38,785 nucleotides of DNA from positions 1 through 38,785 of the forward strand of contig CAYIER010000002.1 in assembly GCA_964362395.1 (NCBI GenBank). Reading direction: 5' to 3'. This DNA comes from an uncultured archaeon (GTDB taxonomy: Archaea; Iainarchaeota; Iainarchaeia; Iainarchaeales; GW2011-AR10). The notes beneath the pieces were generated by a model. That model was not told where the DNA came from, did not search any database, and saw nothing but the letters and a program-made list of their open reading frames with translations. Both the position numbers and the translations under genes were made by a program. Each line of letters starts with the position of its first letter. Positions within the stretch are counted from its first letter, which is position 1. Below, piece after piece: positions 1 through 38,785 of this stretch.

Positions 1-189
1 AACCCTTGAAATTTTACGCCGTCATCCCCCGGCCGCCAAAACCAGGATAGCCAAAGTGCGTTATGAAACAGGCGAAGCCGTGGATCAGCGGGGCGCGGAA
101 GAAATCGCCATTGAACGGGAGCTGGATCAGCAGATGTTCCGCCAGCAGAAAAAACAGCGGGCCGTGAGTCAGAAACGCGGCCCCAAAGC
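1..189. other. GC-rich segment compositionally unlike the rest of the window (possible chimeric join or foreign DNA)
   Basis: Visibly G+C rich with CTG/GCC/CGC-type codons. Several frames stay open on both strands. The intein ORF stops abruptly at 190-192, inside its first LAGLIDADG motif. Confidence 0.5.
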
Positions 190-927
190 TCAGCCCCAAA
201 TCAAGCCCAAAACGTAAAAAAATTCTTTGAAGTCTTCTCGTGTTTTCGGCAGCTTTATTGATGCTCCCCTGTGGCTTGCCCGTTGTTTGTCTGAAGAATA
301 TTTGACAAATTTTATTGAATCATAAACTTTGGCGGGTTCAATGCCGTTTTTCTTTGCAACACTGGCCAAATCCTGCACCCGAAACCTTTTGTGCACAACA
401 CAATCCCTGATTTGCTTTGCCACAAGGCCATTTTTATCAAACGATTTTATCATTGGAGAAAATTCTTCCAAAAACATGTCTTCTATAAATGCCAGCAAGC
501 CCTTATTTTCAGCCAACTTTTCAAAAACTAATGCTTTAATCTGTCCAATTTCCAGATTTGTTTGCGGCACAATTTTTGGCATTGCCACAAATTCATTAAC
601 CTGTAAATCTTTTGCCTGTTTGTAGTAAAGCGAAAAATTTTCGTTCAACAGCAAAAACGGGTGCTCTGGCGTGGTTTCAATTGCAAAGCCATTTGAAAAA
701 CGCGTTTCAACTAATTCTCCTTTTTTTAGTTTCCAAATATGCGTTACTGGCAACGGTTTTATTTTTCCATCCTGTTCGCCTAAAACAAAAAAGTTTGCCT
801 TTATTTCCAAAGCCAAGCCATCTTCATCAATTAGTTTTTTCGAACAATTTTCAAATTTCTCAAACAAGTCTTTTATTTTTGGCATTTTGCCATCAGCTAG
901 GAAAATTTTTGTTTCCCCACTGACACA
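190..927 (-). mobile_element. Intein (Hint domain plus start of LAGLIDADG endonuclease) inserted in the aIF5B P-loop; truncated at nt 190
   Basis: GHVDHGK is followed directly by CVSGETKIFLADG (block A, Cys1). TTPEHPFL matches block B (TxxH). The ORF ends ...FFYVLGLIWG-stop where LAGLIDADG should continue. Confidence 0.75.
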
Positions 928-996
928 TTTCCCATGGTCAACATGACCTAACACTGTTATGATTGGCTTTCGGATTATCATATTAAACTCACGCAC
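928..996 (-). CDS. infB: Translation initiation factor aIF5B/IF2, N-extein only (23 aa up to the G1 motif)
   Basis: MREFNMIIRKPIITVLGHVDHGK matches the aIF5B N-terminus and P-loop. The rest of the extein is not in the window. Confidence 0.7.
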
Positions 997-1017
997 TTTT
1001 AATCAATCACTGCACAT

Positions 1018-1206
1018 TTATTTTCCACACATTTTGGCAGACGATATATATGATTTGATATAATTTTCAAACAATGGAAGCCTGCATTCAGAATTTGTTG
1101 TACAGGCTTGGCCTAGCGTAGAATCATTTGACATTAATATCATAATTCCTACTGCCGCTATGACTAAAAATGCTCCTAATATAACAATCATTGGATTTCC
1201 TATCAT
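1018..1206 (-). CDS. Small hypothetical membrane protein (one TM helix, Cys-containing tail)
   Basis: 62-aa ORF with the hydrophobic N-terminal stretch MIVILGAFLVIAAVGIMILM. It fills the gap between flanking minus-strand genes. Confidence 0.35.
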   Translation of the reverse strand: MIGNPMIVILGAFLVIAAVGIMILMSNDSTLGQACTTNSECRLPLFENYIKSYISSAKMCGK

Positions 1207-1210
1207 TTTA

Positions 1211-1642
1211 TCACTTTAACCCAGTGGAGCCAAAACCGCCCTCATTCCTTGTTGTGGCGCCAAGTGCCTTTGACAAAACAAGTTCCGGATGCTCTACTTT
1301 TGCAAACACCATTTGCGCGATTTTCTGGCCTTCCTCTATAACGTATTTTTCATTTCCAAGGTTAATTGCAATAACTTTTATTTCCCCGCGGTAAGAACTG
1401 TCAATTGTTCCAGGGGAGTTAAGCAGGGTAATGCCGTGGTTTATTGCAAGGCCGGATTTTGGGCGGATCTGTGCCTCAAGGCCAAGCGGCATTTCAAGCC
1501 TTATCCCTGTCGGGACAAGCTGCCTTTCAAGCGGTTTTAGCTCAATTTCCTTTGTTGAGAAAAGATCGATTCCAGAGTCGCCCTCGTGGGCATATTCAAG
1601 GTTTCTGGCTTTACCGTCAATTTTTTGAACCAAAACACGCAT
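1211..1642 (-). CDS. dut: dUTP diphosphatase (trimeric dUTPase)
   Basis: Motifs AHEGDSGIDL, RPKSGLA, GTIDSSYRGEI, GQKIAQMV and C-terminal GGFGSTG. Confidence 0.85.
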   Translation of the reverse strand: MRVLVQKIDGKARNLEYAHEGDSGIDLFSTKEIELKPLERQLVPTGIRLEMPLGLEAQIRPKSGLAINHGITLLNSPGTIDSSYRGEIKVIAINLGNEKYVIEEGQKIAQMVFAKVEHPELVLSKALGATTRNEGGFGSTGLK

Positions 1643-1646
1643 TCAA

Positions 1647-2117
1647 TCACTTTTTTTCCTCGAAAGAGTAAACCCAGTCAAAATCCATTTTTTTGTATCC
1701 CAAAATCTCGCTTTCCGCAAAAAACCTCTTGATTTCCTTTGCTGCATCCTCCGCGCTTTCTGAGGCATGAATCGTGTTGACCTGAATGCTCATCGAATAA
1801 TCGCCCCGGATTGTGCCAACCTCGGCGCTGCGCCCGCTTGTCGCACCACACATTTTGCGCACAACCGCGACCGCATCATGCCCTTCAAGCACCAAAAGGA
1901 CTGACGGGATTGACGACATGAACTTTATGAGCTCGGCAAAAAACGGCCTGCCCTCGTGGTGCCCGTAATGCTCTTTGAGCAATTCTTCCCGTAACTGCTC
2001 CATTTTAATCGCAACAATTTTGAGGCCCTTTTTTTCAAAGCGCCCGATTATTGCCCCGACAAGACCGCGATTGACTGTGTCGGGCTTCAAAATCACAAGC
2101 GTCTTTTCCTGTGCCAT
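1647..2117 (-). CDS. ndk: Nucleoside diphosphate kinase
   Basis: TLVILKPD, GRPFF, GTIRGDY and NTIHASES (active-site His) motifs. Confidence 0.95.
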   Translation of the reverse strand: MAQEKTLVILKPDTVNRGLVGAIIGRFEKKGLKIVAIKMEQLREELLKEHYGHHEGRPFFAELIKFMSSIPSVLLVLEGHDAVAVVRKMCGATSGRSAEVGTIRGDYSMSIQVNTIHASESAEDAAKEIKRFFAESEILGYKKMDFDWVYSFEEKK

Positions 2118-2135
2118 TCCAAATCACTCTTGTTT

Positions 2136-2272
2136 CGCCCGCAAAATCAGGCGATGCCAACCGCAAAACCGGTTGACGCTGTTTGTCCCTTCTTTGACGG
2201 GACAGTCCCAGTGAAATTGGGACAAATTCGCCAACAGAATTTGCCGTTGCTTTTGTCCCGCCAAAGCGGAAC
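2136..2272. repeat. Mosaic hairpin element, copy A (six consecutive short hairpins between L24e and ndk)
   Basis: Hairpins: cgcccg-caaaat-caggcg, caaccg-caaaac-cggttg, gtcccttc-ttt-gacgggac, gtccca-gtgaaat-tgggac, aaattc-gccaaca-gaattt, gtcccgc-caaa-gcggaac. Collinear with copy J. Confidence 0.8.
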
Positions 2273-2288
2273 CACTTTGCACAAAATT

Positions 2289-2495
2289 TTATTTTGTCTT
2301 TTCACCTTTTTTCATTATTGCCTTGACCTTGTGGTGCGCTGCAGTCCACTTGACTTTCTGCGGAGACCTTTCAAGCTCAAGCAAATTTTTTTCGCACTTT
2401 CTGGAGCAGAAATAAAAAATCGTTCCGTCCTTTTTTGCAAAAATTTTTCCGGTTCCTCTTTCAATTCCTGACCCGCAAAACGAACAATTAACCAT
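2289..2495 (-). CDS. rpl24e: 50S ribosomal protein L24e
   Basis: CSFCGSGIERGTG...FCSRKCEKN zinc-ribbon signature, in the conserved L7Ae-S28e-L24e-ndk synteny. Confidence 0.9.
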   Translation of the reverse strand: MVNCSFCGSGIERGTGKIFAKKDGTIFYFCSRKCEKNLLELERSPQKVKWTAAHHKVKAIMKKGEKTK

Positions 2496-2513
2496 TGGTG
2501 CATCAACTCTTTT

Positions 2514-2720
2514 TCACTTTGCCTTGATTTCCTTTGCTTCGCGCTCCGTGCTCAACAAAACAATTATGTCGCCTTTCTTTACGGCTCCCTTGACGTTGCG
2601 CCTCTTTACCCTGCCCTCTTCTGGCCCCTCAAGTATCTTGCAAAGGACCTGGACAATTTCGCCGTAAACCCCTGTCCTTTGGATAATTTCAACCACTTCA
2701 GCCGGTGTTCCCTTGTCCAT
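2514..2720 (-). CDS. rps28e: 30S ribosomal protein S28e
   Basis: [19 protein letters not shown]...[23 protein letters not shown] pattern. Confidence 0.9.
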
Positions 2721-2734
2721 CTTTTTTCACCCAT

Positions 2735-3100
2735 TTAGTTTTTCAGGCCGCTCAATTTTTTTGCAAGGTCGTCAATGTCCTTTTTTGCGTCCCCCTCTGC
2801 GAGCACAGCAACCGAACTTGTCGAAACCCCAAGGCCGGCAAATTTTCCAAGCTCCTGCTTTGTTGAAACATAACTAAACGGGACGCCTTTTTCCCTGCAC
2901 AAAATAGGCAGGTGCATTACTATTTCTGGCGGGGAAACATCCTTTGCGATAAGAACAAGCTTTGCGTTCCCGCGCTCGATTGCCTTTGTGACCTCGTTTG
3001 AGCCGACCTTTAACTTGCCGGTCTTTTTTACCTTGTCAAGCACCCTCAACTGGGCTTCTTCGACTTCCTTTGGTACTTCAAACTTTACAAATTGCGCCAT
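2735..3100 (-). CDS. rpl7ae: 50S ribosomal protein L7Ae (K-turn binding protein)
   Basis: KVGSNEVTKAIERGNAKLVLIAKDVSPPEIV.HLP.LC.EKG.P motif. GGAGGT Shine-Dalgarno sequence upstream of the ATG. Confidence 0.95.
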   Translation of the reverse strand: MAQFVKFEVPKEVEEAQLRVLDKVKKTGKLKVGSNEVTKAIERGNAKLVLIAKDVSPPEIVMHLPILCREKGVPFSYVSTKQELGKFAGLGVSTSSVAVLAEGDAKKDIDDLAKKLSGLKN

Positions 3101-3134
3101 ATGCTTTTACCTCCAAAAAATTTTATCATCGGTA

Positions 3135-3210
3135 CGCCGGCAAATTCCGGCGACAAATTTGTCCCGTCTGCGACGGGACTTCCATGCACCAACAAATAAT
3201 ACTCATTGGC
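3135..3210. repeat. Mosaic hairpin element, copy B (upstream leader region of L7Ae)
   Basis: cgccgg-caaatt-ccggcg, then acaaattt, then gtcccgtc-tgc-gacgggac. A 26-nt block tttgtcccgtctgcgacgggacttcc is identical to copy E. Confidence 0.75.
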
Positions 3211-3350
3211 CTTTTAGCTTCAAAAACAAAATCGACTAAAAAATCGATTATTTCAAAAGGGGGCCAATATATATAAAATTCCCATCACAAGCCTTAAAAG
3301 GCTATTTTCGGGGTTTTAGACCAAAAAACCAGCTTTTGACTTAGATCTGC

Positions 3351-5021
3351 TTATTTATGTGCAAACACGCATTTTATCCTGTTTGGGGAGATTTCTTCCG
3401 CGCGCGCATAGCCGAATTTTTCAAAGTACAAAACATCGCCCTCGTTTAGGTCGCCATTGTACTGCGTTATGCCAAGCATTTTTTTGCCGTCATCCATCAG
3501 GATTTCCACGTCAACGCTCTCAATCACCCAGCGAAGAATCTTTTTCCTTTCCCCGCTGCCAGGCTCATGGGTGCCCGCAAATTTTCCGGACGCAAAAAAA
3601 CCGCTTTTTTCAAGCAAATTCACATTCAGCGCTTTTTTTAGCCGAAAAACCGAACCAATTTTTACAGAATTAATTTCACTTTTTTCAACAAAAAAACTCT
3701 GGCTCCCCGCGCTAATTCCTATCCCGTGCGCCTCCATTTTCGGCGTGAACTGCACCGACAACTCAACCGGTTCGGTCAATAGTTCCGCTGGCACCGCTTT
3801 TTCCAGCAGTTCACCGCGATTGAGGTTCGCAAGCCTTGCAAACTCTATCGACGAGTCGTTTGTTTTAATCCCCAAATCAAGCACTGCCTTCTTGAGTGCC
3901 TGCGGCACAAATCCCCTTCTGCGCAGCGCGCGGATTGTCCCAAGCCGCGGGTCATCCCAGCCCGAGTAAATTCCTTTTTCGATTCCTTCCTTTATTTTCG
4001 AGGTGCTCAAAACCATTTTGCCCAATTTAATGCGCCCGAAATGAATTGAGTGCGGGTATGCCCAGCCAAAATACTCGTACAAAAATTTTTGTTTTGTCAT
4101 GTTTTGTTCGTGTTCTTGCCCGCGGATAATCAGTGTTACACCAAGCTCGTGGTCATCAATCGCTGACGCAAAATTGTACGACGGCCAGACATGAACATCC
4201 TTAACTTTTGGGTTTGGGTGCTCGACCTTGTCCACGATTTTTGCAGCCCACCAGTCGCGCACGCTCGGGTCAGGGTGCGACAAATCGGTTTTTATCCGAA
4301 GTACGGCAGAGCCCTCTTTTAATTCGTGGATGATCATTTTGTTGAAGCGCTCCATCTGCGAGTCGGAATTTTTTTCCCTGCACGGGCACGCCTTTTTTTT
4401 ACCGATTAGCTTTCTCCACTTTTCTGGCTCGCACTCGCACACATACGCGTGGCCCATTGAAATGGTTTTTCTCATAAAATCATGGTAAATTGAAAGGCGG
4501 TCTGACGCAAAAAAAACCTCTGCCGGCGGGCATCCAAGCCAGTTCAGGTCTTCAATATAAATTTCTTTTGCGTTTGCAATCGGCTTTTTCACCTTGGGAT
4601 CGGTGTCGTCAAATCGCAGGAAAAACTTTCCCAAATATTTTTTTGCATACTCAAAGCTCAGGATTGCCGCACGCGCGTTCCCCAAATGGAACGGGCCATT
4701 TGGATTTGGCGCAAAACGCGTCACAACCATGTCCTTTTTTGCCCACTCAAAATCAGGGAGACCAATCGGTTTTTCGGGCGGCTTTAATTCATAAGAGCCC
4801 TCAAATTTTTCAAACTCTTTTTCTATCCCGCCAAAATCCATTGCATTGACTTTTTTGACTGCCAAAGAAATGACCGGCATAGCCGCCTTCAAATCCAGTG
4901 CCTTGTCAAGCGCCTTCATTTTGCCGACAACAGCGCCAACATCCGCATGCCCCTCGTGCAAATAAGCGTTCTTTATTGCGTAGCGATAAGCGTCGTTTTC
5001 CAAATCCAAGCAAAACACCAA
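3351..5021 (-). CDS. gltX: Glutamyl-tRNA synthetase (archaeal type)
   Basis: RFAPNPNGPFHLGNARAA (HIGH-type motif) in a class I Glx-RS core, with VLSTSK in the KMSKS position. Confidence 0.9.
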   Translation of the reverse strand: MVFCLDLENDAYRYAIKNAYLHEGHADVGAVVGKMKALDKALDLKAAMPVISLAVKKVNAMDFGGIEKEFEKFEGSYELKPPEKPIGLPDFEWAKKDMVVTRFAPNPNGPFHLGNARAAILSFEYAKKYLGKFFLRFDDTDPKVKKPIANAKEIYIEDLNWLGCPPAEVFFASDRLSIYHDFMRKTISMGHAYVCECEPEKWRKLIGKKKACPCREKNSDSQMERFNKMIIHELKEGSAVLRIKTDLSHPDPSVRDWWAAKIVDKVEHPNPKVKDVHVWPSYNFASAIDDHELGVTLIIRGQEHEQNMTKQKFLYEYFGWAYPHSIHFGRIKLGKMVLSTSKIKEGIEKGIYSGWDDPRLGTIRALRRRGFVPQALKKAVLDLGIKTNDSSIEFARLANLNRGELLEKAVPAELLTEPVELSVQFTPKMEAHGIGISAGSQSFFVEKSEINSVKIGSVFRLKKALNVNLLEKSGFFASGKFAGTHEPGSGERKKILRWVIESVDVEILMDDGKKMLGITQYNGDLNEGDVLYFEKFGYARAEEISPNRIKCVFAHK

Positions 5022-5118
5022 AAAATAAGTAATAGAAAAAGGCTTTAAAAGTGCAGGGAAAACATTTAAATATAATTTGTATTACAAAGTATTACGGGTG
5101 GTTTTTTTGGTTGCTGGC

Positions 5119-5394
5119 GTGATTACTTTGCGGCTTGAAGGCAAGGACAAGCAAAAGGTCTGGGATTTGGCAAAGAAAAAAAGGGAAACAAAGTCAAACC
5201 TCATGAGAAAAGCCCTGCTTTCTTACATTGAAAAAGAAACAGAATTGGACGAAATAAAAGAAATTGTTGCCGTAAAATTTGTGGAAGGAAAAATCTCTTT
5301 TGATGAACTAGTCAGAATACTTGGCTTTGATGAAGCAAAAAAAGTGGCCTTCTTTGCGGACATTGCCGAAAAGTCTTTCCAAGAAGGGATTTGA
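5119..5394 (+). CDS. Ribbon-helix-helix (CopG-like) putative antitoxin
   Basis: ITLRLEGKDKQKVWDLAKKKRETKSNLMRKALLSYIEKE fits a strand-helix-helix pattern. The stop abuts the next ATG (TGAATG). The GTG start at 5119 is inferred; the ORF track starts at 5077 with TTG. Confidence 0.5.
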   Translation: MITLRLEGKDKQKVWDLAKKKRETKSNLMRKALLSYIEKETELDEIKEIVAVKFVEGKISFDELVRILGFDEAKKVAFFADIAEKSFQEGI

Positions 5395-5922
5395 ATGAAA
5401 AAAGCCGTGGCAGACACTTCGGCCCTCATTTCAATTGCATTAAGCGGGAAGCTTCCTGAAGTCGTGGAAAATATCGGTTTATTTGCCCCAAAAGCGGTCA
5501 AGCTTGAAATTGCAGAAATGGCCGGATATGATGACATTGAAGGGGGCGCTGCAAAAAACATTTTAAATTTCATAAAAAACAAAAAAATCAGTTTAATAGA
5601 AATAAAAAACGAAAAAAATGCACGCGATTTGACCGGCAAAAGCATTGACCAAGGGGAAGCAGAATGCTTTGAGCTTGCAGCAGAAGAAAAAATCGGGACA
5701 ATCCTGATGGACGACGTGAATGCAGCATACCGCATAACCGGCCTTGCAAAACCCAAAAACATTTCAATAAAAATATCCACCGCAGCAATAGTTGAATTGA
5801 TTAAACAGGAAAAACTGGCAAAAAAACAAGGCATTTTTGCCCTACAAAAAATGGTCAAAAACAGGCAATGGGAAAAAGGAATACTGGAATTCCTGATAAA
5901 AAAATACGTAAAAGAAATTTAG
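5395..5922 (+). CDS. PIN-like nucleic-acid-binding protein (DUF3368-like), putative toxin partner
   Basis: N-terminal AVADTSALISIA, central DQGEAECFELAAEE and ILMDDVNA resemble the D...GE...DD pattern of the DUF3368 PIN-like family. Confidence 0.55.
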   Translation: MKKAVADTSALISIALSGKLPEVVENIGLFAPKAVKLEIAEMAGYDDIEGGAAKNILNFIKNKKISLIEIKNEKNARDLTGKSIDQGEAECFELAAEEKIGTILMDDVNAAYRITGLAKPKNISIKISTAAIVELIKQEKLAKKQGIFALQKMVKNRQWEKGILEFLIKKYVKEI

Positions 5923-6171
5923 GCAACTGACTTCAACAGTTAATTATTTATTTGATGCTTGACAGTCTATTTTTATAATGCCAATTCACAAAGGTCTGAG
6001 AGAAACAGAGGCTGGATTTTTAAATGAACGCAGGAAGATGGCTTTACAAAAATCTGTTAATAGACTGATAAAAGATTTTGAAACAGGAGTGCCCCCCCTG
6101 TAAGAGAAAAAATTCTTAAAAGTTATTTAAGGAACAAAACTAATGCTGATAGAAGATTTGTTTTTGAAGAA

Positions 6172-6411
6172 TTGGCAATCAGGAATTTGTTTCACAATAG
6201 GATTGTATCTCAAATAGATGAAACACTTGCACTTGCAAGAAGAGATAACCCTAAACTTGCAGGTGTTATTTATTTTGGGAGTTTTTCCAGAGGGAAAAAA
6301 TCCCCGCGAGACCTTGATTTGATTTTATTGTTTGGGGCAAACACAACAAAAACAGAGGTCAAACAAGGAATTGCCTCATTTCACGCCATAATAAAACAGG
6401 AATACAAATAG
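6172..6411 (+). CDS. Nucleotidyltransferase-domain protein (MNT-like); the frame appears split from an upstream 41-aa ORF at a C7 run
   Basis: GSFSRGKKSPRDLDLILLF matches the GS-x9-DxD NTase motif. The frame is open back to 6082. The ATG ORF 5978-6103 ends just after the C7 run at 6092-6098. Confidence 0.55.
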   Translation: MAIRNLFHNRIVSQIDETLALARRDNPKLAGVIYFGSFSRGKKSPRDLDLILLFGANTTKTEVKQGIASFHAIIKQEYK

Positions 6412-6490
6412 AGCCACACACTATTCAAACAGTTTCAACTTCGAAAAATAACTTAACGAGTAAATTGGTTAATCTTGCATTTGCAAGTGC

Positions 6491-6500
6491 TATTTATAAA
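6491..6500 (+). promoter_or_regulatory. TATA-like box about 30 nt upstream of 93-nt repeat copy 1
   Basis: TATTTATAAA. An archaeal TATA-to-TSS spacing would put the start near the first base of the repeat (6532). Confidence 0.3.
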
Positions 6501-6531
6501 TCGCCAAGACCGTTTTTCAGAAAGTGGCAGA

Positions 6532-6624
6532 TATAGCAAACTGCTTATATTTTTGAACATTTTATGGCAGTTTGCTATATGCAAAGAGCAATTAAAAGTT
6601 CAATTATTTATGCTCTTTGCTATA
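6532..6624 (+). repeat. 93-nt double-hairpin repeat, copy 1
   Basis: tatagcaaactgc-N24-gcagtttgctata, then tgcaaagagc-N-gctctttgctata. 92/93 identical to 31684-31776. Confidence 0.9.
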
Positions 6625-6795
6625 GTTACACAAGACCAGGCAGTCAGACATCTTTACGAAAAAATTTTAGAAGCAATTGAAAAATCTGGACGAAAAGCAA
6701 CACTAAAAAGAATGGACACACTGCATCGTGTAAATATTCAAAGATTCAGGGAACAAATTGAATACCTAAAAAGACAAATAATGCAATCTATTTAA
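6610..6795 (+). CDS. Small hypothetical helical protein (61 aa)
   Basis: Its ATG lies inside the second hairpin of repeat copy 1. The N-terminal part of ORF-track entry 6475-6795 is repeat sequence, read in a different frame at copy 2. Confidence 0.35.
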   Translation: MLFAIVTQDQAVRHLYEKILEAIEKSGRKATLKRMDTLHRVNIQRFREQIEYLKRQIMQSI

Positions 6796-6854
6796 ACTCA
6801 ATCGGTACTGTAGCCCAGATTTTGTGTCACCGCGGCAGTCAAAGTGAATTAGCC

Positions 6855-7616
6855 TTAAACTTTTTTCGCTGTTTCCCAGAGCTTGTCAAAGTAGTGCTGC
6901 AGCGCGCCTGCCATGTGGGTGTTTTCTGGCCAGATGATGAAGTGGTATTCTGGCTTTTCTTCAACAATGCTTGAGAGCGCAAGGATGACTTTTTTTTTGT
7001 CAACAATGTATGCCTCAAGACCGTGGCTTGCGTGCTTAAATTCAATTCCGGCGTTTTTTATTTCCTTCAAGAAAGTGCTGTCGCTTTCCAGTTGCCCGCT
7101 TATAACTTTTACTTTGACGTTTTTTTCGGAAATTTTTTTGACCGACTCGCTTATCAGGGAATAGTTTTTTGAGTGCTCGGTAAAAATAGTAAGCGAATTT
7201 TTTGCTGCCGCGATTTCCTGTGCAAGAATCCACAAAAAATCCATTTTGTCCTTTACCTTCATGACTTTTTCACTGCCTCCGTTTGACAACTCGTTTGGAA
7301 GCAATTTCTTGAAAGAAACAGCGCGCTCTTCTAGTTTTGAAAGCTCGGTTTTTCGCTCCGAAATAAGGCGGTCAAACACCTTTGCTGGTTCAACCACGCG
7401 GTACTTTTTTGGCCTTCCGTAAACCTCAATAATCAGTTCGCGCTTGGTGAGGCGGTCAAGTACGTCGTAAACCCTTGTTTTTGGCACCTGTGCGTTGCGG
7501 CTAATCTGGGGTGCTTCGGCGTCCTTTAACTCGAAAAGAGAATTAAGCGTTTTTGCCTCGTATTCGGTCAATCCAAGCTGCTCCAAAAAGGCCGTTATTG
7601 TCGTTTCTGTCATCAA
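6855..7616 (-). CDS. TrmB-family transcriptional regulator
   Basis: N-terminal wHTH LGLTEYEAKTLNSLFELKDAEAPQISRNAQVPKTRVYDVLDRL, followed by a coiled linker and a C-terminal effector-like domain. Confidence 0.85.
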   Translation of the reverse strand: MMTETTITAFLEQLGLTEYEAKTLNSLFELKDAEAPQISRNAQVPKTRVYDVLDRLTKRELIIEVYGRPKKYRVVEPAKVFDRLISERKTELSKLEERAVSFKKLLPNELSNGGSEKVMKVKDKMDFLWILAQEIAAAKNSLTIFTEHSKNYSLISESVKKISEKNVKVKVISGQLESDSTFLKEIKNAGIEFKHASHGLEAYIVDKKKVILALSSIVEEKPEYHFIIWPENTHMAGALQHYFDKLWETAKKV

Positions 7617-7695
7617 AAAAACCCTGTAAAGGCATATATATAATATAATCAGAACCTTATAAATTTACCTTTTCCAGTTAGGGAATGACCTTGGC

Positions 7696-8403
7696 TTATT
7701 CCCTGCTGCGCCGATTGTCAAACCGTTTGTTTGGCTTTCCAAAGCGGCCGCGCTCTGTGCTCCGTTCAAAGCTTTCCTCTTTTTCGCCTTCCTGCATTTT
7801 GTACTCAAAGTCTTCCAGTGTTTTGGTGAACTCGGCGTCCTCTTTTATGGCATTTGTTGCCTTGAGGAATTCACGCGCAAGCAGCCAGTAAACAAGTGCG
7901 AGGCTTTTTCGGCCCTTGTTGTTTGTCGGAATCGCAAGGTCAATGTTTCGAAGCGAATTGTTTGTGGAAGCAAGGCTTATCACAGGAATGTTTGCCTTTC
8001 GCGCCTCTTCAATTGCCTGCGCGTCCGGCTCCGGTTCTGCAGTGAAAACAACCAGTGGCTCGAAAAAATTGGCAGCTTTCGGGTTTGTCAGGGTGCCTGG
8101 CACAAAGCGTCCGGCAATTGCTTTTGCGCCAATTGCCTGTGCAAAGACCCGAACCGGAGTCTGCGTGTAAAGCTTTCTTGCAACTACAAGTATTTTTTGC
8201 GGCGGAAACCTTGCCAGAAAATTTGCGGCAAACTTTATGCGCTCGTCAAGCGTGCCGACATCAAGCACGTTTAGCCCGTCTTTCCTTATTTTGAAAATGT
8301 ACTTTTTCATTTCCCATGACTTAAAGCGCGTGCCGATATGCGCCCCGCTTTTAAGGTACGTTTCCGAGTCAACCAGTGTTTGCTGTGCAGCCATTTGATT
8401 CAC
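7696..8403 (-). CDS. rps2: 30S ribosomal protein S2
   Basis: YLKSGAHIGTRFKS...IFKIRKDGLNVLDV and PD.QAI.EA....IPVI.L..TN motifs. Confidence 0.95.
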   Translation of the reverse strand: MNQMAAQQTLVDSETYLKSGAHIGTRFKSWEMKKYIFKIRKDGLNVLDVGTLDERIKFAANFLARFPPQKILVVARKLYTQTPVRVFAQAIGAKAIAGRFVPGTLTNPKAANFFEPLVVFTAEPEPDAQAIEEARKANIPVISLASTNNSLRNIDLAIPTNNKGRKSLALVYWLLAREFLKATNAIKEDAEFTKTLEDFEYKMQEGEKEESFERSTERGRFGKPNKRFDNRRSRE

Positions 8404-8404
8404 T

Positions 8405-8605
8405 TTACACCTTGTACCTTAAAATTTCGTCAACCAAATCAATATGCGAAAAAATTGTCCGCCTGCAGCAGTACCTTTCAATCCCAAGGTCGTCAAGCAC
8501 TTTTTTTGGGTCCTCTTTTTTTTCAACCCGCCTGACGTACTCTTCGTAATGCTCTCCAACAACTTTGCCACATGTAAAACACCTAACCGGCACCATCATC
8601 TTCAA
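8405..8605 (-). CDS. rpoN: DNA-directed RNA polymerase subunit N (Rpo10)
   Basis: [13 protein letters not shown]...[10 protein letters not shown] signature. Confidence 0.9.
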
Positions 8606-9031
8606 TCACCTTTTGCTCTTTTGTTTTTTCTTCCTTGCCTTTGTTCCAAGGGGCTTCTTTGGCTCAACCCTTCTTGAGTCATCAACCAGAAGCATCCGGT
8701 CATATTTCAGGAATTTTTGTTTCAATTTTTCGTTCGGGTGAAACTTCACAAGCGCCTTTGCAATAGCGCTTCTTGCGCTCACTGCCTGGCCCATGAATCC
8801 CCCGCCCGCAACGCTTACAGAAATGTCAACCTCGCCTGCAAGGGTTTCTGCAAGCTCAAGCGGTTCTTTGACAAATTCGTAAAGGTACTTTGGCTTGATT
8901 GTCTCAATGTTCCTTTTGTTAATGTGCACTATTCCTGTGCCCTTCCTAATGACTGCGCGCGCAACAGCGGTTTTTTTCTTCGCCTTGGAAGTGATTCCTC
9001 TTCCTTTCTTTTTCTTTTTTTTCTCATCCAT
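8606..9031 (-). CDS. rps9: 30S ribosomal protein S9
   Basis: GKRKTAVARA-like KKKTAVARAVIRKGTG, GGG.MGQA.A.R.AIA.AL and C-terminal RRVEPKK. ATG at 9031; the ORF track offers GTG at 9043. Confidence 0.9.
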   Translation of the reverse strand: MDEKKKKKKGRGITSKAKKKTAVARAVIRKGTGIVHINKRNIETIKPKYLYEFVKEPLELAETLAGEVDISVSVAGGGFMGQAVSARSAIAKALVKFHPNEKLKQKFLKYDRMLLVDDSRRVEPKKPLGTKARKKKQKSKR

Positions 9032-9036
9032 AAAAT

Positions 9037-9459
9037 TCACCACTTGGCCCCAAGCATCCTGCTGATTTCCTCGACTGACACGAGTTTTTTTGAAACGCCC
9101 TTTGCTGCCTCGCTGATTATGCGCGGCTTTGACTCCTTAAACTGCCTTGGCACCCCGATATATGCCTTGAATTTTTTCATTGCTTCGCGCCCGCGCGTGG
9201 TTTTAATCGGAAGCATTCCCCGCACTGCGGCCTTTACAATCATCGTTGGCATCCTGTAAAACTTTGGCCCGATTTTTGGGTTTCCAAGGTACCTCTGCAG
9301 CGACCTCTTCTTGTATTTTTCAAGCATCTGTTCCTTGTTCCCGCTGATGACAATTTTTTCGGCATTAATCAGGTCTACCTGTTCGCCTGAAAGAAGTTTT
9401 TTTGCGACAACGGACGCCATCCTTCCCATGTTTGCCTGTGCCCCGTCAATGACAGTCAT
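9037..9459 (-). CDS. rpl13: 50S ribosomal protein L13
   Basis: VIDGAQANMGRMASVVAKKLL.GE.V.LINAEK pattern. Confidence 0.95.
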   Translation of the reverse strand: MTVIDGAQANMGRMASVVAKKLLSGEQVDLINAEKIVISGNKEQMLEKYKKRSLQRYLGNPKIGPKFYRMPTMIVKAAVRGMLPIKTTRGREAMKKFKAYIGVPRQFKESKPRIISEAAKGVSKKLVSVEEISRMLGAKW

Positions 9460-9812
9460 TTCACAATCACCATCGAACTTGTTTTTTCCCCTGATTTTGC
9501 AAGCTCTTCAAAAGTCAATGCTTTCCCTTTCGCGTTTTTTATTTTTTCAAAAGCCGCCCTTGAAAAAGAAAGCGCTGCCACAGTGAGCGTGCCTGATAGC
9601 TCGCCTTTCGCCAGCACGAAACCCGGTACGACAAAAATTTTTCCCTTGTTTTTTTTCGAAAGCCGGTCAAGCTTCCAGAGGTTGATTTTTGCAAGGTTTT
9701 TTCTTGGCCCTGCAATGCGCCTGGCTATGTCCTTAAAAATTTCTTTGCCGGTTTTTTTGCCGTGCTTTTCCATTGCAACTGAAACCTTGTAGTTTTTTTT
9801 CACTTCAGGCAT
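9456..9812 (-). CDS. rpl18e: 50S ribosomal protein L18e
   Basis: LKDIARRIAGPRKN...KINLWKLDRL...VVPGFVLAKGEL motif. ATG at 9812 follows an AGTGA Shine-Dalgarno-like motif; an alternative GTG lies at 9824. Confidence 0.85.
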   Translation of the reverse strand: MPEVKKNYKVSVAMEKHGKKTGKEIFKDIARRIAGPRKNLAKINLWKLDRLSKKNKGKIFVVPGFVLAKGELSGTLTVAALSFSRAAFEKIKNAKGKALTFEELAKSGEKTSSMVIVK

Positions 9813-9868
9813 TTTTTTTATCACTTTGAATTTTTGCTTTTTTTATTGTAATCCAAATTTATATTATC

Positions 9869-9970
9869 GCCCCGTCTTCAGACGGGACACATCCGCGGTG
9901 TAACAAATTGGCAAAGAAAATATAATGATTATTCAACTGCCAATTTGTTAAAACGGACGCAAACGTTTTT
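9869..9970. repeat. Mosaic hairpin element, copy C (between tRNA-Leu and L18e)
   Basis: gccccgtc-ttca-gacgggac, then a long hairpin taacaaattggca-N24-tgccaatttgtta (13 bp perfect), then aaaacg-N8-cgtttt. Confidence 0.8.
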
Positions 9971-9984
9971 TTTATTTTTTTGAT

Positions 9985-10090
9985 TGCAGGGGGGAGGATT
10001 CGAACCCCCGAAGGCACTGAGCCACAGGATCGCTCATCTTATTTTATTGCATCTTAAGTCCTGCCCATTAAACCGCTTTGGTACCCCTGC
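9985..10090 (-). tRNA. tRNA-Leu (anticodon UAA), class II, with a ~22-nt intron at the canonical 37/38 position; no encoded CCA
   Basis: Minus strand: acceptor GCAGGGG/CCCCTGC plus A73, 3-bp D stem, anticodon stem CAGGA/TCCTG with loop CTTAAGA interrupted by an insert, long variable arm GGC-TCAGT-GCC, T arm GGGGG-TTCGAAT-CCTCC. Confidence 0.8.
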
Positions 10091-10104
10091 ATCCCCCTAT
10101 TTGT

Positions 10105-10866
10105 TTACTTTATTTTTTTCATTTCTCCCCTGAATTCTTTTGCTTTCTCCCGTATTGCTTCAACTGCGAGGGAAAAAATGTCCGCCAATTTATGGTTTCC
10201 ATAATTGTCTACAGTTATCACAAACGAATCCGAATCATAACCCACAGTCATTGCCCCCGGCGGCGCAATGTCGGCGCATTTAAGCAAAAGGTCAATGTTC
10301 ACATTAATCGGGTCCGAAACAATTATTTTTCCCGCCTTTTGTTCAAGCACGCCCTTTGGGCACTCCGCAATGAACTTTTTGGGGTCCTTGATGAGCTTTG
10401 TTTCAAAGCTGACTTTTGGGATTTCCCTAAATGCAATGAGCGCGCTCTGCCATTTTACATGGTCTTTTCCTTTTCCGACAACCGCTTCGGCTTCAAGCCT
10501 TATCCTCTGGTCTTTTTTCAGCTTTGCAATCGGGACATTTTTGTCGATGAACTCGATTTTGGGGTCGGTGCTTTTGATGTCGCGGCTATAAACCATTCCC
10601 GGCCCTTCCTTGTCAAGCACAAACTTCACAATATCCCCCGCCTTGTATTGTGTGTGGTCGGATTTTATCGGGGCCATTGAAATCCTGTGCACAAGGTACT
10701 CGTCAAACAATGCAGAATTGTTGTCATAAATTGTAACATCTTCAATCGCAAAAGTTGGCACGCTGTTCATTGCGGCCCGCCTGATGCTGTTAAGCAGGGT
10801 GGCATCTATTCCTTTCACCAGAATTTTGGTGCAATTGTGCGTTTCGCCGATTTTTTTAAAATCCAT
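10105..10866 (-). CDS. rpoD: DNA-directed RNA polymerase subunit D (Rpo3)
   Basis: LLNSIRRAAMNSVPTFAIEDV.IYDNNS.L.DE.L.HRI..API motif. Confidence 0.9.
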   Translation of the reverse strand: MDFKKIGETHNCTKILVKGIDATLLNSIRRAAMNSVPTFAIEDVTIYDNNSALFDEYLVHRISMAPIKSDHTQYKAGDIVKFVLDKEGPGMVYSRDIKSTDPKIEFIDKNVPIAKLKKDQRIRLEAEAVVGKGKDHVKWQSALIAFREIPKVSFETKLIKDPKKFIAECPKGVLEQKAGKIIVSDPINVNIDLLLKCADIAPPGAMTVGYDSDSFVITVDNYGNHKLADIFSLAVEAIREKAKEFRGEMKKIK

Positions 10867-10880
10867 GTTAAAAAACCTCT

Positions 10881-11267
10881 TTACTTTTTCTTGCTTCGGT
10901 GCCTTTTTTTCCTTCTGGTACCGTTGTGGGGAACCGGTGTAACATTTTGTATTGATTTAATTCTTAAACCGTTTCGTGTAAGGCTGATGATTGCTGCTTC
11001 CGCTCCCTGCCCCGGGTTTTTTGGCCTGATTCCACCCTGCCCCCTGACCCTGACATGCACTTCTGTTATGCCCTTTTCTTTTGCCGACTGTGCAATTATT
11101 TCTGCAACTTTCATTGCAGCATACGGGCTTCCTTCCTTGTGCTGTGCCTTCACGACTTTCCCGCCGCTGCTTTGCACAATTGTTTCCGCACCAGTCTCGT
11201 CTGTAAGCAGAATTATCGTGTTGTTCCTTGAAGCATAAATGTGAATTATTCCAGAATTACTCGCCAC
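10881..11267 (-). CDS. rps11: 30S ribosomal protein S11
   Basis: [17 protein letters not shown] and V.VRG.GGIR....PGQGAEAAI pattern. Confidence 0.95.
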
Positions 11268-11880
11268 TCGCGTTCACTTCCTCTTGCATTGCCTGCCCGC
11301 TTTCTTCCATTTTTTCCTCGCCAGGTTTTGCACCTGCTTCCTCAAACTTCTTTTTGAGTTCCTCTTTGCTCTGTGGCTTTGCCACATCCTCCATTACAAC
11401 CATTTTCTTTCCCCTATAGTACCCGATTTTTTCCACCTTGTCTAGTGGCACAAGGAAATTTGGCGAAGTAATTTTTTCGCCCTCAATTGCAATGTGGCCA
11501 TGCACGATGAACTGCCTTGCCTGCTTTGGCGTCCTTGCAAGGTTCTGTTTCCAGACAATTGTCTGCAGCCGCTTGTCAAGGGCTTCGCGCGTTGTCAGGC
11601 CAAGCACGTCATCAATTGTTGCGCCATACGGCAAAAAGCCATATTTTGCAAGGCTCTTCACAAGGTCTTTTTCCATTTTTACGCGCACTTCCAGAGGCGC
11701 AACAAGCAGGTTTTTTGCATTCTGCCTTTTTTTCCTGACAAAAGTCTCAATTATCCGAAGCTCTCTTTTGTTCTTTAAGCCATATGCTTTTTTGATTTCC
11801 TTTTCTTCCTCTATCCTTGCCTTGTCCCAGCGCTTTCTGGGGCTGTCATATTTTTTTCTGCTTTTCCTTATTCCACCCAT
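11257..11880 (-). CDS. rps4: 30S ribosomal protein S4 (with acidic/Lys-rich C-terminal extension)
   Basis: [17 protein letters not shown]......YGLKNKRE and an S4 domain ([11 protein letters not shown]). Confidence 0.95.
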
Positions 11881-11886
11881 AAACTA

Positions 11887-12462
11887 TCACTTCTTTTTCT
11901 CCGATGCCTTTGCCTTTTCCGGCTGCTTTCCTGCCGCCGCCGGCGCGCCCTTTTCTGCTCCGCCAGCCGCCTTTGGAGCCATTGCCTGCTTTGCTTCCTT
12001 CTTCATTACGCCGACAACTCCGCCCTTACCACGATGGGTGCTCTTTGTCCTCTGGCCCCGAACCGGCAGGCCCCAACCAAGGCGCAACCCCTTGTATGAC
12101 TTGATTTCGCTTAGCTTTTGCAGGTCCTGCCGTTTTGCAAACTCAAGCTCATTTGTGACCAGGTGAATGCTTTTCCCCGTTGAATTGTCATTTTGCCGAT
12201 TAAACGCCCATTCCGGAATTCCATGCGCGCTTGGGTGTGCAAGAATCTCTTCAAGCTCTTTTCCCTGTTCTTCTGTGAGTTCGCCAAGCTTTGTCTTGTA
12301 AACCACACTGGATTTTTTTTCAAATGCAATTGCAATGCTTTGGGCCATCCTGTGGCTGATTCCCTTTATTGCCCTAAGCGACCTGTCGATCGATTTTGTG
12401 CCATCAAGGTCGCGGCCGGCAATCCTTACAATATACCTTGTGTTTTCTTTTTCTTCAGCCAT
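11887..12462 (-). CDS. rps13: 30S ribosomal protein S13 (with Ala/Lys-rich C-terminal tail)
   Basis: YIVRIAGRDLDG.K....L..IKGI....A and YKGLRLGWGLPVRGQRTKS motifs. Confidence 0.95.
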   Translation of the reverse strand: MAEEKENTRYIVRIAGRDLDGTKSIDRSLRAIKGISHRMAQSIAIAFEKKSSVVYKTKLGELTEEQGKELEEILAHPSAHGIPEWAFNRQNDNSTGKSIHLVTNELEFAKRQDLQKLSEIKSYKGLRLGWGLPVRGQRTKSTHRGKGGVVGVMKKEAKQAMAPKAAGGAEKGAPAAAGKQPEKAKASEKKK

Positions 12463-12468
12463 CTTTGC

Positions 12469-12693
12469 TCACTTAAACATTTTAACGATTTCCTCGTGCG
12501 GTTCATTTTCCTTTATTTTCAGTTTTTCTTCGGTGGTCGGAAACAAATGAAGCACATTGCATTTGCGCCTCTTGACTCTTTTTCCGTCAATCAGAACAAA
12601 GTTTTTGTCAACAACCTTTACCACAACCGCTTTCTGCCCTGCCTCGCGGCCGGTTGTCTTGATGCATACCCTCCCGACTTCTATTGCGCCCAT
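12469..12693 (-). CDS. rpl14e: 50S ribosomal protein L14e
   Basis: KOW-like IEVGRVCIKTTGREAGQKAVVV.VVD.NFVLIDG motif. Confidence 0.9.
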   Translation of the reverse strand: MGAIEVGRVCIKTTGREAGQKAVVVKVVDKNFVLIDGKRVKRRKCNVLHLFPTTEEKLKIKENEPHEEIVKMFK

Positions 12694-13046
12694 TACAAAT
12701 CCACCCTGTGCATTGCCATTTCGACAAAATTTTTTATTTTAAACGAAACAGCCCCCATTTCCTTTTGCTGCCCCTTTACCTTTATTGCTTCCTCCAAAAC
12801 GTTTCTTCTGCATGGCGAGCAAAGCACTCCGCCAAACGCAACGGACGGCCTCTTTTGTGTTTTGGAAAGCTTTGACATGCCATAAACACTATGCGAGTGC
12901 GGCACGCCGTGCAGTATTTTTTTGCACAAAGCACAATGGTGCTTTCTTGATTTTCCCTTAAAATAAACAATCTTTGCCTTCCCGCTGGTGATTCTGACAA
13001 ATTTTTTTTCGCTTGCCCTCTCGTGTTTTGTCGGCATCTGTTTCAC
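12693..13046 (-). CDS. rpl34e: 50S ribosomal protein L34e
   Basis: ...HHCALCKKILHGVP......LSKTQKRPSVAFGGVLCSPCRR pattern. Confidence 0.85.
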   Translation of the reverse strand: MKQMPTKHERASEKKFVRITSGKAKIVYFKGKSRKHHCALCKKILHGVPHSHSVYGMSKLSKTQKRPSVAFGGVLCSPCRRNVLEEAIKVKGQQKEMGAVSFKIKNFVEMAMHRVDL

Positions 13047-13525
13047 TTCTTCCTGTTTTCAATGATTTTTGTAAGCGGGTTAAGCACCAACAGGCTGAAC
13101 AAAAGCGATGTAAGCACATACCAGCCAATCCAGTTGGTCTGACTATAGAAATGAATCCACGTAAGCGGGTTTACTATGTCCACATTTGGCGCAATCCATG
13201 GAACCGGGGCCGGCAAATCAATCACATCTTGCGCGTACACAGAGCCCACAAGCCAAAAAACCGGCAGCACAACCACCAGTGAAACAACCATGAATTTCAT
13301 CGAAGAACCCATCACGATGTTCATCGAGTCAAGCATTTCTTTTTCCATGTTTTCCCTTTCCTTGCGTGACTTTTCGTCATCCCTTTTCATCAATTCCTTT
13401 ACTTTTTCCTGCGTTTTTTTCATTTTGTCCTGATGCTCTTTTAACTGTTTTTGGTTGCCGATTTTTAGCTGCAACACCTTTTGCACCACAACCATGGCCA
13501 CTGAAATAATTGCCAGTTCTATCAT
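13043..13525 (-). CDS. DUF106 / YidC-Oxa1-like membrane insertase homolog (EMC3/Get1 superfamily)
   Basis: TM helix, then a Lys/Glu coiled-coil (KEHQDKMKKTQEKVKELMKRDDEKSRKEREN), then two TM helices. It sits at the conserved position downstream of secY. Start inferred at ATG 13525. Confidence 0.55.
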   Translation of the reverse strand: MIELAIISVAMVVVQKVLQLKIGNQKQLKEHQDKMKKTQEKVKELMKRDDEKSRKERENMEKEMLDSMNIVMGSSMKFMVVSLVVVLPVFWLVGSVYAQDVIDLPAPVPWIAPNVDIVNPLTWIHFYSQTNWIGWYVLTSLLFSLLVLNPLTKIIENRKK

Positions 13526-13606
13526 TGGGCTAAAAAATACCACTAAAACACACTCCAAACAGCCTTAAATTGGGGGAAATTAAGCAAACTATTTTGTGTA
13601 CCATTA

Positions 13607-13648
13607 CAATAAAAAAGCCGATTGCGTCCGCCCTTTGGGCACAGGCGG
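13607..13648 (-). terminator. Hairpin plus U-run downstream of secY (candidate terminator of the spc-type operon)
   Basis: Minus strand CCGCC-N11-GGCGG followed by ...GGCTTTTTTATT. A second 7-bp hairpin gccctgt/acagggc lies at 13664-13686. Confidence 0.35.
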
Positions 13649-13755
13649 CTGGTTCGCGTACATGCCCTGTCCTCCCTTAACAGGGCAAGCAACGTGACAA
13701 TAATGCCACCTAATTGCATCAAAATGCCACTAATACGGTTTTTTTTCATTTTTTT

Positions 13756-15204
13756 TTACCCCAACAATTTTCCAAGCAACGGATGCGCGTCCATCAGCTG
13801 TGCCTTTGCAAGCTCCTCGTATAGCCTGTAAACTATTCCAACCGTCAAAAGGATCCCTGTTCCACTTCCAAGTGCACCAGTAAGATCTGCAAATCCCGCC
13901 AATAAGCCGACGAATGCAGAGCCAAGGATTGTGATTGGTGGAATGTACCTGTCAAGAACGCTTTTGATTATCCTTGGGTCGCGCCGAAAGCCCGGAATGA
14001 ACATGCCCGACTTTTCAAGCTGGTTTGAAACAGTTTCCGGGCCCTGCCCAGCCATCTCAATCCATAATTTTCCAAACACTATGCATACAAGTGTCAAAAT
14101 AATGATGTACAATATTCCGTGCAAAATGTTTCCGCCAAGCCCTATAAATTGCAGCTTAAAGATGCTGTCCAAAAATTGCTGTAAAATTATTGGCGAAATT
14201 CCCTGCTTAAGAAAATCTTGTGCGAGGTTTTGCGGCGCAATGACGACCGTTGAAATAAAACTCATTGCAGTATACAGAAACCCCCCGACTAGTGGAACGG
14301 AAGTGAGCCTTGTTGAAAGGATTGTGCCAATCAGCTGGATGTTTGAAAAAAGTGCGACCGCCAAAATCACTGGAATGTTTGAAACATAAAGAAACTTCAC
14401 CGGGAACCTTGACTTTAATCCAGCGCGCCCCACTGCAATCGGTATATTCACATGCATTCCTTCAGCAAACACGACCACGAGGAAAACCAATACTGCAAAA
14501 ATAATCGGGGTTAGGTTGTCAACGAATGCAAACCATGCGTTTGAGCCGAACTGGCGCAAAAACAAGAATATCAGCCCGTCCGCGCTTGCCAAATCAAGGA
14601 CAACTTTTTGGGTTGCCGGGTTAAAAAATGTGGGGTTCAAAATCCTCCAAATCGCCGAGCCTACAACTCCGCCTGCAATGAACAGCCCGATTCCTGAACT
14701 AATTCCGTGCTTTGAAACAATCTCGTCAAGGTAAAGCAATGCAATCGAGCCAAACGCTATCTGCAGGATCACAATGTATTGCATTTCTGGCGCCGCGAGT
14801 ACAAGCCCACTGAGCACGTAAACCGATGCCTCAACAAAGCACAAAACCACTGCAAACAATTTCTGCATTCCGGTAAAGCGTGCCTTGTCTTTTGAATCTG
14901 TGAGGTCGACTTTCAGCAGCCCGCCTCCGACAAGCAGCTGTAAAATGATTGATGCAAGGACAATGGGGCCGATTCCGACAGTAATTATTGTGCCAATCTG
15001 GCTTGCAAGGATTACCTGTAGCTGTTCAAGCGGCCCGGCGTTGCTTCCGGTAACACCAATAGCGTTGATGTTTCCCATGACATAAAACAATACAAGGGCG
15101 AGGCCAGTCCATATCAGTTTTTTTTTCATCGGCGGAGGGACTTCAGGCGTTTTTATCTCCGGCAGCAATTTGTAAACCGGCTCCAAAATGTCAAGAATGC
15201 TCAT
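13756..15204 (-). CDS. secY: Preprotein translocase subunit SecY
   Basis: 482 aa and multi-TM, with N-terminal LPEIKTPE and typical SecY loops. Located after L15. Confidence 0.95.
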   Translation of the reverse strand: MSILDILEPVYKLLPEIKTPEVPPPMKKKLIWTGLALVLFYVMGNINAIGVTGSNAGPLEQLQVILASQIGTIITVGIGPIVLASIILQLLVGGGLLKVDLTDSKDKARFTGMQKLFAVVLCFVEASVYVLSGLVLAAPEMQYIVILQIAFGSIALLYLDEIVSKHGISSGIGLFIAGGVVGSAIWRILNPTFFNPATQKVVLDLASADGLIFLFLRQFGSNAWFAFVDNLTPIIFAVLVFLVVVFAEGMHVNIPIAVGRAGLKSRFPVKFLYVSNIPVILAVALFSNIQLIGTILSTRLTSVPLVGGFLYTAMSFISTVVIAPQNLAQDFLKQGISPIILQQFLDSIFKLQFIGLGGNILHGILYIIILTLVCIVFGKLWIEMAGQGPETVSNQLEKSGMFIPGFRRDPRIIKSVLDRYIPPITILGSAFVGLLAGFADLTGALGSGTGILLTVGIVYRLYEELAKAQLMDAHPLLGKLLG

Positions 15205-15208
15205 TCAA

Positions 15209-15688
15209 TTATTCTCCTTCTTCCTCTTCTTTTGTTTCTTCTTCAAATTCTTTTTCGGCGCCTGTTTCTGTTTCCTGCTCAAATTTTCCGCCCGCATTTT
15301 TTATTTTTTCAAAAGCCTTCGCGCTTGCAGAAACGTTCCGAAAAACTGCTTTGTGCCTCAGCTCCCCGACCCCAAGGATTTTCCCGACGCCCATTTTTTT
15401 TCCGTCAAAAACAATTTCGCCGTTCAATTTTTCTGCATCCTTTTGCTCCAAGAGCCGGGCAATTTTTTTGCTGACATCCTCTAGGTTTAACGCAAGCTGT
15501 TTTTGCTTTGGCTTTAACTTCCGCAGCGCGCCCACTTCGTGCTGGTATAGCTGGCGCTTGTGCTTCTTTGAGCCAGCATCCCCGCGCCCGCCCCTCGAGC
15601 CTCCACCCCTGTTATTTTTCGTGTCGCCATGTCCCATTGTCCGGTTTCCGCGCAGCTTGTGCTTTTTCCTTCGAGTTCTTTGTGTCAT
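15209..15688 (-). CDS. rpl15: 50S ribosomal protein L15 (acidic C-terminal tail)
   Basis: RRKKHKLRGNRTMGHG..KNNRGGGSRGGRG.AG motif. Confidence 0.9.
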   Translation of the reverse strand: MTQRTRRKKHKLRGNRTMGHGDTKNNRGGGSRGGRGDAGSKKHKRQLYQHEVGALRKLKPKQKQLALNLEDVSKKIARLLEQKDAEKLNGEIVFDGKKMGVGKILGVGELRHKAVFRNVSASAKAFEKIKNAGGKFEQETETGAEKEFEEETKEEEEGE

Positions 15689-15701
15689 TTTCTATCAGCC
15701 C

Positions 15702-16163
15702 TTAAACCATTTTTTCAAGCAATTCATTGATTTTGCCTTTCCGGTAGCCAAGCGCCCCGCCGATGTGGAACGATTTTTTTATTCCCGCCCTCTCAAACCC
15801 CTTGCTTGGAGGGCTCAGCCTAAACACCGGCTTTATCCCAAGCTCTTTTAATTTTTTGCTGCTCTCAATCACCGCTTTTGCAAGCGCAGCAAAATTTTCA
15901 AACTTGTTTTTTTGCAAAAATGCCTTGTCAATCCTTTTGTTTCCCAAGAGCCTTCCGCGCTTTTCCAAAAGCACCGCACAGGCATCCCCGCTTATTTCCC
16001 CAAATGTCACATAATCTTTTACTTTCCGCACCATGCCAGACATTTCCTTTGAATCTGGCACAAGCACCAAGTGGTTTGGCTTGTGCAGCATAAGCAACTC
16101 AAGCGTTTTGCCGTTCTTTGGGTTGATTTCGACAGTTCCCCTGATTCGAATTACCGCAAGCAT
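15702..16163 (-). CDS. rpl30: 50S ribosomal protein L30
   Basis: LAVIRIRGTVEINPK...TLELL.L.K.NH motif. Confidence 0.9.
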   Translation of the reverse strand: MLAVIRIRGTVEINPKNGKTLELLMLHKPNHLVLVPDSKEMSGMVRKVKDYVTFGEISGDACAVLLEKRGRLLGNKRIDKAFLQKNKFENFAALAKAVIESSKKLKELGIKPVFRLSPPSKGFERAGIKKSFHIGGALGYRKGKINELLEKMV

Positions 16164-16870
16164 TACTTGTGCCTCCCGATTTTTGACTCAATGTCCTGCG
16201 AGAGCTTGAATTTTGTGGTGTTTGCAAGCGCGTTAACCGTTGCCTGCACAAAGTCAAGCTTGCTTCTGGTATTCCCAAACGTTTTTGACCAGACATCCTT
16301 TAACCCTGCAAACTTTAACACATCCTTGATGTTGTTGCCCGCAACAAGCCCAGTTCCCTTTGGCGCTGGCAAAAGAATCACGCGAACAGATGAACTGCTT
16401 CCCTCCACCTTAAAAGGCAAAGAGTGTTCAGTGCTGCACGTGCACTGCCAACTGCCACAGCCCTTTAGCACTTTTACAATTGACAGTTTTGCGCTGTTTG
16501 TCGCTTTCCTTATCGCAGGAAACCTTTCCGCGTCCTTTCCTGTCCCTACCCCGATAAGCGAATTGTTGTCGCCAACAAGCACGCCCGCACGGAAAGAAAA
16601 CGACCGCCCAGACCTAGTAACCCTTGTGGTCTTCTTGAAATCTACAAGCTTTTCCTGAATGTCGGAAACCAAAAAATCCACGATTTGCGGCTCAAACACT
16701 TTAAGGTTCAACGCAAACAACTGGTCAAGCGAGGCAACCTCGCCTTTCTTTACCCTGCGCCCCACTTCGGTTGAAGGAACCCAGCTCTCAAGCGCCTTCT
16801 TTCGCATCTCCGCCCTGTCAAGCGCTTCCTCTTCCGGTGTCCGCTTGTCCCTAAATCCCCTTGTCCTCAT
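16163..16870 (-). CDS. rps5: 30S ribosomal protein S5
   Basis: W.P.T.VGR.VK.G......V.R.GR...FRA.VLVGD..G.IGVG.GK and LLPAPKGTGLVAG motifs. Confidence 0.95.
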   Translation of the reverse strand: MRTRGFRDKRTPEEEALDRAEMRKKALESWVPSTEVGRRVKKGEVASLDQLFALNLKVFEPQIVDFLVSDIQEKLVDFKKTTRVTRSGRSFSFRAGVLVGDNNSLIGVGTGKDAERFPAIRKATNSAKLSIVKVLKGCGSWQCTCSTEHSLPFKVEGSSSSVRVILLPAPKGTGLVAGNNIKDVLKFAGLKDVWSKTFGNTRSKLDFVQATVNALANTTKFKLSQDIESKIGRHK

Positions 16871-17382
16871 TTGTTTTCACCAAACTTTTTTTCAATTTCA
16901 GATTTCACTTTATCAAACAAAGTTACGGCATTTTCCTTCAAATGTGCCCCCTTTATCCTTTGCGCTTCAGGAAAAATTCCGGCATCATGTGGCACTTCAA
17001 TTCCCGCGTCAACTAATCCCTTCAATGCGGCAAAAACCCTTGACTTGTGCACCGGCGTCAAAAGGCCAATGTCAAGCACAGCCCGGTTTACTCCCCTGCC
17101 TTTTGCTTTCATTCCAGCAGCAAGGCCTGTCAAGTATGCCGCACTGAGGTTTCCCCTATGCATTGTCCAGCCCAATTTTGCAAGATCCATTGACTTGAAA
17201 GAAACAACCGTTTTGTCCCCCACAGGGTCAAATTCAACAATTTGGACAATCGTGCTGTTGCTTGATTTCCTTATAACCGCCCTTGGGGCACTTCCTTTCA
17301 GCAGTGAAATCCTTTTCCTGTAATTTGTCTTTTGAGAAAGCCTTCTCTTGAAAGGCATGCTGTAAGTTGAAATGTGCGTCAT
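16867..17382 (-). CDS. rpl18: 50S ribosomal protein L18
   Basis: FKRR..QKTNYRKR..LLK....R.V.RKS.N.TI.QIV motif. Confidence 0.95.
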   Translation of the reverse strand: MTHISTYSMPFKRRLSQKTNYRKRISLLKGSAPRAVIRKSSNSTIVQIVEFDPVGDKTVVSFKSMDLAKLGWTMHRGNLSAAYLTGLAAGMKAKGRGVNRAVLDIGLLTPVHKSRVFAALKGLVDAGIEVPHDAGIFPEAQRIKGAHLKENAVTLFDKVKSEIEKKFGENK

Positions 17383-17807
17383 TTTTTGGCCTCCATCACA
17401 GTGGATTCAAGGTGCTTTTTTCCCCGAAAATAACCACCCTTAACCATAAGGTATGCTTTCCTGTAAGGGATTTTCATCTTCTGTTTTCCCTGCTTTAATT
17501 CCTTAAGCTTTTTCCTCTGCGCCCGAACAGCCCTCATCCATTTTTCCTTTGGATTTGTCCGCGCCTTTGCAGTTCCCTTTCTTTTACCAAACCCTCTTTT
17601 GCTTCCCTTCTTTCTTAAAAGCGCCCTTTTCTTATTCTTGCCTGCAAGCCTTTTTTCTTTGACAATCCCTTCCTTAATCAATAACCGCAGATCCTCTTTT
17701 GTCATTGCCTCAGCCACCCTTTCATTTTCAAGCGGGCTGACCCAAATCCTGCTCTTGCCTGTTTTAAGCAATTGCCCCGCCATCCCTTTTGCTTTCTGCG
17801 CCTTCAT
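17379..17807 (-). CDS. rpl19e: 50S ribosomal protein L19e
   Basis: G.SRIWVSP......A.T.ED.R.LI.EG.....R motif. ATG at 17807 lies in the relic junction; the ORF track uses GTG at 17816. Confidence 0.9.
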   Translation of the reverse strand: MKAQKAKGMAGQLLKTGKSRIWVSPLENERVAEAMTKEDLRLLIKEGIVKEKRLAGKNKKRALLRKKGSKRGFGKRKGTAKARTNPKEKWMRAVRAQRKKLKELKQGKQKMKIPYRKAYLMVKGGYFRGKKHLESTVMEAKK

Positions 17808-17819
17808 CTTTTTCACCCG
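17803..17819. repeat. Direct repeat, proximal copy: relic of the L32e stop region overlapping the L19e start
   Basis: ttcatctttttcacccg here versus ttcatcttttccacctg at 17943-17959 (15/17), 140 nt apart, flanking hairpin element D. Confidence 0.7.
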
Positions 17820-17922
17820 CCTGCAAAATCACGCCAACAAATTGGCAATTGAACAAATTCTAGAATATTCTTTCGCCAATTTGTTGCGACACTTTCCTGC
17901 CATCCCGCTTCGCTCAATGGCA
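17818..17922. repeat. Mosaic hairpin element, copy D (between L32e and L19e)
   Basis: A degenerate caaaat-loop hairpin, then the long hairpin aacaaattggc-N28-gccaatttgtt, then gcgacactttcc, then tgccat-N-aatggca. Confidence 0.8.
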
Positions 17923-17942
17923 CTTCAAAAATCAAATTTTCA

Positions 17943-17959
17943 TTCATCTTTTCCACCTG
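17943..17959. repeat. Direct repeat, distal copy: the functional 3' end of L32e (..RWKR-TGA)
   Basis: See 17803-17819. Confidence 0.7.
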
Positions 17960-18516
17960 TTCAAAACTTTCAAGTCCAACTCGTCAGCTTTTTTCAGCAT
18001 AATTGCCCTTTTCCTTTTCCCTATCCTTGCTGCAAACCTCACTGCCACATTTTGTCCTGCAAATTGTGCAAGCTGTTCCGCCGTGGAAGCCATAACTTCA
18101 GGATAACCGCTTGGGTGCAAAAACCTTATCGCATTCGGGACACGGTAACCGATTTTCGGGTTGGCGCCATCCTCTTGCTTGAAAATAATGTCAATTCCCC
18201 GCGGGTAACGCCACTTGTTCCACTTTGCAATCGATTTCCGCCTCTTCCACCTGCCGCCAAACCTTCCCCTAAACACCGGGTGCTTGTTTCTTTTAAGCAA
18301 TTCCCTTATCTTAACAATTTTTTTGCCAACAGGCTTTTTTTTCCTCCCTTTTCTCCCCTTTTCGGCCTTTTCTGTTTTTTTCCCTTCCTTTGCCGCTGCA
18401 GGGACTTTTTTTCCTTCAACTGCCTTTTTCTGTGCCGCATGCACCTGTGGTTTCTGCTCTTTTGCGTGCATGCTTTTCCCGCCGCCGGTTTTTTTTGCTT
18501 TCTTTTCGCTTTCCAT
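17944..18516 (-). CDS. rpl32e: 50S ribosomal protein L32e (with ~60-aa Lys-rich N-terminal extension)
   Basis: HPVFRGRFG.RW.RR....KW.KWR.PRGID and AARIG.RKR motifs. Confidence 0.9.
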   Translation of the reverse strand: MESEKKAKKTGGGKSMHAKEQKPQVHAAQKKAVEGKKVPAAAKEGKKTEKAEKGRKGRKKKPVGKKIVKIRELLKRNKHPVFRGRFGGRWKRRKSIAKWNKWRYPRGIDIIFKQEDGANPKIGYRVPNAIRFLHPSGYPEVMASTAEQLAQFAGQNVAVRFAARIGKRKRAIMLKKADELDLKVLNRWKR

Positions 18517-18522
18517 AAAAAT

Positions 18523-19074
18523 TCACTTATTGTGTTTGGCCTTTGAAACAATGTATATTCCGTCCTGAAAAACCCTTTTGTCCTTTCCCCTTGATTTGGT
18601 GGCGGCCTCAATGTTTGCTGCCGTCTGGCCAGCGTGCTCCTTGTTTGCCGCGCTCACAGTGATATCTTTTCCCTTTACAACAACCTTTGCGCCGCCCACA
18701 ATTTTTGCCCTCTTTGGCATCTTTGCCCCCGCAATGTTGCCGATTTCAACAAACCCATCCTTCACCAAAATGCCCATCGGGAAGTGAGAGTAAACAACCT
18801 CGAGCCTGTACTCAAAATCCTTCTGCAGGCCAGAGTACAAATTCATAATGTGCGACGCAATCGTGTTTGCAGTTGCAAGGGTTTGCCTTTTCCCGTTTTT
18901 TGAGACAACCCTTATCGTGCCTTTATCACCCCGTATCTCTATCGCGCTGGCAGAAAACTTTTTCTGCACTTCCTTGCCGCCCACACTTAACTTCACAACG
19001 TTATTTTGCACTTGCACAGAAATCCCGTCCGGAACCGTGATTGTTTTTTCAAAAAACTTTTCCACCCAATTCAC
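18523..19074 (-). CDS. rpl6: 50S ribosomal protein L6
   Basis: Two-domain L6 pattern (I.VPDG..V......V.L.....YSHFP, V.V.GKDI.V...NKE..GQ.AA.I). Confidence 0.95.
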   Translation of the reverse strand: MNWVEKFFEKTITVPDGISVQVQNNVVKLSVGGKEVQKKFSASAIEIRGDKGTIRVVSKNGKRQTLATANTIASHIMNLYSGLQKDFEYRLEVVYSHFPMGILVKDGFVEIGNIAGAKMPKRAKIVGGAKVVVKGKDITVSAANKEHAGQTAANIEAATKSRGKDKRVFQDGIYIVSKAKHNK

Positions 19075-19076
19075 CC

Positions 19077-19469
19077 TTAGTAAATAAATGCAAGCAGCCT
19101 TCCGCCAGTGTCATTGTCCTTTGCAGCAAAGTGCGTCATCACTCCGCGCGGGGTCGACACAATCAGCATGCCGATGTCCCTTGAAGGAAGGTACCTTTTC
19201 TCGAATTTTTCAAACTCCGTTTTCTTGACTGCATAACGCGGCTTGATTGCCTTGCACTGGTTGATGCGCCCAAGAAGGTTTACCTTATACATGCCGTCGC
19301 GTCCGTCATCAATGAACTCATAAGTGCCAATGTAATTCTTTTCCTGCATCACACGAAGGATTTCCCCCAAAAGCTTTGAGGCAGGCCTAATCACACAGGT
19401 CTTTTTTGTGGCATTCTCGTGGTTCCTTATATTCACCAACGCATCCGTCAACGGGTCAAGTCTTGTCAT
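19077..19469 (-). CDS. rps8: 30S ribosomal protein S8
   Basis: DPL.DAL..I.N.E.......V.RPASKL and LIVST..GVM.H..A....GGRLLAF.Y motifs. Confidence 0.95.
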   Translation of the reverse strand: MTRLDPLTDALVNIRNHENATKKTCVIRPASKLLGEILRVMQEKNYIGTYEFIDDGRDGMYKVNLLGRINQCKAIKPRYAVKKTEFEKFEKRYLPSRDIGMLIVSTPRGVMTHFAAKDNDTGGRLLAFIY

Positions 19470-19481
19470 CTCATATCCACC

Positions 19482-19634
19482 TCAGTCAAACTTCTGGAAA
19501 CCAAGCCCCAGCGCAATGTCCTTAAAGCACCGCCTGCAAATATCCAGGTTGTATTTCCTAACCATCCCCTTGTCGTTGTGGCACCGCCTGCAAAGCACAA
19601 GGTATTTTTCAGTGTTCGTCTTGATTGCCTTCAT
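19482..19634 (-). CDS. rps14: 30S ribosomal protein S14 (zinc-binding type Z, 50 aa); not in the ORF track because it is under 60 aa
   Basis: Own translation: MKAIKTNTEKYLVLCRRCHNDKGMVRKYNLDICRRCFKDIALGLGFQKFD. CxxC...CxxC motif. ATGA overlap with the L5 stop. Lies at the canonical L5-S14-S8 position. Confidence 0.85.
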   Translation of the reverse strand: MKAIKTNTEKYLVLCRRCHNDKGMVRKYNLDICRRCFKDIALGLGFQKFD

Positions 19635-20137
19635 TCAACCTGCACCCCAAACACATTTTTCACAAACTCCATCGACTCCTCCTTCTTAATGCAGTGCCTC
19701 TTTGGAATCCTTTTCTTTTCAAGCTTTCTGCGCTTAACCCTAAAGCCCGGCCTCTTTAATGCCACAAGCACATCAAAGCCCCTTATCCCAAACTTCGGGT
19801 CATACTTTACCTTCGGCATGTCAATGTACTCCTTTATCCCAAAAGCAAAATTCCCATAATTGTCAAAACTCTTTGCCAGCAAATGGTTGTCTTTTGCGGC
19901 CAGTGCGTCCTTCAAAAACACGGCTGCCTTTTCTTTCCTTAAAGTGACCTTTGTGCCAATCGGCAAGCCCGGCCTAAGCCCCCAAGCCGGCTGCTTTACC
20001 TTGCAAAGAGTCTTCACAGGAGTCGCACCCGTGAGTGTTTTAAGTATTGTAATTGCTTTTTCAAGCTCTGCACCAGTAGCGCCAACCCCCATATTAATCG
20101 TGACTTTTTCAACCCCGATTTCCTTCATTTTGTTCAT
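19631..20137 (-). CDS. rpl5: 50S ribosomal protein L5
   Basis: IGVEKVTINMGVG, FGIKEYIDMP and KYDP.FGI.G.DV motifs. Confidence 0.95.
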   Translation of the reverse strand: MNKMKEIGVEKVTINMGVGATGAELEKAITILKTLTGATPVKTLCKVKQPAWGLRPGLPIGTKVTLRKEKAAVFLKDALAAKDNHLLAKSFDNYGNFAFGIKEYIDMPKVKYDPKFGIRGFDVLVALKRPGFRVKRRKLEKKRIPKRHCIKKEESMEFVKNVFGVQVE

Positions 20138-20139
20138 TT

Positions 20140-20871
20140 CTAAAACACTTCCAGGTTCATTTGCTCCGCGCTCTTTTTGTCGCCAACAACACAGATGTAT
20201 TTTTCAAGCGTGCTGATTTCGCCATGCCTTCCCTCGGTTTTAACGACACGCGGCTTGTGCATTGAGCCGGCAATTATTTCCTTTATCTTCACCACTTCAC
20301 CTGCATGGGTTCCACCGATAACCAAAGCAAAATTTCCTGATTCAAGCGAAAAATGGCCGACTATTTTTTTGTCCGGCAAAGAAAGCTTCACAGAGTCAGA
20401 CACCTTTAACGGGTGCTTTCCCTGCTTTAACACAAAGCCATCGCTTGTCGTGACCTCCACTTCACCCCTCTTCACCACAATCTTTTTCAAAATTTTTGAA
20501 ACCTTTTCCGTTGCAGCATGCCCATCCATTTCTGCAAGGGCTGCCCTTCCATTTTTGTCAAGCACGAAGCGGTACAATTTTTTTGTGTCCACAAATTCAA
20601 TGACATCAAACAACCCGACAGGAAAATCCATTCCAGTTTTTGCAACACCATTCACTTTTACTCCACCCGAATTAAGAATCATTTTTGCCTCTTTTTTTGT
20701 CGCAGCCAACTTTAACATGTCCCTCACAATGAAGCCAAGTGGAACCGCAGAATTGCCTGAATGCGGGCCGCTGCTGTTCCGAATCGCCCAAACATGCTCT
20801 TTCCTTGGAAAAAACCTTATTTTTGCCGTTGAAATAGCCTTCTGTGCCTTTCCCTCGCCCTTTGCCGCCAT
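20140..20871 (-). CDS. rps4e: 30S ribosomal protein S4e
   Basis: SGPH....AVPLGFIVRDMLKLA.T.KEAK.IL....V.VNG and FPVGLFDVI motifs. ATG at 20871 follows a GGTGA Shine-Dalgarno sequence. Confidence 0.95.
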   Translation of the reverse strand: MAAKGEGKAQKAISTAKIRFFPRKEHVWAIRNSSGPHSGNSAVPLGFIVRDMLKLAATKKEAKMILNSGGVKVNGVAKTGMDFPVGLFDVIEFVDTKKLYRFVLDKNGRAALAEMDGHAATEKVSKILKKIVVKRGEVEVTTSDGFVLKQGKHPLKVSDSVKLSLPDKKIVGHFSLESGNFALVIGGTHAGEVVKIKEIIAGSMHKPRVVKTEGRHGEISTLEKYICVVGDKKSAEQMNLEVF

Positions 20872-20876
20872 ACCAT

Positions 20877-21317
20877 TCACCTTGCCTTTGCAGCCAAAAC
20901 TGCATTCTCATTTTTTTCGGCCTTTTTGGCCTCCACCTGCTTTTCACCTGTTTGCATGCTTTCACCCAAAGCAGCCGCGCCCCTTTTCTTGTCACCGGCC
21001 GCAAGCCCCATAATCATCAAATTTGAAGGGTGAATAGGGACAAAAATTTCCTTCCCGTCAGCCTTCTTCCTCATTACCCCCTCAACGAACACCTGCCGCT
21101 TTTCGCGGTTCACGCCAGTTACCTTTCCATTTTTTCCCTTAAATTTTCCCCTCATGACCTTTACTTTGTCTTCTTTCCTGACCCCAAGCGCCCGAGTCTT
21201 TAACGACTTTCGCAGTTCCTTGCTCAGCGTAGAATGCATATGTTTTTGAAGCTCGTGCATTTTTGCGCCAAAAAACCTTTTCTTCTGCTTTGAAGGCCTT
21301 TTTGTTTTATTCACCAT
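20877..21317 (-). CDS. rpl24: 50S ribosomal protein L24 (KOW), with extended C-terminus
   Basis: VRKEDKVKVMRGKFKGKNGKVTGVNREKRQVFVEGV KOW motif. ATG at 21317; the longer ORF-track start overlaps L14. Confidence 0.9.
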   Translation of the reverse strand: MVNKTKRPSKQKKRFFGAKMHELQKHMHSTLSKELRKSLKTRALGVRKEDKVKVMRGKFKGKNGKVTGVNREKRQVFVEGVMRKKADGKEIFVPIHPSNLMIMGLAAGDKKRGAAALGESMQTGEKQVEAKKAEKNENAVLAAKAR

Positions 21318-21327
21318 AAAAAACAAC

Positions 21328-21726
21328 TCACACAACCGCGGAGGCAATTCCGGCAATCTTTGGCCATCTTTCGCCAACCTCTTTTGCAACAACTCCCTTT
21401 ACCTCTGACGCCTTTGGAAGGCCCTTTTCGTCAACCAAAACAACCGCGTTGTCCTCAAACTTTATCCTGGTGCCATCCATTCTCCTGTACTCTTTCCTTG
21501 TCCTGATAATGACCGCGCGCTCGATTTTGCTTTTCATTTCCGGCTTTCCCTTGCTTACAACAACATTCACCATGTCGGCAACACCACATGACGGTTTTCT
21601 CCGCATCTTTCCCTTCCACCCGACGACGCTGATAATGTAAACCTCTTTTGCACCGCTGTTATCCGCACAGACACAGTTTGAGTTAAGCAGTAGGCTTCGC
21701 GTACGCTTTGCATTTATTGCCTTCAT
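21328..21726 (-). CDS. rpl14: 50S ribosomal protein L14
   Basis: L..ADNSGAKE...I.V.G and FEDNA.VL.D..G.P.....G.VAKE motifs. Confidence 0.95.
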   Translation of the reverse strand: MKAINAKRTRSLLLNSNCVCADNSGAKEVYIISVVGWKGKMRRKPSCGVADMVNVVVSKGKPEMKSKIERAVIIRTRKEYRRMDGTRIKFEDNAVVLVDEKGLPKASEVKGVVAKEVGERWPKIAGIASAVV

Positions 21727-22022
21727 TTTTCCGCCCTCTTCAAAATTTTTGTAACAACAAAACTCTTTGTCTTTGAAAGCTTTCTTGTCTCCTCAATCCG
21801 GACCGTGTCACCCGCCAACGCAGCCATGCACGCCGGGTTATGAGCCGCAATCTTTGAGCGCACGTTCCGGTACCTTTCGTACTTTGGAACATAATGCGTC
21901 ACAGTCCTTGCAATCGTAACCGTCTTTGGGGCCTTTGCGCTCACGACAGTGCCAGCAAACACGTTTCCCCGCGTCTTAATCTGCCCATGGATTGCACAAA
22001 ACTTGTCCACACACTCTGCCAT
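21723..22022 (-). CDS. rps17: 30S ribosomal protein S17
   Basis: G.VVS.KA.KTV.I.R.....V.KYERY......I.AHNP.C.....GD.V.I.E.R.LSKTK motif. Confidence 0.95.
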   Translation of the reverse strand: MAECVDKFCAIHGQIKTRGNVFAGTVVSAKAPKTVTIARTVTHYVPKYERYRNVRSKIAAHNPACMAALAGDTVRIEETRKLSKTKSFVVTKILKRAEK

Positions 22023-22023
22023 T

Positions 22024-22320
22024 TCAGTTTCTCCTCCAGAAATACTTCACGCGGTCAAACGGCCGCACCAAAATCTTTTTGCCGTCCACCACAACCCTTT
22101 CATCCCCGACCAAAACCTCAAACACTGCCTCTTTTTTTGGAACCCTCTTGTCGCCGCCCCTTGTCCGGATGACAAACAGGTTCTTTGACTCGTCAACAAT
22201 CGTGCCGCTGGTTTTTTCCCGCAAAGCATCCGTGCTCTGCACAACGCTTGCCTGCAAACCGATTAACTCATGGCAAAGCAGGTTTTTTGCGGTAATGCAG
22301 TAATGTTCCCCCCTAAGCAT
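22024..22320 (-). CDS. rnp1: Ribonuclease P protein component 1 (Rpp29/Pop4)
   Basis: HELIGLQASVVQSTD....SGTIVDESKNLFVI.T..G.K.VPKK...F motif. ATG at 22320 is preceded by a GGGAGGA Shine-Dalgarno sequence. Confidence 0.8.
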   Translation of the reverse strand: MLRGEHYCITAKNLLCHELIGLQASVVQSTDALREKTSGTIVDESKNLFVIRTRGGDKRVPKKEAVFEVLVGDERVVVDGKKILVRPFDRVKYFWRRN

Positions 22321-22615
22321 CGATCTGTTCCTCCCTATAACCCATGTCAAGCAAAAACTCTTTCACCCTTCTTTTGTGCTCGCCCTGCAACTCAATCTCG
22401 TCATCCTTCACGGTGCCGCCACATGCAAGCTTTTTTTTCAAATCCTTTGCAATCTCCTTCATTTCCTTTTTTGAATCAATCCCTTTAATTGATGTGACCA
22501 GCTTTTTGAGCCTTCTGCGCTCAACACGGATCCTGATTTTTTGTGTCTCCTTTGAAATATCCTCTATCCCAAGCAATTCCTTTGGAAGGCCCGTAATCTT
22601 GTCAAAGTCGCTCAT
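22313..22615 (-). CDS. Translation initiation factor aSUI1 (aIF1)
   Basis: KIRIRVERRR..K.VT.I.GID......KEIAK.LKKKLACGGTVKD..IELQG.H motif. Confidence 0.9.
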   Translation of the reverse strand: MSDFDKITGLPKELLGIEDISKETQKIRIRVERRRLKKLVTSIKGIDSKKEMKEIAKDLKKKLACGGTVKDDEIELQGEHKRRVKEFLLDMGYREEQIDA

Positions 22616-22821
22616 CCTTTGCTATCCACCTTTTTTTCCCGCATAATTGTCAGGACGCGTGCAATCCCGCGGCGCATAGTCCTGAGTTTTGCGGGTTTAT
22701 CTGATTTTGTCCCTGACACCGCATGAGACCGCTCCTTTGCAAGATTGCTCTTCAAATCAACCAACTGTGATTCCAACTCAGGCACCGACTTGTCCCGAAG
22801 CACTGCATTCTTTTTGCTCAT
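22612..22821 (-). CDS. rpl29: 50S ribosomal protein L29
   Basis: LRDKSV.EL..QL.DLK..L and R..RR.IARVLT motifs. Confidence 0.9.
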   Translation of the reverse strand: MSKKNAVLRDKSVPELESQLVDLKSNLAKERSHAVSGTKSDKPAKLRTMRRGIARVLTIMREKKVDSKG

Positions 22822-23741
22822 TGCCCTTCACCTGTAATTTTCTTTTCAACAGCCAAATCTTCCTGTGCCTTTTCCTTTCCATGCACTTCTGCGGCTGGAA
22901 TTTTTTTCTCCTTTATTTTTTCTTTTGCGCTTTTTTCCGGGTGCTTTTGCGCCTTTTTCCCTTTTTTGCCTTCAACGGCTTTTTTTTCTTCAACAACAAC
23001 TGGAGCAATCTCCACAACGCCCTCTGCGGCCTGCGGCAAAGAAACCCCGCCAACTTCCGCGGCTGCCACAATTGCCACCTGTTCTGGCACGGCCAGTTTA
23101 GTTTCAGCTTCCACTTTTTTCTGCGCCAATTCCCTTCTTTGCCTTAAAATTTCCCCAATGTCCACCTTGTCCGGAAACACTGTTTCAGGCCTGACAATCC
23201 TGATTTTTATCCCGATTGCACCCGGCTTTGGGTACGCGGTTGCCTTTGCAAAATCAACAAGCTTTACCTGGTGGCCGGTTTTTTTCATATAGCCAACGCC
23301 AATCCTCTGCCTTCTTTTTCTTCCACCCTTTCCAGTAAGCTTTCCAGACAAAATCAATTCAATTCCCTGTGCGCCCTTTGCCTCAATGTCCTTCACCGTC
23401 CTATACGCAATGCTTCTCCAACTGAAACCCCGCTCAATTGCACCCTTTACCTTGTTCACCATTGCCCTTGCATCAAGCTCAGGTATTGGCAGCTCCTTTA
23501 TTTCAAGCTGCGGGTTCTCAATCCCAAACCTCTGCGCAATCGTTTCAGTTATTTTCCTTATGTTTGAGCCGCTTTTCCCGATTGCAAGGCCCGGCTTTAC
23601 AACGTTCACAATTATCCTTGTCACAAGAGGCGTTTTTACGATTTCAGATTTCGTGAAACCGGCCTTGTCCATTTCCTTTGCAAGGTACTCGTCCAATTCC
23701 ACCCTCTTAATCCCCTGCTCAATAAAATGGCGCTCAATCAT
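22818..23741 (-). CDS. rps3: 30S ribosomal protein S3 (KH domain) with ~100-aa Ala/Lys/Glu-rich C-terminal extension
   Basis: KH-domain core (IIVNVVKPGLAIGKSGSNI), SGKL.G.....R and PGAIGIKI.I motifs. Confidence 0.95.
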   Translation of the reverse strand: MIERHFIEQGIKRVELDEYLAKEMDKAGFTKSEIVKTPLVTRIIVNVVKPGLAIGKSGSNIRKITETIAQRFGIENPQLEIKELPIPELDARAMVNKVKGAIERGFSWRSIAYRTVKDIEAKGAQGIELILSGKLTGKGGRKRRQRIGVGYMKKTGHQVKLVDFAKATAYPKPGAIGIKIRIVRPETVFPDKVDIGEILRQRRELAQKKVEAETKLAVPEQVAIVAAAEVGGVSLPQAAEGVVEIAPVVVEEKKAVEGKKGKKAQKHPEKSAKEKIKEKKIPAAEVHGKEKAQEDLAVEKKITGEGQ

Positions 23742-24211
23742 TTCGATGCCTCCATTGCAACAATCTCAATGTGCGTTGCCTTGCTTCTGTGGCGTTTCCC
23801 GGAAATCCGGCCCTGCTTCTGGTTGCTTGCGCGCCTAAAACCCTCGCAAACAAACGCATGGACAATCACAAGGTTATTCGAATCAAGCCCCTTGTAATCC
23901 GCATTTGCCTTAAGGTTCAAAATAATCTTCAAAAAATTTTCCGCAAGCCTAATTGGGTACCTGCCAACCTTTGTCGCACTCCTTGGGATTCCCTTCCTGT
24001 GGCCGGTTTTCTTTATGTACTTTTTCAGCGGCAGATGTTCCTTTTTTTCAATTATGTTTTTCAAAAACTCTTCAACCCGCTTTACCCGCTTTCCCCTGAT
24101 TTCGCGCACCAACTCAGTCGAATACTTCAATGACACGGGCTGGTTTTTTGCCATGACCATTGCACACTTTTTGGTGTCCCGGATTTCAACCTGGTAATTT
24201 TTCTTAACCAT
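23738..24211 (-). CDS. rpl22: 50S ribosomal protein L22
   Basis: AMVMAKNQPVS.K...E..R.IRG and H.FV.EG....R...RA.GR......ATHIEIV motifs. Confidence 0.95.
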   Translation of the reverse strand: MVKKNYQVEIRDTKKCAMVMAKNQPVSLKYSTELVREIRGKRVKRVEEFLKNIIEKKEHLPLKKYIKKTGHRKGIPRSATKVGRYPIRLAENFLKIILNLKANADYKGLDSNNLVIVHAFVCEGFRRASNQKQGRISGKRHRSKATHIEIVAMEASK

Positions 24212-24215
24212 CCAA

Positions 24216-24623
24216 TCATCCCCGCGCCGTGATTGCAGTGCTTGACTTTGTTGCGCCGATCCCTGCCTTTCCGTGCGACAGCCTCTTTCGGGTCAAAACA
24301 AATTCGCCCAAATAGTGGCCAAGCATTTTATCCATGACCGACATAACCTGGAATTCCTTCCCATTATAAACGGCAAACTTCAGCCCGACCATCTTTGGCA
24401 GAACCGGGAAATCCCTCAAATGCGTCCGAATGATTTTTGGCTCATGCCCCTGCTGCTTTTGCAAAAACGCGCTGCCGATTGCCCCCAAAAAACCCTTGCT
24501 GTAATTTCCCCTAAGCAAAGACCTCTTTATCCTTGAGCCTGCAATCACTGCAAACTGTGCCTCGCTCATTGCAACAAGCTCTTCCATTGTTTTTCCGCGA
24601 AAAGTAAATTCTTTTTTTACCAT
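24216..24623 (-). CDS. rps19: 30S ribosomal protein S19
   Basis: IRTH.RD..VLP.MVG....VYNGKEF..V.....M.GHYLGEF..TRK...HG motif. Confidence 0.95.
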   Translation of the reverse strand: MVKKEFTFRGKTMEELVAMSEAQFAVIAGSRIKRSLLRGNYSKGFLGAIGSAFLQKQQGHEPKIIRTHLRDFPVLPKMVGLKFAVYNGKEFQVMSVMDKMLGHYLGEFVLTRKRLSHGKAGIGATKSSTAITARG

Positions 24624-24633
24624 AACATCACAA

Positions 24634-24750
24634 CAACCGCAAAATCGGCACCAAATTGACAGTTGAACAATTCTGGATATTTTCTTTTGCCAATTCGGTG
24701 TGACACTTTTGTCCCGTCTGCGACGGGACTTCCGGCAAATAATTCATTGC
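24634..24750. repeat. Mosaic hairpin element, copy E (between L2 and S19)
   Basis: A truncated caaaat-loop hairpin, then the long hairpin caccaaattgaca-N26-tgccaattcggtg, then gtgacactttt, then gtcccgtc-tgc-gacgggac. About 85% identical to copy F over ~95 nt. Confidence 0.85.
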
Positions 24751-24769
24751 AATTTCCATAAAAACACAA

Positions 24770-25492
24770 TCACAATTTTTTATGCCTTCCCGTTCTCTTT
24801 GACGCAATCGCCCCGACCTTTCTTCCTGCAGGCGCATGCCTTGAAGTGGACTTTGATTTACCCGGATGGTGCTGTGAGCCGCCAAACGGATGCGAGTTCG
24901 GGTTCATTGCAACACCCCTCACAATCGGGTAATGCTTCCTTTTTGAATGGAACAAATGGTACCTTGGCCCGGCCTTAACCATGGGCTTTTCAACGCGCCC
25001 GCCGCCAGCGGCAAGCCCGATTGTTGCCCTGCAATGCGGGTGCAGTTCAGTTGTTTTGCCTGACGGCAACTTGACAAAAACATGCCCCTTGTCCTTTGAA
25101 AGAATCATTGAATACCCGCCGCCTGCACGCACAAGGCTTCCCCCGTCACCGGGGCTGTTCTCAATGTTAAAAATCGGGCAACCCTCAACACAGCTTTCAA
25201 GAGTCAAAACATTCCCCATTTCAAGCGCAGCATTTTTTCCAAACTCAACACGCTGCCCTACAACAGTACCCTCTGCCGCAATCGTGAAACCCATAGAGCC
25301 ATCATCAAACAAAATCTTTGCAAGCACGCTGCTGTTCGTCGGGTCATGCACAAACGCAACCAATTCCCCGACCCTCTTGCCAGTCAACTGTTTTTCGTCA
25401 AGCGAAAAATACCTTGCCACCTGCACATTGGACTTTCTTGCCCTAAAAATCGAGCCCTTCCCTTTCCTCTGGACCAAAATCCGCTTGCTCAT
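24770..25492 (-). CDS. rpl2: 50S ribosomal protein L2
   Basis: GN...L...P.G..I.NIE..PGDGG.L.R.GG and GVAMNP..HPFGG..HH.GK motifs. Confidence 0.95.
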   Translation of the reverse strand: MSKRILVQRKGKGSIFRARKSNVQVARYFSLDEKQLTGKRVGELVAFVHDPTNSSVLAKILFDDGSMGFTIAAEGTVVGQRVEFGKNAALEMGNVLTLESCVEGCPIFNIENSPGDGGSLVRAGGGYSMILSKDKGHVFVKLPSGKTTELHPHCRATIGLAAGGGRVEKPMVKAGPRYHLFHSKRKHYPIVRGVAMNPNSHPFGGSQHHPGKSKSTSRHAPAGRKVGAIASKRTGRHKKL

Positions 25493-25966
25493 TTACAGCA
25501 CCCCAAGCTTTGTCGCAATCTCGTCCGCACGGAACTGCCTGCTGATTTTAACAAACGCCCTCTTCCTTCCCTTTGTGTCCCGCAAAATATTCACCTTGTC
25601 AACCTTTATTTTATACAAACCCTCAACCGCATCCTTCACTTCAGATTTTGACGCCCCGCCATTCACAACAAACACCAGTTTGTTCTCAGACTCAATCATG
25701 CCCACCGACTTTTCCGTAATCAACGGGTGAAGAATGGTTTCAAATGCCTTGAGTGCAACCGTTTTGTCTGCTGGAAGCTCTCCCGTAAATTCCTTTACAA
25801 CAACACTTTTTTTTGCGCCACCTTTGGCCGCTTTTTTTTCAGCAATCTTTGAAGCGATTTTTTTCTTCGCCACAATTTTTTTTGCCACTTTCTGCACTTT
25901 GTGCGCCGCAGTTTTTTTTGCTGCAGCCTTTTTCTGTGTGGGTTTTTTTGCTTTCTGCTTAACCAT
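25493..25966 (-). CDS. rpl23: 50S ribosomal protein L23 with ~70-aa Lys/Ala-rich N-terminal extension
   Basis: The C-terminal 85 aa match L23 (ILHPLITEKS....E..NKLVFVV...A.K.E.K.AVE.LY..KV..VN). The N-terminus is low-complexity KKAAAKK. Confidence 0.9.
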   Translation of the reverse strand: MVKQKAKKPTQKKAAAKKTAAHKVQKVAKKIVAKKKIASKIAEKKAAKGGAKKSVVVKEFTGELPADKTVALKAFETILHPLITEKSVGMIESENKLVFVVNGGASKSEVKDAVEGLYKIKVDKVNILRDTKGRKRAFVKISRQFRADEIATKLGVL

Positions 25967-25973
25967 ACATTTA

Positions 25974-26005
25974 CCACTTGCCCTCTAAAGCCTTTATCGC
26001 GTCCT
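25974..26005. repeat. Direct repeat, proximal copy: relic of the L4 3' end (DAIKALEGKW-TAA) 4 nt upstream of the L23 ATG
   Basis: ccacttgccctctaaagcctttatcgcgtcct here versus 26087-26118 ccattttccctctaaagcctttatcgcgtcct (30/32), 113 nt apart. Confidence 0.85.
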
Positions 26006-26086
26006 TACCGCCTGCAAAATCAGGCGACACTTTTTCCCCATTCTTCGAATGGGGATTCTGCGCACAAATAAAAAACATCTCCATCA
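26006..26086. repeat. Mosaic hairpin element, copy H (between L4 and L23)
   Basis: cgcctg-caaaat-caggcg (26009-26026), then acacttttt, then ccccatt-cttcg-aatgggg (26036-26054). Bracketed by the 32-nt direct repeat. Confidence 0.85.
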
Positions 26087-26890
26087 CCATTTTCCCTCTA
26101 AAGCCTTTATCGCGTCCTCGCTCCACAAAGTGAGCCTTCCCGGGACAGCGCCCGGCGCAAGGAGCTTTGCATTGACGTTTTTCACATTCACAACCTCTAC
26201 ACCCTCAATGTTTCGCGCCGCCTTAAAAATCTTCGCCGAATCACTCACAACAATCAAAACACTCTTTGCCTTCTTGTACCGCCTTCCCCTCTTCTTTCCC
26301 TTTCCAGCCCTTCTCTTCCGCGCAGCCTTTGCCCTATCAACATCCAAAATCAACGAAAGCCTCTCAAGCGCCAAAACCACATTTTTTGTCCTGTCAAGCG
26401 CCTCGATTTTTTTCTCAACAATAACTGGAAAAACAAGTTTGTCCGAAATTTTGTGCCCCCTCTTTCGCACCAGTTCCGCAACCGCTGTCGCCGCAATCGC
26501 GCTTCTTGTCGCCTTCTGCTTTTCCTTGCGGTTAATCTTTTCCTTAAGGATTTTTTCAACCTTTGGCGGATGTGCCGCCGGGCCACCAACCGCCCAAGGA
26601 ACAAGCGCTACTTTTCCCGAAGAAATATATCTCCTGTTCCGCATCCTTGGCAGCCGTGCCTTTTCAATGTTGATTGTCCTGTGCATCTGCGGCTTTCGCC
26701 TTGCACCAATATAGCGCGCAGTGTAATTCCTTCCCGCGCTCTTCTTTGTTCCCTTTGGCTGCATTGCCGCGCTCTCAATTGACAACACGGCCCGCTTTAT
26801 CAGGTTTCCATCAATCGGCTCGCTGAAAACACCCGGCAGTTCAATTTCCCGGACTTTCTGCCCCTCAATGCTCAACACGCTTGCTTTCAT
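26084..26890 (-). CDS. rpl4: 50S ribosomal protein L4
   Basis: Typical archaeal L4 (...GRNYTARYIGARR..Q......GGPAAHPPK...) located between L3 and L23. Confidence 0.95.
   Translation of the reverse strand: MKASVLSIEGQKVREIELPGVFSEPIDGNLIKRAVLSIESAAMQPKGTKKSAGRNYTARYIGARRKPQMHRTINIEKARLPRMRNRRYISSGKVALVPWAVGGPAAHPPKVEKILKEKINRKEKQKATRSAIAATAVAELVRKRGHKISDKLVFPVIVEKKIEALDRTKNVVLALERLSLILDVDRAKAARKRRAGKGKKRGRRYKKAKSVLIVVSDSAKIFKAARNIEGVEVVNVKNVNAKLLAPGAVPGRLTLWSEDAIKALEGKW
26087..26118. repeat. Direct repeat, distal copy: the functional 3' end of L4 (..EDAIKALEGKW-TGA)
   Basis: See 25974-26005. Confidence 0.85.
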
Positions 26891-26907
26891 AAAAAATCAA
26901 CCGGATT

Positions 26908-26928
26908 ATTTTTTCCCGCCACCCATTG
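26908..26928. repeat. Direct repeat, proximal copy: relic of the L3 3' end (MGGGKK-TAA) 15 nt upstream of the L4 ATG
   Basis: attttttcccgccacccattg here versus 27018-27038 attttttcccgccgcccattg (20/21), 110 nt apart. Confidence 0.85.
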
Positions 26929-27017
26929 CGGCCGCGTGCAAAATCACGCGACACTTTTGTGCCATTTCGCTTTGCTCAATGGCAATGTCATTGCTCGCCA
27001 ATAATTTGTGACTGTTC
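26929..27017. repeat. Mosaic hairpin element, copy G (between L3 and L4)
   Basis: cgcgtg-caaaat-cacgcg (26933-26950), then acacttttg, then tgccatt-tcgctttgctc-aatggca (26960-26984). Bracketed by the 21-nt direct repeat. Confidence 0.85.
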
Positions 27018-28167
27018 ATTTTTTCCCGCCGCCCATTGTAGCTTCCTTTATTTCATCCGCAACGCTTTTCTTTTCAACCTTTGCCTCTTTCTTTACAACA
27101 ATCCGCTGTGCCCGGACTTCGTCTCCTGCAACCGCTTCCTTCTCCTTCCTCTTTACCCCAAGAACAGAAAGCTCCGCGACATTAAACAAACCCTTGTAAC
27201 CAACCCTGATCGGGTCCCTTAAAGCAACAGCCCTCTTTACCGGCCCAGGCGTGCTTCCGCCAAGCAAAATAAACTGGTTCTTTATCACACCATAGCCTTC
27301 AAAACCGTGCGGCACATTTATTTCCGCAGGATTATTTGAAATCCTCAAAAGCCTCTTGTTGAGTTCCGTCCTGGACTGATACCCCATCTGGCCAGGCCTT
27401 GCAACAAACCTCATAACCGTTGAAGGATTCCACGGCCCAATACTTCCAACAACCCTTCTCTTCTTTGCCTTTCGCCTGTGCATCTTTACACCAAACCTTT
27501 TGATGACACCGGTAAAGCCCTTTCCGGCATCCACTGCCTTCACGTCAACAAACTGTTTTTCCTCAAACACCTCGTTGACTGAAAGATCCTTGCCAAGCTT
27601 TTCCTTTGCAAACTTCCACTGGTCGGCAACGCTTCCGCCAACAAAAACCTCAAACACATCCGCCACCTTTTTCCCAAAACCAAGCAAACCCGGCCTAGTG
27701 CTGCACAAAAGCTTTACTTTAACGATTTTGTCAACCTGCTTTTCCAAATCAGAAACCGTAGCATAACTTTTTTCGCCCCCTTCTTTCCCGCCCTTTTTCT
27801 TATTGCTCTTTCTCTTAAAATCAGGGTGGCGCTTCCTGAAAAACTTGTCAGGCTTCTCAACAGTCGCTTCGCCCAAAACACGCAGCGCGCCCTGCTCTTT
27901 CGTATAAGCCCTAATGCCAAAAACAGACAGCGGAGGGCACTCAATAACCGTCAAAGGAATCACGACCTGTTGCCCAAAACTCGTGGCCTTCTCCTGCTTA
28001 TTAACCGCAACCGCATGAACCATCCCAGCCTTATAGCCGACAAAATTCAACGGCTTTGCTTTCTGCCTGGAAAGCACATTGTCTGACCTAAAAGTAGCCA
28101 GTTCCCTTGCAGCCCTCTTTCTTGGGTAAAATGCCAGTGAGCCAGACCTTGGCTTGTGCCGAGTCAT
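27016..28167 (-). CDS. rpl3: 50S ribosomal protein L3
   Basis: PR.GSLAFYPRKRA, F.GYKAGM.H and GKGF.GV.KR.G....RRK motifs. First gene of the L3-L4-L23-L2 cluster. Confidence 0.95.
   Translation of the reverse strand: MTRHKPRSGSLAFYPRKRAARELATFRSDNVLSRQKAKPLNFVGYKAGMVHAVAVNKQEKATSFGQQVVIPLTVIECPPLSVFGIRAYTKEQGALRVLGEATVEKPDKFFRKRHPDFKRKSNKKKGGKEGGEKSYATVSDLEKQVDKIVKVKLLCSTRPGLLGFGKKVADVFEVFVGGSVADQWKFAKEKLGKDLSVNEVFEEKQFVDVKAVDAGKGFTGVIKRFGVKMHRRKAKKRRVVGSIGPWNPSTVMRFVARPGQMGYQSRTELNKRLLRISNNPAEINVPHGFEGYGVIKNQFILLGGSTPGPVKRAVALRDPIRVGYKGLFNVAELSVLGVKRKEKEAVAGDEVRAQRIVVKKEAKVEKKSVADEIKEATMGGGKK
27018..27038. repeat. Direct repeat, distal copy: the functional 3' end of L3 (..ATMGGGKK-TGA)
   Basis: See 26908-26928. 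Confidence 0.85.
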
Positions 28168-28324
28168 TTACATACCACTTTCAAAAACCACTGAAAATGC
28201 ACACAGGCCGGCAAAACGCCAGCAAAAAAGGGGGGAACCTTTCAAAATGCTAAAAAAAGCCAAAAAACAGCTATTTTTTTTGCATTTATATCCTTAGAAG
28301 ATTTACTAAGGATACAGTGTGCTT

Positions 28325-28393
28325 CGCCGACAAAATTCGGCGGTGCTTTCCTGCCATTTCGCTTCGCTCAATGGCAATGCGCCTTGTAGGCGC
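28325..28393. repeat. Mosaic hairpin element, copy I (upstream of the L3 operon)
   Basis: cgccga-caaaat-tcggcg, then gtgctttcc, then tgccatt-tcgcttcgctc-aatggca, then gcgcct-tgt-aggcgc. Confidence 0.8.
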
Positions 28394-28604
28394 TTTTAAT
28401 ATAAATTATATGTAATTGCCCCATAAAAGGTATTTAAAGGTATTGTGGGGCAGGTTATAAATGGTTGCCCAAAAACAAATTTACGAAGGACATTAATTCG
28501 GGATAAGACAAAACCTAACTCCTGCAAAAAAGTATAAATATATGTTGGGGCTTAATATAAGTTGTTTATAATCATAAAAAATTTATTCATTAGTTGTGGT
28601 AGTT

Positions 28605-28829
28605 ATGGGTGCAGAGACTATTTTTGTGGATGTTGACTTAGCAAGAAACTTTAAAGCTTTAATTAGCCGTACCGATAATGTGACATTTAAGGATGATTCT
28701 GTTAAAAATAAGATTTTGAATACTGCGGATGATGATTTTTTGATGGTAACAAAAAAAATAGGCTCTACTTTAACACTACTTTCTGCGATAAAAGTAGACG
28801 ATGCACTTTTAAAAAGAATATTGGGCTAA
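28605..28829 (+). CDS. Hypothetical protein (74 aa) in the AT-rich island
   Basis: ATG about 25 nt downstream of an A/T-rich TATA-like stretch, so possibly leaderless. No motif recognised. Followed 9 nt later by the next ORF. Confidence 0.4.
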   Translation: MGAETIFVDVDLARNFKALISRTDNVTFKDDSVKNKILNTADDDFLMVTKKIGSTLTLLSAIKVDDALLKRILG

Positions 28830-28838
28830 TTTTATTAA

Positions 28839-29315
28839 ATGCCTAAATGTGCTTTTACAGAAAGGTTACTTATTGATTCCAGTTTTTATGAACAATTAAT
28901 AAAAAAAGCTGGATTTGGCCTGTTAACTAAATTAATGTATATTAATGCTAAATCCAAAGACTACCCAAGAGAACACAACGTCATGTCAGAAAAATGCTTT
29001 AATGACATAGTTTCTAATGAAAAAAAGCAAATTGAAAAAGAACAAGCTGTAAGTCTATTAAAAGCCTCATTTCGCCCAATAAATGAGCCAGCATCAATCG
29101 AGGCTATTGACAATGAATTCGAAAGGAACATAAAATTTGCCATAGAATTAGCCTCAAAAAGCCCTTTTAGAACTATAATTCTAACAAGCCAAGAGAATTT
29201 AGACAAATATGCTAAAAACCCCCACTATATGGGGGTAAAATCTATAGTTGTAAAAGCCAATCAAGATGCAATACAAACAATTGAAAGCATGTATAAAGAA
29301 ACCATTTTGACTTAA
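28839..29315 (+). CDS. Hypothetical protein (158 aa) in the AT-rich island
   Basis: A clean 158-aa ORF in a region with many stops in the other frames. No motif recognised. Confidence 0.45.
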   Translation: MPKCAFTERLLIDSSFYEQLIKKAGFGLLTKLMYINAKSKDYPREHNVMSEKCFNDIVSNEKKQIEKEQAVSLLKASFRPINEPASIEAIDNEFERNIKFAIELASKSPFRTIILTSQENLDKYAKNPHYMGVKSIVVKANQDAIQTIESMYKETILT

Positions 29316-29478
29316 ATACTTGAAACTTCAGACGTTCAAGATTCAGACTTTTTGTGCAACCGAAAATTTAGCAGGTTGAATTCCACCGAAAACTTGACAG
29401 AGCCTGTTGGGGCAAACCAGCTTTTTTTTATAAACAAATTTTTTAAAAAAAAAGAAAGGAAAGAAGTTCCAATTTTCA

Positions 29479-29574
29479 CTAGAACTTCAGGCCAAACGCC
29501 TTGAAAAATCCTTTTATGCTGAAATTCCAAGACCTTGCCTTGGCATTTTTTGCAATTTTTCTTTTCATAGCCAT
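29479..29574 (-). CDS. Candidate small basic protein (31 aa: MAMKRKIAKNAKARSWNFSIKGFFKAFGLKF)
   Basis: Own translation. A strong GAGGTGA Shine-Dalgarno sequence lies 7 nt upstream of the ATG, just downstream of the 606-aa surface protein gene. Confidence 0.25.
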   Translation of the reverse strand: MAMKRKIAKNAKARSWNFSIKGFFKAFGLKF

Positions 29575-29626
29575 TGTTGTTTCACCTCGCTTTTTGTTTG
29601 AAAGTCCTAATAAAGATTTTTAAGAT

Positions 29627-31447
29627 TCAGTTTGGTTTGCTTGTCACCCATGCTTCTGTGCCTCTGCTTTGGGCAGCAAAGCCAATGGATAAAACAAGCA
29701 CGGCGATAGCAGCGAATGCGGCAAAGGCAATCCCGATTGCAGTTGCGTTGCCTGCCAAAAGCGCAAAAGCGCTTGAAGCAAACCCGCCGCTCTGCACCGG
29801 CGCAATCTGTCCAGCCTGCTGCATCGGGAACTCTTTTTCAAAAACAACATTTCTTGCAACTGTTTTGCCGTCAAACTCCACTGTCAAAAGCGCGTTCACC
29901 GGCGACTCATTCACGCCGTTATCGGAAACAAAAAAATTGAAATACTTTGTCTCGCCCGCGCCAATGTTTAACACAAGCGGCGTGAAAGCAAACCCTTTTT
30001 TGGGATTAGAAATTTTCACCACTGCCTGTTTTGCGCTGTGCGAAGTGTTTGCCAAAGCGACTTCTATGTCCGCCTTGCCATTCAAAAACATTACCCTTGA
30101 AGAATAACTTGAAAATACAAGCCCGCCTTCCTGCAAGTCAATTGGCGGAATTGCCGGTGTGGGCGTGTTTTTTTTCATGAAAACTTTTGAATATTTTTCC
30201 TCAAGAAGCCTTGAGCCAGAAAAAATTGAATAATAAACAAGTTCTCCATCAACTGCCCCGTTTACTGAAACAGTCCGCGAAACAATGCCGTGCGAAGGGA
30301 CAACAACAACCGACGGGTAAACAATTGCATTTTCGCTTGAAGAAATTTTTACCAACAAATCGCTTCCAGATTTGTTGTCAAGGGAAATTTCCGCAAAACC
30401 CGCAGAGCCCTCTGTGCCAATCCTTATTGGAAAAACAAATCCGAAAGAAGGCGCCAAATTTGCCGTTTGCCCGCTTCCTTTCACAAAAACCAAAAAATCC
30501 TGTTCAACACTGCACTGTTTTCCGCCTTCAAAGTGCCCGATGGCCTTAACGCTAATGCTTTCAGTTGAGTCATTTTCAGCGCCAAAAGCGTCAACTGTAA
30601 CGCTCACGCGGCCTCTGTCGCCGCCAAGGATTTTTGCATCCAAAACATTCCCAAAAGCGTTGAATCCGCTATCGTTTTCCTTGACTGTGACAGCATCAAT
30701 GAAAAAATCCTCGCCGGCATTGTTTGTAACATACAGGCTTTTTGTCACGCTCTGGTTTGCCATTGTGTCAATTCCTGTGCCAACAAATCCAAGCACATTG
30801 CCGCAATTAATTTCTGCCAGACTCGCTGGAAAATTCAATGTGTTTGGCCTGCTTTCCGCAAATTCAAGAAAAGACTCTGTTGGGGTTACCTGCTGCCAGC
30901 CCTGATTTGAAGGCACAGCGGCACTCCCGCCAGCCGCCGGAGTTACAGTAATTGTTTTCTGCACAGTTCTAAGCGTGCTTTCGGTGTTCAAACTATTTTT
31001 AATGTTAGTTAAAGCCTCCGACTGCCTTTTTGCCTCGTCCGCTTTCGCTTGCGAATTCCTCACTTCTGCCAAGGGATAAATTTTTGCATGGCTTGCAATT
31101 GGCGGGAAAAAATAATTGTAATTGTAAAAAGCCGGATAAAATCCATCAACAAGTTCGCCATAAATGCTGTACTTTGGGTATAACACACTGGCAAGTGAAT
31201 AATCTACTAGTATTTCTTTTGCCAATGTGTTACTGTAAAGGTAACCAAACCTGTGGTTTTGCACATAGCCAGAATAAATCACGCCCGAAAACGGAAGCAG
31301 AGGCACAAGGCAGCCTGCGCCCCCGCAGGCTGAAAAGAAAGCATTGCCTGCTGCAAACGAATAAAAGAAACCGCCAGCACTTACTGTGGAAAGCAAAAAC
31401 ACCAAAGCCAAGCCTACGGATAACACGTTTTTGAAAAAAGCATCCAT
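29627..31447 (-). CDS. Large cell-surface protein (N-terminal signal/TM, beta-rich repeats, C-terminal TM anchor)
   Basis: The N-terminus MDAFFKNVLSVGLALVFLLSTVSA and the C-terminus ...GNATAIGIAFAAFAAIAVLVLSIGFAAQSRG are both hydrophobic. The body is Thr/Ser/Val/Asn rich. ATG at 31447 lies ~30 nt from a TATA-like ATTTAAAT. Confidence 0.7.
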   Translation of the reverse strand: MDAFFKNVLSVGLALVFLLSTVSAGGFFYSFAAGNAFFSACGGAGCLVPLLPFSGVIYSGYVQNHRFGYLYSNTLAKEILVDYSLASVLYPKYSIYGELVDGFYPAFYNYNYFFPPIASHAKIYPLAEVRNSQAKADEAKRQSEALTNIKNSLNTESTLRTVQKTITVTPAAGGSAAVPSNQGWQQVTPTESFLEFAESRPNTLNFPASLAEINCGNVLGFVGTGIDTMANQSVTKSLYVTNNAGEDFFIDAVTVKENDSGFNAFGNVLDAKILGGDRGRVSVTVDAFGAENDSTESISVKAIGHFEGGKQCSVEQDFLVFVKGSGQTANLAPSFGFVFPIRIGTEGSAGFAEISLDNKSGSDLLVKISSSENAIVYPSVVVVPSHGIVSRTVSVNGAVDGELVYYSIFSGSRLLEEKYSKVFMKKNTPTPAIPPIDLQEGGLVFSSYSSRVMFLNGKADIEVALANTSHSAKQAVVKISNPKKGFAFTPLVLNIGAGETKYFNFFVSDNGVNESPVNALLTVEFDGKTVARNVVFEKEFPMQQAGQIAPVQSGGFASSAFALLAGNATAIGIAFAAFAAIAVLVLSIGFAAQSRGTEAWVTSKPN

Positions 31448-31542
31448 TGTATACAAATTGCGGCACACCAAGTATTTAAATGTTACTTTTTAACGAGAAT
31501 TAGTGAATTGTATGTAAATTGTATGTAAAATCCGGCTGCTTC

Positions 31543-31635
31543 AACCGCAAAATCGGCACCAAATTGACAGTTGAATAATTATGACTAATTTCTTTTGCCA
31601 ATTTGGTGTGGCGCTTTCACCTGCTAAAGCGGGAC
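31543..31635. repeat. Mosaic hairpin element, copy F (upstream of the surface protein gene)
   Basis: aaccgcaaaatcgg, then the long hairpin caccaaattgaca-N26-tgccaatttggtg, then a degenerate terminal hairpin. Close paralog of copy E. Confidence 0.85.
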
Positions 31636-31646
31636 TGCTAAAGGAG

Positions 31647-31658
31647 ATTTTATTAAAA
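31647..31658 (+). promoter_or_regulatory. TATA-like box about 30 nt upstream of 93-nt repeat copy 2
   Basis: ATTTTATTAAAA. The same spacing to the repeat start is seen at copy 1. Confidence 0.3.
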
Positions 31659-31683
31659 CGCCCAAAATGGCTGCGTGTGCATC

Positions 31684-31776
31684 TATAGCAAACTGCTTAT
31701 ATTTTTGAACATTTTATGGCAGTTTGCCATATGCAAAGAGCAATTAAAAGTTCAATTATTTATGCTCTTTGCTATA
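31684..31776 (+). repeat. 93-nt double-hairpin repeat, copy 2
   Basis: 92/93 identical to 6532-6624. The single difference is at 31728. Confidence 0.9.
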
Positions 31777-31816
31777 ATTTGCGGAGCCAATTTGTGGCAG
31801 CATTTTTTCAGTCATG

Positions 31817-31825
31817 TTTTTATAT
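31817..31825 (+). promoter_or_regulatory. TATA-like box ~25 nt upstream of ATG 31848 (candidate leaderless promoter)
   Basis: TTTTATATT, spaced from the ATG as expected for a leaderless archaeal mRNA. Confidence 0.3.
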
Positions 31826-31847
31826 TGCGGCAGCTTATTTTGTACTG

Positions 31848-32339
31848 ATGCCGCCAAGAAAATTTTCCAGCCCAGGCGGGCAAAGGCAACCAAAAAAGAG
31901 GGTGTCAATAAAGTCACAAATGTTGCAAATTTTTGAACTAGTCAATTCAGGCATTGTCGATGTAAATGTCCTGATAGAGCGAACAGGGGCAAAAAAAGCC
32001 ACCATAACCAAAGCTTTAAATGAAATGCGCGATAAACAACCTAAACGCAAATCTCCTGCGGAAGATTTTTTGGAGGGAAAGATTAGCGAATTAAAAGCAA
32101 AGCACAGGACAATGCCGCCCCGCAAAGTTGCCCAAAAATACCAAGCTGTGCTGTTAAAAATTTCTTACTTAAACCAAAAAAAAGCGATGGCTTTTGCAAA
32201 CGGCAATGCCGCGGCAGCACAAAAAATTGCATTAACTGCAAGGCCATGGCTTCTTTTGCAGCGGGCTCTTGAAGGTGTGCTTCCGCCGGGCGAAATACTG
32301 CAAGCCAAACATTTAGTGGAAAAAAAATTGCTTGAATAA
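31848..32339 (+). CDS. Hypothetical DNA-binding protein (putative winged-helix/HTH), 163 aa
   Basis: QMLQIFELVNSGIVDVNVLIERTGAKKATITKALNEM resembles an HTH. The start is inferred at MPPRK because the upstream part of ORF 31716 is repeat sequence. Confidence 0.5.
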   Translation: MPPRKFSSPGGQRQPKKRVSIKSQMLQIFELVNSGIVDVNVLIERTGAKKATITKALNEMRDKQPKRKSPAEDFLEGKISELKAKHRTMPPRKVAQKYQAVLLKISYLNQKKAMAFANGNAAAAQKIALTARPWLLLQRALEGVLPPGEILQAKHLVEKKLLE

Positions 32340-32344
32340 ATCTT

Positions 32345-33799
32345 TTACCCTTTAATATTCCCAATCGGCCGCAGCCCAGCCACTTTTTTGCTTATCCCAA
32401 GGTTATGCATTGTGTCCACGACCTCGCTGATGCTCTTGTACGCGCCGCCTGCCTCTTCAGCCAGGCCATCTTTTGACGCGGCCTTCACTATTATCCCTTT
32501 TTTTTCCATTGACTTTTGCAGCGAATCCGCCGAAAACAGCTTCTTTGCCTTCTCTCTGCTCATTGTCCGCCCGCTCCCGTGCATTGTCGAGCCAAAAGTA
32601 TCTGCCATTGCCTTTTGTGTCCCAACGCACAAAAAGCTGCCTGTCTCCATGCTGCCACCAACTATAACCGGCTGCCCAACCTCTTTGAAAACACCCTGCA
32701 ATTCAGCGTGCCCCGGCGGAAAACTCCGCGTCGCGCCCTTTCTATGCACAATCAGTTCCTTCATAACTCCGTCCACTTTGTGCTTTTCCACTTTTGCAAT
32801 GTTGTGCGCAACATCATACACCAAATCCATTCCAAGGCTCTCAGCGCTCTGCGAAAACACCTGCGAAAAACTTTCCCGAATCCTATGCATTATGACCTGC
32901 CTGTTCACAAACGCGCTGTTTGCAGCGCAAACCATTGCCGCATAATAATCCGCGCCCTCTTTGCTCCTGTACGGAACGCACGCAAGCTGCCGGTCCTTTA
33001 CCTCTATTTTGTATTTTTTCATTGCCGGCTCAAAAATGCCAAGGTAATCGGTTGCAGTCTGGTGGCCAAAGCCACGCGAACCGCAATGCACCATTATTAC
33101 GACCTGTTGGGGCAGCGCAATTCCAAGCGCTTTTGCTGTTTTTTTGTCAAAAACCGCGCTCTCATCTGCGACCTGTATTTCAAGGTAATGGTTCCCGCTG
33201 CCAAGCGTCCCAATCTGGCTAATGCCCCTCTCAATCGCCTTTTTTGTCACCTTGCCGGAATCCGCCCCCTTGATGCAGCCATGCTCTTCAATTGCCTTCA
33301 AATCCTTTTCCCAGCCAAAGCCCTTTTCCACGCACCACTTTGCGCCAATCTCAGTCATTTCGCGGAATTCTTTTTCACTTATTTTTATAAAACCCTTTCT
33401 TCCAACGCCAACTGGCACTTTGTCAAAAAGCAAATTTACAAGCTGTCTTAATTTTGGTTGTACCTCTTTAAATGTAAGGTTAGTGGTGACTAGACGCATC
33501 CCACAATTTACGTCAAAACCTACGATTCCAGGGCTTATTACGCCTTCCTCCAAATCAAAAGCCGCAACGCCTCCGACCGGGCTTCCATAACCCCAGTGCG
33601 CGTCTGGCATCGCCATTGCATACTTTTGTATCCCTGGCATGCACGCCATGTTTGTGGCCTGCTCAAAAACGCCTTCATCCATTTCGCGGAACAATTTGTC
33701 TGAAGCAAAAATCCTTGCAGGAACCCTCATGCCTTCCTTTTCAGTAGGCGGGATTTCCCAGATGTACTCCGAAACCTTGTCTGCCTTGAATTTTCCCAT
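32345..33799 (-). CDS. rtcB: RNA-splicing ligase RtcB (tRNA ligase)
   Basis: MPDAHWGYG, GFDVNCGMRL, GSGNHYLE, HCGSRGFGHQ and HGSGR motifs. GGAGGTGA Shine-Dalgarno sequence upstream. Confidence 0.95.
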   Translation of the reverse strand: MGKFKADKVSEYIWEIPPTEKEGMRVPARIFASDKLFREMDEGVFEQATNMACMPGIQKYAMAMPDAHWGYGSPVGGVAAFDLEEGVISPGIVGFDVNCGMRLVTTNLTFKEVQPKLRQLVNLLFDKVPVGVGRKGFIKISEKEFREMTEIGAKWCVEKGFGWEKDLKAIEEHGCIKGADSGKVTKKAIERGISQIGTLGSGNHYLEIQVADESAVFDKKTAKALGIALPQQVVIMVHCGSRGFGHQTATDYLGIFEPAMKKYKIEVKDRQLACVPYRSKEGADYYAAMVCAANSAFVNRQVIMHRIRESFSQVFSQSAESLGMDLVYDVAHNIAKVEKHKVDGVMKELIVHRKGATRSFPPGHAELQGVFKEVGQPVIVGGSMETGSFLCVGTQKAMADTFGSTMHGSGRTMSREKAKKLFSADSLQKSMEKKGIIVKAASKDGLAEEAGGAYKSISEVVDTMHNLGISKKVAGLRPIGNIKG

Positions 33800-33949
33800 T
33801 TTGCTTTTTCACCTCCCCTTGCACCGGAAACCCGGTGTGTCTCTTTAAATGGATTTTTAACCCACTTTCAACAAAAACTATCTGTGCAAACAATTAAAAC
33901 CATTAATCCCAATTTGGCTTCTTTGCATGGCTACCTTTGTGCAGATAGC

Positions 33950-34042
33950 TATAGCAAACTGCATTTGTTTTTGAACTATTGAGACAGTTTGCTATATGCA
34001 AAAAGCAATTAATTTGTTCAATTATCTATGCTCTTTGCTATA
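33950..34042 (+). repeat. 93-nt double-hairpin repeat, copy 3 (diverged, ~80% identical, same length)
   Basis: Shares the termini tatagcaaactg...ctctttgctata and both stems. Differences are concentrated in the loops. Confidence 0.8.
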
Positions 34043-34208
34043 TATAATTTCACACAAAAGGGCTCAAAACGCAAATTTTACAGACTGGCATTCAAATCAA
34101 TTGTTTCAAAAAAACGTTTCAACGGCGAAGGCAACCATTATTTTGAGCTATCAATCAATTCAATACCAGATATTGCCAAAATCGTAAATTTACCAAGATT
34201 ATTTTGAA

Positions 34209-34415
34209 ATGCCTATTGGGCAGGAAAAAACAATCAGTGAAAATTATGGCGGCATCTCCACAGTTGAACTCAAAAAAGGCATTCTTCAAAGCCGCTATGG
34301 CCTTGGAACAATTATTTTAACCAAAGGGGAAAACGCAATCTGGGTGATGAATATAGAGCGGTCGGACGAGGCATTCCTGAAAGTGAAGGAACTTGTTGAA
34401 AAAGCAAAGCACTAA
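34209..34415 (+). CDS. Small bacterial-PH-like (bPH/YdbS-type) domain protein
   Basis: ...RYGLGTIILTKGENAIWVMNIERSDEAFLKVKELV resembles the C-terminal strands and helix of bPH domains. Confidence 0.4.
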   Translation: MPIGQEKTISENYGGISTVELKKGILQSRYGLGTIILTKGENAIWVMNIERSDEAFLKVKELVEKAKH

Positions 34416-34503
34416 TTATGTTCAACAATTTCTTTCAATTTGGCTGCAAGCCTGTTAATATTTAATTCACTGAAAAAATCGAGATTTTCTGATTTGTCGT
34501 CCT

Positions 34504-34851
34504 TTAATCGCAAGGTAATCCTGCCAATAACCAACGGATGTGAGCCCGCAAAATTGTTTTTTTTAAAGATCTTATTTCATTAAATGGGATCTTGATTTTT
34601 TTCAGGAAAAAAATTTTTGAAATTTCAATCCGTGAACCGTTAATTGAATACCTTGAATAGCTCAAAACAACCCAGAGGACAATAAAAATGAACAACACGC
34701 CAAGCAGGGTTAAATTTTCCAGCAAAAAATCATATTTGGCCAAATAAAGCCCAACGCCATAAAATGCGGCATACAAAATTAAAATTACCGCAAAAAACGT
34801 GGTTTGCAATTTGTCCCACGAATAAACAACAAACTTTTCCATTTTGCTCAC
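34504..34851 (-). CDS. Membrane-anchored bPH-like protein; the reading frame appears broken at an A8 run and continues in another frame to 34412
   Basis: Two TM helices, then ...KIKIPFNEIRSLKK. After the homopolymer at 34557-34564 the alternative frame reads NNFAGSHPLVIGRITLRLKDDKSENLDFFSELNINRLAAKLKEIVEHN-stop. Confidence 0.5.
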   Translation of the reverse strand: MSKMEKFVVYSWDKLQTTFFAVILILYAAFYGVGLYLAKYDFLLENLTLLGVLFIFIVLWVVLSYSRYSINGSRIEISKIFFLKKIKIPFNEIRSLKKTILRAHIRWLLAGLPCD

Positions 34852-35023
34852 AGCCTGCCGTCAAATGCAGATTATAGCAAACCAAAAAAATAATTCCAAA
34901 AATTTTCATGGTTCCTTGCAAAATGCATGCATTTTGCGATGCCTCGCAGAGTTTCACTCTGCAAGGTGCTATCTATCAAACCACAAAATAAATGTAAAAT
35001 TTTATGTGGTTTGATATAATGCC

Positions 35024-35410
35024 TTAAAAATCAACCAGTTGTAGGTTGTCAATTTTTCCAAAATGCTTTTTATTCAAGGTAAAAAGCTTCTCGTTTTTTG
35101 CCAGGCAAATCCCTGCAATTGTTTCGTCATATTTTCCTATGGGGGTCCCTTTCTTCTTTTGCATTGCTTTTACTTGTACAACGTTGCTTAATTCCATTGA
35201 AGTGTAATCATAGATTTTAAATTTTTGCAGCATGAGTTTGCCTTTGTTGATAGAATCTTCCGTTGAAAAATATAGTCCGACTAAAAATTCTTCCGCATTC
35301 AAAATCGTGGTTGCAAGAGAATCAAATGTTTCAAGCCACTTGATTTTTTCAATTATTTTTTCATTGCCTTTGGAGAATGCAATTAAAACATCGGTGTCTA
35401 TGACAACCAT
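35024..35410 (-). CDS. vapC: PIN-domain toxin VapC
   Basis: VVIDTDVLI start, then conserved acidic positions (..NAEEF.., ..YDETIA..) and LFTLNKKHF. Overlaps the upstream antitoxin gene. Confidence 0.85.
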   Translation of the reverse strand: MVVIDTDVLIAFSKGNEKIIEKIKWLETFDSLATTILNAEEFLVGLYFSTEDSINKGKLMLQKFKIYDYTSMELSNVVQVKAMQKKKGTPIGKYDETIAGICLAKNEKLFTLNKKHFGKIDNLQLVDF

Positions 35411-35646
35411 AATTTATCAAGCCTTTTATCCCTTAATTTGTCAAGTTTATCTGTTTTTTTCCTGTAGCCTGTAATTGCATTTTCAACTTTTTTTGCTTCC
35501 CTTTCGGATAAAAAGCCTGCAAATTCCAAAATGCTTGTTTTCTCCTTGTCCGCAAGCCGCTCAAACAGGTCAGAAAAACTTTCTTCAGTTTTTTTTACTT
35601 TAACCAATTTATTATAAACTGTGTCTTTTATAGTCAGTGTTTTCAT
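35398..35646 (-). CDS. vapB: VapB-type antitoxin (archaeal UPF0330/COG1753-like)
   Basis: MKTLTIKDTVYNKLVKVKKTEESFSDLFERL pattern. 13-nt overlap with vapC. Confidence 0.75.
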   Translation of the reverse strand: MKTLTIKDTVYNKLVKVKKTEESFSDLFERLADKEKTSILEFAGFLSEREAKKVENAITGYRKKTDKLDKLRDKRLDKLWLS

Positions 35647-35744
35647 ATTTTTTCACAAAAACATCTGCCCATAAATGTATTTAAACATAATGTTTAAACA
35701 TTTCTCATTTTTTATAGTAATGCATGATTATTTGGCATATTGCC

Positions 35745-35875
35745 GCACCATAGAAGATGGTGCACGTATGCGTTGTAAACCAACCGCGAAATCGGTTGAC
35801 GCTTTAGTGTCCTCTTCGAGGACAGTCCCGCTGCAAGCGGGACAAATTCGTCGCCAGAATTTGCTGGCGGGCGCA
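35745..35875. repeat. Mosaic hairpin element, copy J (between archease and vapB); collinear with copy A
   Basis: Hairpins: gcaccat-agaag-atggtgc, caaccg-cgaaat-cggttg, gtcctc-ttc-gaggac, gtcccgc-tgcaa-gcgggac, aaattc-gtcgcca-gaattt (alternative fold cgccag-aatttg-ctggcg). Confidence 0.8.
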
Positions 35876-35884
35876 AAAGTTTTT

Positions 35885-36310
35885 TTAAACATCAATCACA
35901 ACAGTTGCCTTAAATTTTCCTTTCAGTTTTTCAATTTTAAACAAATGCTTTGTGGCCGCCTTGACATCGCTTCGAAGTCGCTTGTCAGGATACTTTATAT
36001 GCTCTCCAAAACATTTTGCACTTAACCCAAACTCTTTTTCTTTTTTTATTTTTGTTTCAAAGCGCGAAAACACAATTTCCTGCACGTCTTTCACAAAAAC
36101 AAGCTCTGACAGCCAGCCAAAAAGCAGTTCTTCAAGCGTTGCGGCAGATAGCCGGATTTCCACCTTGGTTTTTGGCCCGATTTTTTTTGTGTCAGCCATT
36201 ATCTCAAAAAGTGCTTCCGCGGCGTTCTCAAACAGCTCTTCCACTGTTTTCCCGTAAGCCTCAAATGCCGACTCAGCAATTGCCGTGTCCTCCAAAAATA
36301 GGTACTTCAT
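35885..36310 (-). CDS. Archease (RtcB activator)
   Basis: YLFLEDTAIAESAFEAYGKTVEELFENAAEALF start and VKAATKHLFKIE....KATVVIDV C-terminus. Confidence 0.9.
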   Translation of the reverse strand: MKYLFLEDTAIAESAFEAYGKTVEELFENAAEALFEIMADTKKIGPKTKVEIRLSAATLEELLFGWLSELVFVKDVQEIVFSRFETKIKKEKEFGLSAKCFGEHIKYPDKRLRSDVKAATKHLFKIEKLKGKFKATVVIDV

Positions 36311-36371
36311 CCAAAAACAAGTTTGGTCAAAAAGTATTTAAACAAGTAAAAACATTAATTTATAGACTTTT

Positions 36372-36815
36372 ATGTTAAGCAAACCGTTGCAGGCGGCAAT
36401 GATTTTTGGAATAGTAATCGTCTCTTTTGCAGCCCTATTGGGGCAGGCGGGGAACTTTTTTTCAAAAGCACAGGGAGCACAAAAAATCACTGGAACAATT
36501 GTTTTGGTTGATGATTTTAAATTTGTGACTGATGGTGGAGCGAAATTTGGTCAAACTTTTGTCAAAAGCACTGTTGCACTGCCGGGCACTTCCTGTAGTG
36601 TAATGGTTGCCGGCTGTTGTGCCAATTTCGGGGGAGGAGCATCATTTAATACAAGTCTATACATAGGCTCCAACAATTTTCCAGGGACTCTAGGCCAACT
36701 GTGCAACTCAGGAAATGCAACCCTTGCTGGCAGTTCAACTTATGAAGTAGGCATGAATTGTGCTTCCATAGATGCAATCAGCAATTTGTCGGTTTCCTAT
36801 TCATGCACCATATAA
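36372..36815 (+). CDS. Small secreted/anchored Cys-rich protein with a pilin-like (class III-type) N-terminus
   Basis: MLSKPLQAAMIFGIVIVSFAALL hydrophobic N-terminus. The Gly/Ser/Asn-rich C-terminal part has 7 Cys. Confidence 0.45.
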   Translation: MLSKPLQAAMIFGIVIVSFAALLGQAGNFFSKAQGAQKITGTIVLVDDFKFVTDGGAKFGQTFVKSTVALPGTSCSVMVAGCCANFGGGASFNTSLYIGSNNFPGTLGQLCNSGNATLAGSSTYEVGMNCASIDAISNLSVSYSCTI

Positions 36816-36831
36816 AAAAAACGATGCCTAA

Positions 36832-37029
36832 AAAATTTTCAAAGAATACCCTTTCACCGTTTTTGTAAAAAATGGCGAAGCCAATCTCCCAAAAGACAGC
36901 ATGGTTTTGCTGAACCAAATAAGGACAATTTCAATCAACGACAGGGCAGTGCAAAAAATTGGTTCAGTAAATTTTCAAACAATGGAAAAAGTTGATGGGG
37001 TAATCAAAATAAGCCTTGCATTAAAATGA
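36832..37029 (+). pseudogene. MazF/PemK-family toxin remnant (C-terminal ~65 aa, no start codon)
   Basis: Own translation: KIFKEYPFTVFVKNGEANLPKDSMVLLNQIRTISINDRAVQKIGSVNFQTMEKVDGVIKISLALK-stop. Resembles the C-terminal ..S.v..dQiRtid..R....iG pattern. A stop lies immediately upstream at 36829. Confidence 0.55.
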
Positions 37030-37033
37030 ATTG

Positions 37034-37342
37034 TCATTCTCGCAGTTCCATTTCCACATGAACGTTTTCCGGCACGTCAACGCGAAGAATCCGCCTTAGC
37101 GTTCGCTCGTCGCTTTCAATGTCAATCAGCCTTTTATGTATCCGCATCTGCCACTTTTCGTAGGATTCGGTTCCGCCGCCGCAGGGGGCTTTGCGTGTGG
37201 GGATAATGAGTTTTTTTGTGGGCAAGGGTATTTTTCCAGAGTGCTTTACGCCTGTTTTTTTTGCAACGTCAATTATTTGGTCGCAGATTTCCTCCAGCCG
37301 ATTGTAATCGGTGCTGGTCAGTTTTATCCTTGCCTTTTGCAT
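37034..37342 (-). CDS. rps10: 30S ribosomal protein S10
   Basis: MQKARIKLTSTDYNRLEEIC......A...G....G.IPLPTK motif. The ORF-track TTG start at 37372 runs into hairpin element K. Confidence 0.95.
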   Translation of the reverse strand: MQKARIKLTSTDYNRLEEICDQIIDVAKKTGVKHSGKIPLPTKKLIIPTRKAPCGGGTESYEKWQMRIHKRLIDIESDERTLRRILRVDVPENVHVEMELRE

Positions 37343-37366
37343 TTCCCAAAACCCTTGCGTGAGTTT

Positions 37367-37449
37367 TAACAAATTGGCAAAAGAAATCCCATAAATTATT
37401 CACTTGCCAATTTGTTACGCCGCATATATGCCCCGCCTGAAGGCGAGAC
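37367..37449. repeat. Mosaic hairpin element, copy K (between EF-1alpha and S10)
   Basis: Long hairpin taacaaattggcaa-N23-ttgccaatttgtta (14 bp perfect), then gccccgcc-tgaa-ggcgagac. Confidence 0.8.
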
Positions 37450-37518
37450 AATAATACCCCAATATATTATAATGGAATAAAAAAAATTTTTGGGAAAAAA
37501 CCCAAAATAGTAACAGCA

Positions 37519-38785
37519 CTACTTTGGAGTCACTGAAAGAACTATTCCTGCGGCGACTGTTTGCCCCATGTCCCTGATTGCAAACCTTCCAAGCTGGGGA
37601 AACTTTTTGTATTCTTCCACAACTACGGGCTTCATTGGCACGACTTTAATTATTGCCGCGTCCCCGGTTTTCAGGAACTTTGGGTTTTCTTCTTTTACTG
37701 TCCCGGTTTTTGGGTCAAGCTTTTTCTGGATTTCCGTGATTGCACAGCTCAATTGTGCCGTGTGCATGTGAAAAACCGGAGTGTAATTTATCGGGATTGC
37801 TGTCGGGTGGTTTAGTACGACAATCTGTGCAATGAATTCTTTTGCAACCGTCGGCGGGTTTGAAATCGGCCCAATGACGTCTCCTCGTGCAATTTCTTCT
37901 TTTGTGACCCCCCTTAGGTTGAACCCGACATTGTCGCCTGGCCTTGCTTCCGTTAACTGTTCGTGGTGTGCCTCAATTGACTTGATTTCTGCGGTTTTAT
38001 TTGGGGGCATTATGATTACCTTGTCGCCTGGCCGAAGTATTCCTGTCTCAACGCGGCCGACCGGCACACATCCGACTCCCTTGATGTTGTAAACGTCCTG
38101 TATCGGCAGCCTTAATGGCTTGTCTGTCGGGATTTCCGGTGCCTTTAATTTGTCAAGCGCTTCAATCAGGATTGGCCCAGTATACCATGCCATGTTCTGG
38201 GATTTTTTTGCAACGTTGTCGCCAACCCATCCGCTGATTGGGATAAATGTGACCTGCTCGTCAACCTTGTAGCCGATTCCTTTTAACAGTTTTACCATTT
38301 CGTCCTTGACTGCATTGTATGCAGACTGCTCGTATTTCATTTCGTCCATTTTGTTTATTGCAACAACGAGCTGTTTTAACCCCATGACCTGTGCAAGAAA
38401 AGCGTGCTCTTTTGTCTGCGGCTGGATTCCTTCCTTTGCGGCAACAACCAAAACTGCTGCGTCTGCCTGGCTGGTTCCCGTAATCATGTTTTTGACAAAG
38501 TCCCTGTGTCCCGGGGCATCAATTATTGTGAAAGTGTTTTTTTGGCCGTTGAATTTTTTGTATGCAACGTCGATTGTGACTCCCCTTTCCCTTTCTTCCT
38601 TGAGGTTGTCCATTACGTAAGCGAATGCAAAAGTTCCTTTTCCCCTTGATTCGGCTTCCTGCTTTAGTTTCCTGTAATCCTGTTCCGCCAAAGCCCCGGT
38701 GTCGTAAAGCAACCGCCCGACTAGTGTTGACTTGCCGTGGTCGACGTGACCAATGAAAACCAAATTCAAGTGTGGTTTAACTGCC
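37519..38785 (-). CDS. tuf: Translation elongation factor EF-1alpha (5' end beyond the window edge)
   Basis: ..[32 protein letters not shown] and NKMD motifs. The frame stays open through nt 38785. Confidence 0.95.

What the first reader, a model, noticed from the sequence alone, without database searches (positions are those of the whole stretch)
2136..37449. Dispersed family of mosaic hairpin modules (BIME/REP-like) between genes, including inside ribosomal-protein operons
At least 11 intergenic loci are built from a shared set of modules:
- A 2136-2272
- B 3135-3210
- C 9869-9970
- D 17818-17922
- E 24634-24750
- H 26006-26086
- G 26929-27017
- I 28325-28393
- F 31543-31635
- J 35745-35875
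- K 37367-37449

The modules are:
1. a 6-bp hairpin with a conserved CAAAAT-type loop
2. a linker ACACTTTT
3. a terminal hairpin, either GTCCCGTC-tgc-GACGGGAC, TGCCATT-N11-AATGGCA or CCCCATT-cttcg-AATGGGG
4. a long hairpin AACAAATTGGCA-N23-28-TGCCAATTTGTT

Modules occur in different combinations, and loop-sequence comparison shows both orientations. They create 80-140 nt spacers at junctions that are normally contiguous in archaea (L3/L4, L4/L23, L2/S19, L32e/L19e). Several place a U-run just after the upstream stop codon on the sense strand (D, E, H). I know of no described archaeal element with this architecture. No transposase gene is present in the window.
Basis: partly seen in the sequence, partly recalled or inferred. 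Interest (0 to 1): 0.8.

Follow-up and report, generated by a model that had tools for sequence, protein, structure and literature searches.

The report
Mobile hairpin-pseudoknot repeats in a DPANN archaeon
The spacers are copies of a previously undescribed family of short, highly folded, non-coding repeat elements that have inserted themselves (duplicating 10-35 bases of target each time) between ribosomal-protein genes, next to and inside tRNA genes, and once in frame inside a protein gene of a small-genome groundwater archaeon (Iainarchaeia/Diapherotrites).

Summary
All 11 loci share modules far beyond chance. More copies exist in the window, and about 50 in 177 kb of related contigs from at least four Iainarchaeia genomes.

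There are two related families with one layout: an AT-rich box, a covarying GC hairpin (M3), then two interleaved covarying helices. These two helices are pseudoknot-like in family 2; in family 1 they may be alternative hairpins. The long hairpin M4 is an optional insert.

They are insertions:
- Four relatives have tight L3/L4, L4/L23, L2/S19 and L32e/L19e junctions.
- The window copies are flanked by direct duplications of 15-35 nt that include the upstream gene's stop codon.
- Other copies have duplications of 10-32 nt.

The elements have no terminal inverted repeats, and no transposase or reverse transcriptase was seen. They match no Rfam family, phage or plasmid. So they resemble REP/BIME, BOX and MITE elements in lifestyle but belong to none of them.

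Simple family-1 copies are always co-oriented with the downstream gene or tRNA. In operons they are spanned by small "bridge" ORFs, which is suggestive only.

The best reading is a selfish, non-autonomous, structure-defined mobile element. Whether it moves through DNA or RNA is unresolved.

The parts
26929..27015 (-). G: family-1 short element between the L3 stop and the L4 start. Layout: 5' AT-rich box, M3 TGCCATT/AATGGCA, linker CAAAAGTGTCGC, M1 CGCGTG-ATTTTG-CACGCG.
   Evidence: R2 E=8e-14; empty site in L048-L051
26906..26928 (-). Target duplication of G, downstream copy (CAATGGGTGGCGGGAAAAAATAA). The partner copy is 27016-27038 and forms the real L3 C-terminus plus stop.
   Evidence: 21/23 identical; relatives show a single copy
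26006..26083 (-). H: family-1 short element between the L4 stop and the L23 start.
   Evidence: R2 E=7e-14; fold z=-3.6; empty site in relatives
25971..26005 (-). Target duplication of H, downstream copy, 35 nt including a second stop codon. The partner is 26084-26118, the end of L4.
24634..24752 (-). E: family-1 long element (with M4) between the L2 stop and the S19 start. A diverged duplication of the TTGTGA..ATGG junction lies at 24617-24633 / 24753-24772.
17818..17940 (-). D: family-1 long element between L32e and L19e. The duplicated GGTGRAAAAGATGAA junction lies at 17801-17817 / 17941-17957.
   Evidence: fold z=-3.3
3134..3210 (-). B: family-1 short element (beta type: linker CAAATTTGT, loop AATTTG), 35 nt upstream of L7Ae.
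   Evidence: R2 E=3e-17
28320..28404 (-). I: family-1 short element in the leader upstream of L3. L049 has a family-1 element at the same place, with conserved flanks.
31540..31646 (-). F: family-1 long element upstream of the 614-aa ORF.
   Evidence: (D2, 89% identical to E)
2135..2272 (.). A: composite between L24e and NDK. It holds a solo M1 hairpin (2136-2153), unit 2157-2203 (-), unit 2205-2250 (+), and an extra hairpin at 2255-2272.
   Evidence: R2 E=1e-15 and 9e-16
35706..35875 (.). J: composite. It holds a family-2 5' part (box + M3 + linker) at 35706-35802 (+), a family-1 unit at 35780-35825 (-), and a family-1 unit at 35825-35870 (+).
9837..9979 (+). C: family-2 long element (box, M3, linker, M4, AAAACG/CGTTTT helix, T-run). 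It is antisense to its neighbours and abuts the 3' end of an intron-containing tRNA (9985-10090, -).
   Evidence: fold z=-4.4
37342..37482 (-). K: family-2 long element with an inverted M4 loop, between EF1A and S10. This junction is only 52 nt in L050.
   Evidence: fold z=-5.7
31182..31231 (-). Solo M4-type hairpin (AACACACTGGCA..TGCCAATGTGTT). It is inserted in frame as about 17-19 extra residues in ORF 29627-31471 and is absent from the L049 ortholog.
26906..27019 (-). Bridge ORF across G (37 aa). Its ATG overlaps the L3 stop as ATGA, and it ends at the duplicated stop 15 nt before L4. Analogous ORFs: H 25971-26090, D 17813-17947, E 24628-24759, A 2124-2282.
   Evidence: (called by the source's gene caller)

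Best explanation
These are copies of a lineage-wide family (Iainarchaeia / 'Diapherotrites', DPANN) of short (about 60-140 nt), non-coding, non-autonomous mobile elements. The family is defined by a folded single strand rather than by terminal inverted repeats.

Shown:
- The common layout is an AT-rich box, then the variable-sequence hairpin M3, then a conserved linker, then two interleaved helices. In family 1 these are linker/loop plus M1. In family 2 they are GGAUU/AAUCC plus AAACG/CGUUU followed by a U-run.
- The 12-bp hairpin M4 is an optional insert. It can also occur alone.
- The copies are insertions, and each is flanked by a duplication of 10-35 nt of target.

Inferred:
- A trans-acting enzyme not encoded in the window recognises the fold and inserts the element at staggered breaks of variable width.
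- In this compact genome, only insertions that leave genes intact survive. These are:
  - copies just after a stop codon, where the duplication regenerates both the upstream gene end and the downstream start region
  - copies in tRNA introns
  - copies flush against tRNA or SRP RNA genes
  - one copy in frame in a tolerant protein region
- Inside operons the copies sit in the sense orientation and stay open in one frame. A small bridge ORF that starts on the upstream stop (ATGA/TGATG) and ends a few nt before the next start could therefore preserve termination-reinitiation coupling.

Whether the mobile intermediate is DNA or RNA is not resolved.
For: Insertion:
- The L3/L4, L4/L23, L2/S19 and L32e/L19e junctions are -4 to +18 nt in L048-L051 but 117-146 nt here.
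- The window copies have flanking duplications of 23, 35, about 16 and about 17 nt that include the stop codon.
- Other copies have duplications of 32 nt (L026), 16-17 nt (L074) and 10 nt (L016).
- Family-2 copies have T-runs on both flanks or on neither.

Multi-copy and spread:
- Model R1 gives 51 hits and R2 gives 37 hits in 177 kb.
- Copies occur in Hainich contigs, the Californian MAG JACPKT01, L049, L050 and JGI Ga0209541.
- A different element sits at the same L2/S19 junction in JACPKT01.
- Tandem and nested copies exist.
- Copies sit inside tRNA introns.
- M4 occurs solo and in frame in a CDS.

Structure:
- 96% and 94% of cells are paired, against 34-50% in the slid controls.
- 14 of 17 and 12 of 19 pairs show double changes.
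- Fold z-scores range from -1.7 to -5.7, and five of the seven sense-strand sequences folded are at or below -3.3.

Orientation: 12 of 12 simple family-1 copies are co-oriented with the downstream gene or tRNA.

Bridge ORFs: found at 5 of 5 junctions. The product of the shuffle probabilities is 3e-4 with a start codon and 8e-3 without. Coupling is known to fail at a spacing of about 20 nt (PMC10666635).
Against: - No mobilising enzyme was found. No transposase or RT family was hit by the 26 window ORFs run against Pfam, and none was recognisable by eye in 29 large ORFs of related loci.
- There are no terminal inverted repeats, and the 5' ends are poorly conserved.
- Long, variable target duplications are unusual for prokaryotic DNA transposons.
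- Conserved covarying interleaved helices across genomes only 60-70% identical in L4, together with a copy at the same leader position in two genomes, would also fit a selected RNA function.
- The bridge-ORF criterion was defined after seeing the data. Stop triplets are about 2-fold depleted on both strands of the family, so open frames come cheaply.
- No presence/absence polymorphism was seen within the population: L001-L004 all carry G and H.
Confidence: 0.6

Rival explanations
1. RNA-mediated (SINE-like) retroposition. The element is transcribed, often as part of host transcripts. Its structured 3' domain is recognised by a reverse transcriptase, and it is copied into nicked DNA by target-primed reverse transcription. 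This would give variable-length duplications.
For: - Target duplications are variable, 10-35 nt.
- There are no terminal inverted repeats.
- The 3' end is sharply defined and structured, whereas the 5' end is loosely defined.
- Some copies are 5'-truncated, for example L047 and L087.
- In family 2 the element's 3' end always joins the T-run that begins the duplication.
- Copies are strictly co-oriented with host transcription, and M1 ends exactly at tRNA 5' ends, which is an RNase P site.
- G-U pairs outnumber A-C pairs 11 to 4 on the sense strand.
- Diverse DGRs, and hence RTs, have been reported from metagenomic data of DPANN archaea, the superphylum that includes Diapherotrites (PMC5758913).
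Against: - No RT was seen in any sequence examined.
- No TPRT retroposon other than group II introns is known in archaea (my own knowledge).
- Most copies are full length.
- The AT-rich, promoter-like box is carried along with the element. An external archaeal promoter would not be.
- Family-1 duplications do not begin with T-runs.
Confidence: 0.15
2. Host-selected structured RNA modules that multiplied by duplication and are kept for function, not mobility. Possible roles are a cis-acting leader, a terminator or attenuator, a processing site, an mRNA-stability element, or a multi-copy small RNA gene or ribozyme.
For: - Covariation is found in all helices, including an interleaved pair, with conserved single-stranded linkers.
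- The architecture is conserved across genomes as far apart as L050.
- The same position in the L3 leader is occupied in both the window and L049.
- There is a TATA-like box upstream and a hairpin plus U-run downstream in family 2.
- The orientation bias is strict.
Against: - The operon copies are absent from the closest relatives and are flanked by target duplications.
- Family 2 occurs in both orientations relative to genes (C antisense, K sense).
- Copies sit in tRNA introns in either orientation.
- Copies occur in tandem and nested.
- There is no Rfam match.
- At orthologous sites the element is replaced by a different subtype while the flanks stay conserved.
Confidence: 0.17
3. REP/BIME-type elements, or IS200/IS605-derived PATE-type elements, mobilised as single-stranded DNA hairpins by a Y1 HUH enzyme (RAYT/TnpA) encoded elsewhere in the genome.
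For: - The elements are hairpin-based, mosaic and extragenic, and sit just after stop codons.
- M3 loops are often GAA/GCA closed by C-G, a motif I recall (own knowledge) as an unusually stable DNA mini-hairpin.
- The single orientation over a window with uniform GC skew could reflect lagging-strand targeting.
- M4 inserts without a clear duplication.
Against: - From my own knowledge, HUH-mediated insertion makes no target duplication. Here duplications of 10-35 nt flank both families.
- There is no GTAG-type conserved 5' tetranucleotide.
- No RAYT or TnpA was seen.
Confidence: 0.07
4. Chance similarity of low-complexity or terminator-like palindromes.
For: The M4 pattern alone also hits unrelated bacterial palindromes. 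A 12-mer with 2 mismatches is at chance level.
Against: - Multi-module matches have E values down to 1e-38 and 1e-21.
- The composite patterns are about 20-50 fold above shuffle expectation.
- The covariation controls support real structure.
Confidence: 0.01

Closest known systems
REP/BIME elements of enterobacteria (REPtrons)
   Same: Short GC-rich hairpins combine with defined linkers into mosaics. They are extragenic and often lie between co-transcribed genes just after stop codons. Copy number is high, and no enzyme is encoded in the element.
   Different: The host is archaeal. The elements here are flanked by 10-35 nt target duplications and lack the GTAG-palindrome signature. Their core includes interleaved helices and an AT-rich box. 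No RAYT was found.
MITEs, for example Neisseria Correia elements, ERIC/IRU, Sulfolobus SM1-4
   Same: Small, non-autonomous insertions with target duplications. They are co-transcribed with neighbouring genes, form RNA hairpins, and may carry promoter-like sequence.
   Different: There are no terminal inverted repeats. The duplication is long and variable rather than a fixed 2-10 bp. No parent IS is known.
BOX elements of Streptococcus pneumoniae
   Same: Modular build, with optional or repeated internal modules between conserved end modules. They are strongly folded and intergenic within operons.
   Different: The sequences are unrelated and the host is bacterial. From my own knowledge, BOX ends are inverted-repeat-like, and no long variable duplications are reported.
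SINEs / non-LTR retroposons (eukaryotic)
   Same: Variable-length target duplications, no inverted repeats, a structured 3' recognition domain, association with tRNA genes, and dependence on an enzyme in trans.
   Different: No RT partner is known. There is no A-rich or LINE-derived tail. The promoter-like box would have to be internal. Nothing of this kind is known in archaea.
In-frame palindromic inserts: Rickettsia palindromic elements and Methanocaldococcus jannaschii palindromic repeats with coding potential
   Same: The solo M4 hairpin adds about 17-19 residues in frame to a protein. The elements are depleted in stop triplets.
   Different: Only one such case was seen here. Most copies are intergenic.

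Membership tests
REP/BIME (REPtron) | An imperfect palindrome of about 35-40 nt with a conserved 5' GTAG-type tetranucleotide | tested here: not met
   The modules are M1 (6 bp with an ATTTTG loop), M3 (7-8 bp, variable sequence) and M4 (12 bp). No conserved GTAG is seen in the alignments.
REP/BIME (REPtron) | Insertion without target-site duplication | tested here: not met
   Duplications of 10-35 nt flank G, H, D, L074, L016 and L026.
REP/BIME (REPtron) | A cognate RAYT (Y1 HUH) gene in the genome | not testable with these tools
   Only about 39 kb of this genome plus scattered contigs were available. None was seen among the ORFs examined.
MITE | Terminal inverted repeats matching a parent IS | tested here: not met
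   The best terminal inverted match scores 4-6, the same as shuffles, for 7 copies with mapped ends.
MITE | Target-site duplication of fixed, family-specific length | tested here: not met
   Duplications are present but measure 10, 16-17, 23, 32 and 35 nt.
MITE | Small, non-coding, multi-copy, with empty sites in relatives | tested here: met
SINE-like retroposon | Variable-length target duplications and no inverted repeats | tested here: met
SINE-like retroposon | A partner reverse transcriptase and a shared 3' end | not testable with these tools
   No RT was found in the sequences at hand.
SINE-like retroposon | A promoter carried inside the element | tested here: inconclusive
   A conserved TATA-like box (TTTATAT / ATATTAYCG) is part of the repeat unit. 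There are no transcription data.
Any Rfam family (ribozymes, riboswitches, sRNAs) | A covariance-model match | tested here: not met
   With E up to 1, only tRNAs, SRP RNA and sub-threshold matches far below their gathering scores were found. One of these (Ysr49, 28 bits against a gathering score of 95) overlaps the family-1 copy in L085 on the opposite strand. None is a credible match to the elements, either in the window or in 9 loci.
Integron attC site | R''/L''...L'/R' boxes with extrahelical bases, next to cassette ORFs, with no duplication | tested here: not met
   By reading the sequences: M4 is a perfect 12-13 bp stem with no bulged bases, the core sites match GTTRRRY only loosely, the elements sit in the core r-protein operon, and they have duplications.

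The most novel reading that the evidence does not exclude
The family is an RNA-level mobile element of archaea: a small structured RNA made of a hairpin plus a pseudoknot-like core. It would be either a new self-processing or ribozyme-like fold, or the recognition domain for a reverse transcriptase. It would be co-transcribed with host genes and copied back into DNA at nicks, making it the first SINE-like retroposon described in Archaea.
Probability: 0.13. Interest if true: 0.9.

Novelty: new variant of a known kind. Interest (0 to 1): 0.62.

Why it matters
DPANN archaea have very small, gene-dense genomes. They are not expected to tolerate hundreds of parasitic inserts, least of all inside the universally conserved ribosomal-protein operon.

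What this family shows:
- How such inserts survive: target duplications rebuild both gene ends, possible bridge ORFs span the insert, and tRNA introns and tRNA flanks act as safe havens.
- An insertion signature not matched by known prokaryotic small repeats: long variable duplications, no inverted repeats, and a covarying fold.

Practical consequences:
- The repeats appear to break assemblies. The JACPKT01 r-protein contig (L048) ends inside a copy.
- They create spurious small ORF calls, such as the 37-aa 'genes'.
- They lengthen tRNA introns so that tRNA finders miss the genes.

If the intermediate is RNA, this would open a new class of archaeal retroelement or ribozyme.

Tried and rejected
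- **Rfam.** I scanned the window and 9 related loci at E up to 1. Only tRNAs, SRP RNA and noise were found.
- **Phages and plasmids.** blastn of C against INPHARED phages and of D against PLSDB plasmids gave no match. The IMG/VR hits to the M4 pattern do not extend beyond a generic palindrome.
- **Terminal inverted repeats.** At chance level.
- **Transposase or RT.** None was found among the window ORFs run against Pfam, and none was recognisable in 29 large ORFs of related contigs read by eye. The one recombinase found is a tyrosine integrase beside tRNA-Cys in L085. It looks like an ordinary integrated element, not a mobiliser of these repeats.
- **-1 frameshifting.** G, H and D bridge ORFs are all in the -1 frame, and G follows GGGAAAAAA. 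I rejected frameshifting because the structured part lies too far (about 30-60 nt) from the putative slip site, and a start codon overlapping the stop explains the frame.
- **Other motifs.** I considered K-turn/L7Ae sites, C/D or H/ACA sRNAs, BHB intron boundaries and attC sites by reading the sequences. The defining motifs are absent.
- **Stop-free 'coding-neutral' design specific to the sense strand.** Not supported. Stop triplets are depleted about 2-fold on both strands.
- **Literature.** Four full-text searches found no prior description.


Full report
**Context**

The window is a ribosomal-protein and translation-factor region of an archaeon, with almost all genes on the minus strand. 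Pfam identifies:
- NDK, L24e, L7Ae, GluRS, L18e, RpoD, L19e, L32e, S19 and L2
- EF1A, archease, a PIN/VapB pair and S10
- RtcB, S2 and a TrmB regulator

An identical L4 protein lies on contigs from the 0.1 µm fraction of Hainich groundwater well H51. The nearest L4 homologs, at 60-71% identity, are annotated Candidatus Diapherotrites. The organism is therefore an Iainarchaeia-type DPANN archaeon.

Yes. The 11 loci contain the modules as described.
- The M1+linker pattern occurs 3 times against 0.13 expected, and the GTCCCG..CGGGAC hairpin 4 times against 0.08 expected.
- The repeat finder groups the loci by itself.
- Profile and covariance searches give E values down to 1e-38 and 1e-21.
- Additional pieces exist in the window: a solo M4-type hairpin at 31182-31231 and a family-2 5' part inside locus J.

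**Further copies elsewhere**

A pattern scan of 185,579 species-representative genomes found the long hairpin M4, in its proper context, in only one genome. That genome is the Californian groundwater MAG 'Candidatus Iainarchaeum archaeon' JACPKT01, where it occurs on nine contigs. All other hits were unrelated bacterial palindromes.

A metagenome scan added about 14 Hainich contigs and two JGI contigs. Copies also occur in L049 (67% L4 identity) and L050 (63%).

Over 177 kb of such sequence, model R1 finds 51 matches and R2 finds 37.

**Anatomy**

There are two families with one plan. Both are read here on the gene-sense strand of the operon copies.

| | Family 1 (B, D, E, F, G, H, I; units within A and J) | Family 2 (C, K and most copies elsewhere) |
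|---|---|---|
| 5' box | AATTATTTG-like | (GTAATYCAAAWTTATAT)...ATATTAYCG |
| Hairpin | M3, GC-rich, variable sequence | M3 |
| Linker | CAAAAGTGTCGC or CAAATTYGT | CAYRTAT |
| 3' part | M1, a 6-bp stem with loop ATTTTG or AATTTG | GGATT-GC-AAACG-AATCC-TTT-CGTTT, then a T-run |

- In family 2 the two helices (GGATT/AATCC and AAACG/CGTTT) interleave like an H-type pseudoknot.
- In family 1 the linker CAAAA(G)/CAAATT is complementary to the M1 loop in the same topology. Because the whole loop would be paired, alternative hairpins are as likely as a pseudoknot there.
- M4 (AACAAATTGGCA-loop-TGCCAATTTGTT) is optional in both families and always sits between the 5' arms of the two helices.
- The M4 loop is asymmetric (AAAGAA...ATTCAMY). 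It is inverted in some subfamilies: K, L010, L011, L042 and L016.
- M4 also occurs alone, as an in-frame insert of about 17-19 residues in ORF 29627-31471. The insert is absent from the L049 ortholog.

**Covariation**

- On 15 short family-2 copies, 96% of cells are paired, against 34-50% when partners are slid. 14 of 17 pairs show double changes, and every helix covaries, including both interleaved ones.
- On 9 family-1 units, 94% of cells are paired. M3 and M1 covary strongly. The linker/loop helix has one covarying pair, A-U in 5 units against U-A in 4.
- G-U pairs outnumber A-C pairs 11 to 4 on the sense strand, a weak hint of RNA-level selection.
- Single copies fold better than shuffles, with z from -1.7 to -5.7.

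**They are insertions**

In JACPKT01 (L048), L049, L050 and L051, the L3/L4, L4/L23 and L2/S19 junctions overlap or are at most 18 nt apart. The same holds for L32e/L19e in L051. In the window these junctions are 117-146 nt.

Each window insert is bracketed by a direct duplication of the original junction:
- **G:** 23 nt, CAATGGGYGGCGGGAAAAAATRA
- **H:** 35 nt
- **D:** about 16 nt, which duplicates an ATGA stop/start overlap
- **E:** a diverged TTGTGA...ATGG

The upstream copy completes the upstream gene and includes its stop codon. The downstream copy keeps the original distance to the next start codon.

Elsewhere:
- L026 has a perfect 32-nt duplication, L074 has 16-17 nt, and L016 has 10 nt. 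In L016 the insert lies 13 nt inside a gene and rewrites its C-terminus.
- Family-2 copies usually have TTTTTTTATT-like runs on both sides, or on neither. The T-run therefore belongs to the target.
- A different element (family 2, antisense) follows the L2 stop in JACPKT01, where that contig ends. This is an independent hit at the same permissive junction.
- The leader upstream of L3 carries a family-1 element in both the window (locus I) and L049. The flanks are conserved but the subtype differs.

**Where they sit**

- The 12 simple family-1 copies are all co-oriented with the gene or tRNA just downstream.
- In L010, L047 and L085, M1 ends exactly at a tRNA 5' end.
- Family-2 copies lie inside the 131-nt intron of a tRNA-Met in L010 (antisense) and the 142-nt intron of tRNA-Cys in L085. 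They also lie directly before tRNA-Ile (L086), beside SRP RNA (L020), and right after the window's own intron-containing tRNA.
- Standard tRNA finding missed these genes until long introns were allowed.

**Bridge ORFs**

On the sense strand, each operon-internal insert (G, H, D, E and composite A) is crossed by an open frame.

| Insert | Where the frame starts | Ends this far before the next start |
|---|---|---|
| G | ATG overlapping the upstream stop (ATGA) | 15 nt |
| D | ATG overlapping the upstream stop (ATGA) | 5 nt |
| H | ATGGTGATG | 4 nt |
| E | the duplicated S19 start | 4 nt |
| A | GTG at +9 | 6 nt |

- In G, H and E the frame ends at the duplicated stop codon.
- The source's gene caller had called two of these as 37-aa genes.
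- The sequence differences between the two duplication copies in G (TAA against TGA) and in H (synonymous GGCAAG against GGAAAA, and TAA against TGA) are exactly those that create the bridge start codons.
- Dinucleotide shuffles give such a bridge at 0.08-0.31 per junction. The product is 3e-4, or 8e-3 without requiring a start codon.
- The criterion was post hoc, and stop triplets are 2-fold depleted on both strands of the family. I treat this as suggestive only.
- It is mechanistically sensible, because termination-reinitiation coupling in archaea collapses at about 20 nt spacing (PMC10666635; PMC6728339).

**What it is not**

- No terminal inverted repeats
- No Rfam family
- No phage or plasmid relative
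- No transposase or RT in the ORFs examined

REP/BIME membership fails on the palindrome signature and on the presence of duplications. Strict MITE membership fails on inverted repeats and on a fixed duplication length.

**Interpretation**

The best-supported reading, at about 0.6, is a selfish, non-autonomous mobile element family. It is recognised through its fold and inserted at staggered breaks of variable width. Selection then filters the copies down to harmless sites and orientations.

The DNA-versus-RNA question is open. Features that would suit target-primed reverse transcription, at about 0.15:
- variable duplications
- no inverted repeats
- a precise structured 3' end
- T-run-first duplications in family 2
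- co-orientation with transcription

Against it, no RT is in hand. A selected RNA function stands at about 0.17. The deep conservation of a covarying fold keeps it alive, and it may apply to some copies such as the L3 leader. An HUH/REP-type mechanism, at about 0.07, conflicts with the duplications.

**Verdict**

This is a genuine, abundant and previously undescribed element family. It is a new variant of the 'small dispersed structured repeat' kind, with unusual insertion signatures.

Noticed in passing
window 6527-6627, 31679-31779, 33945-34045: A separate repeat of about 100 nt, present in three copies at 63-96% identity. It is built from two adjacent hairpins (TATAGCAAACTGC...GCAGTTTGCTATA and GCAAAGAGC...GCTCTTTGC) with AT-rich loops. 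Each copy lies at or overlaps the start of a small plus-strand ORF. The only Rfam hit is weak (ES056, E=0.57).
   Followed up: partly
window 9985-10090 (-): A tRNA with a long variable arm and a 25-nt intron, missed by ARAGORN and found by Rfam. It lies 14 nt after the rpoD-like gene and directly before element C.
   Followed up: partly
L010 812-1016; L085 1511-1724; L047 1678-1917 (-): tRNA genes with unusually long introns of 131-153 nt packed with hairpin repeats. Default tRNA scans miss them.
   Followed up: yes
L085 1783-2982 (+): A 399-aa tyrosine recombinase (PF00589, E=8e-10) about 60 nt downstream of tRNA-Cys. It suggests an integrated element at that tRNA. I saw no link to the repeats.
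   Followed up: partly
window 35024-35646 (-): A VapB/PIN (VapC) toxin-antitoxin pair lies in the stretch between archease and RtcB, which are adjacent genes in L050 and L051. Element J abuts the pair.
   Followed up: no
window 190-996 (-): An ORF with an intein splicing domain (PF14890). Its host gene was not identified, and its relation to the window edge was not checked. L051 has an intein inside RtcB.
   Followed up: no
L048 2546-2578; L083 2985-3031: Contigs end inside repeat copies, so the family appears to fragment metagenome assemblies of these genomes.
   Followed up: no
L095 about 22-160 (-): A family-2 copy whose M3 hairpin is itself interrupted by an insert of about 70 nt made of further hairpins, that is, a nested insertion.
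   Followed up: no
window 25493-25966 (L23), 27016-28167 (L3): These r-proteins carry long lysine-rich extensions: L23 is 157 aa with an N-terminal K/A-rich tail, and L3 is 383 aa. The extensions are shared with relatives.
   Followed up: no

Follow-up and report, generated by a model that had tools for sequence, protein, structure and literature searches.

Covarying hairpins in the ribosomal-protein gene cluster of a DPANN archaeon as parts of a probable miniature insertion-element family

DPANN archaea possess tiny, tightly packed genomes, and a short hairpin repeated between the genes of such a genome raises the question of what kind of sequence it represents. The window, that is, the whole stretch of 38,785 nucleotides analysed here, proved to be a ribosomal-protein gene cluster from an Iainarchaeota-like DPANN archaeon, whose closest relatives are Iainarchaeota/Diapherotrites and whose material was obtained from a 0.1-µm groundwater filtrate (an ultra-small archaeon). 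A phage origin of the window was rejected, as megablast returned no match and the gene content was chromosomal. It was originally predicted that the hairpin is a selected structure recognised through its loop. The covarying stem and constant loop described below partly support this prediction, but the hairpin is not an isolated regulatory motif: it is probably the module at the left end of small, modular, non-coding insertion elements, which form a family restricted to this lineage. The best reading is that of a new family, likened to REP/BIME/BOX/MITE elements.

Covariation and modular architecture

All the hairpins listed in the original prediction were present at the given positions and with the arms attributed to them, and the loop set, CAAAAT with the variants CAAATT, CAAAAC and CGAAAT, was confirmed. 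When a strict hairpin was required to have a 6-bp stem free of mismatches, four or more G/C in each arm and a loop with at most one mismatch to CAAAAT, eight were observed in the window against 0.08 expected (200 first-order Markov simulations, maximum 1), and none was detected in 80 other archaeal ribosomal-protein loci (1.30 Mb). The density of generic 7-bp-stem hairpins was not discriminating (2.3 versus a median of 1.1 per 10 kb).

Covariation was evaluated on 15 independent copies of this hairpin (hairpin 1) in a fixed register, the analysis as a whole covering only about 20 copies, and ascertainment bias was countered by re-collecting the units with only hairpin 2 and the linker as anchor. 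It was observed that 94.4% of the cells were paired and that five of the six stem pairs presented changes on both sides, with a covariation score of 0.657 versus 0.196 in shuffled data, a value reached in none of 500 shuffles; sliding the register along the hairpin lowered pairing to 21-47%. The compensatory stem changes claimed from the sequence were thus borne out, as was the claim that no decaying repeat is involved, since the stems compensate while the loop and the 3′ linker stay conserved in sequence. The hexanucleotide immediately preceding hairpin 1 was heterogeneous, and the 3′ side of the hairpin read ACAC, ACGC or GCGC.

Hairpin 1 forms the left end of a module of ~50-130 nt, the units of which comprise, in element sense, hairpin 1 (18 nt, a 6-bp G+C-rich stem and a CAAAWT loop), the linker RYRC(T/A)TT, hairpin 2 (19-25 nt, a 5-8-bp stem, usually with a triloop), an optional long hairpin 3 (~50 nt, present in some units) and an A/T-rich (G/A)ATAAT tail. 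Hairpin 2 covaried as well (8/8 pairs, 96.9% paired, 0/500 shuffles). Single units, tail-to-tail dimers and tandem arrays all occurred, and the sub-modules of the units were shuffled among copies in a mosaic manner. Both orientations relative to transcription were found, as expected of an element and not of a dedicated host signal. Hairpin 2 was also detected in the same form in unrelated metagenomes, and a metagenome search with the first pattern, TGCAAAATCANGCGACACTTT, gave no matches. A pseudo-peptide profile search for further copies returned only itself from 5.8 billion sequences, a search in which short matches cannot reach significance, and no match of whole modules to phage and plasmid sequences was obtained by blastn.

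Module sites and evidence of insertion

Twelve sites in the window, all extragenic, carried modules, with 14 hairpin-1 units in 38.8 kb, and they constituted almost the sole non-coding DNA of the ribosomal-protein cluster: among 34 operon junctions, a length above 14 nt was found only where the junction held a module, the tRNA or a short gene that fell below the ORF cut-off.

Two sites were tail-to-tail dimers. The composite module at the L24e/NDK junction (2136..2272, plus strand) contained a hairpin 1 at 2136-2153 (CGCCCG/CAGGCG, one C-A), followed by a complete unit spanning 2158-2203 (hairpin 1 2158-2175, CAACCG/CGGTTG; hairpin 2 2185-2203), by a minus-strand unit in inverted orientation (hairpin 2 2205-2223, hairpin 1 2232-2249) and by a further hairpin (2255-2272). 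The dimer located 3′ of archease (35781..35869, plus strand) combined a plus unit (hairpin 1 35781-35798, again CAACCG/CGGTTG; hairpin 2 35809-35823) with an inverted one on the minus strand (hairpin 2 35825-35843, hairpin 1 35852-35869).

Within the operons, the L3/L4 module (26906..27038, plus strand) presented hairpin 1 at 26933-26950 (CGCGTG/CACGCG), hairpin 2 at 26960-26984 and the tail ..CCAATAATTTG, flanked by a 23-nt target duplication (26906-26928 and 27016-27038). The L4/L23 module (25973..26118, plus strand) presented hairpin 1 at 26009-26026 (CGCCTG/CAGGCG), hairpin 2 at 26036-26054 and the tail CAAATAAAAAAC, flanked by a 33-nt duplication, 94% identical (25973-26005 and 26086-26118). 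In the L2/S19 module (24620..24775, plus strand; duplication 24620-24633 and 24756-24775), hairpin 1 started at 24634 (CAACCG CAAAAT CGG..) and was split by hairpin 3 (24649-24700), followed by hairpin 2 (24711-24729). The same configuration was seen at 17803..17957 (plus strand; 15-nt duplication 17803-17817 and 17943-17957), between genes 17944-18516 and 17379-17816, which we infer by gene order only to be L32e/L19e; here hairpin 1 started at 17815 (CGCCTG CAAAAT CA..), split by hairpin 3 at 17834-17886, and hairpin 2 lay at 17898-17922.

Other modules occupied leaders and spacers. The L7Ae 5′-leader module (3104..3226, plus strand) comprised hairpin 1 (3135-3152, CGCCGG/CCGGCG), the linker ACAAATTT, hairpin 2 (3161-3179) and a CAAATAAT box, with a candidate 16-nt target duplication (3104-3119 and 3211-3226, 14/16 identical) in which the SD of the unused copy was altered from GGAGG to GAAGC. 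The module of the L3-operon leader (28325..28393, plus strand) was placed between a TATA box at ~28431 and the conserved leader 28282-28324, and included hairpin 1 (28325-28342, CGCCGA/TCGGCG), hairpin 2 (28352-28376) and an extra hairpin (28379-28393). Upstream of the promoter of a 614-aa gene (31542..31635, plus strand), hairpin 1 started at 31542, split by hairpin 3 (31557-31608), and a hairpin-2-like element followed (31618-31635). The EF-1alpha/S10 module (37365..37460, plus strand) was formed by hairpin 3 (37367-37417), CGCCGCATATAT, hairpin 2 (37430-37449) and AATAAT, in a junction of 146 nt versus 52 nt in the relative L089. The inverted module 3′ of an intron-containing tRNA (9860..9965, minus strand) lacked hairpin 1 and carried an ATTATCG box, hairpin 2 (9870-9888) and a long hairpin 3 (9901-9950). 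A second module type, type B, was found in the 197-nt junction downstream of SecY (13618..13704, plus strand), with the sequence CCGATTGCG...GGCTGGTTCGCGTACAT, the hairpin GCCCTG..CAGGGC and ..GACAATAAT; type B modules also occurred in L093 and within a tRNA intron of L098.

The original prediction had overlooked the two inverted copies (2232-2249 and 35852-35869, minus strand), the three copies with the 3′ arm split by a 52-nt hairpin (17815, 24634 and 31542), the two relatives without hairpin 1 (9860-9965 and 37365-37460), the second covarying hairpin and the flanking target duplications.

Comparison with related genomes revealed that the L3/L4, L4/L23 and L2/S19 junctions, which measure 125, 117 and 146 nt in the window, ranged from -4 to +41 nt in L087, L088, L089 and L103-L106. 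Four intra-operon sites lacked a module in every relative for which the respective junction was covered; seven relatives covered L4/L23 and five covered L2/S19. Since these orthologous junctions are empty, the modules are insertions, and their absence from the same junctions in seven relatives, together with the flanking target duplications, argues against the hairpin as a stand-alone motif. Filled-versus-empty polymorphism within the population was not observed, as L081-L084 all carried the inserts.

Direct target duplications of 14-40 nt flanked five window modules, four of them between operon genes, with lengths of 33, 23, 15, 14-20 and 16 nt; no duplication was detectable at another six module sites, most of which lay in spacers under no constraint. 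Four tRNA-associated modules on other contigs were likewise flanked by duplications at tRNA 3′ ends (19-22 nt, and ~40 nt in L094, where the duplication was interrupted internally), and a tRNA of L098 had received two successive insertions at exactly one point after the gene. Across independent events, hairpin 1 was placed 0-4 nt from the left target copy, and the left flanks shared no motif (..TCCT, ..ATTG, ..CACC, ..ACAA and ..CCAT). In the reconstruction, the ancestral junction of the relatives corresponds to the downstream duplicate plus spacer. Between overlapping or coupled genes, the upstream duplicate retained the stop codon and the downstream one the SD and start codon, and at tRNA genes the upstream duplicate left the tRNA 3′ end intact.

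As no transposase, RAYT, TnpA/TnpB, reverse transcriptase, integrase or HUH gene was found in the window (Pfam and NCBIfam, ~35 ORFs) or in small same-site contigs, mobility is deduced only from comparative presence/absence and from the duplications. A GIY-YIG ORF adjoining the L098 array was rejected as partner enzyme, having no counterpart elsewhere.

Host function, templated insertion and other readings

It is possible, though less likely, that the modules act as host cis-regulatory RNAs, in which mRNA hairpins (loop AUUUUG, linker AAAGUGU) would be bound or processed by a loop-specific protein or RNA, for instance stabilising or uncoupling segments of the polycistronic ribosomal-protein transcript, and would owe their spread or recruitment to this role. 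In fact, most copies were located 8-42 nt 5′ of start codons, in leaders that are transcribed or in spacers between cistrons; 11/14 units shared one orientation; the minus-sense (mRNA-sense) RNA was predicted to be more stable in 16/19 modules; and G.U pairs favoured the transcribed strand by 24 versus 8, inverted copy included (binomial p=0.007). Moreover, two sites, the L3-operon leader and the spacer of the 614-aa gene, were common to L087 (67% L4 identity) with their hairpins maintained, a sign of selective retention that may reflect a host function, and the L3-leader hairpin differed by compensated substitutions (CGCCGA/TCGGCG versus CGACGG/CCGTCG). However, the four intra-operon sites were empty in the relatives covering them, and the absence of these copies from all seven relatives sharing the operon indicates that they are not required for its function. 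The occurrence of both orientations, with arrays after tRNAs running in the opposite sense, and the position of the modules at 31542 and 35781 outside obvious transcripts also weigh against this reading, the G.U asymmetry could equally result from a transcription-associated C-to-T bias, and no protein or RNA partner of the hairpin was identified. Host regulation and mobility are not mutually exclusive.

Templated insertion through template switching during replication, or through the repair of breaks, at hairpin-forming DNA (MMBIR/FoSTeS-like) appears unlikely; in this reading, existing hairpin modules would be copied to new sites with no dedicated transposase, and restart upstream would generate variable flanking duplications. 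The variable duplication length (14-40 nt), the mosaic composition, the variable right ends and the lack of a detected transposase are compatible with it, but not the precise left boundary, with hairpin 1 of independent insertions lying 0-4 nt from the duplication, the two successive hits at the same point of the L098 tRNA, or the spread of the same hairpin 2 to unrelated metagenomes.

Chance palindromes, decaying repeats, double-stranded operators, intrinsic terminators and mobile promoters are, as a group, very improbable. A run of T3-5 begins 4 nt past hairpin 1 in element sense and the tail is A/T-rich; however, most copies had the T-run antisense to the genes, and the tail box (G/A)ATAAT was unlike the promoter consensus of the lineage, TTTAAATAC, derived from leaderless genes. 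The excess of strict hairpins (8 versus 0.08) is at odds with chance palindromes, and an operator is excluded since a half-site-reading protein would not tolerate covarying half-sites. Small protein-coding genes can be practically dismissed: 37-aa ORFs were called over the L3/L4 and L4/L23 modules in L081-L084, one of them being the database protein P0121, but the open frame through the conserved nucleotide core varied by copy, other copies had stops, the ORF starts and ends were the duplicated start and stop signals, and homologues beyond the ORF itself were absent.

Known RNA classes were also considered and rejected. Rfam returned only a tRNA at gathering thresholds and at E<=1, with no module match. 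The terminal C (RUGAUGA) and D (CUGA) boxes and internal D′/C′ boxes of a C/D box sRNA were not conserved across copies, and a K-turn or L7Ae site was discarded for the same reason and because hairpin 2, despite tandem G.A pairs, had no 3-nt bulge.

The mobile-element reading and known elements

Under the preferred reading of a miniature insertion element, covarying stems with a constant loop and linker suggest that a folded hairpin with a specific loop is recognised. The predicted mobilising enzyme would thus recognise the folded hairpin and its sequence-specific loop on single-stranded nucleic acid, resembling REP/RAYT, IS200/IS605 ends or the 3′ stem-loop of stringent LINE/SINE pairs. The fold could be retained for mobilisation or as RNA within operon transcripts, and selection on it may serve element propagation and not host function. 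Since the majority of copies are transcribed as part of strongly expressed operons, selection probably also favours compact folding of the RNA in the mRNA sense. More speculatively, the modules might be non-autonomous members of an undescribed archaeal mechanism, in which a single-strand enzyme, possibly a reverse transcriptase or nuclease, would recognise the terminal hairpin by its loop and insert the element at staggered nicks 14-40 nt apart, with a preference for gene ends and tRNA 3′ ends, some copies, such as that in the L3-operon leader, being perhaps domesticated as RNA structures.

BOX (boxA-boxB-boxC), RUP, Correia/NEMIS and Rickettsia RPE elements are built from interchangeable hairpin sub-modules with variable numbers of internal units, and insert between genes or at gene ends without destroying them. 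The archaeal modules seem to share the mosaic hairpin build and gene-sparing insertion; in contrast, those elements are bacterial, produce short fixed duplications (e.g., TA) or none, and have no sequence relationship with them. The stringent LINE/SINE 3′ stem-loop with target-primed reverse transcription offers, as an analogy only, one precise hairpin end where fold and loop matter and stem sequence does not, another end that is variable, and duplications of variable length, but here neither a reverse transcriptase nor an A-tail was found. LINE/SINE-like retroposons are not known from archaea.

Like the RAYT-mobilised REP/BIME/REPIN sequences of bacteria, the modules are short, G+C-rich, extragenic, multi-copy hairpins with variable yet complementary stems, single or as inverted dimers (cf. 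2158/2249 and 35781/35869), in intercistronic spacers of operons and transcribed in mRNA; the imperfect extragenic multi-copy palindrome of 20-40 nt by which REP/REPIN are recognised has its counterpart in the 18-nt hairpin 1 and the 19-25-nt hairpin 2. However, the REP definition includes an unpaired GTAG or CGTC tag (PMC3733652), which the modules lacked, and a 6-bp stem with conserved 6-nt loop plus linker, long target duplications and an archaeal host further set them apart. A RAYT (Y1 HUH) gene flanked by the repeats, expected somewhere in a REP-bearing genome, was not seen in the window or small same-site contigs. Haloarchaeal PATEs, derived from IS200/IS605, are similarly archaeal, too short for a transposase, devoid of terminal inverted repeats, heterogeneous in sequence and palindromic near the termini, but cause no target duplications (PMC3119063), whereas these are 14-40 nt here. 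A PATE would be expected to carry sub-terminal hairpins at both ends like those of a resident TnpA/TnpB element; the module places hairpin 1 at its left end and hairpin 2 near its right end. Unlike those of IS200/IS605, which inserts beside a fixed tetra-/pentanucleotide, its left flanks are heterogeneous.

High MITE densities were reported for DPANN genomes (PMC11602168), and the modules resemble MITEs in being non-autonomous, 50-150 nt long, intergenic, multi-copy and flanked by target duplications, their tail-to-tail dimers recalling TIR-bounded MITEs. Nevertheless, single units have no TIRs (criterion, at least 10-15 bp), with hairpin 1 on the left and an A/T tail on the right; inverted arms, ~60% alike, were found only in the two dimers; and the duplications of 14, 15, 16, 19-23, 33 and ~40 nt differ from the fixed 2-10 bp of MITEs (PMC11602168). 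A MITE-like C/D-box sRNA element is described in Pyrobaculum calidifontis (PMC6009581), but the modules carry no C/D boxes. Variable target duplications of 14-40 nt fit no standard prokaryotic MITE or IS.

No described prokaryotic element unites covarying hairpins of the REP kind with target duplications that are long and variable. These duplications show how insertion between translationally coupled genes can be survived. For metagenome annotation, the modules are a hazard, since they yield spurious ORF calls of 30-190 aa and N-terminal extensions, and they may be of use as lineage markers. The non-coding DNA of the most conserved DPANN operon consists nearly entirely of recently inserted hairpin modules, and thus even compact genomes are invaded.

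Hairpin structure and covariation

It was originally predicted that the window holds hairpins with a CAAAAT loop whose stem arms differ between copies and remain complementary, and all six hairpin groups were recovered at their coordinates, with the arms and loops as described. Strict hairpins, defined by a perfect 6-bp stem, at least four G/C per arm and a loop no more than one mismatch from CAAAAT, occurred eight times in the window, against 0.08 expected and a maximum of one among 200 simulations; none was found in 80 other archaeal ribosomal-protein loci (1.30 Mb scanned). The bare CAAAAT hexamer was not enriched in the window (100 observed, 102 expected), and therefore the signal is the hairpin and not the word. 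Two A's of the loop were invariant, and C1 and T6 nearly so.

Repeat analysis and inspection revealed that the hairpin is the first part (hairpin 1, loop CAAAWT) of a five-part module read on the window plus strand. It is followed by a conserved linker, RYRC(T/A)TT, by a hairpin 2 of several sub-types (GTCCC(N3)-triloop-(N3)GGGAC; CCCCATTC-TTC-GAATGGGG; TGCCATT-TC-GC-TTY-GC-TC-AATGGCA), and by an A/T-rich tail in which a (G/C/A)ATAAT box recurs. The remaining part, a 52-nt hairpin 3 (CAMCAAATTGRCA...TGCCAATTYGKTG), is present in the three copies at 17815, 24634 and 31542, where it splits the 3′ arm of hairpin 1; at 37367-37417 and, inverted, at 9901-9950 it stands without hairpin 1. Two units may be joined tail to tail, as in the dimers at 2136-2272 and 35781-35869, and a second module type at 13618-13704 has the same hairpin and ATAAT tail joined to another left part. 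Sub-modules are shuffled among copies: the 3135 and 24634 modules, for instance, differ in hairpin 1 but are identical over 26 nt that include hairpin 2.

Covariation was tested on 15 independent copies of hairpin 1 in a fixed register (nine window copies and six from further same-site contigs) and on eight distinct copies of hairpin 2. For hairpins 1 and 2, respectively, 94.4% and 96.9% of the cells were paired, five of six and eight of eight pairs were altered on both sides, and the covariation score was 0.657 (shuffled mean, 0.196) and 0.795 (0.250), a score attained by none of 500 shuffles in either case. Sliding the register reduced pairing to 21-47% and 31-48%. Since most copies had initially been found by demanding a stem, units were re-collected with hairpin 2 as the only anchor, and in this set a linker-preceded hairpin 2 always had a paired (or interrupted) hairpin 1 upstream. 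The covariation set also included two degenerate copies located by context. The compensatory stem changes were in this way borne out; the hairpin structure is under constraint and its loop is sequence-specific, as had been proposed. A double-stranded operator is excluded by the co-varying half-sites.

Host and insertion into operon junctions

The window, which is not of phage origin, carries on its minus strand an archaeal S10/spc/alpha ribosomal-protein cluster (L3, L4, L23, L2, S19, L22 and S3 through to SecY and RpoD), besides genes for EF-1alpha, S10, archease, RtcB and L7Ae/S28e/L24e/NDK, an intein ORF and an intron-containing tRNA. The host is a poorly sampled DPANN archaeon, because its nearest species-level genomes are Candidatus Iainarchaeum MAGs (~52% L3 identity), the nearest L4 proteins are labelled Diapherotrites (at most 71% identity), and contigs identical to the window originate from 0.1-µm filtrates of Hainich groundwater, the population being represented by the H51 samples ERZ1292623/27/43. 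The intein splicing domain lies in an ORF at the window edge (190-996, minus), and an intein is also found in RtcB of the relative L104. The tRNA gene (9985-10090, minus) contains a 25-nt intron and its variable region is long; it was missed by ARAGORN and matched Rfam at 45 bits.

The 34 consecutive junctions of the operon measure -65 to +14 nt, the exceptions being module-bearing junctions of 117, 125, 127, 146 and 197 nt, one of 280 nt with a tRNA plus a module, and one with a short gene below the ORF cut-off. In seven relatives (L087, L088, L089 and L103-L106; L4 identity, 60-71%), junctions are compact where the window holds modules: L3/L4 spans 5-27 nt (a 4-nt overlap in L105) vs. 125 nt in the window, L4/L23 ranges from an ATGA overlap to 10 nt vs. 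117 nt, and L2/S19 spans 9-21 nt vs. 146 nt. Compared in this manner, the modules are insertions. On either side of every intra-operon module stands a direct repeat of the junction sequence, with a duplicated length of 33 nt (L4/L23), 23 nt (L3/L4), 15 nt (17.9 kb) or 14-20 nt (L2/S19). The upstream gene takes its C-terminal codons and its stop from the upstream duplicate, and the downstream duplicate with its spacer equals the ancestral junction known from the relatives, including the SD and start codon. A candidate 16-nt duplication surrounds the module before L7Ae, and the SD is lost in the copy that is not used. The 37-aa "gene" calls spanning two modules are artefacts; they run from the duplicated start codon to the duplicated stop, and the open frame varies among copies relative to the conserved core.

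Other features of the window were also observed. Low-G+C islands (35-38% G+C) at 33.9-35.7 kb and 28.4-29.6 kb contain small ORFs of unknown kind and a VapBC-like pair (35024-35646); they are insertions that separate archease from RtcB and a 614-aa gene from L3, the corresponding genes being adjacent in L089. A 101-nt repeat (6527-6627, 31679-31779 and 33945-34045; identity 96% and 63%) with two nested palindromes, TATAGCAAACTGC..GCAGTTTGCTATA and TGCAAAGAGCA..TGCTCTTTGCTATA, marks the 5′ ends of ORFs on the plus strand, within low-G+C islands not present in relatives. A fast-evolving syntenic protein of 580-770 aa (window 29627-31471, minus; L087 1907-3661; L089 6221-8533), without a match in Pfam or NCBIfam, is in this clade always flanked by RtcB and the L3 operon; the window and L087 proteins are 36% identical and align with hydrophobic stretches near both termini.

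Copies at tRNA genes and known element families

When the best-conserved hairpin 2 served as a search pattern, it matched further same-site contigs and contigs of unrelated JGI samples. In the latter, the 25-nt hairpin 2 TGCCATTTCGCTTYGCTCAATGGCA is identical and the other hairpins of the inserts differ. In L092 (1241-1306)/L101 and L095 (5380-5460), hairpin 2 begins 2-3 nt past tRNA-Gly and the last 19-20 nt of the insert repeat the tRNA 3′ end; L094 (~870-990) has a like arrangement behind a long-arm tRNA, and the flanking tRNA-3′-end copies of these JGI-sample inserts measure 19-40 nt overall. In L098, the tRNA is directly followed by hairpin 1 (CGCGTG CAAAGT CACGCG), linker, hairpin 2 and GATAATA..., then by 22 nt that repeat the tRNA 3′ end and immediately by three more units. 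This part of L098 (1222-1437 and 630-890, both minus) comprises a 147-nt intron at the canonical position of the tRNA, composed of module-like pieces with long inverted repeats, and, immediately past the four-unit array, an 86-aa GIY-YIG nuclease ORF (Pfam E=1.4e-16), for which no homologue was found in the window or other loci. The pattern also matches the acceptor and D arm (5′ part) of a bacterial/phage tRNA-Asn in L091 (10093-10117; same contig as L102, IMG/VR), where hairpin 2 resembles a tRNA D-arm region by chance.

In the element sense, hairpin 1 always lies 0-4 nt from the left duplication, and the right end is variable. Orientation relative to transcription also varies: units are antisense in the operon, L096 and L100, but sense at 9860-9965 and behind the tRNAs of L098.

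The modules behave like REP/BIME, BOX and MITE repeats, yet differ from each in its defining feature. They are missing the GTAG/CGTC tag that defines REPs (PMC3733652), and they have target duplications, unlike PATEs and IS200/IS605 elements (PMC3119063). In contrast to MITEs, whose target duplications are 2-10 bp (PMC11602168), single units have no TIRs, and their duplications greatly exceed this length and vary more; unlike a C/D-box MITE-like element (PMC6009581), they contain no C/D boxes. No mobilising protein was found among the ORFs of the window and the small same-site contigs, and the literature searches yielded no account of such elements in DPANN, save for a generic remark on high MITE density. 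The original interpretation is partly correct: the constraint stands, but the CAAAAT-loop hairpin belongs to a modular insertion element and is no stand-alone host motif.

Transcription, age and retention

The mRNA-sense strand folded better as RNA in 16 of 19 modules, and G.U pairs in the MFE folds lay mostly on the transcribed strand (24 vs. 8; p=0.007). The single inverted element showed the same excess on its transcribed strand, and therefore the asymmetry tracks transcription and not element polarity; it is compatible with selection for RNA folding or with a transcription-associated C-to-T bias. By a promoter consensus derived from leaderless genes, (A)ACATTTAAATAC, the 28325 and 3135 modules are placed in 5′ leaders and the operon copies are intercistronic, with the 31542 module and the 35.8-kb dimer outside obvious transcripts. 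The ATAAT box was rejected as a promoter for its mismatch to this consensus.

The L3 operon of Iainarchaeota has a conserved leader (window 28282-28324, minus; L087, L089, L103-L106, L001 and L003; variant in L002), absent from Rfam, in which a TATA box (TTTAAATACC or TTTATATAC) is followed after ~25-35 nt by CACACUGUAUCC, a hairpin and GGAUAUAAAUGC. The stem of this hairpin varies by lineage yet stays complementary, its loop often being GUAAAUCUUC, and the leader is a candidate ribosomal-protein autoregulatory leader.

Two orthologous spacers of L087 (67% L4 identity) contain related modules: the first spacer separates the TATA box from the conserved L3 leader, and the second precedes the 584/614-aa gene. 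At the first, hairpin 1 reads CGACGG...AATTTG CCGTCG in L087 and CGCCGA ATTTTG TCGGCG in the window, that is, two fully compensated changes. Because L087 shares these two sites and eight other Iainarchaeota lineages have no module at the L3 leader, the family predates the window/L087 split and is confined to that sub-clade. Some copies at least have preserved the fold over a long period, whether by selection, by re-insertion or by conversion from other copies, and the constraint on the hairpin may benefit the element, the host or both.

Follow-up and report, generated by a model that had tools for sequence, protein, structure and literature searches.

We found that the imperfect pairs of hairpin repeats in the ribosomal operons of a groundwater archaeon (Diapherotrites/Iainarchaeota, DPANN) are mostly G-U on the gene strand. 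This strand bias is real and goes beyond base composition, but it is weaker than the 12:1 ratio given in a preliminary description of the DNA. The stretch analyzed (the window) comprises 38,785 nt of the forward strand of contig CAYIER010000002.1 (GCA_964362395.1; Iainarchaeota GW2011-AR10). The minus strand carries nearly all genes of the window, including the ribosomal-protein operons. Our preferred explanation, held with moderate confidence, is that the hairpins are REP/BIME-like repeats co-transcribed with the operons, in which G·U is tolerated and A·C is removed.

Hairpins in the window spacers were enumerated blindly and strand-symmetrically (≥5 Watson-Crick pairs, ≥4 G-C, and a loop of 3-12). 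The plus strand contained 18 A·C oppositions versus 5.4±2.6 in the shuffled spacers (0/300 dinucleotide shuffles reached 18), and 7 G·T oppositions versus 4.0±2.1 in 300 dinucleotide shuffles (P = 0.12). The excess over the shuffles was about 12.6 for A·C versus 3 for G·T, and the difference between the two classes was significant against dinucleotide shuffles (P = 0.003). The background is not 1:1, as spacer composition alone gives an expected A·C:G·T ratio of 1.33. Independent replication came from relatives (L148-L152), with 16 sense G·U (vs. 6.0±2.5) and 9 A·C (vs. 6.1). The gene-strand G·U excess was seen in four related genomes, and also in the leader hairpins of relatives without the repeat unit.

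Such a pattern might arise without selection on folding, from strand-asymmetric mutation (deamination of non-template C and A in transcription) together with a G+T-rich gene strand. The gene strand of the spacers has more G than C and more T than A, even shuffled spacers fold more stably as minus RNA, and the changes inferred from the comparison of repeat copies (the E, D, and X modules described below) mix sense C>U and A>G. However, composition caps the bias at about 1.15-1.33-fold, far from the excess of 12.6 A·C to 3 G·T; polarised strain polymorphisms comprised 5 G·U-type and 7 A·C-type transitions (a small sample, mostly coding); and the residual energy asymmetry described below is absent in element-free spacers. 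A mutation bias looks too small to be the cause, and we regard this explanation as improbable.

The window contains about 30 hairpins of the family in 4.4 kb of spacer, forming 11 arrays. In the repeat unit, a variable hairpin (X) is followed by a CAAAAGUGU linker and then by a hairpin of 6 bp whose loop is AUUUUG (B). Longer hairpin types (the E and D modules) accompany the unit, and the E module consists of 13-bp inverted arms flanking an A+T-rich center of 24-26 nt. Alignment of the copies showed that the loop and linker are conserved and the stems variable. The B stem is 99% paired, with 6/6 pairs covarying (17 copies from 5 genomes or metagenomes). The CAAAAGUGU linker is complementary to the AUUUUG loop, and this complementarity is conserved; it has no obvious role in the sense RNA. 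Pairing of linker and loop into an H-type sense-strand pseudoknot was rejected on steric grounds, as reasoned from the alignment, since loop 3 would be only 0-1 nt.

The final module ahead of the NDK start codon is a minus-strand B hairpin at 2136-2153 (sense CGCCUG-AUUUUG-CGGGCG, U·G 2140/2149; minus RNA -10.4 vs. plus RNA -5.6 kcal/mol), whose 3' arm overlaps sequence already present in the array-free relative L153. It is followed by a second minus-strand B hairpin (2156-2177; CAACCG-GUUUUG-CGGUUG; 35.9 bits), lengthened by a G-C pair that encloses a U·G (2157/2176), and by two adjoining X hairpins (2184-2223; TGTCCC..GGGACA and GTCCCA..TGGGAC) with a possible plus-strand G·T at 2211/2217. 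Next lie a plus-oriented B hairpin (2232-2249; CAACAG-AATTTG-CCGTTG; 36.4 bits on the plus strand), whose own-strand A·C at 2236/2245 is a G·U in the minus RNA, and a minus-strand X hairpin (2255-2272; GTCCCGC-caaa-GCGGAAC; plus-strand C·A 2257/2270; -11.8 vs. -6.3 kcal/mol). Downstream of the archease gene, a palindromic composite (35781-35869) homologous to 2156-2249 consists of a minus-strand B (35781-35798), two X hairpins (35806-35843), and a plus-strand B (35852-35869). The unit upstream of L7Ae (3135-3179, minus strand; 40.7 bits) is perfect, with X at 3161-3179, the palindromic linker GACAAATTTGTC, and B at 3135-3152.

The tRNA-to-L18e spacer (9869-9950) contains an X hairpin (9869-9888; plus-strand C·A 9870/9887) and an E hairpin (9901-9950) with its loop in the opposite orientation to that of the 24649 copy. 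In the EF1A-to-S10 spacer (37367-37450), an E hairpin with a reversed loop and a perfect stem (37367-37417) is accompanied by an X hairpin (37429-37450) with two plus-strand C·A oppositions (37431/37448 and 37433/37446; -13.7 vs. -6.0 kcal/mol).

The remaining arrays are on the minus strand. That at the L32e/L19e junction (17803-17957) comprises a degenerate B (17818-17835), an E (17835-17886; A·C 17847/17874), and a D (17898-17922; C·A 17904/17916), with 15-nt direct duplications on either side (17803-17817 and 17943-17957); in the relative L148, the L32e and L19e genes overlap. The L2/S19 array (24634-24729) has a degenerate B (24634-24651), an E (24649-24700; A·C 24653/24696 and 24659/24690), and an X (24711-24729). 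The L4/L23 array (25973-26118; 45.5 bits), with B at 26009-26026 and X at 26035-26055, is bordered by a 33-nt duplication of the L4 end (25973-26005 and 26086-26118), and the L3/L4 array (26908-27038; 43.8 bits), with B at 26933-26950 (enclosed U·G 26932/26951) and D at 26960-26984, by a 21-nt duplication (26908-26928 and 27018-27038). The L3 leader modules (28207-28393) are a B-like hairpin (28207-28223; C·A 28209/28221), B (28325-28342), D (28352-28376), and X (28379-28393); a conserved leader hairpin (28289-28314) also lies within this leader. Another copy (31542-31636) has a degenerate B (31542-31559), an E (31557-31608; inherited A·C 31567/31598), and a degenerate X (31617-31636; plus-strand T·G 31622/31631). 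Because it is placed between two apparently divergent promoters, this copy is probably not transcribed. It is the copy that carries the plus-strand G·T, and we count its decay in this form for the preferred explanation.

The preliminary description had listed 12 plus-strand C-A or A-C oppositions and a single G-T within otherwise perfect stems. The bases were as described at all 13 coordinate pairs, and each pair is inside a hairpin of the repeated family or at its end. However, two of them (17847/17874 and 17904/17916) are loop-side terminal oppositions rather than interior ones. In addition, the oppositions 24659/24690 and 31567/31598 go back to a single change, inherited by two copies (89% identical) of one element, so about 10-11 C·A events are independent. 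The G-T is not the only one: others of equal quality exist, for example at 2211/2217 (loop-side), and terminal T·G oppositions at 28324/28343 and 35851/35870 had been missed, as had the enclosed C·A oppositions at the base of B hairpins (2157/2176 and 26932/26951). The curated mismatch count is small, with P of about 0.008 to 0.04 depending on the treatment of non-independent and omitted cases. The direction of the bias between C·A and G·T was confirmed by the blind enumeration, but its magnitude was not.

When both strands were folded with RNAfold, as had been proposed, the minus-strand RNA was the more stable one in all spacers with elements. Base composition, however, accounts for most of this raw energy gap, and shuffles reproduced the greater part of it. 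The residual z-scores combined to about -4.4 over the 11 element spacers versus -1.1 over 7 element-free spacers. Among single hairpins, the minus RNA was 1.8-7.7 kcal/mol more stable than the plus RNA; the sole hairpin favoring the plus RNA was the degenerate X at 31617-31636 (+4.1 kcal/mol). With DNA energy parameters, the asymmetry had the same direction (0.1-3.2 kcal/mol). G·T is the least destabilizing mismatch in DNA too; the bias therefore tells which strand is constrained but not whether as RNA or as DNA. The earlier proposal that the hairpins are maintained as RNA on the strand of the ribosomal operons is right about the strand (the operons are on the minus strand, the wobble excess exceeds composition, and the relatives agree), but it was supported only in part, as the DNA parameters give an asymmetry in the same direction.

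The arrays are lineage-specific insertions at gene junctions. They are absent from close relatives, occupy differing junctions in different genomes, and sit directly ahead of downstream translation-start regions. Several are accompanied by target duplications of 9, 15, 15, 21-23, and 33-35 nt. A scan of genome contigs with GCAAAATCNNNCGACACTTT gave 88 stretches, nearly all chance matches, and the relative L071; among the matches of a metagenome scan, only L118, L119, and L133 were true loci. Three scans of viral contigs, made to look for a virus or plasmid origin, gave chance matches only. No new units were found in the overlapping sequence L001, which extends 5.7 kb beyond the window, or in an additional, partly masked spacer (L154). 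In the related metagenomic organism represented by L119 and L133, the repeat unit is antisense to both flanking genes; gene-sense orientation is therefore not obligatory.

These observations bear on the possibility that the same strand is constrained as single-stranded DNA, through a strand-specific process such as mobilisation via a single-stranded intermediate or extrusion from the lagging-strand template. The hairpins would then be substrates or by-products, with G·T tolerated and A·C not. The direction of the DNA-parameter asymmetry, the insertion of the arrays at differing junctions, and the antisense units are consistent with such a process, and a conserved loop and linker with variable stems is as expected for protein recognition. 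Since nearly all genes are on one strand, gene direction and possible replication direction are inseparable in the window. However, the gain from G·T in DNA is small compared with that in RNA, and neither the surroundings of the arrays in the 38.8-kb window nor the ORFs of L071 and L119 yielded a transposase, integrase, or reverse transcriptase. Transposition of the IS200/IS605 and RAYT types proceeds without target duplication, yet duplications of 9-35 nt are present, and the G·U excess in leader hairpins of unit-free relatives also argues against this process. We consider it rather unlikely.

The bias had also been said to hold although the elements occur in both orientations. This rests on only one to three mismatches: 2236/2245 in the plus-oriented B unit bears it out, and at most 9870/9887, 37431/37448, and 37433/37446, beside reversed E hairpins, can be added. 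In a CM search of the window, 9 of the 11 units with E≤0.011 were minus-oriented, the presumed direction of transcription. Part of the bias is a property of the element, since the unit consensus itself has a U·G at the B-stem base in sense orientation. If the whole bias were intrinsic, the master copies would already have had G·U in sense, and most copies would merely happen to share an orientation. The recurrence of the B-stem-base U·G at one position across several copies and genomes, the single inherited change at 24659/24690 and 31567/31598, and the predominance of minus-oriented units agree with this. However, most of the cited mismatches are private to a single copy and Watson-Crick at those positions in sister copies, and the mismatch of the plus-oriented B at 2232-2249 reads as G·U on the minus strand rather than on the strand of the unit. 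An entirely intrinsic origin is highly improbable.

Several other identities were considered. With the Rfam 15 covariance models, at gathering and permissive thresholds, only a tRNA (9985-10090) reached threshold, and the arrays gave no sub-threshold matches. H/ACA or C/D sRNAs were rejected: the hairpins have no pocket, no boxes, and no Rfam match. Bacterial-type intrinsic terminators were rejected as well, as the number of sites was near chance (31 vs. 27.3 and 36 vs. 26.8), and the hairpins on the minus strand are not followed by U runs. The only terminator-like B hairpins are those at 26009 and 26933, both on the plus strand. Plus-strand terminators of antisense transcription, which the arrangement of a hairpin with ACACUUUU could suggest, are disfavored by the wobble side.

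The elements most resemble bacterial REP/BIME sequences in form. Like these, they are G+C-rich, imperfect extragenic palindromes of 20-40 nt with short stems (6-9 bp in REP/BIME), present in many copies in the window, with sub-families of alternative complementary stems, in mosaic clusters with inverted pairs between co-directional genes, and with G·T in stems. G·T pairing in stems has already been used to argue for an RNA function of bacterial REPs (Di Nocera et al. 2013, PMC3733652). The GTAG/CGTC-tagged REP superfamilies have an unpaired tetranucleotide at one hairpin end (PMC3733652). No unpaired GTAG or CGTC tag was found at the archaeal hairpin ends: the B hairpins are flanked by GUGU 5' and G/GG 3', and CGTC occurs only within X stems. 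No RAYT (Y1 transposase) gene was found in the 38.8-kb window or the L071/L119 ORFs. Also unlike REP/BIME, the host is archaeal (DPANN), the unit is two hairpins joined by a linker complementary to the loop, the modules lie immediately upstream of start codons in ribosomal-protein operons, and the arrays are flanked by target duplications.

Co-transcribed MITEs that fold in mRNA (Correia/NEMIS, ERIC, RUP; archaeal MITEs and PATEs) are likewise small, hairpin-forming, non-autonomous spacer insertions, present or absent among relatives, and the E module has inverted arms. However, in the window these arms occur only in E modules, the duplications are variable rather than of fixed short length, and no parent IS element was found; the modules recombine in varying order, and the stems covary while loop and linker are conserved. 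IS200/IS605 elements and PATEs fit poorly, as target duplications are present, and neither the window nor L071/L119 yielded a TnpA/TnpB. The archaeal family and its long duplications appear to be undescribed. G·U asymmetry is a strand indicator in comparative RNA gene finders such as RNAz, as a G·U reads A·C on the other strand; unlike there, we compared paralogous copies of one genome, not orthologous alignments.

In the preferred explanation, the modules belong to a mosaic REP/BIME-like family of Iainarchaeota and were inserted, mostly in gene orientation, in spacers and at places where genes used to overlap. As parts of the polycistronic minus-strand mRNAs and their leaders, they would be transcribed with the genes and form hairpins in the RNA. 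Each transition within a stem would yield either G·U, which keeps the helix and may persist, or A·C, which would open the RNA helix and be removed or compensated. G·U survivors in the minus RNA are read as C·A on the plus DNA strand. By analogy with the proposals for bacterial REP/BIME, the hairpins would most likely protect the ends of mRNA segments or insulate neighboring cistrons. Counted against this explanation are the agreement of DNA parameters, the compositional energy gap, the small curated count, the antisense units of L119 and L133, and the linker-loop complementarity.

A broader reading is possible, although on balance doubtful: that this is an undescribed modular repeat of Iainarchaeota (X, CAAAAGUGU linker, and B with an AUUUUG loop covarying with the linker) that spreads to operon junctions without a classical transposase, leaves 9-35-nt duplications through which both the stop codon upstream and the ribosome-binding site downstream are retained, and is kept as an RNA-level inter-cistron insulator in ribosomal-protein operons. 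It might spread by template switching where there is Shine-Dalgarno microhomology, or through an RNA intermediate. Such long, variable target duplications are unexplained by any standard transposition mechanism. A genome-reduced DPANN archaeon tolerates hairpin arrays of about 80-170 nt in tightly packed, normally overlapping ribosomal-protein genes. If transcribed and functional, these would be the first REP/BIME-like post-transcriptional elements described for this archaeal lineage, and would offer a way into operon-junction remodelling. The strand bias, whose principle was already known, is a cheap, sequence-only sign of single-strand action in gene orientation.

In a set of strains 98.5-99.96% identical, the sole in-stem change in two aligned spacers was that of strain L006, a C>U in the B hairpin at 2156-2177 by which the outermost C-G of the six-pair stem becomes a sense U·G; we count it for the preferred explanation.

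The window has a G+C content of 44%, with a C- and T-rich plus strand, and encodes archaeal S10/spc/alpha ribosomal-protein clusters, SecY, RpoD/N, EF1A, RtcB and others; nearly all of its genes lie on the minus strand. Contigs 98.5-99.96% identical to it came from the 0.1 µm fraction of Hainich groundwater well H51, and homologues of S3 and NDK carry the label Candidatus Diapherotrites (= Iainarchaeota, DPANN group). Three-digit handles below (L001 to L153) denote compared contigs or genomes, not ribosomal proteins.

The most frequent unit of the repeat family, read on the minus (gene) strand, consists of a variable X hairpin (6-9-bp stem, often GUCCC...GGGAC), a linker, (C)AAAAGUGU or CAAAUUYGU, and a B hairpin, whose stem has 6 bp and whose loop is AUUUUG, AAUUUG, GUUUUG or ACUUUG. 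There are also three copies of a D module (UGCCAUU..AAUGGCA) and five of an E module, in which 13-bp arms (CAACAAAUUGGCA) enclose an A+T-rich centre of 24-26 nt, reversed in two of the five. When 17 B copies from the window, L071, L118/L133, L148 and L151 were aligned, the B stem was 99% paired, all six pairs covaried, and ten distinct stems were perfectly complementary. The linker (CAAAN) and the B loop (N'UUUG) are complementary to each other (alignment columns 5-10 with 20-25), as at window 26951-26930 on the minus strand, and one linker/loop position covaries (A-U in 9 copies, U-A in 5, G-U in 2 and G-C in 1, unpaired in 0). A linker-loop pseudoknot on the sense strand was ruled out because the two helices cannot coexist.

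A covariance model found the unit only in the window (at E≤0.011, nine minus-strand and two plus-strand units) and in L071, L118/L133, L148 and L151; it did not find the unit in L149, L150 or L152, and no Rfam family matched the hairpins. In JGI metagenome Ga0209211 (L118 1590-1830, L119 5850-6090 and L133 1940-2190), the unit lies within a longer repeat of ~200 nt. In L118 and L119, two extra hairpins are inserted between AUU and UUG in the loop of a B-type stem (CAACCG/CGGUUG); therefore, the modules appear to be nested in one another. Between copies, a C-G pair of one inner stem has changed to U-A, a compensatory change.

Comparison of gene junctions indicates that the hairpin arrays have been inserted. 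Relatives whose NDK is 88%, 74% and 69% identical lack the 171-nt array that separates L24e from NDK in the window, and their gene calls leave a spacer of 6-18 nt (in the relative L153, the L24e homologue may stop about 20 nt earlier). L32e and L19e overlap in the related genome L148 and are 127 nt apart in the window; conversely, the S17/L14 junction contains a unit in L148, and these genes overlap in the window. At junctions where the genes had originally abutted or overlapped, direct duplications of the junction sequence flank the insert: 15 nt at L32e/L19e (array 17803-17957), 21-23 nt at L3/L4 (26908-27038), 33-35 nt at L4/L23 (25973-26118), 9 nt at S17/L14 of L148 (about 3883-3965) and 15 nt in contig L071 (about 3095-3190). 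The upstream copy runs as far as the stop codon of the preceding gene, and the downstream one includes the next gene's start and ribosome-binding site. Each 9-35-nt duplication preserves both. In every case the B hairpin is the end of the insert. The length and variability of these duplications exceed what ordinary IS or MITE insertion leaves, and no transposase, integrase or reverse transcriptase was found in the window or beside the L071 and L119 units. The element family itself, with its long, variable target duplications, is a more unusual finding than the strand bias of its stem mismatches.

That bias is real and moderately significant. All 13 mismatches in the preliminary description (12 plus-strand C·A or A·C oppositions, which read as G·U in minus-strand RNA, and one G·T, 31622/31631) have the bases described, and each lies within a hairpin of the family. 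The direction of the 12:1 ratio holds, but the ratio is too high: two of the C·A pairs are loop-side terminal, two represent a single inherited change, and plus-strand G·T pairs of similar quality at 2211/2217 and, in terminal position, at 28324/28343 and 35851/35870 had not been counted, nor had enclosed C·A pairs at the B-stem base (2157/2176 and 26932/26951). When both strands were folded as RNA, the minus strand was more stable by 1.8-7.7 kcal/mol in the ten affected hairpins; perfect copies differed by 0 to 0.8 kcal/mol, and only the degenerate copy 31617-31636 favoured the plus strand.

Since spacer composition alone predicts an A·C:G·T ratio of 1.33, the null ratio is not 1:1. We thus enumerated all G+C-rich hairpins by one rule for both strands and every mismatch type, and compared the counts with 300 dinucleotide-preserving shuffles. 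The window spacers contained 18 A·C (5.4±2.6 in shuffles, none of which reached 18) and 7 G·T (4.0±2.1), and the difference between the two was significant (P=0.003). Inside genes, the outcome varied with the threshold: a minimum of 6 pairs gave 59 A·C against 41.6 expected, and a minimum of 5 gave an excess that was not significant. RNAfold of whole spacers favoured minus RNA everywhere, and shuffles account for most of this advantage (spacer 2118-2288: -19.4 observed, -9.7 expected). By our own arithmetic, the residual z-scores combine to about -4.4 for the 11 element-bearing spacers and about -1.1 for the seven element-free spacers. The same enumeration of co-directional spacers in four related genomes (L148-L152), where the gene strand is plus, gave 16 gene-strand G·U (6.0±2.5; 0 of 300 shuffles reached 16) and 9 A·C (6.1 expected); the difference gave P=0.03, or 0.007 at ≥6 pairs, with several hairpins overlapping within one L3 leader and thus not fully independent.

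We favour the reading that a folded gene-strand transcript would be under selection that tolerates G·U and not A·C. Mutation bias alone looks too weak to produce the wobble excess: for spacers close to mutational equilibrium, the rate-ratio product would equal (fT·fG)/(fC·fA), 1.33 on the gene strand, and polarised strain polymorphisms comprise 5 G·U-type and 7 A·C-type transitions, a small sample. The unit itself contributes some of the bias, through a conserved U·G at the B-stem base. For bias arising in place, the strongest case is B unit 2232-2249, which is plus-oriented and has a mismatch that forms G·U on the minus strand; the decay pattern of copy 31542-31636, probably untranscribed, also argues for this. 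Constraint on single-stranded DNA of the gene strand, instead of RNA, is not distinguished by the bias, as DNA parameters give an asymmetry of the same sign and smaller magnitude, and gene direction and possible replication direction are confounded within the window. The proposal that RNA structures are maintained on the ribosomal-protein-operon strand is probably correct as to the strand and plausibly correct as to a putatively transcribed RNA. In L119 and L133, from a related metagenomic organism, the unit is antisense to both neighbouring genes; therefore, gene-sense orientation is a tendency, not a rule.

In their mode of working, the elements resemble bacterial REP/BIME repeats and co-transcribed MITEs. 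Di Nocera et al. (2013, PMC3733652) observed that G·T pairs are frequent in the stems of REPs and interpreted this as evidence for their action as RNA; the G·U-side logic for RNA is thus already known. The window elements lack the REP tag GTAG or CGTC and a fixed short target duplication of the MITE type; on these defining features they belong to neither class. No REP-associated RAYT was seen in the window or in L071 and L119. A full-text search of literature on DPANN or Diapherotrites gave nothing specific on comparable elements.

Other features were observed in the window. An apparently intron-containing tRNA (9985-10090, minus strand; 106-nt Rfam match, 45 bits) went undetected by ARAGORN in bacterial mode, which fits the presence of an archaeal intron. 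A B unit of L071, as we read the sequence, stops one base short of the 5' end of an apparent tRNA gene. Upstream of L3, a leader motif (28289-28314, minus strand) comprises ACUGUAUC, a stem-loop, GGAUAUAAAUGC and then an A run; it is conserved at L149 5726-5754 and L150 5409-5437, the stem differing fully in sequence across the three genomes with complementarity kept, and might serve as a regulatory leader for the S10-type operon. A separate ~100-nt repeat occurs at 6527-6627, 31679-31779 and 33945-34045 (the latter two 96% and 63% identical to the first), in which a TATA-like TTATATTTTTG lies between inverted TATAGCAAACTGC/GCAGTTTGCTATA arms; it overlaps plus-strand ORF starts. The GHVDHGK P-loop of the aIF5B gene (1-192, 190-996) is interrupted by an intein that has a LAGLIDADG motif; the window ORF terminates within the intein, and strain contig L001 encodes the full 1195-aa protein. 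Bases 1-192 do not match L001, probably reflecting an assembly join at the window end. Several toxin-antitoxin-like pairs are scattered amid the translation genes at 5077-5922, 6172-6795 and 35024-35646 (DUF6290 with a PIN-like ORF, a nucleotidyltransferase with a HEPN-like ORF, and VapBC).

Follow-up and report, generated by a model that had tools for sequence, protein, structure and literature searches.

The ribosomal-protein operon of archaea is universally conserved and is usually seen as untouchable, since its genes overlap and are translationally coupled. The locus described here, in which the genes for L32e and L19e are separated by a spacer bounded by two closely similar 17-nt sequences, raises the question of whether those sequences record an insertion into the junction and, if so, how both genes outlived it. 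The window, by which we mean the whole stretch of DNA analysed (38,785 nucleotides; 38.8 kb), carries an archaeal ribosomal-protein gene cluster on the minus strand, in the order L3 (28167-27016), L4, L23, L2, S19, L22, S3, L29, SUI1, Rpp29, S17, L14, L24, S4e, L5, S14, S8, L6, L32e, L19e, L18, S5, L30, L15, SecY and then further genes. The closest public genomes are MAGs of uncultured Iainarchaeota/Diapherotrites (DPANN), and the sequence of the window is present in groundwater metagenomes. Junctions within the operon are mostly tight, with anything between an overlap of 4 nt and a spacer of 14 nt; four are long (117-146 nt), namely L3-L4, L4-L23, L2-S19 and L32e-L19e.

Duplication of the L32e-L19e junction

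The features of the junction, in the direction of transcription, are as follows.

17944 to 18516, minus strand: L32e (eL32) gene, 190 amino acids with a Lys/Ala-rich N-terminal extension (PF01655)
17943 to 17959, minus strand: distal repeat copy, CAGGTGGAAAAGATGAA, holding the last L32e codons (N R W K R), the TGA at 17946-17944 and one further nucleotide
17820 to 17942, minus strand: composite hairpin element D, the 123 nt between the two copies
17813 to 17947, minus strand: insert-spanning ORF of 44 codons plus TGA, from a vestigial ATG overlapping the L32e stop to 5 nt before the L19e ATG
17803 to 17819, minus strand: proximal repeat copy, CGGGTGAAAAAGATGAA, holding the Shine-Dalgarno (SD) sequence GGTGA at 17817-17813, the spacer AAAAG, the L19e ATG at 17807-17805 and two further nucleotides
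17379 to 17807, minus strand: L19e (eL19) gene, its start at ATG 17807 assigned by homologue comparison

On the plus strand, positions 17803-17819 read ttcatctttttcacccg and positions 17943-17959 read ttcatcttttccacctg, two 17-mers that agree at 15 of 17 positions and start 140 nt apart, as a sequence-only reading of this stretch had reported. The core of the duplication comprises 14-15 nt (GGTGRAAAAGATGAA), the outer 2-3 nt overlapping the 3' stem of a hairpin, termed Q, at the end of the insert. Within the distal copy, the vestigial L19e ATG (17947-17945) overlaps the L32e stop codon. A G-to-A difference in the proximal copy converts GGTGG to the consensus SD sequence GGTGA and also makes the stop codon of the insert-spanning ORF. 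SD-like sequences (GGTGA/GGAGG) at -9 to -13 are typical of the operon, and the GTG at 17816 belongs to the SD sequence GGTGA.

Both gene boundaries are supported by homologues. The C-terminus ..LNRWKK/R is kept in ten homologues of L32e (P0002-P0011), which identifies the distal copy as the true L32e end, ..NRWKR-TGA, in agreement with the earlier assignment, and not as a product of read-through; a recent origin of the RWKR tail by read-through of an ancestral AGG-TGA stop (compare the ..INR* ending of the distant relative L006) was rejected on the same ground. L19e homologues all begin M-K-x-x-K-A-K (MKAQKAK), matching the ATG at 17807, so that the L19e start proposed from the sequence is likewise upheld.

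The similarity of the two 17-mers has to be read against its local background. Matches of 15/17 or better at a spacing of 60-250 nt form 11 clusters in the 38.8 kb, three of them operon-junction repeats and eight unrelated, and the concern, raised with the original observation, that such similarity might be common by chance on this T-rich strand is therefore justified as to frequency; it does not extend to this pair, as the score of a local alignment of the two flanks was reached in just 2 of 2000 shuffles and the empty sites of relatives, described below, are single-copy. Some of the 17-mer similarity comes from convergence of ribosome-binding sites (RBS), such as any two RBS regions of this genome share, and the RBS of the unrelated S28e gene, GGGTGAAAAAAGATG, reads almost the same. 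The significance of the repeat lies in its placement, one copy coinciding with the L32e stop and the other with the L19e start, and a chance origin of a repeat abutting both is unlikely. The decisive evidence for duplication is comparative, in that empty sites of relatives are collinear with the distal and then the proximal copy.

In the distant relatives represented by loci L001-L009, whose L5 proteins are 61-68% identical to that of the window, L32e ends ..LNP* or ..INR*, and the element motifs were sought and found absent from all nine; L32e-L19e spacers measure 5-26 nt at seven of these loci (L002, L003 and L005-L009), the L001 junction being unresolved and L004 ending inside L32e. Closer relatives, located through L32e homologues, provided empty L32e-L19e sites in six lineages with the NRWKK/R end, where the two genes overlap by 4 nt (ATGA or GTGA) or lie 0-1 nt apart. 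Their junctions read as follows.

L021: AACAGGTGGAAAAAATGAAGGCACAA / CTTAACAGGTGGAAAAAATGAAGGCACAAAAAG, ATGA overlap
L020: arrangement as in L021, ATGA overlap
L014/L015: ..GGTGGAAGAAGTGAAAGCACAA, GTGA overlap
L022/L023: GTGA overlap
L016/L017: ..AAAAAATAAATGAAGG, TAA then ATG
Contig of run X12: GTTTTGAACAGGTGGAAGAAGTAATATGAAGGC, that is, NRWKK-TAA-T-ATG, with 17807 joined to 17951 and 8 letters between

The L021 junction is collinear, nearly base for base, with the distal copy of the window, then with its proximal copy, then with the L19e start. The proximal copy is collinear with the empty sites of L021, L014 and the X12 contig, and the empty sites hold exactly one copy of the repeat. The X12 contig, the closest empty site, is ~91% identical in nucleotides to the window in L19e (L010, 88.5%; L011, 88.8%). 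The ATGA overlap that had been expected in relatives is thus present in L021 and L020. The further proposal, that the ancestral junction of this very locus was an ATGA overlap, holds in part: ATGA and GTGA overlaps in relatives and the ATGA kept in the proximal copy (GATGAAGG) speak for it, but the closest empty site is TAA-T-ATG, and for the immediate ancestor we infer the ATGA state from the proximal copy together with more distant relatives.

Filled sites complete the comparison. L011 bears the same element at the same site, between flanks (GGTGGAAAAGATGA on both sides) that are 14/15 identical, or 16/17 when extended, a score reached in 0 of 2000 shuffles. L010 has different modules (P+P+Q) at this site, flanked by GGTGGAAGAA[A/G]T[G/A]A, and in L019 an insert of ~200 nt is read in frame as a 60-amino-acid tail of L32e that finishes in ..STEFAVGGKK* and overlaps L19e by ATGA. 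Long L32e-L19e spacers occur only in those relatives in which hairpin elements are present. That the 17-mers are alike by chance or by convergence as ribosome-binding contexts (GGTG, A-rich spacer, ATG) on a biased strand, with no duplication, has the unrelated clusters and the S28e sequence in its favour but is scarcely credible, being contradicted already by the filled-versus-empty comparisons as well as by the rarity of the alignment score among shuffles, by the flanks in L011, and by duplications of 23 and 35 nt elsewhere in the operon that are plainly coding, non-RBS sequence. We conclude that insertion of a modular, mobile hairpin repeat into the stop/start overlap duplicated the junction, and that the 17-nt repeat is the resulting target-site duplication.

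The hairpin family and the reading frames across it

The hairpin element noticed between the two copies belongs to a repeated family, and the 123-nt insert is a composite of several modules.

17923 to 17942, minus strand: 5' segment of 20 nt, TGAAAATTTGATTTTTGAAG, shared with L011 alone and showing no relation to other copies or the 5' end of L19e
17898 to 17922, minus strand: A hairpin, TGCCAT-TGAGCGAAGCGGG-ATGGCA
17886 to 17897, minus strand: linker, GGAAAGTGTCGC, leading into the Q hairpin and conserved (AAAGYGTC)
17836 to 17885, minus strand: R palindrome of 50 nt, AACAAATTGGCG..TGCCAATTTGTT, a distinct repeat lying inside the Q hairpin's 5' stem
17817 to 17835, minus strand: damaged Q hairpin, GGCGTG-ATTTTG-CAGGCG-G (covariance-model hit at 17816-17843, 20.8 bits)

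Further copies of the A hairpin lie at 26960-26983 and 28352-28375, with one more at the L19e-L18 junction of the X12 relative. The R module has terminal inverted arms of 12-13 nt and recurs at 24634-24709, 31542-31617, ~9915-9970 and ~37380-37430, the last two copies being inverted. L011 keeps two intact Q hairpins where the window has one damaged, and the Q of the window is accordingly read as a deletion chimera of Q1 and Q2. Q hairpins number at least 11 in the 38.8-kb window, A hairpins at least 3 and R palindromes at least 5, in units of 50-125 nt, and modules of element D recur at no fewer than 10 other places in it. Hairpin clusters occur at 2140-2270 (at least five hairpins) and at 35780-35870, and modules are found in promoter-proximal and inverted positions as well. 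Contig depth over 17828-17915 rises to 4-5 times the flanking level in several groundwater runs, which also marks the modules as multi-copy.

Q copies were gathered with a hairpin-finding pattern, a selection to which their high percentage of paired bases is partly due; between copies, compensatory changes occur in five of six stem pairs, and the loop RWTTTG and lead-in AAAG(Y)GT are conserved. In 11 of 13 copies the hairpin is introduced by (C/T)GTC, whose C is base-paired; the stem has 6 bp and starts C-G, the loop has 6 nt and the tail is G. A covariance model of Q returned hits only in the window, L010, L011, L014, L016 and L019, and none in L001-L009, which it also covered; metagenome-wide pattern scans with the Q and P+Q cores returned 0 and 1 locus, respectively, the single locus lying at L7Ae in the same species. 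The multi-copy family is restricted to one subclade of the Iainarchaeota (Diapherotrites).

Searches for a named counterpart or for mobility functions gave little. Rfam at gathering thresholds produced no match in the whole window besides a tRNA, and with permissive E-values over 17700-18050 only chance-level hits (E > 1). The tRNA, at 9985-10090 by Rfam, is intron-bearing; ARAGORN reported no tRNA. Box C/D, H/ACA and k-turn RNAs were considered by eye and set aside for want of fitting motifs, and template/variable repeats of the DGR type were rejected, the mismatches being not adenine-specific and the repeats far too short. A Pfam scan of 10 non-ribosomal ORFs of the window (including TrmB, RtcB and archease) detected no transposase, RAYT (Y1/HUH), reverse transcriptase or Cas1, and no cognate autonomous IS lies within the 38.8 kb. 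Literature searches for palindromic repeats of archaea, DPANN included, that have long duplications turned up bacterial REP and MITE work only, and the element family appears to be undescribed so far.

The inserts can also be read by ribosomes. In seven of nine element-bearing spacers an ORF begins no more than a few nt away from the upstream stop, in most cases at the leftover ATG, and runs to 15 nt or less from the downstream start, where shuffling leads one to expect 0.02-0.62 per spacer (joint P ~3e-4, a value that overstates independence because the spacers share modules); moreover, in L019 and L016 modules are read in frame as the C-terminal tails of L32e, L15 and L24. Such observations would suit a spacer that is itself a real small-protein gene (44 amino acids, MNENLIFEVPLSEAGWQ..), coupled on both sides, in which the repeats are coupling signals and not scars. 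We regard this as very unlikely. Neither reading frame nor peptide is conserved between the ORFs of the window and L011, whose frames diverge beyond the palindrome, and in L011 the ORF closes 67 nt short of the L19e start; depending on the locus, the Q module is read in one or the other of two frames; modules occupy promoter-proximal and inverted positions; stems co-vary at the nucleotide level; and the entire segment is missing from a relative that is ~91% identical. As the peptides are not conserved and the frames change, we read these ORFs as evidence that passage of ribosomes is tolerated or selected, not as protein genes. The insert-spanning ORF may relay translational coupling from L32e to L19e, in that ribosomes on its 44 codons, having begun at the leftover ATG, could pass coupling onward, and the in-frame copies suggest one source of the lineage-specific C-terminal tails of archaeal ribosomal proteins.

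Parallel insertions and the course of events

Comparable arrangements are found at other junctions of the window and of its relatives.

26891 to 27038, minus strand: L3-L4, A+Q element with a 23-nt repeat, CAATGGGYGGCGGGAAAAAATRA, at 27016-27038 and 26906-26928 (21/23 identical)
25967 to 26118, minus strand: L4-L23, 35-nt repeat of the L4 C-terminus at 26084-26118 and 25971-26005 (32/35 identical)
24624 to 24769, minus strand: L2-S19, P + R + Q element, flanking repeat not significant
L014, S17-L14: GGGCATTGAAATGA, a 61-nt P+Q element, then GGGTGTTGAAATGA-AGGCAAT (12/14 identical); the window and L016 have an ATGA overlap here
X12 relative, L19e-L18: two contigs that overlap by 17 nt (17378-17394, GGAGGCCAAAAAATGAC) on either side of an A..Q element; the window has ATGA
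X12 relative, S17-L14: ~112 nt inserted, judged by size only; the window has ATGA

The flanking duplications at L3-L4 and L4-L23 are stronger than the one at L32e-L19e. All seven relatives examined at L3-L4 have an ATGA or GTGA overlap, and the L4-L23 site is empty in the X12 relative, where it reads TGA-ATAGC-ATG. When the element-bearing spacers at L2-S19 and L24e-ndk were tested for flanking repeats, none was significant; the L2-S19 element is probably old, since a decayed version of it exists in L014. Between the window and the X12 relative, the element content differs at five junctions of one operon in genomes that are ~10% diverged, and from this alternation of filled and empty states the family has been mobile recently. 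Within the same population, the contigs of seven runs (assembler contigs, not raw reads) contained no empty allele.

The events share a distinctive geometry. Duplications measure 14, 15-17, 17, 23 and 35 nt. Each begins 14-35 nt upstream, in most cases at a G-rich motif resembling an SD sequence, and runs to 0-2 nt past the stop codon of the upstream gene. The 3' end of the element invariably consists of a Q hairpin and a G, adjoining the proximal copy with an ambiguity of 1-3 nt (GG). At the 5' end, the distal copy is separated from the first conserved hairpin by 12-28 nt that are unrelated to other copies; these 5' segments were tested as decayed starts of the downstream gene, which would imply much longer duplications, and no relation emerged.

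The comparisons give the following course for the L32e-L19e junction. Ancestrally, the stop of L32e overlapped or abutted the start of L19e (..AAC AGG TGG AAA AGA TGA, with ATG AAG GCG.. starting inside), and the L19e SD sequence lay within the last L32e codons. A short, non-coding element composed of hairpin modules then entered just past the L32e stop, leaving ~14-17 nt of the junction on both of its sides, such that the upstream copy retains the L32e C-terminus and stop, and the downstream copy the SD sequence, spacer and ATG of L19e. Both essential genes survived the insertion because each copy keeps the signals of its own gene, in an overlap that otherwise has no permissive position. After insertion, the change of the proximal GGTGG to GGTGA would have yielded a better SD sequence and at the same time closed the ORF. 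Proximal copies gained GGTG also at S17-L14 of L014 (CA to TG) and at L3-L4 of the window (C to T), and these changes are consistent with optimisation of the SD sequence after the genes were uncoupled.

Mobilisation would depend on a trans-acting factor encoded outside the window, and the element would be copied in with polarity, target-primed synthesis and template switching being the candidate routes. Polar copy-in is favoured over fixed-end cut-and-paste by the precise 3' end with its GG microhomology, the variable 5' end and the duplications of 14-35 nt, features drawn from only five or six events. Taken whole, the explanation by insertion of a hairpin element at the L32e stop/L19e start junction, with target-site duplication, is in our judgement highly probable; mobilisation in trans, polar copy-in and a coupling relay are the parts of it that we infer.

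The insertion might instead be real and yet owe nothing to a dedicated transposase, having been copied from another junction through template switching during replication or through microhomology-mediated repair, or having arisen by import of a filled allele through recombination from a related strain. A polymerase would, in the former case, leave the target at the stop codon, copy a donor element and re-enter upstream at the GG microhomology, thereby duplicating an interval of variable length. We hold this to be possible, if somewhat improbable. The range of duplication lengths (14-35 nt) fits it, as do the GG microhomology that the element end (..GCGG) shares with the beginning of the proximal copy, the 12-28 nt of unrelated sequence on the 5' side and the absence of a transposase among the 10 non-ribosomal ORFs of the window, and CGTC-type REPs have been reported without a dedicated transposase (PMC3733652); the string GAAGAAGTAATATG, common to L010 and the X12 relative, suggests allele exchange. 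Against it, the duplications of three or four independent events fall together at 14-17 nt and so resemble an enzyme-defined stagger, and the boundary directly past the stop codon recurs in every case, the events being very few.

On the account that we prefer, insertion of a mobilised hairpin element with polar copy-in, selfish repeats have repeatedly entered operon overlaps in a reduced DPANN genome, an entry made possible by the duplication, with each insertion, of the stop/SD/start signal. The junction serves as a worked example of overlapping genes pulled apart with function kept. It also fixes the L19e start and corrects likely mis-annotations, among them a GTG start and several spurious hypothetical proteins of 34-51 amino acids. 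The elements offer presence/absence markers that distinguish genomes ~10% diverged, and their footprints, in the form of duplication length and junction asymmetry, bear on the movement of REP-like repeats that lack a transposase. A more ambitious proposition, which we consider doubtful in its full extent, is that they constitute an undescribed class of DPANN mobile hairpins that would copy by a polar, priming-type process, land right after stop codons (including those in 4-nt overlaps), remain stop-free in two frames and be translated as coupling relays or absorbed as C-terminal tails of ribosomal proteins.

Relation to known mobile repeats

Comparison with REP, BIME and REPIN sequences reveals many shared attributes. 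REPs are GC-rich extragenic palindromes of 20-40 nt, mostly downstream of ORFs and often clustered, a description that the hairpins fit; like those sequences they form short GC-rich stem-loops, present in many copies and in mosaics, mostly downstream of genes in operons and with compensatory stems. Some units, as among REPs, fall inside ORFs, and the (C/T)GTC lead-in of 11/13 Q copies recalls the REP tag. REP families have been reported from 8 bacterial phyla; those of the GTAG type are associated with a RAYT, whereas CGTC REPs are reported to have no associated transposase, and the CGTC families have an unpaired tag, stems of 8-9 bp whose first two positions are A-T, loops of 4-5 nt and a CCA tail (PMC3733652). 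The Q hairpins depart from the CGTC families in tag, stem, loop and tail, the tag C being paired, the stem 6 bp, the loop 6 nt (RWTTTG) and the CCA tail absent, and their host is a DPANN archaeon. Flanking target duplications of 14-35 nt are, to our knowledge, not among the described features of REPs.

The resemblance to MITEs (Correia/NEMIS, ERIC and Sulfolobus SM elements) lies in small size (less than ~500 bp), non-coding character, multiple copies, target duplication, co-transcription within operons and nesting; units here measure 50-125 nt, are multi-copy and contain no conserved ORF. The composite element has no terminal inverted repeats of the MITE kind, its 5' ends differing from one another and not being complementary to the 3' Q end. 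It differs further in its precise 3' and variable 5' ends and in that no parent IS is known for the hairpin element, and it appears to differ in having long and variable duplications as opposed to the fixed 2-10 bp of MITEs. Rickettsia RPEs are likewise palindromic, have open reading frames and are translatable within host proteins; they share no sequence relationship with the present modules, which are situated at gene ends and junctions, not in protein cores, and have flanking duplications.

Target duplications of 14-15 bp are made by casposons and long, variable ones by the IS1634 group, while LINEs and SINEs combine variable target-site duplications with a precise 3' and a ragged 5' end. 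The modal duplication length of 14-17 nt is casposon-like, and the variable length of the duplications, together with the precise 3' and ragged 5' ends, resembles target-primed retrotransposition; within the window, however, no terminal inverted repeats were found, nor, among the 10 non-ribosomal ORFs scanned, any Cas1, transposase or reverse transcriptase to match these systems, and the element has no poly-A or other tail. Because the CGTC-family features and the terminal inverted repeats of MITEs are absent, we place the element with small palindromic mobile repeats, outside any named family. Its closest described counterparts are bacterial REP/BIME elements, above all the CGTC/TGTC-tagged REPs that lack a transposase, MITEs and, as regards the in-frame copies, Rickettsia RPEs.

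Stop codons and lengths of the duplications

Three of the target-site duplications surrounding the elements end in TGA in the distal copy, at the upstream stop codon, and contain TAA in the proximal copy, at the downstream start:

window 26084-26086, TGA (distal); 25971-25973, TAA (proximal)
window 27016-27018, TGA (distal); 26906-26908, TAA (proximal)
L010 (locus of a closer relative) 3103-3105, TGA (distal); 3204-3206, TAA (proximal)

The stop is likewise TAA at the empty site (the junction without an element) from metagenome run X12, and this agreement with the proximal copies suggests that TAA was the ancestral stop. All the elements can be delimited so that TGA forms their first three nucleotides, so the insert itself may bring the stop codon; one caveat is that TGA is in any case the most frequent of the window's stop codons (23 of 40). 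Across events the duplications measure 14, 15-17, 17, 23 and 35 nt, approximating 14 plus multiples of about 10, with too few events to judge helical phasing.

Open reading frames, neighbouring genes and a separate repeat

Element-bearing spacers of the window are crossed by ORFs of 37-52 codons that reach from the stop of one gene to the start of the next:

17813-17947 (-)
25971-26090 (-)
26906-27019 (-)
24617-24769 (-)
2123-2281 (-)

Some such ORFs appear as "hypothetical proteins" in gene-caller output, for instance a 34-aa gene of L010. The N-terminus of L32e (17944-18516, -) is extended by about 70 aa rich in Lys and Ala; its homologues have comparable, poorly conserved extensions, and L23 and L3 are extended too.

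Other features of the window are:

9985-10090 (-), 106-nt tRNA (Rfam, 45 bits)
about 9860-9970, R palindrome and P hairpin composite, directly 3' of the tRNA
32345-33799, RtcB ligase
35885-36310, archease
35024-35646, probable VapBC-like pair
6527-6627, 31679-31779 and 33945-34045, 101-nt repeat

The tRNA, missed by ARAGORN, is presumably an archaeal tRNA containing an intron, and the adjacent composite has an inverted twin at about 37348-37456. The RtcB and archease genes, on which Pfam was run, lie about 2 kb apart; the pair adjoining archease, assigned by reading the sequences, is probably VapBC-like. The 101-nt repeat, partly palindromic in itself, has copies 96% and 63% identical to the first and forms a family distinct from, and unrelated to, the A, P and Q hairpins and R.

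In-frame modules and mosaic clusters

Hairpin modules occupy the 3' ends of L32e, L15 and L24 genes in two relatives:

L019 690-917
L019 3480-3570
L016 3600-3712

There they translate in frame as C-terminal tails, namely ..STEFAVGGKK*, ..NDLAAGTKVPTDLAVEVDKK* and ..PAEFAAG..PANFAAEVK*. In being translated with the host gene, the modules resemble Rickettsia palindromic elements (RPEs). The window also holds two mosaic clusters, each of at least five P and Q hairpins:

2140-2270, between L24e and ndk
35780-35870, 3' of archease, one unit being inverted (35844-35871, +)

These mosaics resemble the bacterial mosaic clusters of REP hairpins (BIMEs).

Follow-up and report, generated by a model that had tools for sequence, protein, structure and literature searches.

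Two neighbouring ribosomal protein genes of an archaeal operon, L4 and L23, are separated by a second, nearly perfect copy of the L4 3' end and by 80 nt of intervening DNA. What this DNA is, and how it entered the junction while both genes stayed intact, are the questions raised by the locus. The window, meaning the whole 38.8-kb stretch of DNA that was analysed, carries a long archaeal ribosomal protein cluster on its minus strand, and the genes surrounding the duplication are as follows in the open reading frame (ORF) list.

27016-28167, minus strand: L3
26084-26890, minus strand: L4, with its UGA stop at 26084-26086
25493-25966, minus strand: L23, with its AUG at 25964-25966
24770-25492, minus strand: L2
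24216-24623, minus strand: S19
23738-24211, minus strand: L22
22818-23741, minus strand: S3

Further ribosomal protein genes, L7Ae, S28e, L24e, ndk, EF-1alpha and S10 lie elsewhere in the window, and a tRNA at 9985-10090 is its sole Rfam match above the gathering threshold. The best named homologues of L4 belong to Candidatus Diapherotrites / Iainarchaeum (DPANN archaea). Near-identical contigs (99.0-99.8%) come from Hainich groundwater assemblies and from two other read sets; the population is represented in the 0.1 um fraction of Hainich groundwater H51 (ERZ1292623, ERZ1292627, ERZ1292643). In all, approximately 41 kb of the genome was covered, comprising the window and about 2.4 kb from contigs carrying ndk and archease.

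A duplicated gene end between L4 and L23

A repeat finder identified a 33-nt direct repeat at 25973-26005 and 26086-26118 (31/33 identical, 94%), with a start-to-start distance of 113 nt. This repeat contains the duplication described by an earlier, sequence-only reading of the same DNA, namely 32 nt with 30 identities at the same spacing. Only two sites differ between the copies, both of them third codon positions (GGA/GGC and AAA/AAG). On the coding strand, the upstream copy reads ...WSEDAIKALEGKW-UGA and terminates L4 at the same length as in relatives; both the ORF at 26084-26890 and the relatives' L4 length thus agree with the earlier view that this is the true L4 end. The downstream copy reads K-DAIKALEGKW-UAA, followed by AUGU and the AUG of L23, again as had been described, and the two hairpins previously noted in between (ccccatt/aatgggg, 26036-26054; cgcctg/caggcg, 26009-26026) are likewise present. 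When the flanks of the insert, hereafter element A, were compared (upstream of hairpin 1 versus downstream of hairpin 2), none of 2000 shuffles matched the observed score (p<0.0005). The parts of the locus, in the order of transcription, are listed below with the evidence for each.

26086-26118, minus strand: upstream duplication copy, the functional L4 3' end (..R/EDAIKALEGKW); ORF and repeat finder
26055-26085, minus strand: AU-rich 5' arm of element A (GAUGGAGAUGUUUUUUAUUUGUGCGCAGAAU), poorly conserved and hypervariable between strains; alignment of copies
26036-26054, minus strand: hairpin 1 (CCCCAUU-CGAAG-AAUGGGG); fold and covariation
26027-26035, minus strand: conserved single-stranded linker AAAAAGUGU(C); exact motif matches
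26009-26026, minus strand: hairpin 2 (CGCCUG-AUUUUG-CAGGCG), with a conserved loop and covarying stem, marking the 3' end of the element
25973-26005, minus strand: downstream (duplicated) copy of the L4 end; repeat finder and flank test
25971-25973, minus strand: UAA stop of the downstream copy
25967-25970, minus strand: 4-nt spacer
25964-25966, minus strand: AUG of L23

The same L4/L23 arrangement is found in contigs L034-L037, and the comparable arrangement at L3/L4 (below) in L033. These represent five or six independent assemblies from different samples, and neither arrangement is therefore an assembly artefact.

A dispersed family of hairpin repeats

The 80 nt between the repeat copies are a member of a dispersed repeat family. 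Further copies were located by motif searches, self-BLAST and a hairpin scan, and a covariance model was built from five of them. At least 12 copies, all small and non-coding, are present in the 38.8 kb. Members share a plan in which an AU-rich 5' arm (20-33 nt) is followed by hairpin 1, the linker AAAAGUGUC, an optional 13-bp hairpin and hairpin 2 with its AUUUUG loop; the short form measures about 80-125 nt, and the long form is distinguished by the extra hairpin. Exact matches to the core motif occur at 26014-26034 and 26938-26958, versus 0.06 expected by chance, and AAAGTGTC is present in four copies. Elements A and B, the latter at the L3/L4 junction, share a common layout of a hairpin, AAAAGUGUC and a second hairpin, whose stem shows a compensatory change from C-G to G-C. 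Run on the window, the covariance model recovered its five source copies at 60-67 bits, including element A (26009-26054, 62.6 bits), along with seven weaker matches at 20-40 bits, two of them inverted. By self-BLAST, copies C and F are 91% identical over 69 nt, and hairpin 1 is shared at 26/26 positions by C and G and at 27/28 by B and H. The copies other than element A are as follows.

26908-27038, minus strand: copy B, the sister insertion at L3/L4; repeats at 27018-27038 and 26908-26928, core at 26933-26984, 66.7 bits
24617-24769, minus strand: copy C at L2/S19, long form with the extra 13-bp hairpin; flanking repeat diverged, about 17 nt, extending across the L2 stop and the S19 start
17803-17957, minus strand: copy D at L32e/L19e, long form; 15-nt flanking repeat (14/15)
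3104-3226, minus strand: copy G upstream of L7Ae; 16-nt flanking repeat (14/16), 64 bits
2127-2288, minus strand: cluster E between L24e and ndk, with two or three modules in tandem plus an inverted one
28325-28376, minus strand: copy H upstream of the L3 promoter region; self-BLAST and covariance model
31541-31635, minus strand: copy F in a non-coding spacer, ahead of the promoter of a gene for 614 amino acids; no flanking repeat, stops in 3/3 frames
35781-35869: copies I (plus strand, 35826-35869) and I' (minus strand, 35781-35824), head to head

A peptide-coding element was considered and rejected, as A and B read the conserved nucleotide core in different frames. Pattern scans of public data yielded no match in viral contigs and nine in JGI metagenomes, all of them chance matches to unrelated high-GC or repetitive DNA, and the approximately 2.4 kb added from the ndk and archease contigs held no new copy.

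Flanking duplications and element ends

The duplication at L4/L23 is one of several that flank members of the family. The earlier reading had pointed to the same pattern at L3/L4, where 26908-26928 and 27018-27038 do form a 21-nt repeat (20/21, 95%) with a spacing of 110 nt. The two L3 repeat copies are identical in strain contigs L033, L034 and L037. Contigs L035 and L036 carry an L3 allele (GCC-GCA) that lengthens the repeat to about 26 nt, which indicates that the duplication was originally longer than it appears in the window. The flanking repeats and their shuffle-test probabilities are given below.

A: 33 nt, p<0.0005 (2000 shuffles)
B: 21-26 nt, p<0.0005
D: 15 nt, p=0.0015
G: 16 nt, p=0.006
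I: about 22 nt, diverged, p=0.07 (borderline)
C: about 17 nt, diverged with an indel, p=0.12 (weak to borderline)

In the same flank-versus-flank test, no significant flanking repeat was detected for E, F or H. In the positive cases, the second repeat copy starts 0-3 nt past hairpin 2, apart from G, where it starts 15 nt past. The duplications at D and C span both the upstream stop and the downstream start, and at G the Shine-Dalgarno sequence GGAGGU is kept in the downstream repeat copy only. At A and B, the last duplicated base is the U of the original UAA; the GA with which the insert begins completes the new UGA stops of L4 and L3. Terminal inverted repeats were not found when the first 35 nt of A, B, C, D and G were compared with the reverse complement of the last 35 nt (p=0.21-0.99), and the repeat finder returned no inverted repeat spanning the inserts.

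Compact junctions in relatives

Six relatives with 61-71% L4 identity were compared at L4/L23; a scan of a genome collection for L4 returned mostly distant archaea and two useful relatives. The spacings at the junctions that are occupied in the window are listed below, with relatives designated by three-digit handles.

L4/L23: ATGA overlap (L030, L031); 4 nt (L032, L001); 10 nt (L053); 1 nt (L054)
L3/L4: 5-27 nt
L2/S19: 5-16 nt; in L001, 75 nt of unrelated sequence
L32e/L19e: 11 nt (L002, L053); in L001, 105 nt of unrelated sequence

The L4/L23 junction is therefore compact in all six relatives, as the sequence-only reading had predicted for genomes lacking the element, and the 4-nt spacer of L032 and L001 reproduces the geometry of the UAA-AUGU-AUG stretch that follows the downstream copy. 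The relatives' L4 and L3 have C-termini that match in length those encoded by the window's upstream copies. The nearest genome without the L4/L23 insert has 71% L4 identity, which is too distant for a base-by-base comparison with the pre-insertion state, and among the strain contigs no presence/absence polymorphism of the insert was seen within the population. Taken as a whole, the dispersed family, the flanking duplications at other members and the compact junctions of relatives make an inserted element with target duplication the best reading of the locus: the L4/L23 insert is one copy of the hairpin repeat, whose target was duplicated in such a way that L4 and L23 are both intact.

The covariance model found no copy in relatives L001, L002, L030, L032, L053 and L054. 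L031 (67% L4 identity), with junctions A, B and C empty, possesses a module of hairpin 1, linker and hairpin 2 at the position of copy H, flanked by a conserved TATA-like box on one side and a conserved downstream block on the other, and differing from copy H by compensatory changes in both stems. The shared module places the origin of the family before the split of those two lineages, and it suggests that copy H, at least, is under selection, a pattern that fits host function as well as mobility.

RNA structure and strain variation

The stems of both hairpins covary. Across copies, hairpin 2 is paired in 92.6% of cells and five of its six pairs show double changes (0/500 shuffles as high), with the last four bases of its loop (UUUG) invariant. 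Hairpin 1 is 100% paired, and five of its seven pairs change on both sides. Among strains, the 5' arms of A and B vary at 6 of 64 nt versus a background of 0.85% (p=2e-5), including SNPs at 26075 and 26079 in the arm of element A. The cores of A and B contain one SNP in 98 nt, situated in a loop; it is the single strain SNP of hairpin 1 in element A, at 26046. In copy C, two strain SNPs keep pairing on the mRNA strand (U-A to U.G; G.U to A-U).

No Rfam family fits the repeat: the gathering-threshold scan gave the tRNA alone, and permissive scans of 24500-27200 and 35600-35950 gave chance-level matches only. Box C/D, H/ACA sRNA and K-turn assignments were rejected, since B does not conserve the UGAUGG and CUGA strings of element A; in B, the bases at the CUGA position belong to the covarying stem of hairpin 2. 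A candidate pseudoknot between CAAAA of the linker and UUUUG of the loop shows one A-U to U-A switch, in G and I; these two copies form one subfamily, the loop geometry is tight and pairing is not clearly kept in the L031 copy, making the pseudoknot a lead only. The motif AUUAUUUG in the 5' arm, considered as a promoter, is a poor match to the local TATA boxes.

Relay reading frames

The element at L4/L23 is crossed by a short reading frame, here termed a relay ORF, of 37-39 codons (25971-26087, minus strand; ORF list and geometry test). Its AUG overlaps the L4 stop (UGAUG), and it ends at the duplicated UAA. Relay ORFs are present in all five operon-internal insertions, starting a few bases at most from the upstream stop (as UGAUG or AUGA, or at a neighbouring UUG or GUG) and stopping 4-22 nt ahead of the downstream start codon or overlapping it. 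Gene callers predict those of A and B as genes of 37 amino acids, the former in L034-L036. Overall, a stop-free sense frame occurs in 5/5 operonic copies versus 2/5 non-operonic ones. A loose test, asking only that some frame be free of stops across the spacer, gave no significant result (27-82% of shuffles). The start-and-stop geometry was reproduced in 5-23% of dinucleotide shuffles per junction, a nominal joint probability of 4e-5 for windows chosen after seeing the data. The relay peptides are not conserved, and any selection would thus be for translatability and not for a protein product. Recoding of UGA was rejected, as UGA is an ordinary stop that ends 25 of the 46 genes, many of them in ATGA overlaps.

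The downstream copy of the L4 end had been called a relic. It is indeed a duplicated target, but it is probably not inert, since it preserves the sequence natively found upstream of L23 and the relay ORF ends at its stop.

Origin of the insert

The repeat is probably a non-autonomous mobile element, lineage-specific and hairpin-rich, that makes long target duplications of variable length. In the proposed course of events, an ancestral junction of the form ...EGKW-UAA-AUGU-AUG(L23) would have been invaded at cuts, or template switches, staggered by 33 nt; the predicted uninserted L4/L23 junction reads ...GAGGG(A/C)AA(A/G)UGGUAAAUGUAUGG. Gap repair would then have given two copies of the final 11 codons of L4. 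The upstream copy would now end L4, its UGA stop borrowing GA from the first two bases of the insert as at L3/L4, and the downstream copy would retain the sequence context in which L23 is natively initiated. Owing to such a long duplication, insertion into a junction with zero or four spare bases could spare both genes. The element would be transcribed as part of the operon mRNA, and operonic copies may persist only where a stop-free frame leads from the upstream stop to the downstream start, with ribosomes on the relay ORF presumably unwinding the hairpins and keeping termination-reinitiation coupling. The hairpins and the loop may be conserved for recognition by a mobilising enzyme, or for a role at the RNA level. 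A host function at the RNA level would also be compatible with the purifying selection seen in the core and with the module shared upstream of L3.

That function is the basis of the principal rival, a somewhat unlikely one, in which the repeat is a cis-acting RNA element of the host (a protein binding site, stabiliser or processing signal) that was copied ahead of ribosomal protein genes for common control, with the duplication kept since the L4 end and the L23 initiation region are both needed. The covarying stems and conserved loop would be expected of such an element, as would a core that is as invariant among strains as coding sequence and SNPs that keep pairing with G.U on the mRNA strand. 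Most copies are also co-oriented with the downstream gene, 10-45 nt before the starts of L4, L23, S19, L19e, L7Ae and ndk, and the equivalent module upstream of L3 has been kept in L031 despite only 67% L4 identity. However, five of the six relatives lack the element, their junctions included; F, H and I/I' are situated away from transcribed operon junctions, two copies are in inverted orientation, the modules of cluster E are piled up, and Rfam offers no match. A copying mechanism would still be required, so that a host function complements mobility and does not replace it. A further and rather improbable alternative is SINE-like retroposition, whereby a reverse transcriptase recognising the 3' hairpin copies a small structured RNA into nicked DNA, giving a fixed 3' end, a ragged 5' end and variable duplications. 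The 3' boundary of A-D, 0-3 nt past hairpin 2, agrees with this, as do 5' arms that vary in length (20-33 nt) and sequence, duplications ranging from 15 to 33 nt and the lack of terminal inverted repeats; moreover, H and I, each having a TATA-like box upstream and a U-run downstream, look as if they could be transcription units of their own. On the other hand, the window encodes no reverse transcriptase, an A-rich or simple-repeat tail is absent, and the 5' raggedness may be ordinary decay of hypervariable arms. To our knowledge, archaea are not known to copy non-intron RNAs by target-primed reverse transcription, which also counts against retroposition.

Replication template switching deserves about the same low credence. 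Here a stalled nascent strand would copy a distant hairpin-rich element and re-enter the operon upstream of its exit point, leaving a templated insertion with a variable duplication. Such a process would account for the varying duplication lengths, for the lack of both terminal inverted repeats and a transposase in the window, and for the mosaic nature of the copies, in which hairpin-1 types and short and long forms are reassorted; yet the 3' boundary recurs at one point, and about a dozen events in 38.8 kb would be many for a passive process. It is very improbable that the second copy is instead the real C-terminus of an alternative L4 product, reached by a -1 frameshift at G_GGA_AAA, through translational bypass or through splicing of a 113-nt intron. 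The slippery heptamer G GGA AAA, of the X_XXY_YYZ form, occurs in frame at the end of L4 but not in the second copy, no stop interrupts the -1 frame up to that copy, and the three differences between repeat copies, two of them at L4/L23 and one at L3/L4, all concern third codon positions. Nevertheless, L4 already has the homologous length with an ordinary UGA stop, so that splicing is unneeded, and bypass or splicing would leave the protein sequence unchanged. Hairpin 1 begins about 35 nt past the heptamer, too far to stimulate frameshifting (5-9 nt at frameshift sites), L3/L4 has no in-frame heptamer, other copies lie in non-coding DNA, and a bulge-helix-bulge motif (two 3-nt bulges with a 4-bp helix between them) was not evident in minimum-free-energy folds of the elements.

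Comparison with known elements

Returning to the mobile repeat, its closest counterparts are miniature inverted-repeat elements (MITEs) and other small repeats that are co-transcribed with genes, such as the Correia, ERIC, BOX and Rickettsia palindromic elements, with which it shares a small size (about 80-180 nt), a non-coding, multi-copy and structured nature, restriction to a lineage, and an intergenic or intercistronic location; as in MITEs and similar small repeats, the younger copies are flanked by direct repeats. Rickettsia palindromic elements stay translatable, as the operonic copies do here. Terminal inverted repeats and short, 2-10 bp target duplications define MITEs (PMC11602168, PMC10969869), and DPANN genomes are reported to be rich in them (PMC11602168). 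Unlike MITEs, whose terminal inverted repeats measure about 10-30 bp and whose duplications are fixed in length, the present family has no terminal inverted repeats, and its duplications are of 15-33 bp and variable; it thus lacks two defining MITE features.

The sequence-only reading had taken variable duplication length as an argument against a fixed staggered-cut transposase. The variability is real (15-33 nt), but it does not exclude a transposase, given that IS1634 and IS1549 generate variable-length direct repeats of 8-514 bp on insertion by a mechanism that is unexplained (PMC2266710). The IS1634 family has been reported preferentially in Euryarchaeota (PMC2266710). The likeness to IS1634 and IS1549 lies in the long, variable direct repeats at insertion sites. 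These IS elements, however, are autonomous (1.5-2 kb, with a DDE transposase), and no such gene is present in the window, nor were shared termini found. More broadly, no transposase, integrase or reverse transcriptase is encoded in the 38.8-kb window, the additional 2.4 kb or so holds no transposase either, and no autonomous partner was found.

Other systems resemble the family in part. REP, BIME and REPIN sequences are hairpin units mobilised by RAYT transposases, often intercistronic and co-transcribed, some of them as inverted pairs; REP elements are bacterial and insert without target duplication. Inverted pairs are seen here as well (I/I' and cluster E), in contrast with significant target duplications at A, B, D and G, and the window contains no HUH (IS200/IS605-type) transposase gene. 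Target-primed reverse transcription of eukaryotic SINEs and LINEs yields variable target duplications, a 3' end defined by a stem-loop and a variable 5' end. With no reverse transcriptase in the window and no tail, the family differs from them, and the likeness is a resemblance only. Finally, casposons and other integrative elements that duplicate a gene 3' end restore the gene; they are large and integrase-encoding, with a fixed target and duplication length. The target duplication at L4/L23 is similarly a gene 3' end, a likeness that serves as a lead only.

DPANN genomes are very compact, with ribosomal protein genes overlapping or lying a few bases apart, and their junctions should nearly exclude insertions. 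The family appears to have found a way round this constraint, as a duplication that regenerates both the end of the upstream gene and the start region of the downstream one, together with a translatable insert, would admit selfish or regulatory DNA to the most conserved operon of the cell. Long variable duplications without terminal inverted repeats point either to a wide-stagger transposase of the IS1634 kind or to copying without a transposase, neither of which has a mechanistic model. It is tempting, if distinctly speculative, to suggest an archaeal mobile element of a new type, without terminal inverted repeats, that uses the 3' hairpin with its AUUUUG loop as a recognition handle and makes 15-33 bp duplications by SINE-like target-primed copying or a wide-stagger integrase. 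Such an element would colonise the zero-spacer junctions of a streamlined DPANN ribosomal operon, with the duplication rebuilding gene ends and the relay ORF keeping coupling, and some copies may have been co-opted as operon RNA signals. The conserved hairpin loop provides a concrete handle for finding the partner protein.

Additional repeats and possible junction insertions

The window carries a second repeat family, unrelated to the main hairpin family and represented by three copies of 93 nt that are 85-99% identical:

6532-6624, 93-nt repeat
31684-31776, 93-nt repeat
33949-34042, 93-nt repeat

Its copies are bounded by terminal inverted repeats (TATAGCAAA...TTTGCTATA) with a pair of hairpins between them, which makes the family look like a conventional MITE. 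The main family, for its part, has a partial member in the EF-1alpha/S10 spacer (37385-37470), consisting of an AUUAUUG motif, a hairpin, and a long hairpin (AACAAAUUGGCAA...UUGCCAAUUUGUU), with hairpin 2 absent. Around the head-to-head main-family copies I' and I, the predicted folding of 35700-35890 (+) is unusually stable (z=-4.95; 0 of 200 shuffles equal). This stretch begins past a TATA-like TTTAAACA and its last part is a run of seven T; possible readings are a small RNA gene in its own right and a source copy of the main family.

Long junction spacers are also found in the relative L001:

L001 12190-12266, L2/S19 spacer, 75 nt
L001 19900-20005, L32e/L19e spacer, 105 nt

Both contain hairpins unrelated to the main family of the window, and insertions at gene junctions may therefore be recurrent in this phylum.

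Strain variation at elements B and C

Two haplotypes, set apart by five or six linked SNPs, occur at 26990-27040; they run from the final L3 codons (EATM vs EAAM) into the 5' arm of element B, the main-family copy at L3/L4, in a pattern that resembles a tract of recombination or gene conversion. At element C, the L2/S19 copy, one strain (contig L036) has a 2-nt deletion (24632-24633) shortly upstream of the S19 start. Two open frames run through the element and the deletion switches which one finishes at that start, so a relay frame, extending from the upstream gene's stop to the downstream gene's start, is still present.

Conserved region upstream of L3 and other features

A non-coding stretch of ~250 nt upstream of L3 is kept across relatives with L4 identity of only 61-67%:

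28168-28440, window
3905-4235, L031
8520-8830, L001
8540-8840, L032

Within it are a TATA-like CCTTTAAATACC, the blocks AGCACAC, TCCCCC, and CTGTGTG, A-runs and U-runs, and a covarying hairpin that overlaps GGATATAAATGC. The region could be an operon leader or attenuator, or else a small RNA.

The sole Rfam match in the window is a tRNA (9985-10090, -), which at 106 nt is long enough to hold an intron. L23 is extended at its N terminus by a Lys/Ala-rich segment of roughly 60-70 residues (25760-25966), and S3 carries a Lys/Glu-rich C-terminal tail (22818-23100), both underlain by internal nucleotide repeats.

Follow-up and report, generated by a model that had tools for sequence, protein, structure and literature searches.

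Hairpin cassettes flanked by duplicated gene junctions in the ribosomal-protein operon of an iainarchaeotal genome

Introduction

Mycobacterial MIRUs are described, in the summary of Supply et al. (1997) given in PMC12548453, as possessing an internal short ORF that is coupled to the flanking genes via stop/start overlap, and the same summary states that their insertion has little effect on expression. REP-like palindromes have been reported in archaea (PMC12306157). MITEs possess terminal inverted repeats and fixed target duplications of 2-10 bp, and the Rickettsia palindromic elements (RPEs) insert into ORFs in frame, the host protein incorporating them (PMC10969869). Termination-reinitiation in archaea requires overlaps or very short spacers (PMC6728339, PMC10666635).

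Here, a ribosomal-protein operon of a tiny groundwater archaeon belonging to the Iainarchaeota (DPANN) was analysed within a window of 38.8 kb (the whole stretch of DNA studied, 38,785 nucleotides). Five inserts within the operon are referred to as E1 to E5; L031, L096, L102 and L103 denote loci of relatives.

An insert between L3 and L4

The genes rpl3 (L3, 383 aa; 27016-28167, minus strand; ORF, with PF00297 found on the identical gene in L088-L094) and rpl4 (L4, 268 aa; 26084-26890, minus strand; ORF, PF00573) flank the insert E1. L3 ends in ...EATMGGGKK-TGA, with its stop at 27018-27016, and L4 ends in ...DAIKALEGKW-TGA. A first-pass annotation had described a direct repeat of 20/21 matching positions, spaced 110 nt apart, at plus-strand positions 26908-26928 (ATTTTTTCCCGCCACCCATTG) and 27018-27038 (ATTTTTTCCCGCCGCCCATTG). 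This repeat was recovered exactly, and is bounded on both sides by mismatches. Sequence comparison showed that copy 1 (27018-27038, minus strand; CAATGGGCGGCGGGAAAAAAT) is, as had been claimed, the functional end of L3, its C-terminus aligning with ...EDEIREAAGGKK of L096 and ...EDEIKAATAAKK of L031. The last T of this copy is the first base of the L3 stop, the remaining 'GA' being contributed by the insert. Copy 2 (26908-26928, minus strand; CAATGGGTGGCGGGAAAAAAT followed by AA) is the relic L3 end, which reads MGGGKK-TAA with its stop at 26908-26906, and the ATG of L4 (26890) lies 15 nt past it. The earlier reading of the relic as the ancestral junction also agrees with the comparison, as relic, 15 nt and ATG resemble the single-copy arrangement of L096 (GGCGGGAAAAAGTGA, 9 nt and ATG).

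The E1 insert itself consists of 89 nt (26929-27017, minus strand; delimited by sequence and folds). Its 5' part (27017-26985) is unique and rich in SNPs; behind it lies hairpin A (26984-26960), which the linker CAAAAGTGTC connects to hairpin B (26952-26931, loop ATTTTG). The spacer had been assigned to a family of hairpin repeats, and hairpins A and B do turn up again at other positions, including 28320-28393, 26006-26036 and 17813-17922. It had further been held that the duplication allowed both genes to survive the insertion. This stands for L3, whose end was kept. It does not stand for L4, as the Shine-Dalgarno sequence and ATG of this gene are both located outside the 21-mer and its initiation region needed no rescue; the same fact is an argument for a long duplication that belongs to the insertion event itself and is not purely a product of selection.

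This layout of repeat and insert was found in at least six independent assemblies (three of ENA Hainich H51, and Logan SRR32696698, SRR32696696 and ERR3858114), which are 99.2-99.9% identical and are told apart by SNPs. The single mismatch between the E1 copies (26921, T/C) is polymorphic, the repeat being perfect (21/21) in four assemblies. E1 and E2 are both present in at least six independent assemblies, and E3 and E4 in more. An archaeal BHB intron and programmed frameshifting or bypass were rejected for these junctions: MFE and centroid folds show only internal hairpins, the boundaries are direct repeats with no BHB pairing, and L3 is full length without recoding when compared to its relatives.

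Duplicated junctions elsewhere in the operon

At the L4/L23 junction (E2), sequence comparison identified a repeat of 33 nt on the minus strand, formed by the real L4 end (copy 1, 26086-26118) and a relic L4 end followed by AA, giving a relic TAA (copy 2, 25973-26005). The copies match at 31/33 positions, both differences being third-codon positions, and the relic sits 4 nt ahead of the L23 ATG (25966). As in E1, the last T of copy 1 is the first base of the upstream (L4) TGA and the 'GA' of the new stop is contributed by the insert. In the latter (80 nt; 26006-26085, minus strand; sequence and folds), hairpin X (26055-26035) follows a unique 5' part and is joined to hairpin B (26029-26006) by the linker AAAAGTGTC.

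At the L32e/L19e junction (E3), the duplication is 15 nt long with copies matching at 14/15 positions (minus strand, sequence comparison). Copy 1 (17943-17957; GGTGGAAAAGATGAA) is the real L32e end (..WKR-TGA) and retains the ancestral ATGA overlap, and copy 2 (17803-17817; GGTGAAAAAGATGAA) is the Shine-Dalgarno sequence and ATG (17807-17805) of L19e. The insert between them (125 nt; 17818-17942, minus strand; sequence comparison) contains, after a 5' TGAAAATTTGATTTTTGAAG segment, first hairpin A and then a B hairpin split by a nested palindromic unit (AACAAATTGGC...GCCAATTTGTT). Two sister lineages, represented by Logan SRR22387938 and ENA ERZ4903072 and with an L32e that is 80% identical, also show a junction duplication at L32e/L19e, of 14 nt. 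In L103, two copies of GGTGGAAAAGATGA flank an insert orthologous to that of E3, while in L102 two copies of GGTGGAAGAA(A/G)T(G/A)A flank a different insert. The E3 and L103 inserts are 90% identical, compared to 77-81% at synonymous sites.

The two other inserts are less regular. E4, in the L2/S19 spacer (24624-24769, minus strand; sequence comparison), contains hairpin D, a nested palindromic unit and a degenerate B; a degraded duplication, TTGTG(T/A)T(T/G)TTATGG, occurs at 24756-24769 and 24620-24633 (11/14; p = 0.14 when taken alone). E5, in the L24e/NDK spacer (2118-2288, minus strand; sequence and folds), is a cluster of approximately seven hairpins with no detectable flanking duplication. 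The remaining 20 operon junctions are tight, ranging from -4 to +13 nt. The statement that the E1 duplication is longer than a classical target-site duplication is correct, and it can be extended, as E1 belongs to a series of variable length (33, 21, 15 and ~14 nt).

Only two direct repeats of more than 90% identity exist in the window, both at ribosomal-gene junctions bearing inserts. Among 200 dinucleotide-preserving shuffles of the whole window, none contained a direct repeat of at least 20 nt with at least 90% identity and a spacing of 40-300 nt, against two observed (the E1 21-mer and the L4/L23 33-mer). A flank test for duplications gave p~0.001 for E1, p<0.001 for E2 and p~0.002 for E3; at seven hairpin clusters outside the operon it detected no flanking duplication above chance.

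The hairpin family

Hairpins A, B, D and X combine variably across the inserts, in a common order: a unique AT-rich 5' segment containing stop codons precedes a variable hairpin, from which an A-rich linker (AAAGYGTC) leads to the terminal B hairpin, which is conserved (loop GATTTTGC). Five inserts (E1-E4 and that of L102) all end at the base of the B hairpin, which directly abuts the relic copy. Terminal inverted repeats are absent from E1 (ends GAACAGTC... and ...CACGCGGCCG) and from E2 (ends GATGGAGA... and ...CAGGCGGTA), the ends being non-complementary in both. In the B hairpin, 87% of cells are paired compared to 68% in shuffles, with compensatory changes in 6/8 pairs; junction folds of E1 and E2 have z-scores of about -2.1, and SNPs across the assemblies avoid the hairpin stems. 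B followed by ACACTTTT resembles a terminator on the antisense strand.

Twelve B modules are present in the 38.8 kb, all outside annotated protein-coding genes, though short ORFs described below overlap them. Ten of these are in sense orientation, and the cassettes sit in highly transcribed regions. Members without flanking duplication include hairpins A and B in the 5' leader of the L3 operon (28320-28393, minus strand) and a cluster directly 3' of the archease gene (35776-35874, unstranded; family match), which consists of B, two D-like hairpins and an inverted B. Hairpins D and B are also located in the leader of the L7Ae operon (3130-3180, minus strand; family match).

A covariance model of the B hairpin matches only within this species group. 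Rfam searches returned only a tRNA, both at gathering thresholds over the whole window and at E<=5 on 24550-28650. No transposase, integrase, reverse transcriptase (RT), Cas1 or HUH/RAYT protein was found in the 38.8-kb window, and Pfam analysis of 20 non-ribosomal ORFs identified only housekeeping genes, a PIN domain, RtcB, archease and an intein fragment. It is reasonably likely that the cassettes are small, non-autonomous and lineage-specific, and that they are spreading in the highly expressed operons of this species group, where they occupy leaders, intercistronic spacers and 3' ends.

Short ORFs across the inserts

All five intra-operon inserts are traversed by a short ORF (termed here a relay ORF), for which a joint shuffle test gave P~0.003, part of this signal being compositional since the spacers are stop-poor on both strands. 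The phase of these ORFs is always that of the relic frame. Relay ORF 1 (37 aa, MNSHKLLASNDIAIEQSEMAQKCRVILHAAAMGGGKK*; 26906-27019, minus strand) was predicted as a gene in every assembly. It starts with an ATG that shares bases with the L3 stop (ATGA) and closes with the relic TAA, which precedes the L4 ATG by 15 nt. This in-frame 37-codon ORF, reaching from the ATGA overlap to the relic stop, had been overlooked in the earlier reading. Relay ORF 2 (37 aa, MEMFFICAQNPHSKNGEKVSPDFAGGKDAIKALEGKW*; 25971-26084, minus strand) begins in a TGATG overlap with the L4 stop and likewise ends at the relic TAA. Relay ORF 3 (44 aa from ATG, MNENLIF...WRDFAGG*; 17813-17947, minus strand) uses a duplicated L19e-type ATG that overlaps the L32e stop (ATGA); its own stop is a TGG to TGA change in copy 2, and it ends 5 nt before the L19e ATG. 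Relay ORF 4 (43 aa; 24628-24759, minus strand) ends at a relic L2-type TGA, and relay ORF 5 (52 aa; 2124-2282, minus strand) has a GTG start 6 nt past the L24e stop and ends 6 nt before the NDK ATG. The starts of the E4 and E5 ORFs lie 6-10 nt downstream of the upstream stop.

The arrangement in L102 is alike, with a 34-aa ORF ending in ...AGGWKK*. The long relay ORF of L103 is broken by a TGA in a B loop, and so a relay ORF is not indispensable. A conserved micro-protein was rejected, as translation of the B module gives RVILHAA in E1 but SPDFAGG or RDFAGG in E2 and E3, the frames being different. The relay ORFs probably hand ribosomes on to the downstream gene; MIRUs, as summarised in PMC12548453, are a precedent for an ORF relaying through an intercistronic repeat.

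Junctions in relatives

The first-pass annotation had proposed that related genomes be searched for empty sites. Among aligned relatives, the L3/L4 junction is tight and single-copy in all 11 examined, as is L4/L23. This includes L096, the nearest outgroup for L3/L4. No truly empty L3/L4 site at the level of strain or sister species was found, the nearest comparator having 67-68% protein identity. Scans of genome and metagenome contigs gave a best L4 identity of 65%, and protein searches for nearer relatives gave best values of 71% for L4 and 68% for L3; the sister lineage at 80% was obtained through L32e only. Searches for sequence beyond the window returned no match with EF1a and only contigs of 1.3-2.8 kb with NDK. 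In approximately 90 other loci, a search for a similar insertion signature yielded only unrelated tandem or hairpin repeats.

Origin of the duplications

The best overall account, which we consider probable, combines hairpin cassettes with a one-step duplication of the junction and a selected relay frame. A cassette would land in a tightly coupled ribosomal-protein junction, and the insertion event itself would duplicate 14-33 bp; junction duplication is seen in E1, E2, E3, L102 and L103. The upstream copy would preserve the C-terminus of the upstream gene, with the insert supplying the GA of the new TGA (E1, E2), and the downstream copy would preserve the ancestral sequence ahead of the downstream start. 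Such a duplication may arise when a staggered break of large and variable length is filled in, or when a copy-in template switch re-enters the target 14-33 nt behind the exit point, and a classical DDE transposase is presumably not its maker. Selection for an open relay frame would then act as a further filter on the survivors. Such a frame would be translated through the hairpins and terminate at the relic stop (E1, E2, E4) or within the relic, so that the ribosome would be set free as far, or nearly as far, from the downstream start as in the ancestral junction, and termination would stay coupled to reinitiation along the operon.

Long, variable and site-specific duplications match no known prokaryotic insertion mechanism; a staggered break, a template switch and retroposition are all conceivable routes. 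As family members outside coupled junctions are without duplication, the duplication could also be a rare by-product kept by selection. Furthermore, the repeats measure 21, 33 and 15 nt, each a multiple of three, which a one-step staggered cut does not predict. These lengths are accommodated by an alternative in two steps, in which slippage produces an in-frame tandem duplication of the gene end and a cassette later inserts exactly at the joint without any target duplication. The tandem duplication would be viable because frame and stop are kept, and L031 possesses a perfect in-frame tandem duplication inside L3 (5220-5289), indicating that such events occur in these operons; the members lacking flanking duplication also fit. 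However, the exact joint would have to be hit in at least four to five independent cases (E1, E2, E3 and the L102/L103 inserts), no insert-free tandem junction duplication occurs in approximately 100 loci scanned, and the argument from frame is inapplicable to E3 because its stop is inside the repeat. We regard this sequence of events as unlikely.

A mechanism as yet undescribed in archaea, being either SINE-like retroposition or RNA-templated repair, or else a new integrase or nuclease making 14-33-bp staggered cuts at stop/start junctions, with relay ORFs as a selected device for colonising essential, translationally coupled operons, is a decidedly speculative reading to which we assign a low probability. 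Its retroposition form deserves separate treatment. Here, mRNA decay fragments whose 3' terminus is shielded by the B hairpin would be copied into a nicked target in a target-primed, RT-like reaction, which would yield the SINE-like combination of fixed 3' end, variable 5' end and target duplications of variable length. The common termination of the E1-E4 and L102 inserts at the B hairpin base, the unique AT-rich 5' parts with stop codons, resembling the start of a 3' UTR, the range of duplications from 14 to 33 nt and the mostly sense placement of the cassettes (10/12 B modules) in highly transcribed regions are all in keeping with it. Against this, the 38.8-kb window encodes no reverse transcriptase, the inserts have no A-tail, and a template switch at the DNA level accounts for the same pattern; target-primed retroposition of this type is not known from archaea. 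It appears improbable as the route of insertion.

It is equally improbable that the hairpins are primarily host RNA modules (REP-like 3'-end stabilisers, processing sites or antisense terminators) under selection, with mobility being incidental. Their covarying stems and conserved loop, the SNPs that avoid the stems, the conservation of E3 beyond that of synonymous sites, the terminator-like antisense reading of B and ACACTTTT, and the hairpin modules of a different type at the matching place in the L3 leader of L096 are what such a role would lead one to expect, but it leaves the origin of the site-specific duplications unexplained, no Rfam family matches even at E<=5, and the confinement of the family to the closest relatives indicates that this is not an ancient regulatory feature. 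The accompanying proposal, that relics persist only as the translation-initiation region of the downstream gene, is just as doubtful, as the E1 relic is outside the L4 Shine-Dalgarno sequence and ATG. Finally, an assembly artefact, which the first-pass annotation had wished to see excluded, or a chance repeat has practically no prospect of being correct and is already refuted: at least six independent assemblies, made from different samples with two pipelines, concur while differing by SNPs, the 200 shuffles gave no comparable repeat, the 21-nt repeat is below the usual assembly k-mers, which are longer than 21 nt, and nothing in support of this reading was found.

Implications

The inserts amount to an experiment performed by nature, and performed repeatedly, on the extent to which an archaeal ribosomal operon must preserve a coupled stop/start junction; its replicates are four to five junctions in one genome as well as sister lineages. 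They offer sequence-level evidence for selection on termination-reinitiation coupling in DPANN archaea, and suggest that the operon that is most conserved is open to invasion by selfish or semi-domesticated hairpin repeats even in a reduced genome. Their insertion signature, with long, variable, site-specific duplications, no inverted repeats and a fixed 3' hairpin end, is outside known prokaryotic transposition. Were RNA-mediated insertion or a new nuclease to prove true, the cassettes would represent a new class of archaeal mobile element.

Comparison with known repeat elements

Several types of element share individual features with the cassettes. PATEs, derived from IS200/IS605, do not duplicate their target and insert on the 3' side of a conserved tetra- or pentanucleotide; they were rejected here because the cassette targets differ and are duplicated. 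Like MITEs, the cassettes are small, non-autonomous and multicopy with direct target repeats on their flanks, yet they possess no terminal inverted repeats, their duplications are variable (21, 33, 15 and ~14 nt; 14 nt in the sisters) within a range of 14-33 nt instead of short and fixed, and their 5' end is heterogeneous where the 3' end is fixed. A classical MITE was thus rejected. With RPEs they share palindromic repeats compatible with translation in or near essential genes, but here translation of the host protein stops ahead of the insert, whose sequence is covered by a separate ORF. Duplications of variable length, a fixed 3' end set by a stem-loop and a variable 5' end were all found and are reminiscent of SINEs/LINEs; this is a resemblance of pattern only, as the cassettes lack an A-tail and a pol III promoter, and an RT is absent from the 38.8-kb window.

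The likeness to MIRUs is greater, both being small intercistronic repeats in operons with an ORF overlapping the flanking stop/start codons. Overlaps of ATGA at L3, TGATG at L4 and ATGA at L32e were found, and the distance from the end of a relay ORF to the downstream ATG is 4-15 nt. MIRUs, however, are units of 40-100 bp that are often tandem and bring their own overlap, whereas the cassettes are non-tandem hairpin pairs, no tandem arrays being present, which derive their coupling signals from the 14-33-nt duplication of the target junction and not from the element, and their host is archaeal. With REP/BIME elements the cassettes have in common imperfect GC-rich palindromes that form stable hairpins in modular combinations, and stems that covary (significantly so for B). 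Within the window their placement, too, appears extragenic or intercistronic, often just past stops, and a role in mRNA 3'-end protection is plausible for them too. They differ in that their motif and loop (GATTTTGC) bear no relation to those of known REPs, and in the long target duplications at three to four sites, a feature not known from REPs; the 38.8-kb window encodes no RAYT (Y1 HUH). REP/BIME elements and the mycobacterial MIRUs are the closest known analogues of the cassettes.

Duplicated gene ends in the ribosomal-protein operon

An archaeal ribosomal-protein operon (L3, L4, L23, L2, S19, L22, S3 ... SecY) lies on the minus strand of the window, and its gene identities are backed by Pfam assignments on identical genes of other assemblies. 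An 89-nt insert (E1) separates L3 (28167-27016, minus strand) from L4 (26890-26084, minus strand). The 20/21 direct repeat that the first-pass annotation placed around it is present (plus-strand 26908-26928 and 27018-27038, spacing 110 nt, a mismatch at either edge). As had been proposed, the distal copy is the true end of L3 (...ATMGGGKK, its last base being the T of the TGA stop), and the proximal copy is a relic encoding MGGGKK, and the AA after it completes a relic TAA stop 15 nt short of the L4 ATG. When short-range direct repeats were surveyed across the window, just one other exceeded 90% identity, a 33-mer (31/33, spacing 113; 25973-26005 and 26086-26118) bracketing an 80-nt hairpin insert (E2) between L4 and L23. 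It likewise terminates on the stop-codon T, the real L4 stop being TGA and the relic stop TAA. Repeats of this class (≥20 nt, ≥90% identity, within 40-300 nt) numbered two in the window and zero in 200 dinucleotide-preserving shuffles of it.

Misassembly, raised earlier as a concern at L3/L4, is excluded by recurrence of the repeat layout. At least six independent assemblies (three from ENA, Hainich groundwater well H51, and three from Logan, other runs) encode L3 and L4 proteins identical to those of the window, all with the order L3, 37-aa ORF, L4, 37-aa ORF, L23; their contigs match the window at 99.2-99.9% identity, and SNPs tell them apart. Position 26921, the sole mismatch between the 21-mer copies, varies among assemblies, four of which have a perfect 21/21 repeat.

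A third insert (E3, 125 nt, L32e/L19e) is bracketed by GGTGGAAAAGATGAA and GGTGAAAAAGATGAA (14/15, p~0.002). Its duplicated segment contains the whole ancestral junction, in which L32e (...WKR-TGA) overlaps the L19e ATG as ATGA. At L2/S19 the 14-nt repeat around the insert (E4) is degraded, matching at 11/14 positions, and does not reach significance by itself. No flanking repeat was found for the hairpin cluster at L24e/NDK (E5), and at seven non-operon clusters of the same hairpins (leaders, 3' regions) flanking repeats were not above chance. The remaining 20 operon junctions are tight (-4 to +13 nt).

Anatomy of the inserts

The assignment of the L3/L4 spacer to a hairpin family holds, the same hairpins occurring in other junctions, leaders and 3' regions. 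Terminal inverted repeats are absent from the inserts. In every case the 3' end is the base of the terminal hairpin, B, which abuts the relic directly; before B come a variable hairpin (A, D or X) and then the linker AAAG(T/C)GTC. The loop of B is conserved, (G)ATTTTG(C), and its stem covaries (87% of cells paired vs 68% in shuffles, 0/500 as high; double-sided changes at 6/8 pairs). The inserts open with 20-33 nt of AT-rich sequence that includes TGA, has no second copy in the available sequence and holds most strain SNPs; hairpin stems hold none. A covariance model of B found 12 copies in the window, 10 of them in sense orientation, copies in L102 and L103 (sister-clade loci), weak matches in L096 and L036 (loci of other relatives) and none in more distant relatives; Rfam had no match to the family. 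Read antisense (plus strand, 26006-26029 and 26931-26952), B with ACACTTTT(T) has an intrinsic-terminator-like score; it could block antisense transcription, which may explain the orientation bias of the copies and the single orientation inside the operon.

Some copies contain a nested palindromic unit of ~55 nt, AACAAATTGGCA...TGCCAATTTGTT (termini (T)AACAAATTGGCA / TGCCAATTTGTTA). It lies within the B hairpins of E3, E4 and 31542-31617, is free-standing at 9862-9970 (L18e leader) and 37348-37456 (S10 leader), and looks like a second small element targeting the first. A separate ~95-nt family (6527-6627, 31679-31779, 33945-34045) has two adjoining palindromes, CTATAGCAAACTGC...GCAGTTTGCTATA and TGCAAAGAGCA...TGCTCTTTGCTATA, with 96% identity between two copies; small plus-strand ORFs lie beside it, and it may serve as a promoter or operator cassette or represent a further mobile element. 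Directly upstream of a hairpin cluster and the L18e gene lies an intron-containing tRNA (9985-10090, minus strand; 106 nt vs a 71-position model; Rfam 45 bits, missed by ARAGORN). At the edge of the window, an ORF of 268 aa (190-996, minus strand) has an intein splicing domain as its sole Pfam match.

Relatives

The host is placed in Iainarchaeota (Diapherotrites, DPANN). In 11 relatives (L4 identity 56-71%), L3/L4 and L4/L23 overlap or lie ≤22 nt apart. The nearest outgroup, L096, has a single motif copy, effectively an empty site: its L3 ends GCTGGCGGGAAAAAGTGA (...AAGGKK-stop), and 9 nt separate this from the L4 ATG. The L3 operon leaders (window ~28262-28322 and ~28440-28462; L096 ~3915-4090) share a box resembling a promoter, CACAATACCTTTAAATACCTTTT, and a block of ~60 nt with hairpin TATCCTTAGTAAATCTTCTAAGGATA, near-identical although the proteins are only ~67% identical; the hairpin modules between differ. 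The box and block may mark an autoregulatory site or a conserved leader RNA. L3 of another relative, L031, contains an in-frame 42-nt tandem duplication (5220-5289; ...FSPTFSQKV...FSPTFSQKV...), with a perfect 28-nt repeat containing hairpin CAACCTTTTCCCAAAAGGTTG.

A closer sister clade was reached through L32e only (80% identity). In three of its loci (L103, L104, L105) an E3 orthologue sits between two identical copies of GGTGGAAAAGATGA, the second of which is followed by what remains of another insert. The window and L103 versions of E3 share 90% identity, vs 77-81% at synonymous third positions of the four flanking genes, so that the element is either constrained or homogenised between copies. 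L102 has a different, two-hairpin insert flanked by GGTGGAAGAAATGA and GGTGGAAGAAGTAA, which have lineage-specific substitutions in common; a 34-aa ORF (MSAG...AGGWKK-stop) starts at the ATGA overlap and ends within the relic. The first bases of this insert come directly after the L103 relic. These shared substitutions and this match indicate serial insertion, loss or conversion at L32e/L19e in the sister lineages. In L103 (1040-1075; L102 3102-3125) GTGCAGGCAGGTGTATTGA comes after the relic L32e end and forms an 8-codon mini-ORF (MSAGRCIE-stop) with ATGA coupling on either side; its first bases, identical to the start of the L102 insert, suggest that this junction went through successive insertions with partial deletions.

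Relay ORFs

All five intra-operon inserts are spanned by a short "relay" ORF starting on or beside the upstream stop: ATGA at the L3 stop (E1), TGATG at the L4 stop (E2), ATGA at the L32e stop (E3), 10 nt past the L2 stop (E4) and GTG 6 nt past the L24e stop (E5). All terminate 4-15 nt ahead of the downstream start. In E1-E4 the relic is read in the upstream gene's frame; the ORF ends with the relic's own stop codon in E1, E2 and E4, and in E3 with a TGA inside the relic arising from its single mismatch. The joint probability of 5/5 is ~0.003 (dinucleotide shuffles). However, stop codons are scarce on both strands of the spacers and the long ORF is interrupted in L103, so this is suggestive, not conclusive, of selection on the relay. 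The peptide is not conserved across copies, as B is read in different frames. By analogy with MIRU ORFs, for which ribosome delivery has been proposed (PMC12548453), ribosome delivery is the likely function, which fits the need of archaeal termination-reinitiation for overlapping or very closely spaced genes (PMC6728339, PMC10666635).

Origin of the duplications

The original interpretation, insertion of an element with target duplication, is supported and extended here. Each duplication is site-specific, 14 to 33 nt long and touches the insert at both edges, and we infer that it was produced within the insertion event. Candidate routes would be a long, variable staggered break followed by fill-in; a copy-in template switch coming back 14-33 nt behind the point where it left; or target-primed copying of an RNA that ends in a hairpin. 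With their fixed 3' end and variable, unique 5' end, the inserts fit the template switch or RNA copying better than a transposase. No enzyme candidate for insertion was found among the window genes. A two-step origin, with in-frame tandem duplication first and insertion at the joint later, draws support from the repeat lengths, each a multiple of three, and from the existence of such a duplication in L3 of L031, but exact hits on the joint would be needed repeatedly. The first-pass annotation had offered an unusual mechanism or junction-preserving selection; the E1 duplication comprises L3 coding sequence only, lacking the L4 Shine-Dalgarno and ATG, so that such selection alone does not explain its length. 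BHB introns were rejected, the BHB motif being absent.

Comparison with known elements

In form and location the cassettes resemble REP/BIME hairpins and, like MIRUs, they are intra-operon with a coupled ORF. Unlike MIRUs, their units are not tandem and the coupling signals are supplied by the target. They differ from MITEs in having neither TIRs nor a fixed short TSD, and from PATEs and REPs in having a target duplication.
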